Source of the DNA: Eledone cirrhosa
Taxonomy: Eukaryota
Assembly: GCA_964016885.1 (NCBI GenBank)
Contig: OZ024744.1
Location: 95,542,001-95,606,000, forward strand
Length of the DNA stretch: 64,000 nucleotides
Reading direction: 5' to 3'
Shown here one piece after another: positions 1-64,000 of this stretch; the first letter of the stretch is position 1, and each line of letters opens with the position of its first letter. A model generated the notes under the pieces. That model worked only from the letters and a program-made list of their open reading frames with translations, made no database searches and was not told where the DNA came from. The translations under genes and the position numbers were made by a program.

Positions 1-829
1 AATGAGTTAAATAATCAGAATATTTCTTTCAATAGTTATTTGATCATCATCGTAGTTTAACGTCTATTTTTATGTTTCATTGGTATGGGTAAGATGGGCT
101 GTCACGATATGAGGCTAGATAGGTCATACACTCGATTTTATAGTTTAGTTTCCTATGACTGGATGCCCTTCCTAACGCCAACCACATTACAGAGTGAGTT
201 GGGAGCTTTTTTGTGGCACCGGTATGAGCATCTTACAGAGTGGACTGGGTGCTTATATATATATAAACCCATGCTAGCATGGAAGATAGACGTTAAACGA
301 TGATGATATATATATATATATATAATAAAATATATTTATATATTTTATTTCTACATTTATTCATGCATTTCTTGAATCAATTATTGTATCTTGAAACAGG
401 ACAAAATGTCACTGAATTGAACATATAATTTATGAACTAGTATAATAGCTGTGAAGCCACATGGCTTAGTGGTTGGGGTGTTGAACTCACAATCACAATG
501 TTGTGGGCTCGATTCCTAGTCCAGGCAGTGTGTTGAGCAAGAAAATCATTTCTCATTCCTTACCTAGAAGGTTAGTTAAACCTCCATAGATAGGTTTGAG
601 CTGTAACAGCAACCTGATATGACTGCGATGCTTGCATTGAATAACACAAGGAGGCCTAGTAAACACACACAGGAGTGAGCTGTAAGCCCATGATAGGACT
701 GGGACCGTATCACTAAAACATACAAGAAACCTTCTATTTGATGCAGCCTAGTAGCAGGTCAGTTAAACCTACATAGGTGTGAATTTAATTTCATTTTTCA
801 TGTATTCACTCTCTTCTCCCATTTATTCC

Positions 830-1150
830 TGGGAGGGTCATGGGAGCAGAGTTGTTAAACACGCCTTTCAACAGGTCCTTTCAGAAGTAACTGTCACCAA
901 TAGATCCAGCTGCATCCCTGAGTGAGACCAGCCGAGTTCATGGGTGTTATCCAACTATCTTGCTCTTCTGGTTGGTTTTGCCTGTAAACAATTCAACAAT
1001 TCTTTCCTGCGATATTCTAACCACATGTTTGTAGTATTGGAGCTGTGATCTCTTAATTTAGAGAAGTAGCAGCTCTACTTGGAGTGACATTATGTTCAAA
1101 GACCCTTTGGAAGAGCCCAATTTTGGCTACCTGTGTTCGCAATTGTATTA
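830..1150 (-). mobile_element. Decayed LINE 3'-end fragment, probably RTE; related copies at about 4020-4300 and 19380-19555
   Basis: The three loci share motifs such as GGGTCCTGTCAGAAGCAAC and ...CAGCCAAGCTCATGGATGTTATCCAAC. Confidence 0.5.
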
Positions 1151-1227
1151 TTTTGGTCACTACCCAAGATTCATGTTTGCTTGTTAATTAATTTTCCATT
1201 AAATATTTTTCTTCCTATTCATTGTAG

Positions 1228-1347
1228 TAACACTCCTAAAGATGTAGAAATGAAAGAAGATTCTTCAGATTGCGAAGAAGAAAAATCTCCCGGGGAGATT
1301 GGGGCCTCTTCGATAAAACAGGATATGGAATGGAACGAAAAAATGAG
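1228..1347 (+). CDS. Internal coding exon (120 bp) of an unidentified host gene
   Basis: Pyrimidine-rich tract and TGTAG acceptor ending 1227; donor AG|GTAATG at 1348; open frame NTPKDVEMKEDSSDCEEEKSPGEIGASSIKQDMEWNEKM. It ends 2 nt into a codon (AG), which the first base of the 4605 exon completes (AGA, Arg). Confidence 0.75.
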
Positions 1348-2442
1348 GTAATGAATTGTTGTATTTAAAAATAGTTAATTACCTCCTTTCATGACCATAT
1401 GCATTGCATTCCATTTCATTAATGAAGAATAGGTCAGCTGAATTTATTAAATGTTATGACATAACTATTACATTTGCCCTAGAATACATCACTGGATATT
1501 TGTGAATATTCTTTATAAAATTTTTCTTGAATACATTTTAGTGTAGAATTATGATAAACTTTAAACGTTAGTCTCAAGTGAGCAGCCAAATTTATTTCAT
1601 AAATGTTTAGTATTTTATTATCAAGCATTAATGGCCAAGAGTGGTACAGAAAATTAAGAGTTAATGCCTCACATTGATTACTTTTGATTATATGTATCCA
1701 TTCTATTTTTTTCCTTAGAATTTTGTACAAAAAGAGTAAAGCAACTCATGGTTCAACTTCACAGTGAGTATATTTATTTTATAATTTAATGTAGCTGTTA
1801 ATTTTAATAATATTTGCAAAGCTGTAATGTCTTAAATTCAGAATCAAGTTTAACTCTTTAATGATTTAGCAGAAAATATCTAAAAATCCATTTGTTTATA
1901 TCTTTACTAGTGGACAGAAAATTTTGTGAAAATTTACAGTAAACTAAAGTAAAGAGTACAGGGACCATCTTAAGGGATATGCCTTTAACAGAGCTGACTT
2001 GAATTAAGCATTAGGTTAGCATATTGCTAATCCTCTTTTGAAGTGATACTGCAAAAAAAAAAAAAAAAATTTATATTACTTACAAAAAAAAAAAAAAAAT
2101 ACATGCATACAGTACACTATGTAAAGTAATAGAGGTAGTGCCATGAAAAAATGCACTCAATACACCCAGTAAGATGGTTGGTGTTAGGAAAGGCATCCAG
2201 CCATATAAACCATGCCAAATATGGAATATATGAGCAAAATAGAGGCTGCAACAACCTGTCCAACCTTGCCAATGTGAAAAGCAGGGGTAAAATAGCCATG
2301 ATGTGATACTTAAAATCTATAAGCAGGAGCCAGACAGTATTGTCCCTACAGCCGAGATATTTGGCACTTTAACGATTGAGTCCATCCAACTCAAAGAGGA
2401 AGCTACAAATAACAGCATCACCATACATATTTTACACAAATC

Positions 2443-3567
2443 TACTGTATATACTCAAATATAAGCCAACTCCCAATTTTATGTCTGAGAAATGGGTGGA
2501 AATCCAAACCCTGTTTATAAGCCAGAGCAACTAATCCACACATTGTTTAGATCAGGCATGTCAAACTGAGGGTTCCCTGAGGGCCACACAGGACAACTAA
2601 TTGCGTACATTGCAACAATTTTTTCTATTTTATATTACGAAGATAAAACATGCTCGAGCTTTAAAAACCTTTGTGTGGGCTGTGGGGTTTTGAAATTCTC
2701 ATGAGTATTTATGAAGTTATAATGTTTTGATGTTTAAAATGTTTTAAATGTCATTTATAGTAGAGGTCCCCTAACGACCAATCCACAGACCAGCACCAGT
2801 CTGGATCATTTGCTACCAGGCCACAAAGAAATAATTAACTTGTTTAAAATTATATTGATAAATTGAATATTGGACTTTAATTTAAAAAGATTTGCATGGG
2901 AGTCAAAAGATTATACACTTTTTCTTCCCTTTAATAAATTGCTCATTTTGTATTTGTTCTCATTATCGAAATGCACTTAAATAACACATATGTGCAACTA
3001 CCGTTCCGCGGACAGATTGTCCAGCATTTAGCTGGTCCGTGGTGTAAAAAGGGTTGGAGACCAGTGGTTTAGAGTGTAGTTTTTGTTTCACAACTCTGTT
3101 ACGTAATGAATTTATATTGCGTAAAGATTCAACAAGTTTCTTGAATTGCTGTTTACTTCCAGCCACTCACATGCTGGGAGTAGTTAAAAACAAGAGATCG
3201 AATACGAGGATTTTGTATAGGAATTTATAGAGTAAAAAATGGGAGGGAGGGAGAGGAGGCAGAGTGAGAGAAGGGCAAGACAGTGAGAGCAATTAAACGC
3301 AAGTCAAAAGTGTATGTGTATGGGATATTTATGTATTAAGAAACACAACTGCAAAAATTTTGTTGGAAATATTTTCAAGGGAATGCATAAATAACACTGG
3401 ATATTTCAGCACCTTATTGATGTAGAATTTGAAGTGGGTGAAAATCGTCAAAATATTGATCATTGAATATAAGCCAAGCCCTCATTTTACCATTGTTTGT
3501 ATTTTTTGGTTCTTTTGTTTGGTTGTTTTTTTTTCCCATCACATATTTATATTTGAGTATATATGAT
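2443..3567. mobile_element. Decayed Tc1/mariner (Tc2/pogo-like) non-autonomous element with nested insertions
   Basis: Left end TACTGTATATACTCAAATATAAG and right end TTATATTTGAGTATATATGATA are imperfect inverted repeats in a TA context. Confidence 0.5.
2761..3066. mobile_element. hAT-like MITE
   Basis: Ends TAGAGGTCCCCTAAC and GGTTGGAGACCAGTG resemble hAT TIRs; flanks ATTTATAG / GTTTAGAG match 6 of 8, consistent with a decayed 8-bp TSD. Confidence 0.55.
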
Positions 3568-4604
3568 AATTCTCAGGGAGACTTGGCATGACACGGAATC
3601 ACAGATACAGTCTATCCGACAAACCTCCAGACAGTTTCCATCTATCCAACTTCATTCAATAAGGCAAGGTTTATATATTCCTTGGTTTATATACAAGTAT
3701 ATACAGTAAATCTCAGGGAAACTCAGCATGGCACTGTGTGTGACAAGGCTAGCACCTTGAATTACTGATACAGTTCATATGACAAACCTCCAGACAGTTT
3801 CCATCCATCTATCTAACTTCCACTCACCACAAGGCAAGGCTTATATATGTCTACAGTAATTAATTTGGCTGCAAGTAGCAGCATTGCCATGCACTTTTGA
3901 CACTCATCTAAATAATTGAAAGTATGTGGTTTAATCCCTCGCACAGGAAATGCTACCAACCTTTATGCCACATCCTATATAAAGGAGATTTGTATCTCTT
4001 CTTCTTCACCCACTTATACCAGAGAGGGTCGTGGGGGCAGTCCTCAAACACTCTTTCTAGCGGGTCCTGTCATAAGCAACCATCTTCAACTAATCCAGTT
4101 GGATCCCCCAAGTGAAATCAGCCAAGCTCATGGATGTTATCCAACCATCTTGCTTGGGATCTACCCCTGGGTCTCCTGCCAGTTGGTTTTACCCATAAAA
4201 TCTGTCCAGCAATTCTTTCCCAAGACATTCTAACCACATGCACATAGTATCGGAGCTGTGCTCTCTCAATTCAGAGAAGTAGCGGCTCAACCTACGAGAT
4301 TTGTACCTCGACTACTTCATTATTTAGAAACGATTGAACCTCTGAACGTTAGTGATTTACAAAGGATTAACTTTTTAGAATAAGTTGATACACTTTAGGA
4401 AATAGGTAGCATTCCTAGTTTTGGTTTAGAATTCTAAACTGTAAAATAATCAATTTAATTACAGCAGTTATATAGAAACCAAGAAAATAGAAGAACCAAA
4501 ATAAATATGGTTTTCATTAACAAATTTAATTCTAACGAGTGTTTGAGATTACTTCTGATTTCCCCCTCTCTCTTTTTTTTTTTTTTTTTTTCTGTATTCT
4601 TCAG

Positions 4605-5910
4605 AATAAAACCAAACAAGGTTATGTGTAGATCTCAGGATATTTCTACTGGAACTGCAATCGCTGGCTCACATTCCAACAGTAGCCCAACTTTACAAAC
4701 AGATACTTTGATAGCTTGCCAACAAAATGCAAAGGCAGATGTGACACCTATTTTGACTACTCTAGCCAATGAAATGATGGATCATTCACCCACACCTTCT
4801 GAAAGAATTGAAGATAAAAGTCTGTGGAATGTGTTAGACATAAACTATACTGACGTTGATCACCGTTCTTCTGTTGAAGAGAATGCTCCTGATTCAGGTC
4901 AGAAATCACACACTACGTCTAGTGCTCTTCATAAGTCTTCACAAGAAGAGAGCTTTGCGAAGGGAGAAAGATTAAACCCAGCTGAATCCAGTAAGTCAGT
5001 TCATGAAGTTTCTGTTAATATAAACACCAGTTCTGGGTCTTCATTATTATCAATCTCCAGTTCTTCACATACACCTTCTCATGTGAATGCAACTCATGGT
5101 TCATCATTCTCTAATCAGAATACATCTCCTCAAATAAGTCCCACCATGCCTTCTGTGAAGGTCAACTATTCTCAACACAGTCCAACCACAACTCTTTCCA
5201 TTAAGAATCATCAACATAGCACTTCTACTTCTTCATCACAACCACTAGGGCACACTTCAAGTGGTAAACAACCTGGTGGCGAACAACAGAAACTTCCTTC
5301 TCAAATAGGAAATATTCTCTCTAAGACAGGAAATGTACATTCTAAATCTATTCAGCAACAGCAATCTTCACCTACTGGAGTTGTTACTGGTGATTCTCAG
5401 AATTATCATGGCTGTGTTGACTCCATGTCAGTAATGGTTGATTCTTCCCAACATCAACAGCACAATGGACAAACAGCATCTAACACAAACTCTAAACCTC
5501 AACAGGTTTCATCCATGATAACTTCTACATATCCTAATGTGAAATCTAAAGATTCTTCCCAACCTAATGTACAGAATAAACTGATTATTAACATGGCAAG
5601 TAAGATGTTAAAGACAGCTAGTGTTAAAACAAGTAGCAAAAAAGACACGCCATCGCTGGCAACAGGTAGCTCTGAGAAATCTACGAATTCTGATACTAAA
5701 TCTGCTCAGTTCTCCAAAGATGATAGCAAGAATACATATTTGGCTGAGTTTCAACGCTATGCTGCTTCATGTTTAGTTTCTAAGAGTGGTGCACCGGCAC
5801 CAAAAGGGAAAACACAGCCAATATCGTCTGCGTCTGCGCCTTCACTGTCATCTCCAGCTTCAAAGACTATTGATGAAAGATGTCAGGTACAACAACAACA
5901 ACAGCAGCAA

Positions 5911-5942
<32 letters not shown>

Positions 5943-7443
5943 CAGGAATACAAATCAATTACCCCATTCCTTAACTTCAACCCCCCCTGGCAAAATTGAT
6001 ACTACACCCACACAACAACAACAGCAACAACAACGTACTCTGCATCATACTCATTCTCAGCAGCAGTCCTCATTGCAACATCAAAAACAACAGCAGCAGC
6101 AACAACAACAACATCAAAAACTTCATCAACAACAAAATGTGGTCCATGGGATGTCACAAAGCGTAGGTCACTCACATTCAAATAAATCTCATTTGAGCTC
6201 GCATACTTCAAAACCTTGGCGGCAACAACAGCAGCAGCAACAGTCTTCCCAGCAACACCACAATCGCCATCAACAGCAGCAGCAGCAGCATCAGCAAAAG
6301 TCATATTCTTCACTTGTGTCGAGTAAACAGTTAACAACTTCATCTCAGGTTGTGAATCCCACAAACTGTCAAACTTCTCAACAGCAACAGCAAAATCACT
6401 CCAAAATACTTTCAACAGCTCTGCAGTTTCAAACATCGCAACAACAACAAACAGCATCTAGAGCCATTTCTCCACAAACTAGTACAACTTCCCTCGTGAA
6501 AGCTGACTGTTCAAATAAACATCTGTCTTCTTCCCAGCCAAGTCCAGTGGTCTCAGCCCCTCGCCATTCCCAACCACGCCACTCATCTAATGCTGTTACA
6601 GGTTCCAGTTCTTGTAATAAGTCTGTCAGTAATTCATCATCTTCACAAAGGACAAACATTCACTCTTTGTATTCAACATCTTCCCACTCTCCACAGTCTT
6701 CTTCATTAAAACAACAACAACAGCAGCAGCAGTCTAAATCTCAGTGTCACATTTCTTCAGAAAAGATTCTAACAGTATCAACAGCGACACATCCCACTTT
6801 ATCTTCTTCTACTTCTTCTTCTTCAGGATCTATGTATAAACTCCCGACAACAAATATTACTAGCTCTGCTGGCACTGTCCCCACACAATCTTCCTCTTCT
6901 TCCTCTACACATACAGCTGCACCAGTCTCACAGCATCAGCAAAATGTGGTCCGTTCCCCACAGGGTCAAAATCTGCATCATCAGCGTACTGCTATACTAC
7001 CTATACACGTGATGGGCTCTCAGGTTAAGAGTAGTAGTAGTAGTAACAGTTGTAATACAAGTAGTGGTACTACAGCAACTACTACCACTTCCGCCAATGC
7101 TGCATCAGTGTCCGCATCTCAGGGAAAGTCCTCTGCTTGTTCTTCGTGGAACCTCAGCGGAAGCAATCCTCAAACATCTGCAACTCCTGTAGCTGTTTCT
7201 ACAGTGGCTTCTGCTTCAGCTTCCTCTAGTAGCAACAGAACTTCAAGTCCTGTATTTAACTCTACATCTTATTTACAGCAGCAGCTCAGCGGTGGTTCAC
7301 ATTCACAGCTGAAGCAGCAGCAGCAGGTACAGCACGGGTCTGTATCCAGTAATAGGGTATCTTCCGCAGCCACCACTTACACACGGACTGGGTCTGGCCA
7401 TAACCAGGAGAATTTACAACCTCACTCAGGAAGTATCAAGTAA
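4605..7443 (+). CDS. Large terminal coding exon: Ser/Gln/His/Thr-rich, probably disordered C-terminus with polyQ tracts
   Basis: About 2.8 kb stop-free frame in AT-rich DNA; strong poly-T tract and TTCAG acceptor ending 4604; mixed CAA/CAG polyQ; TAA at 7441-7443. The ORF-track start at 4507 reads through intronic poly-T (FFFFFF), so it is not the true start. No recognisable domain. Confidence 0.85.
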
Positions 7444-7517
7444 ATCAAGACAGCATCAGACACTCTAAAAGTGAGTGAATCAAAAAATTTATTATCAGAA
7501 AGATAATGCTAATTAAT

Positions 7518-7548
<31 letters not shown>

Positions 7549-8003
7549 TTTGTTAGTTGACTGCTTTTCTCTGGCCCTCTCCTTACATCCCGAAGAAAAC
7601 ACAAACATGTTTAACAAAACATTGAAAAATAATGCAGATTAAAAAAAAAATTAATAATAATAATAATAATAATAATGAAATAAAAAAAAAAAAAACAACA
7701 AACAAACAAACCTTTGTAGGTTTTTAACTGTCATATAAATATTTCTTTCCACATAACTTACATTTTGTCTTATATATGTTTTCTCTGTTAGTACTTATAT
7801 GACTATCAGATTTCTTCATCAGCATAGTCACTGCCACTCACTCCTCCACATTTGTTCATTATTTACGATATCACTGTTGCTGCCATTAACACCATCACCA
7901 CAGCCACCACCACCACCACCACCATTACTGTTCACTGTTTTTGAATCCTGTCATGTTAAAATTTACTACCACTGTTTTCTTTTATTTTTTTTCTTTATTA
8001 TTA

Positions 8004-8035
<32 letters not shown>

Positions 8036-8048
8036 GTTGTTATTATTA

Positions 8049-8275
8049 GGCAGTGGATTGGCAGTAACGGTAGAGCGTCGGACACCCTGCTTTGCAGCAT
8101 AGAGTTACGGCCCTTTACGTTCTGAATTCAGATCACGCCGAGATTAGCTTTGCCTTTCATCCTTACTGAGGTCGATAAAATAAAGTGCCAGTCATACACT
8201 GGTGTCGATTTAATCGACTCCCCCACCCCTTCCCCCAGGATTTGTTGGCCTTGTGCCCAAATCAGAAACCATTAT
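8049..8275 (+). mobile_element. tRNA-derived SINE family A with (ATT)n tail
   Basis: A-box-like TGGCAGTAACGG, B-box-like GAATTCAGATC, core TTTGCCTTTCATCCTTAC...GGTCGATAAAATAAAGT, 3' end GGCCTTGTGCCCAAATCAGAAACC; (ATT)n on both sides. Other copies near 18570, 21549, 21744, 33185 (+) and 16350-16635, 39685-39800, 45575-45740 (-). Confidence 0.85.
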
Positions 8276-9276
8276 TAATATTATTATTATTATTATTATT
8301 ATTTTCATTTGTATAGACCAGATTGTTTACTTTCCCCCTTCCCCCCCCCATCCCTCTCCCCTCCATCCCCGTAACGTGCAACAGTTTAAGCTGAGAATCA
8401 TCGAGTAGATCTCTTATTTTATTTCACTGTACCCCACCAACACCCTGTGTCTTTGGACTTCTTTCTTACTTTCTTTCTTTCTCTCACGGTGCAGAATTAT
8501 TAAAAAATAATAATTAATAAAACAACTTTTCCATTGAGTACTGTTTTGGTTGGTGACTTACTTGTAGACATGAGACTCTCTCAGCTCTTGTATTATTTTC
8601 ACTTTTCCGGCCATATCTAAATTTAGTTGGTTTTATTATATTTTTTTTTTATTTATTTTTCTTGTATCTTCACAAACTATACAGGTTTATTATGTGTATA
8701 TAGGCATCTCAATTTATGTTTGTGAGTGTACGTACATTTGTGTGTGTGTGTGTGTGTGCGTGTTTTTATGTGCATAAGAATATGGTTTCTGATTTAGCCA
8801 AACAGTATTTTTATGTACATACATACACACACTCACACACACACTTAGAGGCACGCTCATGCTCCATTAAGACATGTTCATAAACATACATGTTTGAATC
8901 AATATCAGCAAGGTAGCGTATTTAATTGTACATACAGATGTCTGTATGTGTAAAAAATTGTTGAATTAAGGATTTTTTTTAAATATTTTTTTTAATTATT
9001 ATTCATGCTATATCTAAACCTAAGGTATATTTACTTGTACTTCTTCTGTCTAATTGATTTCCTTTCTTTTTATTTTTTTATCTTTTTCTGGTAACCTTTA
9101 AATGTAGATTTGCAAATAAAATCAAAAAGTTCTGTTTGAGAATTTTTTACCAACTATTTTTGGGAAAAAATTTTAATGGGTAAAAATTCTATTTATATGG
9201 GATGAGATGAGATAGTAAATAAAAAATATTTAAACTTTGAATTAAAAATAAAGTTATAAGTGCAGATTGACCTATA

Positions 9277-9308
<32 letters not shown>

Positions 9309-9967
9309 TTAGAATTGGTATCTGGGTGGCAGTTGAAAATACACCATTGATGAAGTAGTATAGATAGACAAAAGAGGCCGATAGTCTGGAAATCCCAAAT
9401 TATTGTAGCAAAATTATTAGTTAAGGTATCTTAATTTAACTATTATTTTACATACATGCAGCTATGTATAATGTTGATTTTGTTGGTGTTTAATTTCAAG
9501 TAAAATTATTCCTCTCTCACTCTCCATTTTCTCAAGTAAATAAAGCATGGATAATAGCAAGTTACTTAATGAGACAGTAGCATGGGCTTAGAGGGTAATA
9601 CACTCTGACAGTTCTTTTCATTTTCCTTTAAGTGTTCATTTTCAGGTTTGCAATAAAGATTTATCCAAGTTTTCGAGTAATGATTTAATGGTTTATTTTA
9701 TTTATTATTTTTTTTCTATGTTATTTAGAGTTTGAACTAAAACTGTCTTTTTATTTTGTGGAATATAACAACAAAGTATTATAGTGTTTAAAATAGAATG
9801 AGAAATCTGATTTATGAAAAACACATTAATAAAAGCAATCGTAGCTTAAATGGTCTGATTAATGAATTTAAACCTAGTAATAAATTATCTCAGAAATATA
9901 AACATGCAAGAAGAATTCTTTAAGAATATAAGTACATACTAATTATAAAGTTTCTAAAAATCTCGTT

Positions 9968-10348
9968 GGTATACATGAGAAAGCTCATTGCTAGAATAGC
10001 CGTTAAAACAGTTAAATGCTGTCAACGACAGCAATGGGCAAAAATGCATCAGGACAGACCAGTGGTCAACAGAGAGACAATTGACAAGGCGGGTGACAAG
10101 CAGATGAAATGTTGAAAAGATTGAAAGAGGAAAAGGACAAGTGTTTTGGTACACAAGTGACTGGACAAGTTTCCACACACACACACCTTCACCATCATCA
10201 CCTCTCAAACCTGCAAAATGGTTTGGATTGTCTCTCTGTTGGCTACTGGTTTCTGTCCTCTGAGGTATTTTTGCTCATTGCTGTCTTTGACAATATTTAG
10301 CTGTTTTAATGGCTGTTCTAGCAATGAGTTTTCTCATTTTTATATGTA
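9968..10348. mobile_element. MITE with long (about 110 bp) imperfect TIRs; second copy at about 32368-32840
   Basis: ATGAGAAAGCTCATTGCTAGAATAGCCGTTAAAACAG is mirrored by CTGTTTTAATGGCTGTTCTAGCAATGAGTTTTCTCAT; TA-rich flanks. Confidence 0.75.
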
Positions 10349-10684
10349 TTCAAATACATTCTTGCTTCGTCTTGATCAGAGACATGGTTTGTTTTTTTCA
10401 TTTAAATCTAGTTAGCAATTAATGAGCTACTTTAAAAAGTAAATAAGGTAGATTTAATTTCTCAAATCTCTTGAAATATTGTCATTTTTTTTTTTTTAAT
10501 TGCGTTATTCCTTATTTCGTTATTCTTTATTTTGTTAACAAATAAATATAAGTATAAATAAAGGATTTGTTAAATAATAAAATAAATGAATAAATAAAAG
10601 GCTTTTCTTCCTTTTTTTTTTTCCCCCCCTTTCATACAATTATTTTAAAAGAGCCTAAAAATTCTTACCATGTTAAATTCTGAT

Positions 10685-10717
<33 letters not shown>

Positions 10718-11394
10718 TTTTCTTTTTTCTTTTGGAGGTTAGATCATCTTATGCCTTCTACATTATTAAAATATTTTTCCTTGCCTAATATTTGCTTATA
10801 CCCCTCCCCCCCAACAGACTTTTTTATTTCTTTAGTTTCTTTCTTTGGGCCCCCCTTTTTCCTTTATATATATATATATATAAAGAACTTATTTCAGAAT
10901 ACAATTTTATAGAAATTGAAGAATGTCTTATTTTGCATGGGATTTTTTTTTTTTTTTTTTCGTTTCCAGTACCAAACTGCCTTCTAATTGCATGTATAAG
11001 ACATAGAGGTGTTTGTTTTATCAATATCAATATGTCAGAAAAGATCTCAAAATGTCCTCTTTGGCGTGTAATTTGATTTCTGGCAGGAACCAAGGGGAAA
11101 ATATCAAATATGTAATTGTATCATGGTAATTATTTTTTTTAAGAACTTTAATTTTGAATTGAAGCTTGTTTTATAAAAAAAAAAAAAAATAAAATCATGT
11201 TTACCTTAATTTTGTTGTACAATTTACTTGGTCATTTTTCTTAATCTCGTTAGGCTCATATCTGTTATAGGTTTAAGTTTTGCAAGAAAGTGTCTTTAAA
11301 AGAATTTTTTCTTTTTTTCATCTTCTAAATCTAATTTGCAATAGTTTTCTTTATTTTCAGTTATATTGCTTTTCTGCATGACCTTATTGTTACA

Positions 11395-11428
<34 letters not shown>

Positions 11429-12663
11429 AATTAAATGTTTGTTTTTATATATTTGAAAATGAATTGCAAATTTTCTCAATACAATGGATGTACACGTTTT
11501 AAAGAAAGTGGTGTTGGTTACCTACATTAAGGCACATTGACAATTGGGTTTTGGGTATTGGACCCATGATGATATCATGACGTCGATGGGGTTTGATTCC
11601 TGTCCCAGGTGGGGTGTTCTTGAGCTAAATACTATATTTCCTGTTGATACTTCTGCGACTGACAGAGAGGCGTTAATCGATGAGGATGATACTAACTTCC
11701 ACATTTCTGGCTGGTTTTCTACTGCTCGATGCCCTTCCTAACGCCTATCAGCTATGTAAATATAGTTTCCTTGGTCTGATCTGATAATTGACACTTTTCT
11801 CCTTTATCTAAAAATGAAATGTAGTGAAGGTACATAACATCCAAGATTGTTGTTAATAGATTGAACTTTAAATCCAATGAGAAAGCCAGAAATTTTATTT
11901 CCGGGGAGAACAGGTTAACCAGTTCTCTATAGAAGTATGGTTTTTATAATAGTTTAAGAAAATACCTTATTTCCCCACTTAGCACCTTGTACCAAATATA
12001 ATTTGTCTATATGTCTGGCTGGCTAATTAGCTATGTCTTCTGTTTAAAACAAAGTCTTATCAGGACAAGTAGCAATCTGACTTCTCTTTTGAAAAGTTTG
12101 AGCACCTCTGTTGTAGATGGTCTGAAGGTGTTGATTAACTCTAAACATCAACATTCTGTGGATAGACCAGTAAATGCAATTAATAACAGACATTGTCATT
12201 CATACATCACAAACATTTTCAAAAACAAAATATTCTTATCAGATCTTAATTCATCAATTAATCCTTTTGGTACCAACTTGCCTCAAACCAGCTCTGCTTC
12301 TATGAAACCAAACCACACATTTGTTAAGGGTTCCTATTTAAATTATAATCTCCCAACATAACTTTATATAAGAACAATATGTTAAGTTGCTGTCTTAGTA
12401 ATGAAATAATTAATAGATTTAGTAAATCTTTCAAAATTCTTCATCAACCCTTTATCATTTAAACCCTGTATCCAGCCAGAATTCTTTTACTGTTCAATCT
12501 GGTCATAACTGGCCAGTTATACCAAATAAAAAATAACAAACAAATTGAAACTGCACAGTTATTTTCTTATCCTTTTGTGGTGCTGACACTTTCGCTAAAC
12601 CCCTAGAGTTTCTACAGCAAGACCATATATGATTTAACCCATAACCTGTTCAGATTTAGCACA

Positions 12664-12990
12664 TATTATCTCTTATCACCTTGTAATGACTAAGCAGAAA
12701 ATATCTAAAAACAGGTTTGTTAATTCAAATGTTTATAGTATCTTCACTGGCATACAGATTGTTGTGAAAATTTGCAGTATTATCTCTTTAACATCCTGTA
12801 ATGATTTAGCAGATACCTAAAAATAGGTTTAATTCAAATGTTTATAGTGTCTTTACTAGTGAAGAGATTGTAAAAATTTGCAGTATTATCTCTTAACATC
12901 CTATAAGGATTTAGCAGATATCTAAAAACAGATTTAATTTAAATGCCTATATCTTTACGAATAGACAGGTTATTGTGAAAATTTACTGAA
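12664..12990. repeat. Three diverged tandem copies of a unit of about 105-112 bp; single homolog at about 1850-1940
   Basis: Recurrent TATTATCTCT...TAATGATTTAGCAGA...CTAAAAA...GTGAAAATTT. Confidence 0.7.
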
Positions 12991-14044
12991 CTAGACTAGA
13001 CTTTAATATTTAAAGGGATTCAGTCATAGTGGGTGTTTTTGTACTTTTCAAGAATGTTTTGCTAATGTGATTTCATGTGGTACAGGACATTAAGTTTTGA
13101 GTTATAATGTGGCTAAAATAGTAATTTGTGAAACAGATTCAAAAGTCTAATTTTGCTTCAAGAATGCAGGTGTGACTGAGGATCATAGTAAAGGGTGGTG
13201 ATAATAGACAGGTATACCCTTAAATCTGTATACCTCAACATACTGAATTAACCCTTTAACATTTAAACCAGCTGTATCTGGCCAGAATTCTCTCACCTCT
13301 TTCTGTTCAATCTGGCCATAACTGTCAGGCATACCAATGTTAAGGTATTATTCTCTAAATAAATAACATCATAATCTCATAGATTCAATATTATGTGAGG
13401 TAAAGCCTTTACTGTGAAAATACAATAGTAAATATAGAGTTAAACAAAAATTATTGTTTATTCAAAGTAAATCAATTTATCAACTAAACATATAATGAAT
13501 AGAAATATCAATCAATCAATCAAAGAAAAAGAAAGTAGCATTGCAGAAGACTATAAATGAGAAGAGAAGGTAACAGACTTTACACATAAGTCAGAGTGGT
13601 GTTTCAGCTGCAGACAATGGCCAGCAACAGTCACCCCACCTCACAGGGCTCCTTCCTCAGACTGGCTCCTGTAATTCTGATTTTATGGAAGGGGGGGGGG
13701 GGCTGTACAGAAAGCCTGAAGTCTCAATGGTGACAAGTGTGATGGGCAAGCCTTAGTATTTGCCCATCTTCAAATACATAAAGAAATTACTGTCAACACA
13801 GTATCTTTTATTTGTTAACTCTTTTGATATGTAACTGGCTGAAACTGCTCTTTGATTCTACAGCTTACTACTGTTTATTTCGAAGTGTTTATCATCATTG
13901 TTTAATGTCCATTTTCCACACTTGCATGAGTTAGACAGGTTGTAACGTTATGAGACAAGCCATGTCCAGAGACCACGTGTTGCCCATATGAGTCTGTATT
14001 TTGACTTGGTTTCTACGACTGGATGCCCTTCTTAACTCCAATCA

Positions 14045-14520
14045 TCTATATATATATAAAACTGAGGATGTCTGTGTGTGAGTTTGAATCCCTAAAACTC
14101 GAGAAGCACCTAACTGCCTGTTTCCAAACTTTACACATGTAATACTTCTGTTTCAGGGAGTGTTCTGAGCAAAGAAAATTTCGAATTTTCAATGCCCTAG
14201 GGTCCGCATTAGGCGAATTAGCGATCTCTCTCTATAATTCTTAGTCTTTCTCTTTTTAGATAGATACATACATATAATGTCTGAGTTTAAATCCCTAAAA
14301 TTCGAGAAGTACCCAACCAACTTTTTTCAAACTTTATATGTGTATTACTTATGTTTCAGGGAGTGTTATGCACATTAAAAAATTCAACTTTTTGATCCCC
14401 TAGGTGAAAAACTGCGTTTTTTTTCAGGTTTTTAGGGGTTTTTTGAGGCGTTACGTCAGACTGATTTCCTTAGGTGAAAAACTTCATTGTTTCAGCTTTT
14501 TTGAGGTGTTATGTCTAGCC

Positions 14521-14554
<34 letters not shown>

Positions 14555-14787
14555 CCCCCTGTAATTTCAAGGCATATGCACATAAAAAAAATTCATTTTC
14601 TTGATCCCCTAGCGCCTGCATTTTTCCTGCTTCATCGAGGAAAATCTTAAAGATTATCCAGCCATCAGAGTATTCGGTTTATTTTCTTTACGTATTGTCC
14701 AGGCATGCAGTTTTTCAACGATTAGGTCTGTTGGCGGCCCGCGTTCCAAAATACCTTATCCTGTGCAATGCCGGGTACCATTGCTAG
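14045..14787 (+). mobile_element. Non-autonomous Helitron
   Basis: 5' A|TCTATATATATATAAAACTG; internal duplication of the 5' region; 3' hairpin CCTGTGCAATGCCGGG followed by CTAG|T; no TSD. Confidence 0.8.
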
Positions 14788-14879
14788 TTGTATATAAAAA
14801 AAATTCCATCATAATTTGATGTAAGAACCTTTATGTTCCAAACACTGGAATAAAAGGCGTGAAAAAAAAAAAAAAAACT

Positions 14880-15200
14880 ACTGTTCATCAGCTAGCTTGG
14901 ACTCGACAATCTCCTTGCTAGAATCTTAGCAGAGACTTTACTTTAAAAAGAAGATCCCTCTGTAATTGGAACAATCTCTCTTGTCGCCCTTTTTGAAAAT
15001 TGGGATTATCACTCCTGATTGCCATTGGTTAGGTGCCTTTCCAGAGACCCAGTCCACCTGGCACACACGAATCAATCAGAGAATACCTCTATTTAAGGCT
15101 TTTAACATCTCGGGCTAGATTTCATCTTCCTCGGCAGCCTTGCCACATTTGAGCTCTTTAACTGCTGTTGTGGCCTCAGGCTCAGAGAGATTAGTCACTG
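14880..15200 (-). pseudogene. RTE-clade RT N-terminal fragment
   Basis: Minus strand reads LKCGKAAEEDEI*PEMLKAL...GVIIPIFKKGDKRDCSNYRGIS. Confidence 0.7.
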
Positions 15201-15884
15201 CTTGAAAGAGGGAAAGTTAGTTATATTACTAAATCCCTCCACAAGCAGTGTCTTGGTAAATATGTTAATGAAAGGATTAAACTAACAACTTAACAGTAAG
15301 CGCCATAATTAATTAACCTTTGTCAGCTAATCAATTTCTCTATGGCCATGAGTTAATTAGACTGTCAGTTCTCATTAAACAAACCTATGATTGTCTTGAT
15401 ATTTTTTTTTAGTTATGTAGGACTATATCTTATATCATCTTTCCTTATTTAATACAGTGGGATGCCAATCGAGGGGGGTGGGGTGACTGCCTTTTCTAGT
15501 ATCATCATTTATTTAACATCTGTTTTCCCTGCTAGCAAGGGCTGGAGGTGTTCTCACTGGCCAAGTCAGTACTTAATTAGAGCCACTAATCCCATAGGCA
15601 GACTAGGGGCCTTATTTCACTTACATGTGTTCTCAAACTCTTTTAAATATATATACCTTTATTTCTTACAACATAGCTATGATGTTTCAGCAATGCAAGA
15701 TGGTTGTTGAGAGCCCTCAGGCTCTTGACTTTTGTATTCACATACACCCACATGCATGTGTGTATACTTAATATATTATACATACAATACATTTCTTCTT
15801 GCTCGACACGGTCAGGGTCTATATGTGTGTGTATATATATATATATATATAAATAGTGCATATAATACACTGTTTATTTATATA

Positions 15885-16240
15885 GCGCATGGCTTAGTGG
15901 TTAGAGCATTGGCCTTGCAATCGAAAGGTTGTGAGTTCAATTCTCGGACCGGGTGATGTGTTGTTTCCTTGAGCAAGACACTTTATTTCACATTGCTCCA
16001 GTTTACTCAGCTGTAGAAATGAGATGATAGGGACTAGGGTCCACATCATTCCACTGTAAAGTGGTCGTGGAGGTGCCACGGCAAAAAAGCACCCAGCACT
16101 CACTGTAAATGAGGTTGGTGTTAGGAAGGGCATCAAGCCAGAATCAGTTCCCGTATGAGCAAGACAAGGTCAGCCGACCGGACGCTGCCCACAACAGGAC
16201 AACCCGTCTAAGCCATACTAGCGTGGAAAAACGGTGATGA
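15885..16240 (+). mobile_element. tRNA-head SINE family B, tail type 2
   Basis: A box TGGCTTAGTGG, B box GAGTTCAATTC, core TCCTTGAGCAAGACACTT, module GGTTGGTGTTAGGAAGGGCATC, tail ...ACAACCCGTCTAAGCCATACTAGCGTGGAAAAACGG-TGATGA. Confidence 0.85.
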
Positions 16241-17566
16241 TATAGATATGTAAAGAAAGAGAGAGATCAGGATTTTTTTCAGTTTTAAATTAGTAAGACC
16301 ATTATCCAGCAGAGTACTTGATACTTGGGATAGTAGAGTGTAACTATATTATAATAATAATTGTTTCTACTTTTGGCACAAGGCCAGCAATTACCCAGTG
16401 TATTAAGAATATTAGTAATAATTGTTTCTAATTTTGGCACAAGGCCAGCAATTACTCAGTATATTACTGAAATTATTGTGTAAAGTGCTCAGGTGCACTA
16501 AACTCGTCAAAGGTGCATGTATAGTACATAGAATAATTGTTTCTACTTTTGGCACAAGGCCAGCAATTACCCAGTGCATTACTGGTACTTTATTTTATCG
16601 ACCCCGTAAGGATGAGAGGCAAAGTTACCCTCGGTATGTCAGGGAAGTACATGTGTGTATGTGTTAGCTGTTCTGTTGGCGGATCTCGGGAAGCATGGAG
16701 GCCTTAAAGGATGCAGTGTCTCGACAGCTAACAACTGATGCAGGTAGTTTGTTCTGTGCTGTTTTCTGACTTTGTGGGCATGTCCACGTGTGTTAGACAC
16801 ATGGAAATCAAAAACAGTCTGAACTTGACAGCTGAGTTCTTGCCATATCAGGGGTGCTGCTTAAGGTGTGATTGATGTGTTGGTAAATGGATAAGCAGTC
16901 AATAAAAGAATAATGGTTCATTGAAGGTCATTAATGAAAATTTTAGAATAAATTGTTTTTTTTTAAATATATTTTCCAGCAGTGGTTGTATGTTTCATTG
17001 TCTATGTAGATATAATGGCCTTTAAAGAGCCATTATCTTTTTCTTGACTGCTTATCCATTTACAGACACACCAATCACTTTAAACTATACCCCTGATGAA
17101 AACCTTTTCACAAGTAGCATTATTCCCTGCCTGGAATTAGTTGTCAAAATGGCAGGAGCTCAGCTGTCGGGGTCCCAACTCATCATATATATATCATCAA
17201 CATCATCATCACCATTTTACGTCCATTCTTCCACGCTAGCATGGGTTAGACGAGTTGTCCTGTTGTGGGAAATGCTAGGTGAGGTGACCTTGTCTTGCTC
17301 ATAAGGGAACTGATTTTGGCTGGGATTTTTACAGCTGGATGCCCTTCCTAACACCAACCTCATTGACAGTGAGTGCTGGGTGCTTTTTTTACCGTTGCGC
17401 CTACACAGCCACTTTACAGTGTGGGCTGGGTGCTTTTTTGTCGTGACAGCTCCACGACCACTTTGCAGTGGGAGGGGGTGGGGGCATATTGCCTATAGAC
17501 TTTGATATGTTAATTGTAAAAATATTCAAAGTATTGTTAACAGAAGAAGTATACTTCTCCATATTT

Positions 17567-17942
17567 CATGGCTTAGTGGTTAGAGCATTGGCCTTGAAAT
17601 CGAAAGGTTGTGAGTTCAATTCTCAGACCGGGTGATGTGTTGTTTCCTTGAGCAAGACACTTTATTTTACATTGCTCCAGTTTACTCAGCTGTAGAAATG
17701 AGATGATAGGGACTGGGGTCCATATCATCCCACTGTAAAGTGGTCGTGGAGGTGCCATGGCAAAAAAAGCACCCAGCCCACACTGTAAAGTGGACGTGTA
17801 GGCACCACAGCAAAAAAAGCACCCAGCACTCACTGTAAATGAGGTTGGTGTTAGGAAGGGCATCCAGCTGTAGAAATCGAGCCAGAATCAGTTCCCGTCC
17901 CACCCTTACAAGCAGGGAAAAGTGAACGTAAAATGATGATGA
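17567..17942 (+). mobile_element. tRNA-head SINE family B, tail type 1; near-identical copies at 41448-41792 (+), 46674-47037 (+), 52385-52737 (-)
   Basis: Same head and body as 15885; tail CCCACCCTT(A/G)CAAGCAGGGAAAAG...ACGTAAAATGATGATG. The repeated ORF-track peptide MPFLTPTSFTVSAG... is the antisense of this SINE. Confidence 0.9.
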
Positions 17943-19565
17943 GGTTTTCCATTGTCCATTTCTCTACTCTCCATTTTCTTCATTCCTTTTACCATCTCCA
18001 ACTTGCTTGCTTTGCTGATATTTGTTTTTGTGAACCTTGGTGTATGTTTAAAACTGTGTAATACACATATGCACATCATCACTATCCTCATCATCGTTTC
18101 ACGTTTGTTTTCCCTGCCTGCAAGGTTTGGACATGGTCACACATACACATATATATCTTTAGTTTCTTTTACTCTCCGTGGAGCATTGAGTGATGAGAGA
18201 TCTCTGTTCGATAAGGTTACAAGCTTTGTCACAGAAGGGCCTGCTTCGAGGTCAGGTATCTGCTTGTTTCTGTAGTAATTTTGATTAATGGATGTTTGGT
18301 TGCTAGGCTCGTACTCCATCCCTTGCCTGTTTTCAACACAAACTGAAAACTAACCAAACGTTTCAAAGTCAAGGGATTGAGGGTCCATAACCCTGGATAG
18401 GGGCCAATTTCATGTACTGTCAACCAGAGGTCACGCACACACATTCTGACGTATTTGACATAGTTTTATGTCTGCTTTTGCATGCTTGCATTGTCTGAAC
18501 TGGTTTTCGTTTACTATGGCTTCCCTCCACTGGGATTGCTTGCCACCTCTTCACCCAGCGATCATTAGGGTCGTGGTTTGGCAGTATCGGTAGAGCGTCA
18601 GATGCCATGCTTTTTAGTCTAGAGTTATGGCCCTTTGCGTTCTGAGTTCAAATCCGCCAAGGTTAACTTTGCCTTTCATCCTTACAGGGTTGATAAAATG
18701 AAGTAGCAGTCACGCACTTGAGTTAATGAACTTTCCCTTCCCCCAAAATTGCTGTCGAATACCTATATATATATATCATCATTATCACCGATTAACATCC
18801 ATTTTCCATGTTAGCACGGGTTAAATGAGCTGTCCTGTTGTGAGACAAGTCGAGTCAGATGAACAGATTTAGGCTTTGTTTCTACAGCTGGATGCCCTTC
18901 TTAACGCCAACCACATTTACAGTGTGGACTGGGTGCTTTTTGTTATGACACCTACACATTTGTGTATGTATGTATTATATAATATGAAGGTATGTAGTTA
19001 AAATCTCCTAGCTTCGATATTATGTGAGATAAAGCCTTTACCGTGAAAATACAATAGTAAATATAGAGTAATGTAAATGCTAAAGGGTTAATGCTTCTAA
19101 AGCCAGGATAATTTCTAACCTGATGAGCCTCTGGGTTCAACACAGATTTTAAGATTTAATAGGTGTGTGTGTGTGTGTATATAGGCGCCGAATTGAATTC
19201 CTCACTAAACTCACTTTACTGATGTTCCTCTATATGACTTGCACTGCTCTCATGTAATATAGTGTTTGTAACAACCAAAGGTTAAACTCATCTGAGGAGT
19301 CTGTGTCTTACAACTCTAGCATTGCATAACACATGTAACAAAAATAAACAAGTTAAACTGATCTTGATATATTCCTGAGAGAGTCATAGGAGCAGAGCCC
19401 TCAAACACTTCTTCCAGCGGGTCCTGTCAGAAGCAACTATCTCCAACTGATCTGGCTGGATCCCCAAGCGAGATCAGCCCAGCTCATCAATGTTATCTAA
19501 ACATCTTGCTCGGAGTCTCCTGTCAGTTGTTTTTGCCCATAAAATCTGTCCAGTGACAGATTTAA

Positions 19566-19763
19566 CCCTTTAGCATTTGAACCAGCCAGAATTCTCTCAC
19601 CTCTTTCTATTCAAACTGGCTGCTCACTATGATGTTAAGGTATTGTTCTCAAAATAAATATCAAAATCTCATAGATTCGATATTATATGAGATGATTATG
19701 TGAGATAAAACCTTTACTGTGAAAATACAATAGTATATATAGAATAATGTAAATGCTAAAGGG
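19566..19763. mobile_element. piggyBac-like MITE; copies at 13252-13439, 19839-20046, 40966-41170 plus fragments
   Basis: TTAA|CCCTTTAGCATTT ... AAATGCTAAAGGG|TTAA: TIRs with TTAA TSD. Confidence 0.85.
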
Positions 19764-21511
19764 TTAAAACTTCATGAAGATCAAAGAATAGTATCCAGTT
19801 AGGCTCTCCCACTGTAAGTTTTGCTGTTGTTTTATTAACCCTTTAGTATTTAAACCAGACATACCCAGCCAGAATTCTCTCACCTCTTTCTGTTCAAACT
19901 GGCTGTAACCAGCCGCTCATACTGATGTTAAGGTATTGTTCTCAAAATAAATAATATCAAAATCTTCTAGATTCGAAATTATGTGAGATAAAGCCTTTAC
20001 CACAAAAATACAACAGTATATATAGAGTAACGTAAATACTAATGAGTTAAACAGCCTCAAATTACAGAATAAAATATTTTTAAAATACTGAGACAGCAGC
20101 TAAAATGGCTTAATATTGAAACACTTAACCCTTACATCTTTCATTTAAAAGGGTAAAGCCCCTGCTTTGGTCACTTAATGACCATGGAATTTGCACCTAA
20201 AAATATATATCTCTCTCACTCTCTCTCTCTGATGGTTTCCTTTCTTTTTCATTTTGTCTGTCTCTTTTTCCTTCTCTGTCTCTAGTCACAACGCCTATTA
20301 AACAAAGGGAGATAAATCCTCAGAGTAAAATCTGTATTATCTCCTCTATTCTGCTGACACTCAAAACGCTGTTGTCTTTTTTAATAACTTCTGCTTTCCA
20401 TTGCAATTTGTCACATTAAAAATACTATTTTATGTGACACAGGAAAGCCCGAAGAGGAGACCGTGTTATTTAACTGACATGAAACATGAAATAGTTTACA
20501 CTCAATTCATTGTATTATATAATTAAGTGTCTAACAAAGCAGTATCCAGTGTTTTCATTTCTTATATGTACATTACACTTGTATCTGTTACATACGTATA
20601 CACACACATACGTACACACACATAATGAAAAGCTGTTGTTGAAAACAAGAGTAACCACTGTTGAGTATCAAGTACTCATTACAAGAGAAGTTATTAGCTA
20701 TGAATACATTGATTTGAAGTAAGCGTCCTATGCTCTTTAGTCTGATGGCCTCCAAGAAACCTAGATGGAAATGATTGGCTTGTGAAGGTGGTGCCATCTA
20801 AGTACAAAGCTGCTGTAAAAAAAGAAAAAATATGGATTAGCAATGAGTTCAGTGAAGAATTTAGTGTGCAAGTGAGTGTTTATCATGGTTTAAATCCTCA
20901 TCTGACTCCTGTAACCTTTCTTGCAGTTGTCTCCCTATGAAGAGGACATAAGTATTAGCTCAACTTGACACAAATCTGACCTGAATCTCACTTAAACTAA
21001 TCCTCATTCCTCATCCTAGTCAGTTGTACTAAAACTTTCTCTGTTACTTTCATAACTTGATTCATCACTTTGATATCCATATAGTTGTATCTGTGAAGGC
21101 GTGTGGCCGAGTGGTTAGAAAATTGGATTCGCAATCGTGAGGTTGTGAGTATGGTTACCGGACCGGCAAATGTGTTATGTCCTTGAGCAAGACACTTTAT
21201 TTCACATTGCTCCTTCTACCTGGAGTTGCGACCGATAGATAGTATTACCAATTGGAAAGACAGTGAGTGATGAGATTGCTACACTGCTCCTTCTTTTGGG
21301 TCTACTGGAGGTATTCCCTCTTTCTCCCACACAATTTTCACATTCTGCAACTTTTTATAACTTTTCCAAGCCTCCTTCTCCTCATCAACGAGGGTAAAGT
21401 GTCATTCTAAATATACTTTGTCCCAAGATGTTCTATGACACACACCCAAATGCTGCACGTAGTGCTGAGCAACGCCTGGAAGCAGCATTTCTCGAAAGAA
21501 GTGCTATAGGG

Positions 21512-21955
21512 ACATGTGCCTAAATCAGAAACCATTATTATTATTATTGGTGGATTGGCAGTATCGGTAGAGCGTCGGACACCATGCTTTGTAGCATAGA
21601 GTTACGTCCCTTTACAGACTGAGTTCAAATCCCCGCCGAGGTTAACTTTGCCTTTCATCCTTACGGGGGTCAATAAAATAAAGTACCAGTAATGCACTGG
21701 GGTAATTGCTGGCCTTGTGCCAAAAGCAGAAACAATTATTATTGATGGTTTGGCAGTATCGGTAGAGCATCAGACAACATGCTCTGTGGAATATAGTTAC
21801 GGTCTATTACATTCTGAGTTTAAATCCCGCCATGATTAGCTTTGACTTTCATCCTTACAGTGTCGAGAAAATAAAGTACCAGTAATGCATTGGGGTCAGT
21901 TTGACTTTCCTCTTCAAATTGCTGGCCTTGTCTCAAAAGTAGACACAATTATTAA
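21512..21955 (+). mobile_element. Head-to-tail array of family A SINEs (one tail stub plus two copies)
   Basis: TGTGCCTAAATCAGAAACC(ATT)n, then a copy at 21549-21735, ATTATTATT, then a copy at 21744-21952. Confidence 0.85.
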
Positions 21956-22089
21956 TCCTACATGTTTGCACTTTTTAGCTCTTAAATTTTTCCTTTTTTT
22001 TTTTTTAAAAATGGCACAAATTGAGAATTTGGCCAATCTACACCAAAATCATTGACACTGATGAAACTGATGCAACTGTTTCTCTTATG

Positions 22090-22470
22090 AATGAGTTCTT
22101 TCTTTCTTCTTTTATTTCTTTCTTCCATCCTTTCTTTCTTCTTCCTTTCTTTCTTCTATCCATTCTTTCTTCTTTCCATCCTTCCTTTCTTTCATTCTTT
22201 CTTTCATCCTTCCTTTCTTTCTTTCTTTCTTCCTTTCTTTCTTTCTTTCTTTCTTTCTTTCTGCCTTCCTTCCATCCTTTCTTCCTTTCTTTCTTCCTTC
22301 CATTCTTCATTTCTTTCTTCCTTTCTTTCTTCCATCCTCCCTTTCTTTCTTCCTTTCTTTCATTCTTTCTCCTTTTTTCTTTATTTCTTCTATCCTTCCT
22401 TTCTTTCTCCCATCCTTCCTTTCTTTCTTTTTTCCATCCTTCCTTTCTTTCTTTCTTCCATCCTTCCTTG
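22090..22470. repeat. (CTTT/CCTT)n polypyrimidine tract
   Basis: Read directly from the sequence. Confidence 0.95.
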
Positions 22471-22654
22471 GTGAACAACACAAAATATAACTACTCCATT
22501 ACCAAAGGTTTCTGGATCCCAGACGATATCAATATACGATAATAATATTCGTTTGTCAGACATCTCTGTCTGATGAACGATCGAGACGTATATTATTATC
22601 GCTTGTGATCCAGAAACCTTTCGTAATGGAGTAGTTATATTTTGTGTTGTTCAC
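22471..22654. repeat. 184-bp foldback palindrome, MITE-like
   Basis: GTGAACAACACAAAATATAACTACTCCATTAC-CAAAGGTTTCTGGATC is mirrored almost exactly at the right end; inner stem TCGTTTGTCAGACA / TGTCTGATGAACGA. Confidence 0.9.
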
Positions 22655-22686
22655 TTTCTAATTAAATATATATATATATATATATA

Positions 22687-23784
22687 CTAGCAGTGTATCC
22701 CTGCATTGCACGGATAAGAACATTGGTAATAGCACCTCCAATGAGAAATGTTTATTTGTGAGTGCCTGTTAAAAACTCACAAAAATATACCAACAGGAAA
22801 CTTGTTTTATTTGGAGAAAATTTGTTGAGCCCCTTCTTTTCATACTCCTCTGTTTTGGACTATCGTAGTAAATGTGAAAGAGAAAGTCACAGGTTAAGTT
22901 GGCAGAAGGTTCCAGTGTCATAGCAGTAAGGCGTAGGCTACTTACCTCGAAAGTTCATTCGCACTCTTTCCACTAAGTTACTCTTTCTCTCTATCCCTCT
23001 CGGTGCAGTCCCTTGTGAATTTATCGTGTAGGCCTGGTGTAGATTTGCACCCGATCCATCTTCCCGATGCACATGTCCACTTTGTACGGCTTTTGGAGGA
23101 AGGAGTGACCAGCACTATGTTCGGTATTATTACGGAAAGGTGTAGCAGAGAATCCTGCGTGAACTAACAGCTCGGGAGGAAACTCCTTACCTCGAAGATT
23201 CATTCGCCATCGTTGTTGTCAACGCTCCATTTAGTTGGTATTTGTTGGTCTACAGTTAGATGAATGGCGCACAAAGAGTTAATGTTTATTGGCAAGAAGT
23301 GGCAACTGGGCTGGCTTGCCTCGCTTATATTATATATTAAAATAACAGATTAAAGTTTAAGCAAAGAATCGCTGCTTTCACCCTTAATGGGATCTTCTGA
23401 AACTAAAAAAATCAATCTGTGAACGCAGAAGTAAATATTTTGAAAAACGTTGCAACTGAAGGAAAACAGGAAGACGATACTTTGGTTCGTGAAGACGTTG
23501 CCTGGCAATGAATGGAAAATAGCGAACATAATACGTCATCAATGTTTGTCATAATGTCGAAATACAGACAGATATAAGGGCGCGACAGAGATAGATAACC
23601 GGCACCTAACACCCCTTTAACAACAGAAAATTGAAAAATAAAAGCTGCAGTTAATATCTTTAGACCGCAAGGAATATATAAATGCAAGTTTGAAGTCAAT
23701 CGGAGTAGAAATGTGGATTTGTATAGACTTTGCAAAAATGAGGACACACACACAGACAACTACAGTTTTATATATATGTATAGA
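22687..23784 (-). mobile_element. Non-autonomous Helitron with termini related to the 14045 copy
   Basis: Minus strand begins A|TCTATACATATATATAAAACTG and ends TCCGTGCAATGCAGGG...CTAG|T. Confidence 0.8.
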
Positions 23785-24145
23785 TATATATATATCATCA
23801 TCATCATCATCACCGTTTTACGTCCATTCTTCCATGCTAGCATGAGATAGACGGGTTGTCCTGTTGTGGGCAGTGCCTGGTCGGGTGACCTTGTCTTGCT
23901 TATACAGAACTGATTTTGGCTCGATTTCTACAGCTGGATGCCCTTCCTAACATCAACCTCATTTACAGTGTGGGCTGGGTGGTTTTTGCCATGGCACCTC
24001 CACGACCACTTTGCAGTGGGAGGAGTTGGGAGCATATTGTCTATATGCTTCAGCTTCGGCTTGTACCCATGGGAAGTCGGGTCATCTGTATTACTGCGTA
24101 ACACCAGAGGTTTCAGTCCTGTGTCATCGCCTTTGAGAGGTGTAA

Positions 24146-26550
24146 TTGGGTAAGGTCGGCTTTTATCACTTCATCCCAGGCTTCTTGGGTATCCCCACTC
24201 CACGGCTTCCATCGACTTCTAGTGCTCTGCACCTTTTTATGCAGCTGTCATCCTTCATACGCATCACATGTCCATACCAACGCAACCTCCTCTCCTGCAC
24301 ACAGCATTTAATTCCTCTTATGCTCAGTCTCTCTCTCAATTCGTTTATGCTTTGCCGTTCACGTATATTACTATTATACATCCATCGGAGCATGCAAGCT
24401 TCGTTTCTTTCTAATTTATGCAAGTCTTCCACAGACACACAACGCCCAGGTTTCACTAACATGTAACATTGCTGTTCGTATGCACGCATCATACAGTCTG
24501 CCTTTCATTTTGAGGGAAAGGCCTTTTGCAGCTAGCAGTGGCACTAGCTCCCTGAACTTCTTCCATCCTGTTCTAACCCTGGTTACTGTACTTTCAGAGA
24601 ACCCACCTCTGCTGCTAATTCGGTCTCCTAGGTAGCAAAAGCTGTCTACTGTTTCTACAGAGCCCTCCCAGAGTTTGGTGGTGCTTGTTTCCTGCAGCCA
24701 TTTGCTGCTTGCTGTCCTGGTGCAGCTGTTGCATATAAAGCCTATATTCTTAGCTGAGATCTGAGATCCCACTACATCTCTTGGGCATCAGTGGTGCCTT
24801 TTCCTAACACAAACCCAAATTGCATCTCACCTAGTCCTAATTCTAGATACTATGGCCTCGGAACACCCCCCTCCCATGCTACTCTGATCTCCTAGGTACC
24901 GGAAGCTATCCACCACTTCTATAGCACCCGCCTGCAATTGAAAAATGTGTCTATCAATGCGACTTCTACTGTCTAATTTCCCTGTACATCTACTGCATTT
25001 CTCCCTACCTGTTAGTTTGCCTGCTATCCCACTACATCTCTTGGGTACCCAGGATCTGCATTGTGTGCATTTTATAGAATTTATGCCAGTTCCTTTTCTG
25101 CATATCGAACATGGCTATTTCCCTGACGGAATCAGAGTTTTGTCCTCTTTTCTACTCATCAACACTTTTGTCTTAGCTAGGTTCACTCTCAGTCCTCTGC
25201 TGTTTCCATAGCCAGAATTTATTCTCTAGTTCCTCTACTGATTCTGCTATAGGAACCAGATCGTCAGCATAGAGAAGTTCCCATGGACAGCCAGTCTTAA
25301 ACTCCTCTGTTATGGCTTGGAGGACTATAATGAACAAGAGCGGGCTGAAGACCAAACCTTGATGTACTCCTACTTGTATCTGGAATTCCTCACTAAACTC
25401 CATTCCTACCCTGACTTTACTGACAGTACCTCTGTACAAAGTTTGCACTGACCTCACAAGCCATTCCTCAATACCTAGTTTCCTTAGGGACCACCAGATG
25501 ACAGATCGGGGTAGCCTATCAAAGGCCTTCTCTAGGTCAACAAAGGCAAAGTATCGTGGTTTATTTTTCTCTAAGAACCTCTCTTGCAATTGCCTCACCA
25601 AGAAGAGGGCATCTGTTGTACTCTTCCCAGGCACAAAACCAAACTGCATCTCATCTAGTTTGACCCTGTCTCTAATTAGTTGTGCTAATATCCTTTCTGC
25701 CACTTTCATAACCTGATCCATCAGTTTTATACCCCTATAATTGCTCCTCTCCAGAGCATCCCCTATACATTTGCAGCAATTTATGAGAATACTGCTGCAC
25801 CAGTCTTTGCGTATGACACCACCATAAATAGCCTGATTGATGATGCATGCAACCAGTTTAGTGCCTACGTCCCCTGATGCCTTCAGCATCTCAGCAACTA
25901 TCCTCGACGGTCCAGTGGCCTTACCATTTTTCATTTCCTTAATCACCTCTTGGACCCTATATTCGTCAATCCCTCTGTCGGATCTACTGAGGGTAATTTC
26001 TCTCTCTCCCATTCGTTCTCCACATTCATCAGTCTCTCATAATGACATTTCCAGGCCTCCTTTTTCTGATCATTCGTGACACTAAGTACACCGGCATCAT
26101 TCCGGACACATTTATCTCCAACAACATCCTGATTTGCATTGACACATTGCCTTGCAATGTGGTACACTGCACGCCTCTGATCTTCCCATCGCAGAACATT
26201 GGCAAACCTCCTACTCTCAGCCTCCCTGTGTGCTAAATACACCTGACGTCTAGCTTCTCTCTTAGCGGCTGCTTATCCTTCTCTACTCCCACCCTTTTTC
26301 CAAGCGTTCCATGCTAGTCTTTTGTCTCTAATGGCATATAACTCTTTCTGTTACTTTCATGACCTGGTCCATCAGCTTTATACCTCTATAATTTCCTCAA
26401 TCTAGTGCATCACCTTTACCCTTGTAGCAGTTGTCAATGATGCTGCTGCACCAATCCTTTGGTGTGGCACCCTCTAGTATTACCTGGTTAACAATGCGTG
26501 TGGTTATGGTGTGACCTACCGACCCAGATGCCTTCAGCACCGATGGACCG
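24146..26550 (-). mobile_element. Decayed, patchwork RTE-clade LINE (RT and C-terminus)
   Basis: NYRGIKL, QFGFVPGKST, AFVDLEKAFDR, GVHQG, LLYADDL, RRLRWYGHVMRM; frameshifts and out-of-order pieces. Confidence 0.9.
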
Positions 26551-27099
26551 ATATATATATATATTCAAAATATGGAGTGCACAGGGCAAAAACAATGGAA
26601 AAAACAATGAAGACATCCTTTCTCTTCAGTGAACCTCTGAAAATCACTATGGTTTAGGTCAATTAAGGTCAATACCAATAATTCCAGTGCACGTTTATTT
26701 ATTTATATATATATATATCAATTTATCGAACCAGACATATTAAATATCATCATTATCATCATTATCATCATCATCATCATTGTTTAACATCTATTTTCCA
26801 TGCTAGCATGGGCTTAGACGGGTTTGTCCCATTGGAGGCAAGTTTGGTCGGGTGACTGTTTCTGGCTGGTTTTCTATGGTTGGATATTCTTCCTAACGCC
26901 GGCTACATTTACAGTGTGTGCTGGGTACTTTTTGCCATGTCTCCTACACAACCATTTTACAGTGTGGGCTGGATGCCTTGTGATACCAACATAACTTTAC
27001 AGAGTAAGAGTGGTGTGGGCGGAATTGTAGGGTATGTGGGGTGTATATTGGATTAAGAGATGTCTTCTGAGTGTAAGTTTAAGTCTGAGTGCAAGGGAA

Positions 27100-27560
27100 G
27101 TGGGTCTTCTGTGTTACCGCATAATGCCAAAGATCTCGATCTTCGTAATCTTAGAGAGGTTCAAGTGTGCAAGATCAGCTTTTATTACCTTGTCCCAGGA
27201 TTTTCTGGGTCTTCCTACTCCGTAATTCCCATCAATTCTGATTGCCCTGCACTTTTTTATACAAATGTCGTCCTTCATACGTATCACATGACCATACCAA
27301 TGCATTCTCCTCTCTTGTAAACTGCATCTGATCCCTCTTATTCCTAATTTCTCACTTAGTTCATCTACGCTTTGTCGTTTGTGTATATTACTATTACACA
27401 TCCATCGGAGCATGCATGCTTCATTTCTTTCCAAACTGCATGGATCCTCTGCACACAAAGCCCATGTCTCACTGCCATGTAACATCACTGTTCATATACA
27501 AGCATCGTACAATCTGCCTTTCATTTTTAGAGAGAAACCTATTGTGGCCAACAGCAGTAT
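27100..27560 (-). mobile_element. RTE LINE 3' fragment
   Basis: MLHGSETW...RRMHWYGHVIRMKDD...GRPRKSWDKVI. Confidence 0.85.
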
Positions 27561-28469
27561 TAGCTACACACACACACCCACACACACACATATATATATG
27601 TATACATACATATACATGTGTGTGTATATATAATATAATATATGTCTTGGTGATACTGTTCAGCTCAATTCTGTTATTTAATCTTTCCATTACCATATAT
27701 CTAATGAAACATGCTGCCTATACTTTTTAAATAATTTTTTAAATAATCAAGAATTTGGAGGGATTTAGTAACATAATTAAGTTTCTCTTTAATAAGCTGG
27801 TGTCATGAAATTATGACAGATGGATTTTAGATAAATTTAAACAATTTAAAATAGATTTTTATTTATAATTGAATTAATATATCATGTAAATACAATTTAA
27901 TTGAAAAAGAAAAAAATTAGATTGAGAAGAAAGAATGGAATGTAAAATAAGGAAATATAAAAAAACCCAAAAGGAATGGAAAGGTAAGGGCTCTAGTGTC
28001 ACAGAAAAGTGGGGAGGGGGAGAGGGAGGGTGATTGGGCTTTGGGCCTAGGGCGCAGCGGTAATGGGGCCGTGCCCCTCAGACAAGATTGAATAGTTTTG
28101 TATTGTTGAATCAGGGGCAGATTTCAGTGGTTCTGTGTCAAAATGGTTAACTTGAGTAATATCCCTTCATGATGTCAGTCAAGAGATGAAGAAATGCAAA
28201 TGATGGTGCCTAGTGCTAATAAGCATAAGTATAAGCATAAATTGTTATCTATAATAAAGGGAGGAGTGCGGGACTGTGTCCTGAATATATTTTTTTATCC
28301 CGTTAGTAAAATAAGTTGAATTACTTTGAATAAATAGTGAATGAATATTACAATTTATCTACTAAATTTCGTAGCTGTTGATTAAACATAAATATTCTTA
28401 TTGCTTATTTTAAGATTCACTTCTTTTAAAATTTTCAAATGTCAATACTTCCAGTTATGACATAACATC

Positions 28470-28529
<60 letters not shown>

Positions 28530-28704
28530 GAATAAATCCACTATGTTCAGACCTAAAGAAGGGATCGGTACCACTAGGTTAAAAGAAAAAACAATGTTGT
28601 TTCTGATCGAGTCAAAGCGAGAATGGATTTGAATACATATAAAAATACATTCTTGCTTTGTCTCAATCAGAGACAACATTGTTTTTTCATTTAACCTTAT
28701 ATAC

Positions 28705-31700
28705 ATCATCATCATCATCATCATCAACATTTTATGTCCGCTTTTCCCTGCTTGCAAGGGTGGGACGGGTCTTATTCAGCACAGCATCTCTCCACTTGTC
28801 ACGGTCCTTTGTCATCTCCTCCGTGAGCTTCAGCGATCTGGGGTCTGTTCTCACCACCTCCGCCCATGTTTTTTGTGGTCTACCTCTACCACGTCTTCCT
28901 TCAACTGACATTTCCTGGCACTTCTTCACCCATCGGTCATCCTCCATGCGCATCACATGTCCATACCACCTCAGTCTCCTCTCTCGCACACTGCATTCTA
29001 TCCCTCTCAGACACAGTTTCTCTCTCAACACATTCATGCTGGGTCGTTCACGCACATTGACATTGCATATCCAATGGAGCATGCTTGCCTCATTTCTCTC
29101 CAGCCATCGCATATCCTCTGCAGTTGCTGCCCATGTCTCACTACCATGCAGCATCGCGCTCCTCACACAGGCATCATATAACCAGCCTTTCGTACACAGG
29201 GAGAAACCTTTCTTTGTCAGCAGAGGAAGCAGCTCCCTAAACTTCTTCCAACCCGTCCTTATTCTAGATACTATGGCCTCAGAACCCCCCCCTCATGCTA
29301 ATTTGATCTCCTAGGTACCGGAAGCTATCCACCACTTCTATAGCACCCGCCTGCATTTGAAAAATGTGTCTATCAATGCGACTTCTACTGTCTAATTTCC
29401 CTGTACATCTACTGCATTTCTCCCTACCTGTTAGTTTGCCTCTTTTCTACTCATCAACACTTTTGTCTTAGCTAGGTTCACTCTCAGTCCTCTTGATTCC
29501 AACTGCTGTTTCCATAGCCAGAATTTATTCTCTAGTTCCTCTACTGATTCTGCTATAGGAATCAGATCGTCAGCATAGAGAAGTTCCCATGGACAGCCAG
29601 TCTTAAACTCCTCTGTTATGGCTTGGAGGACTATAATGAACAAGAGCGGGCTGAGGACCGAACCTTGATGTACTCCTACTTGTATCTGGAATTTCTCACT
29701 AAACTCCATTTCTACCCTGACTTTACTGACAGTACCTCTGTACAAAGTTTGCACTGACCTCACAAGCCATTCCTCAACACCTAGTTTCCTTAGGGACCAC
29801 CAGATGACAGATCGGGGGTACCCTATCAAAGGCCTTCTCTAGGTCAACAAAGGCAAAGTATAGTGGCTTATTTTTCTCTAAGAACCTCTCTTGTAATTGT
29901 CTCACCAAGAAGAGGGAATCTGTTGTACTCTTCCCAGGCACAAAACCAAACTGCATCTCATCTAGTTTGACCCTGTCTCTAATTAGTTGTGCTAATATCC
30001 TTTCTGCCACTTTCATAACCTGATCCATCAGTTTTATACCCCTATAATTGCTCCTCTCCAGAGCATCCCCTTTACCTTTGTAGCAATTTATGAGAATAGT
30101 GCTGCACCAGTCTTTGGGTATGACACCACCATAAATAGCCTGATTGATGATGCATGCAACCAGTTTAGTGCCTACGTCCCCTGATGCCTTCAGCATCTCA
30201 GCAACTATCCTCGACGGTCCAGTGGCCTTACCATTTTTCATTTCCTTAATCGTCTCTTGGACCCTATATTCATCAATCTCAATAGCTGGTCCCTCTGTCG
30301 GATCTACTGAGGGTAATTTCTCTCTCTCCCATTCGTTCTCCACATTCATCAGTCTCTCATAATGACATTTCCAGGCCTCCTTTTTCTGATCATTCGTGAC
30401 ACTAAGTACACCGGCATCATTCCGGACACATTTATCTCCACCAACATCCTGATTTGCATTGACACACTGCCTTGCAAAGTGGAACACCGCACGCCTCTGA
30501 TCTTCCCGTCGCAGAACATTGGCAAACCTCCTACTCTCAGCCTCCCTGTGTGCTAAATACACCTGACGTCTAGCTTCTCTCTTAGCGGCTGCATATCATT
30601 TCCAAGCCTTCCATGCTAGTCTTTTGTCTCTAATGGCCTTATCTGCTGTGCTGTTCCACCATTAGGTCACTCTCTGTCTGGTTGGAGCTTTGTTCCAGCC
30701 ACAAGTTACGGAAGAAATTCCAGTTATTATCTATGTCATACGTCTCTAAATCGTCTTCTTTTTCATCATACACATCTTGAAGGGCTTTCTTAAATTTGTA
30801 TTTTAGTGAAAGTCTTTTAGTTTCCAGACCTTTCTCTCGACACCTTCCTGTATGTCTCATTCCATCTCTTGCTTACTGAGATATCACTAACGACTAACCT
30901 ATGCTGTGGGGTACATTCTTCCCCAGGGTATGCCTTGGTATTAGACACTATCTGCCTAACTAGTAAGAAGTCAATCTGGCTTATGTGTTCGCCAGATTTG
31001 TAGGTTATTAGGTGGTTGGCAGGTTTCTGGAAGTTAGTGTTGCAAATAGTCAGTGTACTTGCATCACAAAATTCAAGAAGTTTCACTCCTTCTTCATTTC
31101 TTGAGCCGTAACCGTGCCCACCAGTGTAACCATCCTGGAGCTGTCCAACATGACCATTGAAGTCCCTAGCATAACGAAGTCTCCGTCCTCTGTCATTGCA
31201 GTTCTTTGTAAAAGTTGCTCGTAAAAGCATTCTTTCTCTTTGCCTAGGCCTGCTTGGGGAGCATAGGCAGAGATGATTGTCAGTAGTCTCCTGCCTACAA
31301 CTAATCTAAGCTTAATTATTCGATTACTAACTCAAACTACCTCTATTATCTTATTGATCCATCTCTCAGTCAGAAAAATGCCTACTCCCTCTAACCCATC
31401 ATCCTTACCTACCCAGAAAAGCTTATAGCTAAGATGTTTGCCTACGACTAGTCTCGCAGAGGCACCTCTCCATCTCACCTCTTGCACGCAGCACACATCC
31501 CCATGCCTTCTCTCCAGCATCTCCGCTATTTCAGCAGATCTACCTCTGAGAGTGCCAACATTAAGTGAGATGCGACGTCTTCATATTTTGTTGTTCCTAT
31601 ATACTTGTTGCTGTGCTAATAATCGTTTTGGCATTGATACACTGGTTGGATGCCCTTCCTAACACCAGCGCCACTTTACAGCATGGACTGGGTGCTTTTA

Positions 31701-31720
31701 TTTGTGCCACCAGCACTAGA
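28705..31720 (-). mobile_element. Near full-length decayed RTE-clade LINE: 5' UTR, APE endonuclease, RT, (TGA)n tail
   Basis: Probable ATG at 31634; EN motifs NVGTL...VCCVQEVRW, DFNGHVG, SQIDF, PQHRLVV; RT motifs DLEKAFD, QGSVLSP, YADD; C-terminus RRLRWYGHV...GRGRPQKTW; several frameshifts and deletions. Confidence 0.92.
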
Positions 31721-31910
31721 GAAGATGTCTTACTAGATTCAAGGGCCCTCTCTACTCCCTCCATTTTACAGCATGTCATAAACCCCCCGCCACTTATTGA
31801 CACTCACGGCACACACACACTCACTCACACACCAACACTTATGCATACAAACTACAAACACACACGCCACTCACACACCAACACTCATGCATACAAACAC
31901 ACACACCACT

Positions 31911-31941
<31 letters not shown>

Positions 31942-32869
31942 TACCGTCAGTACTGATACAAAATCAAAATTATGTCAACTGTTGACTTTTCCAGCAATGT
32001 GCTGGGACAATCGCTGCCCCGTGCCAAGAACAGAATAGTTATTTAGTATTATTACAATTATTAAAGTTGTTTTTAAGGCCTGATTGCTGGTGATGGTGGT
32101 GGTGGTGGTGGATGGTGTCAGTGATGGTGGTGAAGGTGGTGGATGGTGCCAGTGATGGTGATAGTGGTGGATGGTGCCAGTGATGGTGGTGAAGGTGGTG
32201 GATGGTGCCAGTGATGGTAGTGTTGGTGGTGAATGGTGCCAGTGATGGTGGTGAAGGTGGTGGATGGTGCCAGTGATGGTGATGGTGATGGTGATGGTGG
32301 TGAATGGTGGTGTATGGTGACAGTGATGGTGAAGGTGGTGGTGGTGTTAGATGGTGTCATATTTAGAATACATATAAAAATGAGAAAGCTCATTGCTAAA
32401 ACAGCTAAATGTTGTCAAAGATAGCGATGGGCAAAAACGCATATCTGTGCTTTTTCGTTTATGATACACACATCATACCAGCAGAAAGATTTATTTTTAT
32501 GTTGCACAATCCAGCATTTTAAAATGGTACTCTCAATTTAAATCGAGCGAAACCATTTTGCTGGTTTGAGGTGCAGATGAGGGTGAAGATGTGTGTACAT
32601 CACCTTTCTTTATTTCCTTCTTCCAGTCACTTCTGTGCGCCAACACACTTCTCCTTGCCCTCCTCCTCTTTTAGTCATTTCTCTATTTTATCTGCCTGTT
32701 ACCCACCTCGTGGATTGTCTCTCCATTGACCATTGGCTGCTGGTCTGTCTTCTGAGGCATTATTGCCCATCACTGTCTTTGACAGCATTTAGCTGTTTTA
32801 ATGGCTGTTCTAGTGAATAGTTTTCTCATTTATATATATACATGCAAGCGTGGAAGATGGACGTTAAAC

Positions 32870-32905
<36 letters not shown>

Positions 32906-33184
32906 ATAATTGATTGTATCAGCAACTGTGTATGACGTAAAGAAATAAAAGCAGATTTTAAATGTTTTTGTTTTTGATGAAAAGTTTAAAGTTTTAGAAA
33001 ACACTGGAAGGTACCAGGAGTATGAAATTAGACAATGCATTTATAAAGGGTTTTAAGCTATGATATAACAAACTTTTAAACATTTCTAAGGTAATGCTTA
33101 TGGGTCAAGCCAAATATTTTCATAGAAAATTACACCTCTCGAAAGCGTTGACACAGAATCGAGTTCTCTGGCATTATGAAGTAA

Positions 33185-33368
33185 GGCGGTGGATTGGCAG
33201 TATCGGTAGAGGGTCGGACGCCATGCTTTCCAGCATAGTTACGTCCCTTTACGATCTGAGTTCAAATCCCGCCGAGGTTAACTTTGCCTTTCATCCTTAC
33301 GGGGTCGATAAAATAAAATACCAGTAATGCACTGGGTAATTGCTGGCCTTGTGCCTAAAGTAGAAACA
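33185..33368 (+). mobile_element. Family A SINE with a 12-bp TSD
   Basis: ATTATGAAGTAA is present at both 33173-33184 and 33369-33380. Confidence 0.9.
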
Positions 33369-33679
33369 ATTATGAAGTAATACGGAAGACTCGCCTGCCC
33401 ATGTGCACGGTCTGAAGCATACATCTTATATGCACCACTTTCCATACTCCCCTCCATGCCCTAACTCCCCACCCCTACTCATGTTCCTCATATTTTTGCA
33501 CCTCCCGTGTTCTAAAACTCCACACATTCCTGCACACCCTTCCTCCACACATACGCCCCCTAGATTAGGTTGTGGATGAATTTGGACTGTTAGTGGCATC
33601 AGAAACATTAAACCCAGAACGAATTGGCCCTGATTTGGCATCATATGCCAAGAAAAAATTTGTCCAAGAAATGAAGCTC

Positions 33680-34055
33680 CTTCTAAGGATAGGGATTTCA
33701 AGCACCCAAAATTAAGGGAGTTCCTTCTAGGATTAAGGATTCCAAGCTCACAAAATTGACGAAGTTCCTTGTGGGGTTTAGGGTTTCCAAGCTCCCAAAA
33801 TTGAGGGAGTTCCCCCTAGGGATTAAGGTTTCCAAGCTCTCAAAATGGAAGTTCCTTCTGGGGTTAGGGATTCCAAGAACCCAAAATTTAGGAAGTTATC
33901 TCTGGGGTTAAGGATTCCGAGCTCCCAAAATTGAGGAAGTCTTTCTTGGGTTAGGGATTCTAAGCCCTTGAAATAGAGGAAGTTTCTTCTGGGGATTAGA
34001 GGTTCCAAGCTCCCAAAATTGAGGGAGTTCCTTCTGATATTAAGGGTTCCAAAGA
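33680..34055. repeat. Diverged minisatellite, unit about 45 bp, about 8 copies
   Basis: Unit resembles TTCCAAGCTCCCAAAATTGAGGGAGTTCCTTCTGGGGTTAGGGA. Confidence 0.85.
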
Positions 34056-34555
34056 TAGGGTAACAGTTCTTAGTTGTTACAATACTGCAAGAACACACAA
34101 AACTGTGATATGGTTAAAGAGAATTCTTTAGTATTTTTACTGAGTTAATAAAGAGGGGTCTGTAATAGATAAACCTTTTTCTGGAATAGTTTGAAAATTA
34201 CTTTATACATGAAGCAAGAGAATTCAGTAAGTTTGTTGGCTTTGATCCAAAGTAGAAAACATTTTTTAATACAAGATAATAGTTTAGTAATCCTAAAAGC
34301 AATACTTGTAAAAGCAGTCTATGTTTTTGTCTATACCTCCTTACTATCTTCACCGCTGTGATTCACCTTTGTTATTCATCTCTGTGATTCAGCTCTGATC
34401 AGGAAATATTATATTCACCGAAATCTACACTCTCAGATAGAAATTTATGAACACTTTCCTTGTGCCATTGAATAATGGGGAAACTTCTTCCAGATTTTAT
34501 GAAGGAATTTAACTAAAAATAATCACTAGCCTCTACTTGTAATAAATGCAATAAA

Positions 34556-34611
34556 ACATCTTGAAACATTATGTTTGACAAACGAGGGTCAAACATAATG
34601 TTTCAAGATGT
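34556..34611. other. Perfect 24-bp inverted repeat with an 8-nt loop
   Basis: ACATCTTGAAACATTATGTTTGAC-AAACGAGG-GTCAAACATAATGTTTCAAGATGT. Confidence 0.95.
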
Positions 34612-35644
34612 GGAAAAGTCTGAAGCAGACTCTTCTCGGTGTTGAAGTTCTAGTGAAAATATAATGATCAATCAGAGCCACAAGGTGGATTGACCCTTAA
34701 TTTAAGTTATGGTGGTGGCACCACCACCACCACCACCACTACCACCACCACTACCACCACCAACACCAACACCACCACCACCACCACCACCACCACCACG
34801 ATCATCATCATCATCATCATTATCGTTTTTTATCATCATCATTATCGTTTTTTATCATCATCATCATCGTTTTTACATGATTACTTGGGTTGGACGGGTC
34901 TTTCTCAGCACGGCATCTCTCCACATGTGGTGTTCCTTCGTTATCTCTTCTGTGAATCTCAGCTATTTGAGGTCAGCTCTCACAACCATTGCCCAGGTTG
35001 TTCTTAATCTACTTCTATTGTACTTTCCTTCCACTGAGATTTCCTGCCAAATTTCCACCCAGCTATCATCATCCATGTACATTACATGTCCATACCAATG
35101 CAGATTCCTTTTAAACCCAGTTTCTTCCTCAGTTCATCCAAGCTCTGCCTTTCTCTCATACTTACAGATTAGATTTACTTCTATAAGCATGATTAGTAAG
35201 AAAACATTTAAACACACAAATAAATAAATATACTTTTGTTTCTTTGAAAAAAAAAAAAACATGATAAAATATTTCAACTTTTTTTCTTCAACTTTTTTAT
35301 TTCTTTTTTAACTATTAATTTAATCCTTTTGAGACCAACCTGCTTGGAAACTGCTCAAGGTGCTGGTATGAAACCTCTAATTTTAATGCCTTCAATGAAA
35401 TGGTTGAATATGCTAGGAGTCGAATGAACTCAAAGTGTCTTTCAATGACAAAAAAGATAACAAAGGAAGACCTAGAGGAATAGATGAACATTGATAATAA
35501 TGTATCTGTTGTTTAACAGCAAACTGTTCAAGTAATAATGGTGATGATTCAAGATGAGATGAGATAAATCTCTGCCCCTCACACACATCCCTAAATCTAC
35601 CTCTCCAATTCCTACACACCACCCCCTACCTACGTCACCAGCCC

Positions 35645-36140
35645 TCACTGTAAAATGGTCATGTAGGTGTCAGGACAAAAAGCACTCAGTCCATACTGTA
35701 AATTGGTCATGTTAGTGTCACAACAAAAAGCCTCCAGCCCACACTGTAAAGTGGTTGTGTAGGTGACATGATAAAATCATCCAACCCTCAGAGTAAAAGT
35801 GGTTGTGTAGGAGTCACAACAAAAAAAAACCCCCAGTTCACACTGTAAAGTGATCATGTAGGTGACACGACAAAAAGCACCCAGCCCACATTGTAAAGTG
35901 GTTGTGTGTGTGTGTGCCATGACAAAAAGCACCCAGCACTCACTGTAAATGTGTCCATGTAGGTCTCACAACAAAAAGGACCCAGTCCACACTGTAAATG
36001 ATGTGGTTGGCGTTAGAAAGGGCATCCGACTGTAGAAACCAAGCCAAAACCAGTTCTGTATGTGCAAGTCATGGTCATCTGACTTGGCTTGTATCACAAT
36101 GGGACAACTCATACTAGTGTGGAAAAATGGTCGTTAAACA
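35645..36140 (+). mobile_element. Headless bipartite RTE-derived element with about 7 tandem 48-bp modules
   Basis: Repeated AAAAAGCACCCAGCCCACACTGTAAAGTGGT, then GGTTGGCGTTAGAAAGGGCATCC, a type 2 tail and (GAT)n. Confidence 0.75.
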
Positions 36141-36174
36141 GTGATGATGGTGATGATGATGGTGGTGGTGGTGG

Positions 36175-36239
<65 letters not shown>

Positions 36240-36389
36240 GTGGTGGTGTTGGTGGTGATGATGATGATGTGATGGGGGTGATGGTGATGATGATGATGGG
36301 GGTGATGATGATGGGGGTGATGGTGATGATGCCGATGATGATGATGATGATGATGATGATGGCGTTGATGATGATGATGCCGATGATGT

Positions 36390-36421
<32 letters not shown>

Positions 36422-36524
36422 CTGATGGTGGTGATATGATGTTGATGATGATGATGAAACAAGGTCAGGAAGAAAGTGTAGAGGAAAACAAAGAAGTTGA
36501 AAAAAAGAATTTCTACAGATGGAT

Positions 36525-36780
36525 ACTTGGTGACAATATACACCATGGAGACATTGTTACCATGGTGACACTGTATACCATGGAGACATTGTTACCATGG
36601 TGACACTGTATACCATGGGGGACACTGTATACCATAGAGACTTTGTATACCATGGTAGACAGTGACACCATAGTAAACAGTATCACCATGGTGACACTGT
36701 CTAGCATGGTATACAAAATCTCCACGGTATACCCTAGAGATAGTATATACCGTGGTGCCACTGTCTAATGTGGTGCCATT
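36525..36780. repeat. Short degenerate tandem repeat rich in CCATGG palindromes
   Basis: ACCATGGAGACATTGTTACCATGGTGACACTGTAT (35 bp) occurs twice exactly, then decays. Confidence 0.8.
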
Positions 36781-36836
36781 GTATGAACTAAGAGAGAAAT
36801 TGGACATAAGAGGGATCAGATGAAGTGTGTTTGGGA

Positions 36837-39275
36837 GGAGACAGCAATGAACATGTGATGTATATGGAGGTTAACAGCTACATAAAATGTGAAGTAGTTG
36901 GAATCTATGGAAGAAGAAGACCCAGGAGACAGCAATGGCATGAACATGTGATGTATATGGAGGTTAACAGCTACATAAAATGTGAAGTAGTTGGAATCTA
37001 TGGAAGAAGAAGACCCAGGAGACAGCAATGGCATGAACATGTGATGTATATGGAGGTTAACAGCTACATAAAATGTGAAGTAGTTGGAATCTATGGAAGT
37101 GAAAGACCCAGGAGACAGCAATGGCATGAACATGTGATGTATATGGAGGTTAACAGCTATATAAAATGTGAAGTAGTTGGAATCTATGGAAGAAGAAGAC
37201 CCAGGAGACAGCAATGGCATGAACATGTGATGTATATGGAGGTTAACAGCTACATAAAATGTGAAGTAGTTGGAATCTATGGAAGTGAAAGACCCAGGAG
37301 ACAGCAATGGCATGAACATGTGATGTATATGGAGGTTAACAGCTATATAAAATGTGAAGTAGTTGGAATCTATGGAAGAAGAAGACCCAGGAGACAGCAA
37401 TGGCATGAACATGTGATGTATATGGAGGTTAACAGCTACATAAAATGTGAAGTAGTTGGAATCTATGGAAGAAGAAGACCCAGGAGACAGCAATGGCATG
37501 AACATGTGATGTATATGGAGGTTAACAGCTACATAAAATGTGAAGTAGTTGGAATCTATGGAAGAAGAAGACCCAGGAGACAGCAATGGCATGAACATGT
37601 GATGTATATGGAGGTTAACAGCTACATAAAATGTGAAGTAGTTGGAATCTATGGAAGAAGAAGACCCAGGAGACAGCAATGGCATGAACATGTGATGTAT
37701 ATGGAGGTTAACAGCTACATAAAATGTGAAGTAGTTGGAATCTATGGAAGAGGAAGACCCAGGAGACAGCAATGGCATGAACATGTGATGTATATGGAGG
37801 TTAACAGCTACATAAAATGTGAAGTAGTTGGAATCTATGGAAGAAGAAGACCCAGGAGACAGCAATGGCATGAACATGTGATGTATATGGAGGTTAACAG
37901 CTACATAAAATGTGAAGTAGTTGGAATCTATGGAAGAAGAAGACCCAGGAGACAGCAATGGCATGAACATGTGATGTATATGGAGGTTAACAGCTACATA
38001 AAATGTGAAGTAGTTAGAATCTATGGAAGAAGAAGACCCAGGAGACAGCAATGGCATGAACATGTGATGTATATGGAGGTTAACAGCTACATAAAATGTG
38101 AAGTAGTTAGAATCTATGGAAGAGGAAGACCCAGGAGACAGCAATGGCATGAACATGTGATGTATATGGAGGTTAACAGCTACATAAAATGTGAAGTAGT
38201 TGGAATCTATGGAAGAAGAAGACCCAGGAGACAGCAATGGCATGAACATGTGATGTATATGGAGGTTAACAGCTACATAAAATGTGAAGTAGTTAGAATC
38301 TATGGAAGAGGAAGACCCAGGAGACAGCAATGGCATGAACATGTGATGTATATGGAGGTTAACAGCTACATAAAATGTGAAGTAGTTGGAATCTATGGAA
38401 GAAGAAGACCCAGGAGACAGCAATGGCATGAACATGTGATGTATATGGAGGTTAACAGCTACATAAAATGTGAAGTAGTTGGAATCTATGGAAGTGAAAG
38501 ACCCAGGAGACAGCAATGGCATGAACATGTGATGTATATGGAGGTTAACAGCTACATAAAATGTGAAGTAGTTGGAATCTATGGAAGAAGAAGACCCAGG
38601 AGACAGCAATGGCATGAACATGTGATGTATATGGAGGTTAACAGCTACATAAAATGTGAAGTAGTTGGAATCTATGGAAGTGAAAGACCCAGGAGACAGC
38701 AATGGCATGAACATGTGATGTATATGGAGGTTAACAGCTACATAAAATGTGAAGTAGTTGGAATCTATGGAAGAAGAAGACCCAGGAGACAGCAATGGCA
38801 TGAACATGTGATGTATATGGAGGTTAACAGCTACATAAAATGTGAAGTAGTTAGAATCTATGGAAGAGGAAGACCCAGGAGACAGCAATGGCATGAACAT
38901 GTGATGTATATGGAGGTTAACAGCTATATAAAATGTGAAGTAGTTAGAATCTATAGAAGAGGAAAACTCAGGGAAACTTGGGATGATGCTATTGAAGCTA
39001 ACCTCCTGACGAAGGAGAGGTTAACAGCTAAATAAAATGTGAAGTAGTTGGAATCTATGGAAGAGGAAGACCCAGGAGACAGCAATGGCATGAACATGTG
39101 ATGTATATGGAGGTTAACAGCTACATAAAATGTGAAGTAGTTAGAATCTATAGAAGAGGAAAACTCAGGGAAACTTGGGATGATGCTATTGAAGCTAACC
39201 TCCTGACGAAGGAGAAGTTAACAGCTAAATAAAATGTGAAGTAGTTGGAATCTATGGAAGAGGAAGACCCAGGGA
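36837..39275 (+). repeat. Homogeneous 93-bp tandem array (about 23 copies, then two longer variant units) derived from an RTE 3' coding region
   Basis: Unit translates RRQQWHEHVMYMEVNSYIKCEVVGIYGRGRP, matching RTE RRLRWYGHVMRM...GRGRP. Flanks continue the RTE: ELREKLDIRGIR upstream, ETWDDAIEANL downstream. Confidence 0.95.
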
Positions 39276-39819
39276 AACTTGGGATGATCTTATTGAAGTT
39301 AACCTCCTGCCAAAAGAGATGATACAAGATCAACTTCATCGGCAACATTCCGTATTGCTGAAGAAAACCCACCTTTTTATGTGTACAGGATGAAATAAGC
39401 ATGGAGAGGGTGGTAGTGAAGAAGTGGGACAACACTTAGATCCCCACCTGCTAGTTTACATTAATCTCCTTTATACACTAACCACCATCTTAATTCGTGC
39501 ATGGCCCCCATAACACCTGAAGGAGTCATAGAGACGCTGCATTAACATACAGCGTTTCTAGGGCATTTTTTACAAAAACTGGCTGAACGCATCTCCCTTC
39601 CAGATCTGAATACAGTAGATTTCTTCCAGACGAGGATAGAGAGAATGAGAGAATGGAAGTGAGAAAGAGATATAGAGAATAGGCTCCAGTACTTGACTGG
39701 TACTGTTTTTATCGGCCTTGAATGGATGAAAGGCAAAGTTGACCTCGGTGGGATTTGAACTCAGAGAGTTCAGAGCTGAAATGAATACTGCCAATTCACC
39801 ACCTTCACCTATCTTAATA

Positions 39820-40031
39820 CAGGGTGGGCCAAAAGTCACTTCTTACCTATTTTTATTAATAAAACATTACAAATTAACACAAAACAAATTTTTTTTTATC
39901 TTTAAATTAAATTTCATAATTGGATCTTGTTTTTATTCAACTTTAATCTAAAATAAAATAAAATATAATATTTTATTAATAAAAAAAATTATGAAATTTT
40001 AAAAATAGGAAGTCGCTTTTGACCCACTCTG
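39820..40031. mobile_element. Tc1/mariner-like MITE
   Basis: TA|CAGGGTGGGCCAAAAGTCACT ... AGTCGCTTTTGACCCACTCTG|TA. Confidence 0.8.
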
Positions 40032-40249
40032 TATTAACAAACAAAGACAAGCGCACCCCACCCAAATTTAACACATGCCAACATGGAAAGCCAGGCATGC
40101 CCCACCATGCCCCAGAATAAGATGCTCAATTACAGTTGCAAACACCGGTTGTGGATGACAAACCAAAATAGAAGATATGAACTTGATGTGGTCTCCTGTC
40201 CAGCCACAACCTCGCTTGTATGGGAATAGAAACAAAAATAGACATTTAA

Positions 40250-40422
40250 AGTTGATGATGATGATGATGGTGGTCGTGTTTTTTTTTTGTTGTGTTCTTG
40301 TTCTTGTTGTTATTGTTATTGGTGGTGGTGGTGGTGCTGGTGTTGGTGGTGGTTGTTGTTGTGGTGGTGGTGATGATGGTGTTGGTAGCTCTGGTTGTTT
40401 GTTGTTGTTTGTTGTTTGTTGT

Positions 40423-40521
<99 letters not shown>

Positions 40522-40570
40522 GGTGGTGGTGGTGGTGGTGGTGGTGGTGGTGGTGGTGGTGGTGGTGATG
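40250..40570. repeat. Compound (GAT)/(GGT)/(GTT)n microsatellite; similar tracts at 32085-32350, 34715-34870, 36140-36460, 42210-42615
   Basis: Read directly from the sequence. Confidence 0.95.
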
Positions 40571-41198
40571 TCCACCTTTCCTAGCCATCTCCCGGCACAT
40601 CCCCAATACACCTCTCCTGTCCAACCCATACATACATACATCATCATCATCATCATCATCATTTTACGTCCGCTTTTCCCTGCCTGCAAGGGTTGGATGG
40701 GTCCTATTCAGCACAGCATCTCTCCACTTGTCACAGTCTTCCGTGAGCTTCAGCGATCTGAGGTCTGCTCTCACCACCTCCACCTATGTTTTTTGTGGTC
40801 TACCTCTACTGCATCTTCCTTCTACTGGGATTTCTTGGCACTTCTTTACCCACAATATATACTAACCAAGTGAAAAATTACTCTATCACTCTCTTCAAAG
40901 CCACCCCTGCCCCATGACATGTTGCCTGCTCTCCCCACTGTCATATGACCCCCTTCCTCCTTTAACCCTTTAGCATGTACATTACTATACTATTATATTT
41001 TCACAGTAAAGGCTTTATCCCACACAATATTGAATCTATGAGATTTTGATGTTATTTATTTTGAAAACAATACCTTAACATCAGTATGAATGATCGGTAA
41101 TGGCCGGTTTGAACTGCTGAAAGAAGTAAGAGAATTCTGGTTGGATATGGCTGGTTTAAATGCTAAAGGATTAACAAGCAATATGTAGCCTGACACTT

Positions 41199-41257
<59 letters not shown>

Positions 41258-42462
41258 CTCTCATCTTACACAATCACTCTCATCACACCACTCGCCTCTC
41301 CAGCTAGAACAAGGAGTCAAATCAACACCCAAATGTTGTAACAAGGTAGTGCAAGTAACATCATAAAACACACCCAGTCCTCGATGTAAAATGATAGTGC
41401 TGATCCCATGACAAAAAGAACCCAGTTAACCCTTTAGCATTCACATGGAGGCACATGGCTCAGTGGTTAGAGCATTGGCCTTGCAATCGAAAGGTTGTGA
41501 GTTCAATTCTCAGACCGGGTGATGTGTTGTTTCCTTGAGCAAGACACTTTATTTCACATTGCTCCAGTTTACTCAGCTGTAGAAATGAGATGATAGGGAC
41601 TGGGGTCCATATCATTCCACTACAAAGTGGTCGTGGAGGTGCCACGGCAAAAACGCACCCAGCACTCACTGTAAATGAGGTTGGTGTTAGGAAGGGCATC
41701 CAGCTGTAGAAATCAAGCCAGAATCAGTTCCAGTCCCACCCTTGCAAGCAGGGAAAAGTGGACGTAAAATGAAATGATGATGAAATGATGATTACTCTAT
41801 ATATATATATACTATTATATTTTCATGGTAAAGGCTTTATCTCACATAATTATCTCACATAATATCGAATCTATGAGATTTTGAAAGTATATATTTTGAG
41901 AACAATACCTTAACATCAGTTTCAGTGACCAGTTACAGCCAGTTTCAACAGAAAGAGGTAGAGAATTCTGGCCGGTTTTGGCCGGTTTGAACATCCTGTA
42001 TGGTAGTAGTGTTGGTGCCCTGAAAAAAAGCTTCAGTTTATATGTTGTAAAGTGGTTGGTGTTAGGAAAGACATCCAACTAGAGAAAACCAAGCCAAAAA
42101 TGGAACATATATATGAACAAGACGTGGTCACTTGACCTGTCATTTGACCTCTCTAGCCTCATAATTTGACAGCCTGGCTAACCTATGCAAGCATGGGAAA
42201 TAGATCTTAAATGGAGATGGTGATGATGATGGTGGTGGTGGTGGTGGGGATGATGAAGATTGTGGTGGGATGATGATGATGATGATGATGATGGCGATGA
42301 AGACGATGATGATGGTGATGATGATGGTGATAGTAATGATGCTGATGATGATTTTGGTTGTGATGGTGATGGTGATGATGTTGATGGTGGCGGTGGTGGT
42401 GGTGGTGGTGATGGGGATGATAATGATGATTATGGTTATGATTGTGATGGTGATGCTGCTGC

Positions 42463-42505
<43 letters not shown>

Positions 42506-42732
42506 GGTGATGGTGATGATGATGATGATGGTGATATTAATGATGTTGATGATGATTATGGTTATGATGATGATGGTGACGATGACGATGATGATGATGA
42601 TGATGATGATGGAAGACCACAGCAAATGTAATTTTCAGAGTGAAAAAAAAAAAAAAAAAGAACTGTAAAATATATACTTGAGAAAATAGGTCACTATGAC
42701 ATATATTTAAAAAAACATTCTTATATAAATTT

Positions 42733-42870
42733 ATCATCATCATTATCCGGCGGCCTCAGCCGAAATTAACTCAACAATTGATCTTCACGTGGGTCTGTCA
42801 TTCATTGCTGTTGCCAAGTCCTGGATTTCAATACCAGAATCTCTGGAGATGACGTCGTGATAGGAGAGCT

Positions 42871-42901
<31 letters not shown>

Positions 42902-43870
42902 TGTTATTAGTAACTGATTGTGGTTTCCAAAGCGGACACAGCCTCGTAGGTGGCACGATGGCAGTGGCCAGCAAATCAGGATAGGAGAGCTTGTGTCCTC
43001 TGTTATCAGTGACTGCTTGTGGTTTCTAAAGCACTAATGGGGACACAGCCTCATAGGTGGGACGATGGCAGTGGCTAGCAAATCAGGATAGGAGAGCTTG
43101 TGTCCTCTGTTATTAGTGACTGCTTGTGGTTTCTAAAGTACTAATGGGGACACAGCCTCATAGGTGGGACGATGGCAGTGGCCAGCAAATCAGGATAGGA
43201 GAGCTTGTGTCCTCTGTTATTAGTGACTGCTTGTGGTTTCCAAAGCACTAATGGGGACACAGCCTCGTAGGTGGCACGATGGCAGTGGCCAGCAAATCAG
43301 GATAGGAGAGCTTGTGTCCTCTGTTATCAGTGACTGCATGTGGTTTCCAAAGCACTAATGGGGACACAGCCTCGTAGGTGGCACGATGGCAGTGGCCAGA
43401 AAATCAGGATAGGAGAGCTTGTGTCCACTGTTATTAGTGACTGATTGTGGTTTCTAAAGCATTAATGGGGACACAGCCTCGTAGGTGGCACGATGGCAGT
43501 GGCCAGCAAATCAGGATAGGAGAGCTTGTGTCCTCTGTTATCAGTGACTGCATGTGGTTTCCAAAGCACTAATGGGGACACAGCCTCGTAGGTGGCACGA
43601 TGGCAGTGGCCAGCAAATCAGGATAGGAGAGCTTGTGTCCTCTGTTATCAGTGACTGATTGTGGTTTCCAAAGCACTAATGGGGACACAGCCTCGTAGGT
43701 GGCACGATGGCAATGGCCAGCAAATCTTACTCTCCTTTTACGTACAACAACAAATATGCGTGGGAGGCAGGAGGCAGATGTCACCAGCTTATGTTCTGAA
43801 TGCGTTGAAGCAGGTGAGTGTAAGTGCCATCAAGGTGCTTTTGTTGTTTGGATGAAAGCGTCCATGTTTC
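42733..43870 (-). mobile_element. RTE-like LINE 3' fragment containing a 107-bp tandem array (about 8 copies, 42860-43726)
   Basis: Minus strand RKRRVRFAGHCHRA..EAVSPLVLWKP...LSYPD; GCAAATC (one copy GAAAATC) recurs every 107 nt from 42971 to 43720; stop followed by a TGATGATGA tail. Confidence 0.85.
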
Positions 43871-44009
43871 ACTTCCATATAGTAAATTTTGGTATCTTTT
43901 ATCAAATAAATTTTGGTATCTTTTATCAAATAAAACAATTTATATATCATTTATTGTGTTTTTAAAGTGAATTTGGCTGCTATTTCTAACAGAGCAAGTT
44001 ACCTTGTAG

Positions 44010-44203
44010 CAGACATGCCAACCTCTAAAAACCCAAACGGGGAGTATCATGAAAAGAAGTGCCCCAAAACGAGGAGAAATTAGGCAAAATGGGGAGATTT
44101 ACATGATGAACGCTATATCCATTTTCACAATAGAAGACATCTCTTATCTATACCAAAGTGGGTGGGAGATCTCCCCTTCAGACAGGGAGAGTTGGCAGGT
44201 CTG
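44010..44203. mobile_element. MITE with short TIRs, possibly hAT
   Basis: CAGACATGCCAAC ... GTTGGCAGGTCTG; TSD not clear. Confidence 0.6.
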
Positions 44204-44686
44204 ATGTAAAAGTTTGTTTTTTTAATCATGTTTATATGTGTTGCAGTGGAGCCAGATGGTTGATGATATTGTTATCCTTATATATCACCATCATCATCAA
44301 TATCGTCCATTTATCATCAATATCGTCGTTTAACTTCCATTTTTCTACACTAGCGTGGCTTAGATGAGTTGTCCTGTTGTGAGAGCAGCCAGGTCAGATG
44401 ACCATGTCTTGCTCTTACAGAACTGTTTCTGGGTTGGCTTCTATGGCTGGATGCCCTTCCTAATGCCAACCACATTTACAGTGTTGACTGGGGTGGACAA
44501 GGTACGTGGGGATTGGAGAGGTAGATAAATGGTGAGGGTATAGGGGCATGGATGAAGGATGGGGTGTTAGAAAGTGGGAGGTGTATAGAATGAGGAGGGG
44601 AATGTAGTGCGTACAAGATGTATGCTTCAATCTACACACGTGGGGAGGTGAGTCTTCTGTATTGCAGCATATTATATATATATATA

Positions 44687-45118
44687 TATAACGAAGGGTA
44701 TTAGTGGTGTTTGTTAGATATAATAACAAGAATAGCATATTGACTTTATATATAAAAAGGTTTGCTTCACTTCAGTCAAAAAGAACAATAAACAAGTTAC
44801 CACGAGTCGCGAAGGTTGATGATGTTATTTTGATGTTGGTTCATGAGGCAGGTGTAGTCAGAGATCAGGAGAGAGAGAGAGAGTAATGGTCTGTGATCCT
44901 CTGTGGTTTGTAGATAGCAGTGAATCTTTACATAGCTTGTAATAGCGTACTGTGTGTTAAAACGTGGGAAAATACAAGCTTTATATACCTGTCGCTTTCT
45001 GTCTCCCACCTTGAGAGATCGCCCACGCATGAACCTGTCCACGCCGAAAAGGATGATGACCTAGAATTTGACTTCTAGGTGTCACCCAAGGGTCAAGGCA
45101 CGGACAGATTTCGCTATA
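44687..45118 (-). mobile_element. Probable solo LTR inside (TA)n
   Basis: Inverted termini TATAACGAA / TTCGCTATA; on minus, a TATA box GTATATAAAG followed by a (CT)n tract; (TA)n on both sides. Confidence 0.45.
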
Positions 45119-45235
45119 TATATATATATATATATCTGTTATTTTAATAAATATATATATATATGTAAAAGGTGAACAGAAATAACAACACCATCGGTAT
45201 AGTATATGGAAGGGATATATTAGGTTAACAGAAGA

Positions 45236-45276
45236 GGGTCTTAACGTTTCTGATGCTAGTCCTTCATCGGAAGAAA
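45236..45276 (-). ncRNA. Penelope-type minimal hammerhead ribozyme remnant
   Basis: Minus strand TCTT-CCGATGA-AGGACTAGCATCA-GAAA-CG-TT-AAGA: stem I TCTT/AAGA, variant core, palindromic short stem III. Confidence 0.5.
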
Positions 45277-45339
45277 GAATGAGAAATAAGATAGATTGAG
45301 GGCATGGGTGGGTTGGAATTGGAAGAAAAAAAATATATA

Positions 45340-45501
45340 CTGTATTTCCCGGAGTTGAAGATGGTGTTGTTTTCCTAAAATAAGTCTATAAAATCTACCA
45401 TGCATCCTCGACGATGAAGCGTCTTCGGCGCCAGGAAATACAGTTAAATTTTTTAGACTTATTTTAGGAAAAAAGTAACATCTTCGATGCTGGGAAATAC
45501 A

Positions 45502-45502
<1 letters not shown>
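45340..45502. mobile_element. Palindromic Tc1/mariner-like MITE in a TA repeat
   Basis: TA|CTGTATTTCCC...GAAGATG and CATCTTC...GGGAAATACAG|TA; inner IR TTTTCCTAAAATAAGTCTA / TAGACTTATTTTAGGAAAA; extra internal TIR copy at about 45420-45443. Confidence 0.8.
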
Positions 45503-45543
<41 letters not shown>

Positions 45544-45848
45544 ATCGGAATTAAGAGTATTCCGCAGTTCACAGTAATAATAATAATTGTTTCTATTTTA
45601 GGCACAAGGCCAGTGCATTACTGGTACTTTATTTTATCGACCCCGTAAGGATGAAAGGCAAAGTCAACCTCAGATCGTAAAGGGATGTAACTATGCTGGA
45701 AAGCATGGTGTCCGACCCTCTACTGATACTGCCAATCCCCTGCTAAACCTGTAGATATTGTTCTCTATACAGTAAGGGTAAAACTCACTTGTAATAATTC
45801 TTTACACACATCTCACTGTGTAACACACTTCTCTTTGTGTAATATATT

Positions 45849-45917
<69 letters not shown>

Positions 45918-47004
45918 TCATCATCATCCCCATTTTACGTCCGTTCCTCCACGCTAGCATGGGTTAGACGGGTTGTCCTGTTGTGGGCAGTGTCCGGTCA
46001 ACTGACCTTGTCTTGCTCATACGGGAACTGATTCTGGCTTGATTTCTACAGCTGGATGCCCTTCCTAACACCAACCTCATTTACAGTGAGTGCTGGGCGC
46101 TTTTTTCCGTGGCGATATAATATATATATATAGTGGGTTATGTAGTTTTCTTTGTAGTGTGTGTGATTCAGGGTAAGGTAAGAAGAGTAAACTATAGAAA
46201 GCTGACATGGAGAAGATAAAATACAATAAAATACAATAAACGAGATAAAACTTGTTTAAAAACAGTACACAGTATACATTTTGTGTTTTATTGTTGTTTA
46301 GGTGACGGTAGAGGTGTAGAAAGATGCGTGTGTGTGAGTTAATGTTAGAATTAAAATTAGGGTTTAGAGTTAGGATTAGGATTAGGATTACTGTTAGGAT
46401 AGTTGTTATATACAGCGTTCCTTGGGAACTTTAAACCTAGTGAAGCCCATCCTCTTTTCAGGTCTCAATATAGCTGATTTCTTCCAAAGAATGAGAGAAA
46501 AGGATAAAGAGGAAGACTTGCCCCTGACACTGGAATGCCACTTTTTTAACGACCTCGAAGGGATAAAAGGTAAGTTATTCTTATAAATCTGTATTTTATA
46601 GTCGCCACACTATAACCAAATGGTTAAGGATTGCTCTTCAAAATCTTTAGATCTCAAGTTCTCATCTACTGTGGAGGCACACGGCTTAGTGGTTAGAGCA
46701 TTGGCCTTGCAATCGAAAGGTTGTGAGTTCAATTCTCAGACCGGGTGATGTGTTGTTTCCTTGAGCAAGACACTTTATTTCACATTGCTCCAGTTTACTC
46801 AGCTGTAGAAATGAGTTGTGTAGGTGCCACGGCAAAAAACCACCCAGCCCACACTGTAAAGTGGACGTGTAGGCGCCACGGAAAAAAAAAGCACCCACTA
46901 CTCACTGTAAATGATGTTGGTGTTAGGAAGGGCATCCAGCTGTAGAAATCAAGCCAGAATTAGTTCCCATCCCACCCTTGCAAGCAGGGAAAAGCGGACA
47001 TAAA

Positions 47005-47037
<33 letters not shown>

Positions 47038-47954
47038 TGTGGTATGTTGGACAACTGTCATTTACTTTGGTTCAAACCATTATGCCTTGCCCATGAAATT
47101 GGATAAATGGAAACTGCTTAAAAGCCTGTTGGAATGACTGTACCTGTAATCAGTAACGCGCAGAGGGAGGGGGCTGACAGTGTGTTGGCCATCCTTTGGA
47201 TGGTGGCATCATTTGGGGAAAAGAACTTAATAAATTTGATTTATATTAAAATTGAATAAAGCATTTATTTCATGTTTCATCTGTGTTTATATATTCAAAA
47301 TATTTTCCTTTCTCATAATATTTCTCATAATATTTCTCATAATATTAGGCCTTATACTTGAGCCTTTGGAGCATTAGGCCTTATACTTGAGCCTTTGGGG
47401 CATACAATCTTCATCATCATCATCATCACAATTTAACGTCCATTTTTTCATGCTAGCATGGGTTAGACATGTTGTCCCATTGTCAGATCAGATGATCATG
47501 TCTTGATCATACAGAACTGATTCTGGCTTGGTTTCTATGGTTTCTACGACTGTATGATCTGTCTTTGATTATCATGGGTGAGAAGAAATATTATGGTGAC
47601 TGGATCATTCAACCATTTATATAAATTATTAAGCCTCTATTACTAACAACACAGTGCTAGGAACTATATGCCCACATAGTCGCACCTCGTAGTATGGCTT
47701 GTCAAATATTTTGATAAGGTCTAATGTTTTGTCAAAGATCAGTATTACACAGACCACTCTCTTTAAATACATGTTTTGGCAGGGGTGTAATTTCACTGCT
47801 TGCCATAAGTGCTGTTTTCCTTAGTTACACCTCTGTGTACATTGAGTACTATCCTGATCTTGAATGAGATAGTGAAGGCCAGCCTCTAGAAACTGAACCT
47901 CCCAATCATCATCATCATCACCATCATCATCGTCGTAGCCATTATCACCACCAT

Positions 47955-48355
47955 GCTTTTTGTTGTGATACCTACATGACCACTTTACAGTGTGGATTGG
48001 GTGTTTTTTGTTGTGTCACCTACATGACCACTTTACAGTGTGGACTGGATGATTTTTGTTGTGTCACCTACATGACCACTTTACAGTGTGGAATGGGTGA
48101 TTTTTGTTGTGTCACCTACATGACCACTTTACAGTGTGGAATGGGTGATTTTTGTTGTGTCACCTACATGACCACTTTACAGTGTGGAATGGGTGATTTT
48201 TGTTGTGTCACCTACATGACCACTTTACAGTGTGGAATGGGTGATTTTTGTTGTGTCACCTACATGACCACTTTACAGTGTGGAATGGGTGATTTTTGTT
48301 GTGTCACCTACATGACCACTTTACAGTGTGGGCTGGACACTTTTTGTCGTGACAC
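47955..48355 (-). repeat. 48-bp minisatellite, about 8 copies, derived from the RTE 5' UTR / SINE B module
   Basis: Plus-strand unit TACATGACCACTTTACAGTGTGGAATGGGTGATTTTTGTTGTGTCACC. Confidence 0.9.
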
Positions 48356-48529
48356 CTTGTCAGATAACAGCACACTTGTCATACACCCATGACATTATAC
48401 TTATCCCTACCACCACCACCACCACCACCACCACCACCACATATAGTAGAGTAGAGAGTGCTCTATATTTGAGTCAATGACTGGCAGCCTCTTTAGACAT
48501 GGCACCACCAAAAATGCACTTGTACAACC

Positions 48530-49407
48530 TGTAAGGGGGTTAGCAATGGGAAGATTCCCCTATAACGGCGGCGAAGATTCGAAACCGAATCTGAGCTTTT
48601 CTGCCTCTGGGACAAGCCGTGATTGGTTGTTTACGCCCGGCAGACCAACCCCTTGGGAGATGCTAAACACAGGTCAGATGTTTACGCCTGGCAGAAAAGA
48701 GGTCAGATGATATATCCATCCTTCTAACTTCAACCGTTATAAATACAAGGGTTGTTTACGCCTGGCAGACCAATCCCTTGGGAGATGCTAACCACAGGTG
48801 AGATGATATATCTATCCTTCTAGCTTCAACCCTTATAAATACAAGGGTTGTTTACGCCTGGCAGACCAATCCCTTGGGAGATCCTAACCACAGGTCAGAT
48901 GATATATCTATCCTTCTAGCTTCAACCCTTATAAATACAAGGGTTGTTTACGCCTGAGAGAAAAAGTGAGACTACAGACAAGAAAGGAGGTTTCACTGAC
49001 GCTGTTAAATCTCCCTTCACGAAAAACCGGCCTGTCCACTAATTTCTCACACGCCTTTCCCGCCTGGCTGATTGATTACTACTACTGCTAAGACAAGAAA
49101 GTATACTAATACACACACACGCATACATAGTAAGTTCACACTGTTTGCATTTTTACACGCACCATTTCTGTCTGTCCTATTGTATCTTTCAGATACAATA
49201 CAAATTATATTATCGTGTTCTGTGATACTTGTATTTACGTGGCTTGAAGAGCCACCTACTCATTGTACGAATATTTCATGTTATAGATTTTATCATTCAA
49301 TATTCAAATTGAATATTGTTATAATAAAATAAACATTGTAACAACACAATCCTGGTATTATTCTTTGCATTGAAACCATCATACCAACAACCCATCTATC
49401 CGTTACA
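48530..49407 (+). mobile_element. Possible solo LTR with internal 96-bp tandem repeats
   Basis: TGTAAGG ... CCGTTACA termini; GTTTACGCCTG at 48754, 48850, 48946; TATAAATA in each unit; AATAAA near 49325; TSD not found. Confidence 0.45.
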
Positions 49408-50440
49408 ACTAAATTCCACTTATTCGTTACATCCCCTTCCCTCCACGTGCTAGAACTCTAAAGTCTGTCTCGGTTCATCAGGTCAGTGCTTACCCCAATT
49501 TCCATGGTGTGAAGCGACTGAGAGTACAAGACTATCCCCTGGCTGGGACGCCAGTCCATTGCTGAGTTAAAATCCCAGCTATTGCTGGTACTCATTTTCA
49601 GGAACTCATGGAACAATGTGAAATGAAGTGTTTTATTCAAGAACACAAGACACAACCCAGTCCAGGAATCAAACCTACAACATTAGGATCATAAGTCCAG
49701 CATCCTTACTACTAGGCCAAGCCAAACCCCACCCCCAAAAATTGAGGTGACTTTTCGGATGTAACAAAAGTACAACAACCTCTCTAGTGTTGGTGATCTA
49801 CATGATAAACACATCCACTACATTGTGTAAAGTCAAGGGTGCTGGAACTTAAACTACCAAAATACTCATCTTTGTATATGTGTTACAATTTATGTACATG
49901 TTATGATTAGCGTATATTGAAGTTTTGTATATCTTGGTTGATATTTGATAACAGTGTAATATATTATGTTAACCTTCGTAGTAAATATCTTTGTCATGTC
50001 ATAACCTTTTCTTCACATATCACTATTTGCTAGTTGTTAGTATGTGTTATTCAGAGACAGACTTCGTAGGTCATTTTGCTATAAACACTTTATAATTATT
50101 GAAAGCTGTAAATATAATGATGTAAATAAATATAATTGAAAGCTGTAAATATAATGTAAATATATGACCTGCTTGGACTCAAATTGTATTTTCTGACCAT
50201 TTTCAAGTGCAAAGAGCTAAACTAATCACTACAACTAATTTGACCAAATTTGCCCCTTTCTCATTTCAGAAATGCTTCCACCACCCCTGAAAGTGGTTGG
50301 TGTTAGGAAGGACATCTAGTTATTGAAAACTTATAAACAAAGGGTCAGAAGGACAGAAGAACTCTTCAGTTGTGTCAACGATATGACAACCTCCCTAGTG
50401 ATGGTGTTATGATAAAATGCCCTTACTAGAGTGTAGGAGT

Positions 50441-50722
50441 GAAGGCATATGGCCTAGTGGTAAGAGTGTCGGGCTTACGATCATAATGTCATGGGTTCGA
50501 TTCCCGGGTTGCGTGTGGTGTTCTTGAGCAAAACACTTCATTTCACGTTGCTCCAGTATACTCAGCTGAAAATGAGTACTAGCAATAGGTGGAGGGTTAA
50601 CCCTGCGATGGACTGGCGTCCTGTCCAGGGGGAGTCTTGTACTCTCAGTCGCTTCACACCATAAAACCGGGATAAGCACCGGCCAAATGAGCCTTCTGGC
50701 TTAAGACAGACTTTAGACTTTT
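50441..50722 (+). mobile_element. tRNA-head SINE family C; inverted copy at about 49455-49720
   Basis: A box TGGCCTAGTGG, B box GGTTCGATTCC, TTCTTGAGCAAAACACTT, conserved-domain-like CCCTGCGATGGACTGGCGTCCTGTCCAGGGG. Confidence 0.8.
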
Positions 50723-50990
50723 TAGAATGTAGGAATGTATGTAAGTGATATATAGGCCCCCGGTCTGTCTGAGAAGTTCATAGCTGTGCTGGAATACTGA
50801 CTTGGTCTGCAAAGACCCATCCAACCTTTGCTTGCAGAGAAAGCAGATATTAAATGATGATGAAATATGCATGTATGTATGTATGTATGCATGCATGTAT
50901 GCATGCATGCATGTATGCATGCATGCATGTATGCATGCATGCATGTATGCATGCATGCATGTATGTATGTATATATGTATGTGTGTATGC

Positions 50991-51403
50991 CCGGGAGAGA
51001 TGACCCCTTAGCCTTTGTCAAGGCAGAATTCTAGGAGAAGGAAAACTCTGATATAACACCTGCAACCCTGATGGTATCCAATGATGTTGACTTGTTCTTC
51101 TTTTTGGTAAATATCATCTTGGTTAAGAGAGTGGGACTGGCTTTGTGCAGTGCCTTTGCTCACTATAAAAGCTTCACGGCACAGGCATTGCTTTATATCT
51201 GGAGATCTCTCTGCACTTGTCGTCACATGGTACCATGGGCCCAGCACTATGTGTCAATAATTGTCACAAGTGTAGTGTTTGTACCAGAGTTTTCAAGTCG
51301 CTGGCTGGACTAAAAAGTCACGGTCGTTCAGCGCATCGGTAGGAGTTCTCCTACATGGATATAAAGTAGTGGCCGTACTCGAAAACGAGTTGGCAGCCAC
51401 CAT
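50991..51403. mobile_element. LINE-derived repeat in (TATG)n; longer copy at about 63160-63778
   Basis: About 410 bp nearly identical at both loci, from GGAGAGATGACCCCTTAG to GAGTTGGCAGCCACCATG. Confidence 0.8.
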
Positions 51404-51699
51404 GTGTGTATGTATGTGTGTATGTATGTCTATATGTATGTATGTATGTTATGTATGTATGTATCTCTTCTTCTTAATTTCGAGTATATTTTTGACTGGC
51501 CACCTTCCTGGTGGCAAGGTTGTAAAAGAAAAGAAATGTATGTATGTATATATGTATGTATGTATGTATGTATTAATGTATGGGTGTATGTATGTATATG
51601 TGTATGTATGCATAATGTATGTATATATGTATGTATCTATGTATCTATGTATGTATGTATGTATGCATGTATGTATGCATGTATATGCGTGTGTATAAA

Positions 51700-52370
51700 A
51701 TGTTCCTCGCAGCATTTGAGGTTGGTGCTTTCTGTGGTGATAACATTGTTATTGGTATCCTTCACTAGGGCTGTCTTGATAGGGGACCGGCACAGGCTCT
51801 GTGGAGTGTGTTGAACACTTGGCTGAGGTTGTTATTCTTTGCCACTGCTTCCAGGCACTTAGCTTCATCTGCCCAAAACTTCTCCCAGTCATTCGTGATG
51901 GCATTGTTGTGTATCTGGTTGAGCTGACAATATTCATTCATGTTACCCCATAATCAAGCCTTGCAGTGACAGTTAATTATCTCCAACATCTGCATTGAAA
52001 TCCAGGTTCGTTTCGTAGGAAGTCTTGAGTTTACCAAGATGTCATGCGCAGACTGGTTGATGCTTGATTTAAAGTTGTTGGTCTCGTCTTCGGCCATGGC
52101 TCTGAAGTGATTGGTGTTGAAGCACACAAATGTAGAGGCAATATAGGGATCATAGAAACAGGATGAGTCAAGGTCAAGGCTGGTACTTGGTGGCAGGGTT
52201 TGCCCACAACCTCAGCTTCAGTGCAGCAGCCGGAAACTGATGGTCGGTATTGCCAAGTTGAGCTCCTCTGTATACTCGGCAGTTGGTGATAAATGACCGC
52301 TATCAGCAGGAGATGATGATATGGTCGATTGCTTTCCGTGTGCAGCCATCTGGACTGTATCCAGTTCATA
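51700..52370 (-). pseudogene. RTE LINE fragment: endonuclease C-terminus and linker
   Basis: Minus strand RKAIDHIII...NCRVYRGAQLGNTDH and NDWEKFWADEAKCLEAVAKNNNL. Confidence 0.65.
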
Positions 52371-53087
52371 TGTACATACATAGATCATCATCATCATCAT
52401 CATCAGCATTTCATTTTACGTCCGCTTTTTCCCTGCTTGCAAGGGTGGGACGGGAACTGATTCTGGCTTGATTTCTACAGCTGGATGCCCTTCCTAACAC
52501 CAACCTCATTTACAGTGAGTGCTGGGTGCTTTTTTGCCGTGGCACCTCCACGACCACTTTGCAGTGGAATGATTTGGACCCCAGTCCCTATCATCTCATT
52601 TCTACAGCTGAGTAAACTGGAGCAATGTGAAATAAAGTGTCTTGCTCAAGGAAACAACACATCACCCAGTCTGAGAATTGAACTCACAACCTTTCGATTG
52701 CAAGGCCAATGCTCTAACCACTAAGCCATGTGCCTCCATCATATATACATATATGATGGCTGCAAACTCACGTTAAGAGTATTGCAATCACTTGTCAGAT
52801 TTAGATGTGTGATACTCAGATATAACTTTTCAAGCCTGTTAGAGACTTGCATTCCTTAGCACATTGATGACAACTATGGATCTCCCTGGCCTCATGTCTT
52901 GCATCAGGATGCCTGTAACCTTCACAATACCATGGAGATCATAATTCACCGGTTTATCTCTGAACATGGCTACGACTGTGGTTCTTGAGATCAGATTTGC
53001 TCAAGCAAATCTTTCCACACTCAGGGCTCACCAATTCAATGGAGACACATATATACATGCATGTATACATACATACATACATACATA

Positions 53088-53705
53088 CAATGGAAATCTA
53101 ACCCCGGAGATTAACCACATATGTGGTCTGGCCTCTGGGGTCATGTACTCCCTCTGGCAGCCCCTTTGGCACCACTGCTCTATCTACCGTAAGATGAAGC
53201 TCCACATCATCAACAATTCGGTCCTCTCCATTCTCCTCTATGGAGCAGAAATGTGACCCCTCACAAAGTCCCTGGCAAAGAGGATTGACAGCTTTGATAG
53301 CAGAGCCCTGAGGACCATCAAGAAAATTAGATGGTACCACCACATTTCCAACGAAGAGTTGTGTGCATGCACACATCAGCCCAGGGCCTCCAACCTCATA
53401 CTCATCTGCCCCATGTGCTGGTACGGACATGTCCTTCGCCTGTCATGAGATCATCCTACCAGAGCCTTACTCTCATTCAACAGCAACTACAGGTTGGAAG
53501 AGGCCCCCATGGCAGGCTCTACACCAGGTGGCTGGATGTCATCAGGGAAGATCTCCAGAGGTTCGTTGTCACCTTGGAGGATGCATATGGGATGGCACGG
53601 GCCTGCTGGTGATGGAGGGCATTGGTGAATCTGGTCTGCTCTACACACGATGATGCAGAAGGGATCACTGACCTAGGATGACCCCAGTCTCATCGAGCAA
53701 GAGCA
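53088..53705 (+). pseudogene. RTE LINE 3' fragment
   Basis: SVLSILLYGAEM, WYGHVLR, GRLYTRWLDVIREDL across frameshifts. Confidence 0.8.
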
Positions 53706-54179
53706 AGATGTATGTGTGTGTGTGTGTGCATGTATGTATGCATGCATGTATGTATATATGTATGTATGTATGTATGCATGTGTGTATTTCTGTGTGTATG
53801 TATGTGTGTCAGTCTAATCATATCCTACCCATTCTAGAGTGGAAGATAGACGATAAACGATGATGATGTATGTATGTATGTATTTGTGTATGTATGTATT
53901 TGTGTATGTATGTATGGGAGCTTATAGATTGGACAACACACGCTGTCTTTTCGTGGGGTAAGTTTTGATTAATTTTTGTATTCTGAAACATCAAAATACA
54001 ACAAAGTTTTTGCTCACTAGACTCTGGAAATAACCTGATAGAAGTTGTGGAAGTTGCACAAATATTTTTATATATTTTCCCAGTGCAATCGTTATTTACA
54101 TTTACTTACATCCTAATACTGGTAGGCAGTACAGTGAGCCAAATATCTATGTGTATGGTAAACGACTTGGAGTGGTTGA

Positions 54180-55156
54180 TCAGTTTGTCTACCTGGGAAG
54201 CACTCAATCAATACACCAATCTTGATAATGAAATTCCACTCAGGATTAGGAAAGCAAGTGATGCTTTTGGAAAGCTAGAAAGGCACCTCTGGGGTTGCCG
54301 AGATATATGCAAGGAGACAAAGACAAAGGACAAGGCATGTGTGCTCTCTTCTCTTCTTTATGCCGGCGTGACCTGGGTCACATATCGAAACCACCTTAAA
54401 CAATTGGAGCATTTCCGTCAGATGTGTCTCAGACGGATCCATGGTGTTCACTGGAGGGACCACATCAGTGATGTCGAGATTTTGGAAAGCTCTGTGTGTG
54501 ACAGTATAGAAGCTCTTGTGCTTAAGCAACGACTCCGTTGGAGTGGTCACCTTGCCAGGATGAAGGATTCTAGAATACCAAAACTATTTTATGGAGAGTT
54601 AGTTAAAGGAAAACGACCGCCACATAAACCAAAAAAGAGGTATAAGGATTCCTTGAAAGCCTCTCTGAAAGACGCTAACATCTCTGCTGATACATGGGAA
54701 AATATTGCTGCTGATCGTAATAAATGGAGAAAGAGTGTATATGAGGGAAAAGTTACCTTTGAGGCATCTCGAATCGCACACGAGAAAGTAAAGCGGGATG
54801 TGAGGAAGGGCATTGCTGTTGCACTTCCAGACGGCGAGGGTCCTCCTATGGTGCTGACATGCAGCGTCTGTGCGAGACTCTGCCTAAGCAAAGCTGGACT
54901 CGAAAGTCATCTTCGCAGTCATAAAGTAAGACCAGTGGTTGACTACCAGGCTGCTGTTGGAGATGCTACTCATCATGCCTGCCAAACATGTGGTAGAGAA
55001 TGTAAATCAGCAGGAGGGCTCAAATTACATGAAAAAGCACATGAACTCCAACCACAGCCGACTATTCCCAGTGAATGTTTTGGTTGCCAACTCTGTGCAA
55101 GACATTTTAGATCATTGGCTGGGCTAAAAAGCCACATTCGATCGCAGCACCGTTAA
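54180..55156 (+). mobile_element. RTE (BovB-like) LINE 3' fragment ending in three C2H2 zinc fingers
   Basis: FVYLGST, RIRKASDAFGKL, RLRWSGHLARM, then CSVC...HLRSH, CQTC...HEKAH, CQLC...HIRSQH. Confidence 0.85.
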
Positions 55157-55205
55157 TTGTTATTGTGTGTGTGCGTGTATGTGTATATATATATATATTT
55201 ATTAC

Positions 55206-55616
55206 AATCCCTAATTAACTTTTTCAAGTTTCACTTGAAGAGGAAAATCAGGGTGGAAAGGCAAGTGCTGTCTTCTAGTAAGTTTGTTGAAAGGTGGGTG
55301 AAAGTGGCGAGTTAGGTCCAAGTAAATGGGCCCACTCTTAGTATGCGCCTGTAGACTGAGGAGTGGGAAAACTGAGAGAGGGCGCTTGCCCTAGTGGTCA
55401 GGGTGGCTGTGGTCTCTTGTGTGGTTTTTGTCACAAGTGACCCTCGGAGGCTTCCCCCTTTTTGGGAAATTTTTGTTGTTTGAAATTCTGTCTTGTTATA
55501 ACCGTTTTACACGGCCAAAACCCACTTTGTACCGTCCTGTGCCGTCTGTAATGTTTTTCTTCATGTTAGCCCTTGTGGCCAATAAAAAAACCATTATTAT
55601 TATTATTATTATTATT
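55206..55616 (+). mobile_element. Tx1-clade LINE copy 1: short 3' fragment with (ATT)n tail
   Basis: Homologous to the 3' ends at 56777-57230 and 62594-63020. Confidence 0.9.
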
Positions 55617-57230
55617 CTCAAGGAATACGAAGCGGTGACAGGAGCAAAGATAAACCAGGAAAAGTCGGTGAGCTTGCAGCTTGGCACCTGGAGAGGCAAG
55701 TCCATGCTCTTCGACAGCGTCGTGGGACGTTGGACGGACGGGCCGGTTAAATTGCTCGGGGTCTGGTTCGGACCGGACCTCCAGATTGAGAAAAACTGAA
55801 ACGAGGTGACGAGCAGGGTGGCCTCCCTCACCCAGAAATGGGCCGAGAGGAAGCTGTCCCTGAAAGGCCGGGCGGAGGTGGTGAATGCGTACATCGCATC
55901 CGTCATCTGCTACCGCCTCACCGTCGTACCTTGCCCCGGCCCAACTCTCACCAAAATGGAGCGCCTCCTCTTCCGCTTTTTGTGGAAGGGATGCGCTCCC
56001 ATGGTCAGGCGGTCCATCTGCTGTCAACACCCGTTACGTGGAGGACTGGGCATGCCATGGCAGATGATGCGCAAACATGCGCTAAGGCTGCGACATCTCT
56101 GGTGCTTCCTTGACGGTGAACAGGTGTGGTCGCTGCTCGGCAGGCACGTTTTCCCACAGCTCGTCTCCTTGACGGAGTTGCAGTCCTGGCTCAGGAAAAG
56201 ACCGAGGGATAGCGCTTGGAAACTGGAATGTCTCCAGGCGCTCACTTCCCTCTGCCAGCTGGGCACCAGTATCGGTGGAACATCCACCTTGGCGTTCTAT
56301 AGCGGACTAGTGGAGGAGAAGAGCGACGACATTCTCGGAGAGATCCTGGGTGTCGAAGAAGATCAGCTGTTTGCTCTCTTCCGGAGAACTTTCAGCCCAG
56401 GGCCTATGGATAACTTTAAAAAATCCCTGGCCTGGCAGTGTTACCGGGGAGTGTTGCTGGTTCGAGATAAGCTCTACAGGCACGGAAGTGCCGTTAGCCG
56501 AGCCTGTCCGAGATGCGCGCAGAGCGACGAAACCGTTGTGCACGCATTCGTTCAATGCCCGAGCATTGTTGTGACTTGTGGAGCTATGTCGAACAGTTGC
56601 TGTCGCGTGTAGGACCAATCCAGTTATCGACTGAGTCCATTGTGCAGATGGTCTCGCCGTCTTCCTTCGAGGAGGAAGGGCAGGCGGTTTTCATCTGCCT
56701 GGTGGTCATGGCGAAAGAGATTGTGTGGTGGACAAGGTTAAAAGGGTTAAAGACAGACACTTTCCTCTTCGGCGAATCCCTGTTTAACTTTTTCAAGTTT
56801 CACTTGAAGAGGAAAATCAGGGTGGAGAGGTAAGTGCTGCCTTCTAGCAAGTTTGTTGAAAGGTGGGTGAATGTAGCGAGAATGGCTCTGAGTGAACGGG
56901 ACAGCTCTGAATATACGTCTGTAGTTTGAGAAATGGAAAAATTGAGAGAGGGCGCTTGCCCTGGTCGTCAGGATGGCCGTGGTCTTTTGTGTGGTTTTCG
57001 TGACGAGTAACCGTCGGAGGTTTCCCCCCTATTGGGGAATTTTTCATTGTTTCAATTTTCATTTTTATTGTTTATATGTTTCTATGTCCTTTTTTTTTTT
57101 TCTTATATAAATAATAAAAATATTTACACGCACAAAACCCACATCGTACCGTCCTGTGCCGTCTGTAATGTTTTTCTTGATGTCAGCCCTTGTGGCCAAT
57201 AAAGAAATCATTATTATTATTATTATTATT
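55617..57230 (+). mobile_element. Tx1-clade LINE copy 2: 5'-truncated, disrupted ORF2 C-terminal half, (ATT)n tail
   Basis: YEAVTGAKINQEKS, LSLKGRAEV, GGLGMP, CPRCAQSDETVVHAFVQC; stop at 55797 and a frameshift near 56570. Confidence 0.92.
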
Positions 57231-57610
57231 GGCGAGCTACGTAAGAAATCGTATTATCGTGAGCTCCGCAAAGGTTTGTTATTTCCGTTTGTTTAAAAAT
57301 TGCCATTTATGGAAAATTTTATTGTAAACTGTTTATAAGCACACATACATTGTTTTCCGAAAACGACACCCAAAAAGATTGGGGCCTTGTGCCCAAAATT
57401 TTAACTTTTATTATTATCCAAAAATTTATTTGAAAAAAAATGGCTAATTCCCCTCTGCACGAAGCAGCTGAAAGCCTTCCTCACAAAATAACACCTCACA
57501 CCGACACCACCATTGTAAATGTTACTACGTTTGCCAACACAAAAAAAAATATAAGCAGTAGCAATATTTAAAATTTGTCTCAGGCAGACATTCATTTCCC
57601 GCCATTACCA

Positions 57611-59423
57611 ATGACTGCAGGTGTTAAACCCTCCACCACCACCACCACCGCAACAACCACCACCACCACCACCACCGTGACAACAGAAACAAAAGAAGAA
57701 AAAAATAAAGTAACTCGTGACGTCGAAATGAAATCAAGCAAAATGGACTCTTCCCCACCAAAGACGACTGACGTCAGCACCACCACAACTGAAAATAAAA
57801 TTAATATTAACGCTAGCAACAACAACAACAATGACATTATAAAACCGACCCTCAGTTTCGCCATCGTAGCAAAACAATTCGAAGCGTTCACGGTAACTCA
57901 AGAAGATTTAGAAAATGCCAAATAAATGGTAAAGAAAGATGGGTACAGGGTCAGCCTCACCCCCCCCCCCACCTAATAAAATGGAGCATCGGCGCCTATG
58001 CATCGTGTCGTATAGAACAATAAATGTAAAATCGCGCCGAGTGGAACGGGCATCCGAGTCCCAAATCCAAAATGCTTTGGGACATGTGTGGGCAAGAAAA
58101 ACCCACATCAGACGTGGGCAAAAGTATGGAACCGTGGATGTGTTCTTTGAAACACCAGAGGAGGCTAGAGAACACTCCATGGCCCCATTAAAAAGTGACG
58201 ACTTCACACTCGTCCCAAGCTATTGTGGCCAGAGACTCGTAAAGATCAGGGTGACCCACGTTCCACCGGCCATCGAAATTCCCTGGCTAATAGCGGCTGT
58301 CATCGCCGGCATCGAGGCCAACACGAAAATAATAACAATAGCAAAAGAAAAGCAGGAAAACTGGTCCGGATCTGGGATGGAGCTCCTGATCCAAGCGGAC
58401 CAAAAAAGCATTGAGGAGATCCCAGAGGTAATAGACCTCACTGACGGCAGCCACCTCACGGTAATTGTCGAGGGCAGAAGACCTAGGTGTGTCGTTTGTG
58501 GTGAAGGAACCCACCTAAGGGCTTTCTGCCCTCAGGCTAAAAGGTTGAGGCCACCTCTCCTACCCACCCCAGTGACACAACCATCAACACCACCAGTAGC
58601 AGAGATGCCAGCAACAACTGTAGCAACAACAACAGAAGCAACTATAACAGCAACAACCCCAGCAACAGTAGCAAAACCAACACCACTACCACCACCAGCA
58701 AAACCACCACCACCCAACGCTTCAGAACTAGCACCAGCGCCTACACCATCCACCACACCACAACCAAAACTAACGGCTGTGGAGGATTTTCCACTCCCCG
58801 GCCTATCACAACTGGAGACAGATTGTGACGACGAGGAGTGGGAAACGATATCCGGAAAAAAAAAAAGATACCAAAAAAGAAAAAATTCTCTTCCTTCCCC
58901 CTCCAAAAACAAAATACAGAGGGAAACAAATAAACTAAGAAACAAAAAAGTTAGGACAGATATGCCACCATCCACACCAGCATCACCAACCCCATCAACC
59001 CAAACACCAACACCATCACCATCATTAACTCCAACACCACCATCACCTACACCACAAAAGTCACCAAAATGCGAAACAGAAACAAACCCACAACAAACGC
59101 AAACAAAACAAAACAACCAAAACGATACACACTACACAGCATTAAATTTGAACAACAAGCAATTATTGCACTACATCCAACACAACACCAGCATCACAGA
59201 AAAAGACTACACAACAACCCCAAAATTCACACCACCTCCACACATACAAATCACTCGCATCACACAGAAAACGTACATGACACTAAAACAAAAATTCCCC
59301 AAAGACATCGGAGACTTCCGACAAGCACTCTCCAGGAGGATTTATAAGGACATCCTTCCTGAGGAGGCCACAAGCAGTGAAAAGGATGGAAAAACCGTCC
59401 TTCCCCTACGAGAAGTAAGGTAA
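57611..59423 (+). pseudogene. Tx1 ORF1 with CCHC zinc knuckle and Pro/Thr-rich tail
   Basis: CVVCGEGTHLRAFC is CX2CX4HX4C. The upstream frame from ATG 57611 appears to join via a stop at 57923 and a slip in the poly-C at about 57960; 57939-59423 is open. Confidence 0.8.
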
Positions 59424-59457
59424 GTGGTCTTTCCCATCTTTTCCACTCCTTTTCAAC

Positions 59458-62400
59458 ATGACCTCACTCAGAATAGGCAGCATAAATGCGCGTGGCTTGG
59501 GGTCGTCATGGAAGCAGGGCCACCTGCTCAACGACCTCAGGTCACTAAACATAGATGTAGTGGCCATCAGCGAGACCAGAATCTCCGAAGCACAGGCTTT
59601 CGCACCGATCTTCGGCGGCTACGATGTGTACGCATCTCCCAGCCGTCCGGGATCGGGGGGAGGAGTTGCTGTGCTTTTTCGGAGAGGTTTGGATCTTGCC
59701 ATACGGGCCATCTTCCTGGACCCAGAAGGTAAGTTGGTGGTGCTGGACGTGACCAGCGGAGACGGGCAAGCTTTCAGGTTAGTGGCCGTCTATGCCCCGA
59801 CAGGAGCAGGGCGGCCTGATTTCTTCCGGCGTCTGGAGACCTTTCTTGGAACGTCCCGCTCTTTAGTGTTAGTGGGCGACTGGAACGGGATCTTAGATGC
59901 ACGCTGGGATTGTGTGGGATTAGTGGATAGGGAAGGAGGGTGCAAGAGTCTCACCAACCTGCTCAGACGTTTTGAACTGTCTGACAGGTACCGAATGGAT
60001 TTCCCGAATGTACCAATGTGGACTTGGACAAATCGCATAGGGTCATCCAGATCATATCTAGATAGAGTATTTTGTAGGGAAATAGATAGGTCTAGCATAG
60101 GCTGTCCACAATTCAAGATAGTCAGCTACACGGACCACAAATTCGTGATCTGTGTGCTTGACTTAGATAGGCTTCATAGACGAGGACCCGGCTACTGGAA
60201 GCTAAACGCGTCCTTACCAGCGCGCAAGGCCTACAGAGACCGGATTAGCGAACTAGTTAAGCGGGCGTTGACGGGGGCCATCGTCAACAACAAGTGGTGG
60301 TTTGCTCTGAAAAGAGCAATTAGAATAGAGTCCATTAGGTTTAGTAAGACTTTAGCAATAGAGAAAAATAGAGCAGAGGGAGAATTAGTTAGAAAATTAG
60401 ATGAGGCGCTTAGCAAAGGCATCGCGACCGACGTACTTGCGGCGAAATTGGCCCTTGACCAATTCTTCAATGCAAAGCACGAAGGCTGCGTTGTCAGAGC
60501 TAGGGTGCGTGCTCTCAGACACGAGGGGACGAAAGCCGTTCAATGGGCCCGAGTGGCGGAGGCGCGTCGTGGCAACAAAGCCACGATCCGGTCTTTGGTG
60601 GACCACGACGGGCGCATGCTACTCGATCCCGGGCAAATGTGTGAAGCTTTTCAGCGACACTTCGCTCAACTGTTCGGGGGCAGTGGCGGGCCGGATCGAG
60701 GGATGGACTTTAGTGTCTACCTCGACGGACTGCCGCGGCTTTCGGCCACTGAGGCGGAGTGTTGCGAAAAGCCGATAACAACCGCTGAAGTACGGGATGC
60801 AATGACTAGTTGCACAAGGGGCAAATCGCCTGGTTTGGATGGTCTGCCCTATGAACTTTACGTACAAATGCCAAACTTGTTCGGAGGCCTCTTGGCGGAC
60901 GTCTACTGCAACTGGCAACAGAACGGGAGAATTCCCAGCTCTGTGAGCCGAGAAGCTGTGGCGCTGCTGAGAAAGGATCCGAACAAGGGGGATAACATAG
61001 ATAATTTTAGGCCCATAACACAGAGTTCAAGATTTTGGCCAAGGTGCTAGCAAAGAGGTTGGCGCTTGTCGTTGGTGGTCTGGTGGGAGAGGCACAGACA
61101 TGCGCCATTCCCGACAGATCCATCCACGACAACCTCCACCTCATGCGATACATCGTAGAGAGGGTAGCTAGGGAACCTGGCACGGGTGGGTCTTTGATCA
61201 ATTTAGATCAGTCGAAAGCCTTCGATAGGGTCGACCATCGTTACCTAGCGGCAGTCCTGAGGGCGGCTGGCTTTGGGCCCGTCTTCAGAGGCTGGATCGC
61301 TGCCATGCACAGCGACATCTGCTCTGTAGTGAGAGTGAACGGTCACCTTTCGGAACCGTTCAACATCATGCGCTCGGTCCGCCAAGGATGTCCCCTCTCG
61401 TCCCTATTGTACGTATTGACTCTCGAGCCATTACTGCACAAACTACGAAGCGGTGACAGGAGCAATGATCAACCAGGAAAAGTCAGTGGGCCTGCAGCTC
61501 GGCAGCTGGAGAGGCAGGTCCATGCCGTCCAACAGCGTCGTCGGGCGCTGGACGGACGGACCGGTTAAATTGCTAGGGGTCTGGTTCGGTCCAGACCTCC
61601 AGACGGACAAAAACTGGGACGAGGTGACGAGCAGGGTGGCTTCTCTCACCCAGAAATGGGCCGAGAGGAAGCTATCCCTGAAAGGTCGAGCGGAGGTGGC
61701 TAACGCGTACATCGCGTCTGTCATCTGCTACCGCCTGACCGTCGTACCTTGTCCTAAGCCCCGCCTGACTGCGCTGGAGCGTTTGCTCTTTCGCTTCTTG
61801 TGGAAGGGACGCGCTCCGATGGTCAGGTGGTCCATCTGCTGTCAACACCCGCTACGTGGAGGGCTGGGCATGCCGTGGCTGATGATGCGCAGACACGCGC
61901 TCAGGCTACGACATCTCCACCTCTTCCTCGACGGTGATCAGGTGTGGTCGCCTTTTGCAAGACACGTTTTTCCCCAGCTCGTCTCCTTGATGGAGCTGCA
62001 GTCCTGGGTCAAGCGAAGACCGAGAGGGAACGCTTGGAGACTGGAATGTCTTCAGGCGCTCACAGCCCTCGACCAATCGGGCAATGTGATCGGTGGAAAC
62101 TCCACCTTGGCGTTCTATAGGGGATTAGTGGAGGGGAAGAGCGACGACGTACTTGGAGAAACTCTAGGCGTCGACGAAAATCAACTAGCCAATCTCTTCG
62201 GAAGGACTTTCGGGCCGGGGCCTATGGACAACTTCCAGAAATCCCTGGCCTGGCAGTGCTACCGAGGAGCTTTGCCAGTTCGGGATAAACTCTACAGGCA
62301 TGGAGGTGCCGTCAGCCGGGCATGTCCGAGATGCGCGCAGGGCGACGAAACCGTCCTGCACGCACTCGTCCAGTGTCCGAGCATTGCTGACTTGTGGGTT

Positions 62401-62739
62401 TATGTCGAACACCTGCTGTCACGTGTAGGACCTATCCAGCTATCAGCTGAGTCCATCGTGAGGATTGCCCCGCCCCCTTCCTTTAGCCTGGAAGGGCAGG
62501 CAGTTTTTATCTGTCTGGTGGCCATGGCGAAAGAGATAGTATGGTGGACACGTTTGAAAGGGCTGAAGACGAGCACTTACCTCTTCGGTGATGCCCTGAT
62601 TAACTTTTTCAAATTTCATTTGAAAAGGAAAATCAGGGTAGAGAGGGAAGTGCTCTCTTCCCAGCATTTTGTTGAAAGATGGGTGAGAGAAGCAAGTATG
62701 GCCCGAATGAATGGGCCTACTCTGAGTATGTGTCTGTAA
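59458..62739 (+). pseudogene. Tx1 ORF2: APE endonuclease, RT, C-terminal zinc finger; two frameshifting deletions
   Basis: SINARGL, ISET, VYAP, GDWN, YLDRV, TDH, PGYWKLN, KSPGLDGLP, FRPIT, DQSKAFDRV, RQGCPLS, CPRCAQGDETVLHALVQC; breaks near 61020 and 61445; no YADD motif. Confidence 0.92.
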
Positions 62740-62971
62740 ATTAAAGGTGGAAAACTGGGAGAGGGCACTTGCCCTGGTGGTCAGGGCCACTGTGGTCTTT
62801 TAATGGGCTTTCTCCACAAATGTCCCTTGGAAGTCTCCCCCCTATTGGGGAATTTTTCTTTGTTATTTTATTTCAACCTCTGTTTTTTTACACGCAGAAA
62901 TGCCCATTTGTACCGTCCTGTACTGTCCTTAATGTCTACTTTATGTGAACCCTTGTGGTTAATAAAGAAAA

Positions 62972-63020
<49 letters not shown>

Positions 63021-64000
63021 GTCGTTATTATGATTTTTTTTTTTTGTGCAATGACCATACATTATATACATACATACATGTATGTATATAATGTATGTAT
63101 GTATGTATGTATGTATGTATGTATGTATGTATGTATGTATGTATGTATGTATGTATGTATGTCAGGTCACCAGTTGGTGCTACTGGTAACATGTATCCCT
63201 ATCCCAGTACAACCTGTCTCATGGTCGGGTTGTTGGCGACTAAACTGGCAACCCCACCAAGGTTTCTTGGTGAGGAGGGTGACTTTGGACATCCTGCAGG
63301 ACTAAAAACAAAACCTGTCAAAGGGCAAAGGAGCTCTTAAGAGTCAATGGCCATCCAAAATCACCAGGAGAGATGACCCCTTAGCCTTTGTCAAGGCAGA
63401 ATTCTAGGAGAAGGAAAACTCTGATATAACACCTGCAACTCTGATGGTATCCAATGATGTTGACTTGTTCTTCTTTTTGGTAAATATCATCTTGGTTAAG
63501 AGAGTGGGGCTGGCTTTGTGCAGTGCCTTTGCTCACTATAAAAGCTTCACGGCACAGGCATTGCTTTATATCTGGAGATCTCTCTGCACTTGTCGTCACA
63601 TGGTACCATGGGCCCAGCACTATGTGTCAATAATTGTCACAAGTGTAGTGTTTGTACCAGAATTTTCAAGTAGTTGGCTGGACTAAAAAGTCACACTCGT
63701 TCAGCGCATCGGTAGGGGTTCTCCTACATGGATATAAAGTAGTGGCCGTACTCGAAAACGAGTTGGCAGCCACCATGTTTTATGTATGTATATGCATGTG
63801 TGTAATTGTATATGTGTGCATGTGTATGCACGTATGTCAGTCTAACCATTCATCTACAAGTCTGTAATCCTCCAGTAGTGACCACCTATATTTATTTCAA
63901 AATCTGTAGCCAGAATTATGTATCTCTTTCTTTTAATGAGTTAAAAGTATGATTCGAGGGAGATTGGACTGTTATTTCTAACAGGACAGCTAGACATATA

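What the first reader, a model, noticed from the sequence alone, without database searches (positions are those of the whole stretch)
8049..57230. Family A tRNA-SINE shares its 3' end and (ATT)n target with the Tx1 LINE: candidate site-specific LINE-SINE pair
Seen: SINE end GGCCTTGTGCCCAAATCAGAAACCATTATT (about 8247-8276) aligns without gaps to Tx1 end GCCCTTGTGGCCAATAAAGAAATCATTATT (about 57186-57215) at 24 of 30 positions, or 18 of 24 excluding the tail. SINE copies sit in (ATT)n (8049), and the one clean TSD begins ATTAT (33173). Known: SINEs often borrow the 3' end of their partner LINE. Inference: this SINE is mobilised by the Tx1 and inherits its specificity. Such pairs are less commonly described than L2, CR1 or RTE partnerships.
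Basis: partly seen in the sequence, partly recalled or inferred. Interest (0 to 1): 0.75.

Follow-up and report, generated by a model that had tools for sequence, protein, structure and literature searches.

The report
SINE shares hairpin tail with Tx1
A very abundant short repeat (SINE) in this likely octopus genome ends in the same small predicted RNA hairpin as the genome's Tx1-type jumping genes and lands at ATT-starting sites as they do, so it likely borrows their copying enzyme, although unlike them it mostly sits outside long ATT repeats.

Summary
Observation confirmed: the SINE end (8247-8276) matches the Tx1-type LINE end (57186-57215) at 24/30, or 18/24 without the tail (P about 7e-7). 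All 8 Tx1-type ends tested score 14-18/24. The 12 ends of CR1-, RTE-, I/Nimb- and Dong-like LINEs score 6-13/24, including a CR1-like family that also ends in (ATT)n. The shared part is a weak predicted hairpin (CUUGU loop, 13 nt before the ATT tail) whose stem differs by two-sided base-pair swaps. SINE copies have 10-20 bp target duplications starting ATTA, as measurable Tx1 copies do; the CR1-like rival leaves none. Ages overlap. The 'site-specific (ATT)n' half is only partly right: 30/30 full-length Tx1 sit in long (ATT)n, against 7/91 SINE copies, whose target is a short ATTAT. Best reading: a stringent Tx1-SINE partnership with a looser target. No assay was run, and the exact partner family is unresolved. 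I found no tail-sharing Tx1-SINE pair in 8 literature searches (Repbase not available). This scan noted the same pair on other DNA of this genome at least six times (unreviewed notes).

The parts
8049..8270 (+). SINE, long form (about 220 bp): tRNA-like head with A and B boxes, central body, Tx1-like 3' end; lies between ATT-rich tracts
8247..8257 (+). SINE 3' hairpin (3-bp stem, CUUGU loop), 13 nt before the ATT tail
33185..33368 (+). SINE, short form (185 bp; lacks about 30 nt before the hairpin), with a 12-bp TSD at 33173-33184 and 33369-33380
21510..21950 (+). a SINE tail followed by two further SINE copies, head to tail, each joined at the ATT tail of the one before
18573..18760 (+). SINE copy lacking the 3' hairpin
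45586..45745 (-). SINE copy with internal deletions
16360..16634 (-). 5'-truncated SINE and two more SINE tails; the first is flanked by sequence of the CR1-like 3' UTR
55205..55592 (+). Tx1-type LINE family A, 5'-truncated (388 bp); hairpin 55569-55579; (ATT)n 55593-55616
55617..57209 (+). Tx1-type LINE family B, 5'-truncated (1.6 kb, ORF2 C-terminal part with zf-RVT); hairpin 57186-57196; (ATT)7 tail 57210-57230.
57231..62972 (+). Tx1-type LINE family C, near full length but broken (frameshifts, about 127 bp missing in RT). ORF1 from 57440 with a CX2CX4HX4C knuckle near 58490; ORF2 59458-62739 with APE endonuclease, RT and zf-RVT; hairpin 62948-62960; (ATT)16 tail from 62973
57382..57394 (+). 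second CUUGU-loop hairpin, in the Tx1-C 5' UTR, with SINE-type stem polarity

Best explanation
The SINE is a non-autonomous, tRNA-like repeat that ends in the same predicted hairpin-plus-spacer as this genome's Tx1-type LINEs and is likely copied in trans by the ORF2 protein of an ATT-tailed Tx1 family. Shown: shared end, two-sided stem changes, 10-20 bp duplications starting ATTA, overlapping ages, intact ORF2 copies. Inferred: Pol III makes the SINE RNA from its A and B boxes; ORF2p binds the CUUGU loop (stringent recognition); its endonuclease nicks the bottom strand so that a free ...ATAAT-3' end pairs with the AUUAU that follows the hairpin by 13 nt and primes reverse transcription; a second nick about 16 nt away makes the duplication. 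The SINE needs only a short ATTAT, so it is ATT-biased but not microsatellite-specific, while young Tx1 copies pile up in long (ATT)n, including each other's tails.
For: (1) Tail specificity: against the long-form SINE, 8 of 8 Tx1-type ends give 16-18/24 ungapped and Smith-Waterman z 2.5-5.4 (p 0.001-0.026 versus shuffles); 12 of 12 other LINE ends give 6-11/24 and z <= 0.3 (the CR1-d end corrected gives 10-11/24). (2) Hairpin: it is in the minimum-energy fold of 7 of 7 ends folded. The loop is CTTGT in 22 of 27 Tx1 ends and 68 of 84 SINE tails. Pair 2 is C-G in 26/27 Tx1 and G-C in 74/84 SINE; pair 3 is G-C in SINE and in 17/27 Tx1, A-T in 5/27. Covariation score 0.50, against 0.00-0.30 for slid structures. 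(3) Footprint: 69 of 91 SINE copies have a TSD >=9 bp (swapped-flank control 7.75), median 16, and 59 of 69 start ATTA. Tx1 duplications that can be read at imperfect or short tracts are about 11-20 bp and also start ATTA. The ATT-tailed CR1-like family shows no TSD and no ATT run above 1 unit upstream in any copy with a called 5' end. (4) Nesting: same-strand SINE within 90 nt below 9 of 48 Tx1 tails and 12 of 69 SINE tails, none on the opposite strand, background 1.1%; Tx1 copies also start right behind SINE tails. (5) Ages: SINE 85-99% identical to its majority sequence (median about 95%); the two largest Tx1 clusters 91-100% (medians 96-97%). (6) Precedent for loop-specific recognition in L2 LINEs (PMC4176376, passages).
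Against: The shared stretch is short (27 nt, about 45 nt with gaps against family D) and only about 70% identical. Against the commoner short form, 3 of 8 Tx1 ends are not significant (p 0.10-0.13), and one CR1-like end reaches 13/24 (p 0.11). The hairpin has only three reliable pairs and folds no better than shuffles (z -0.9 to +1.2); the pair count rests on 5 rows, 9/500 shuffles. Target use differs clearly: (ATT)>=4 directly after the end in 32/48 Tx1 against 1/69 SINE. Many truncated Tx1 calls have no ATT upstream (18/55), partly miscalled junctions. The CR1-like tails also attract some SINEs (2/27). No Tx1 family carrying the SINE's exact stem at its 3' end was found (30 of 30 pattern hits checked were SINEs). 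Families E-G were picked with a matrix built from the same motif, so they are not independent tests. The LINE catalogue is a sample, not complete. No functional test was run.
Confidence: 0.76

Rival explanations
1. The tail is Tx1-derived, but the SINE was spread by a different, unsampled or extinct member of the L1/Tx1 group with a looser ATTAT preference, not by the (ATT)n-specific families in the window.
For: Target stringency differs (7/91 against 30/30 and 20/55). The SINE stem polarity and spacer match no sampled Tx1 exactly. The zf-RVT search has 44,776 candidates, of which 30 loci were read.
Against: All sampled Tx1-type ends share the loop, so cross-recognition is plausible. Older Tx1 copies also occur at short ATT sites (11 of 48 have at most two ATT units after the end). 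Ages overlap. A high-copy partner should have shown up in 590 kb of random sequence.
Confidence: 0.15
2. Recognition is relaxed: the enzyme needs only the AUU tail to pair with the nicked target, and the hairpin is an inherited relic or serves RNA processing (the Tx1 end contains AATAAA).
For: The hairpin is weak. Most L1-group LINEs are thought to be relaxed (PMC3472496, passages). The AATAAA of Tx1 is not kept in the SINE.
Against: Two-sided changes at two stem pairs with a constant loop and a constant 13-nt spacer, while the UTR upstream diverges between families, argue for selection on the structure in both elements.
Confidence: 0.06
3. The match is chance or convergence, and the SINE uses the abundant ATT-tailed CR1-like LINE or an RTE- or Dong-like LINE.
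For: A CR1-like family with intact 945-957-codon frames and at least 13,027 3' ends also ends in (ATT)n. CR1 and L2 are the usual partners in molluscs (PMC4824008, PMC11481361, passages).
Against: Its end matches the SINE at 8-9/24 (z < 0), and it leaves no TSD and shows no ATT target. RTE-like ends carry (GAT)n and Dong-like ends (AAT)n on the sense strand.
Confidence: 0.03

Closest known systems
Crocodilian SINEU with Tx1-Mar (Kojima 2015, PMC4494074; passages read)
   Same: A SINE assigned to a target-preferring Tx1 lineage; tandem insertions; overlapping ages.
   Different: SINEU has snRNA heads and a poly(A) tail and was linked to Tx1-Mar by a shared target (a Mariner element); the paper found no LINE similar to the SINEU-1 3' half. 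Here the link is a shared 3' hairpin, the head is tRNA-like and the tail is ATT.
Stringent SINE/LINE pairs with a 3' stem-loop: eel UnaL2/UnaSINE, zebrafish ZfL2-1 and ZfL2-2 (PMC4176376, passages), bivalve CORE- and V-SINEs with CR1 and L2 (PMC4824008, PMC11481361, passages)
   Same: Short shared 3' end, stem-loop with compensatory changes, simple-repeat tail instead of poly(A).
   Different: Those partners are L2, CR1, RTE or Nimb clade; the stem here is only 3-4 bp and recognition is untested.
Stringent L1-clade pairs: maize LINE1-1_ZM with ZmSINE2/3 and Chlamydomonas L1-1_CR with SINEX-3_CR (PMC3472496, PMC3747384; passages and section 1.4)
   Same: An L1-group LINE sharing a structured 3' end with a tRNA SINE; only 3 of 58 surveyed pairs were of this kind.
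   Different: Plant and algal, 50-80 nt shared, poly(A) or poly(T) ends, no microsatellite targeting; this case is an animal Tx1-type lineage.
Microsatellite-specific Tx1 families Kibi (TC)n, Koshi (TTC)n and crocodilian (TTCC)n/(TTTC)n families (as summarised in PMC4494074)
   Same: APE-type LINE sitting in a microsatellite.
   Different: Targets here are (ATT)n, with sister families on (CTAT)n; no SINE partner is mentioned for those families in the passages read.
Octopus tRNA-derived SINEs OK, OR1, OR2 (Ohshima and Okada 1994; not read, cited in PMC4824008 and PMC4758252 as CORE-SINEs)
   Same: Abundant tRNA-like SINE in a likely octopod genome; the body resembles a conserved SINE central domain (recalled, not tested).

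Membership tests
tRNA-derived SINE | 100-700 bp, interspersed, high copy, non-coding | tested here: met
   185 and about 216 bp forms; 89 tails in 590 kb of random sequence, about 450,000 genome-wide by extrapolation
tRNA-derived SINE | [quoted passage not shown] | tested here: inconclusive
   B box matches and a loose A box is present; the head aligns weakly to 11 of 13 tRNA-like sequences of this genome (p 0.002-0.04). ARAGORN and Rfam call no tRNA in the SINE. Source tRNA not identified.
tRNA-derived SINE | Target site duplications and simple-repeat tail | tested here: met
   69 of 91 with TSD, control 7.75; ATT follows the end in 86 of 91
tRNA-derived SINE | Transcription by Pol III | not testable with these tools
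   needs RNA or promoter assays
L1/Tx1 group LINE | Two ORFs; ORF2 with APE endonuclease, RT and C-terminal zinc-binding domain, closer to L1 than to R2 | tested here: met
   Pfam PF03372, PF00078, PF13966; best PDB hit human L1 ORF2p E 1e-52 against R2 4e-20
Tx1 clade (within the L1 group) | RT phylogeny groups with named Tx1 elements | not testable with these tools
   No named Tx1 reference was returned; the tree only shows that the genome's families form one group with unnamed relatives. The label rests on target specificity and the ORF1 zinc knuckle (diagnostic value recalled).
Tx1 clade (within the L1 group) | Target-sequence preference | tested here: met
   30 of 30 full-length family C 5' ends directly follow long (ATT)n; sister families have (CTAT)n tails and flanks
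Stringent SINE/LINE pair | SINE 3' end similar to one LINE group and not to others | tested here: met
   8 of 8 Tx1-type against 0 of 12 other ends for the long form
Stringent SINE/LINE pair | Conserved 3' stem-loop with compensatory changes | tested here: met
   short stem, weak energy, few independent lineages
Stringent SINE/LINE pair | Retrotransposition in trans depends on the shared end | not testable with these tools
   needs a cell assay
Site-specific ((ATT)n microsatellite) SINE | Most copies inside the microsatellite, as for the LINE | tested here: not met
   7 of 91; at most 1,826 of 32,305 exact heads genome-wide (the denominator includes satellite arrays); still over 100-fold above the 0.035% background
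CORE-SINE (octopus OR1/OR2) | About 60-bp CORE domain in the body | not testable with these tools
   reference sequences not obtainable; the resemblance is recalled only

The most novel reading that the evidence does not exclude
An animal Tx1 lineage uses stringent recognition of a minimal 3-bp-stem CUUGU hairpin, kept across families with different microsatellite targets. One of the most abundant SINEs of octopod genomes exploits it, and the same enzyme gives tight (ATT)n targeting for its own RNA but loose ATTAT targeting for the SINE, so that the RNA tail, not only the endonuclease, sets the specificity.
Probability: 0.4. Interest if true: 0.68.

Novelty: new variant of a known kind. Interest (0 to 1): 0.5.

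Why it matters
It would name the engine behind a SINE of several hundred thousand copies in a genome type where SINE expansion is the hallmark. It would add an animal case to the very short list of L1-group LINEs that recognise a specific 3' structure, which bears on whether stringent recognition is ancestral in the L1 group. Because intact ORF2 copies exist and LINE and SINE differ in target stringency, the pair makes a direct test possible of how much the endonuclease and how much RNA-target pairing contribute to site choice.

Tried and rejected
ARAGORN and Rfam found no tRNA in the SINE head. Folding energy does not distinguish the hairpin from shuffles. A pattern search for a Tx1-D-type UTR carrying the SINE-type stem gave 86 hits; 30 of 30 checked were SINE variants, and 1 listed match had Tx1-D context. 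The idea that the Tx1-C 5' UTR is a captured SINE was rejected: whole-SINE alignment p 0.06-0.23, head p 0.68, only the 40-nt tail aligns (p 0.004, post hoc). Naming the clade through protein databases failed: no informative names. Expression: no RNA holder listed; laying contigs was uninformative. In one search the CR1-d end was first cut at the wrong repeat unit and was redone. The automatic 5' junction calls for Tx1 include miscalls (internal deletions, limits of the references) and were not pruned before the 20/55 count. In the CR1-like table the 3' end was cut early in about half the rows, so 'no TSD' rests on the remaining rows and on reading the printed flanks. The 29 'TX1' hits in PMC4176376 are a protein-fragment name, not the Tx1 clade. 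No 3' end was recovered for one further endonuclease cluster (L232/L237).
Full report
Setting. The window is G000:C28:95,542,001-95,606,000 of a 3.0-Gb animal genome. The repeat content suggests an octopod (inference from recall; not tested). I read the cited places, sampled 59 random 10-kb stretches (590 kb) and fetched targeted loci.

Observation. The SINE end at 8247-8273 and the LINE end at 57186-57212 match at 21/27 without gaps and 18/24 without ATT; P = 6.7e-7, or 7e-5 after a 100-fold correction. The 12-bp duplication at 33173 begins ATTAT. The LINE end is the middle one of three related elements stacked head to tail, each behind the (ATT)n tail of the one before: A 55205-55592, B 55617-57209 and C 57231-62972. 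C is near full length but broken. It encodes APE endonuclease, RT and zf-RVT, and an intact copy's ORF2 is closest to human L1 ORF2p among solved structures. Of 20 full-length copies fetched, 5 have an open 1152-codon ORF2, and the copies are 98% identical on average. 'Tx1' is the likely clade, from target preference and the ORF1 zinc knuckle, but no named reference could be obtained.

The SINE. It has a 185-bp and an about 216-bp form, with a B box, a loose A box and weak similarity to tRNA-like sequences of the genome (11 of 13 at p < 0.05). There are 89 tails in 590 kb, about 450,000 copies if extrapolated. Copies are 85-99% identical to their majority sequence (58 copies).

Is Tx1 the best match? 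I collected LINE ends through Pfam searches and the random sample. Against the last 40 nt of the long form, 8 of 8 Tx1-type ends scored 16-18/24 and z 2.5-5.4; 12 of 12 CR1-, I/Nimb-, RTE- and Dong-like ends scored 6-11/24 and z at most 0.3 (these clade labels rest on recalled motifs). Against the short form the contrast is weaker: 14-17/24, with three Tx1 ends not significant and one CR1-like end at 13/24. Families E-G were found with a matrix built from the motif and are not independent; A-D were found by position or by zf-RVT. The most serious rival is a young CR1-like family that also ends in (ATT)n. Its end does not match (8-9/24), and its copies show neither duplications nor ATT upstream (3' ends were cut early in about half the rows). 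No Tx1 with the SINE's exact stem was found.

What is shared. A hairpin with a CUUGU loop lies 13 nt before the ATT tail in the SINE and in families A-C. The differences fall in the stem as two-sided swaps: pair 2 is C-G in 26 of 27 Tx1 ends and G-C in 74 of 84 SINE tails; pair 3 is G-C or A-T among Tx1 families; the loop is kept in 22 of 27 and 68 of 84 (3 of 30 zf-RVT loci gave no end). The hairpin is in the minimum-energy fold of all 7 ends folded but is no more stable than shuffles, and the formal pair count used 5 rows (score 0.50, 9/500 shuffles). I noted this hairpin, before looking at earlier findings.

Targets. 69 of 91 full-length SINE copies have a duplication of at least 9 bp (control 7.75), median 16, and 59 of 69 start ATTA. 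Only 4 of 69 are pure ATT, and 7 of 91 have four or more ATT units upstream (33 of the 91 came from loci chosen by similarity to the 8049 copy). Genome-wide, at most 1,826 of 32,305 exact heads follow (ATT)4 within 6 nt, against a background of 0.035%; the denominator is inflated by a satellite made of the SINE head. Full-length Tx1-C follows long (ATT)n in 30 of 30 cases, 18 of them the tail of another Tx1; truncated copies do so in 20 of 55 automatic calls. Readable Tx1 duplications are about 11-20 bp and start ATTA. SINEs sit on the same strand just below 9 of 48 Tx1 tails and never on the opposite strand. So the strand, first bases and duplication length agree, while the dependence on long repeats does not.

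Mechanism (inferred). Pol III transcript; ORF2p binds the loop; bottom-strand nick; the freed ATAAT end pairs with AUUAU in the RNA and primes reverse transcription; second nick about 16 nt away. The looser SINE target may reflect its short AUU tail, or a different Tx1 family as partner. Family D aligns furthest (z 5.4), but the partner is unresolved. The CTAT-tailed sister families (tree) are unlikely partners because of their different tail.

Comparison with print. Eight searches found no tail-sharing Tx1-SINE pair and no ATT-specific Tx1. Kojima 2015 (PMC4494074, passages) links SINEU to Tx1-Mar by target. Ohshima 2012 and 2013 (PMC3472496, passages; PMC3747384, section 1.4, passages and part of Table 1) list 3 L1-clade pairs among 58, and 'Tx1' occurs only in two text passages of the 2013 paper. 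Mollusc SINE papers name CR1, L2, Nimb and RTE partners (PMC4824008, PMC11481361, PMC4758252, PMC5786205; passages). PMC4176376 (passages) shows loop-specific binding for L2. PMC13282606 and PMC8967140 (passages) report abundant SINEs and active L1-Tx1 in octopus without naming partners in the passages seen. Repbase, the SINEBase sequences (PMC3531059, passages; supplements unavailable), Ohshima and Okada 1994 and Kojima and Fujiwara 2004 were not seen and may already hold the SINE, the Tx1 families or the pairing.

Earlier notes of this scan report the same pair on other pieces of this genome; they are unreviewed and are not counted as support.

Verdict. A real and well-supported candidate for a stringent Tx1-SINE pair (0.76), with the site-specificity claim reduced to a shared ATTAT preference. 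It is a new variant of a known kind; interest 0.5.

Noticed in passing
window 57382-57394 (+); L177, L410, L029, L173, L194: Tx1 5' UTRs carry a G-rich pentaloop hairpin shortly before the ORF1 start. In family C its loop and stem polarity equal the SINE's 3' hairpin; in another family the innermost pair is swapped on both sides. Possibly a second ORF2p or translation element.
   Followed up: partly
L019, L023, L154 and others (flanks below Tx1-C tails): Tx1-C repeatedly sits tail to tail in the (AAT)n tails of two Dong/R4-like LINE families on the opposite strand (clade label from recalled motifs).
   Followed up: partly
L104, L114, L096, L084, L113, L349, L354: Sister Tx1-type families with the same 3' hairpin but (CTAT)n tails and (CTAT)n flanks: a target switch with a conserved RNA signal.
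   Followed up: partly
L321-L324; G000:C1:10,316,727-10,356,513: A 45-bp tandem satellite made of the first 45 nt of the SINE head, in arrays spanning tens of kb.
   Followed up: no
L200-L229, L272-L274, L279: A young CR1-like LINE with many intact 945-957-codon frames and an (ATT)n tail; some copies have a duplicated 3' end.
   Followed up: partly
window 39678-39765 (-); L098, L112, L115: A related SINE shares the central body but continues into a different 3' part without the hairpin, suggesting tail exchange.
   Followed up: no
window 4459-7443 (+): A 994-codon open frame with glutamine-type repeats and no Pfam match, about 600 bp upstream of the SINE at 8049.
   Followed up: no
window 15885-16234, 17175-17942, 41445-41811, 46672-47047, 52369-52739: A second abundant short repeat family whose end matches the RTE-like 3' ends with (GAT)n tails; probably an RTE-dependent non-autonomous element.
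   Followed up: no
window 36847-39273 and 42934-43726: 93-bp and 107-bp tandem arrays.
   Followed up: no
L422, L424-L432: Ten near-identical tRNA-like sequences with varying anticodons, likely one amplified tRNA-derived family rather than true genes.
   Followed up: no
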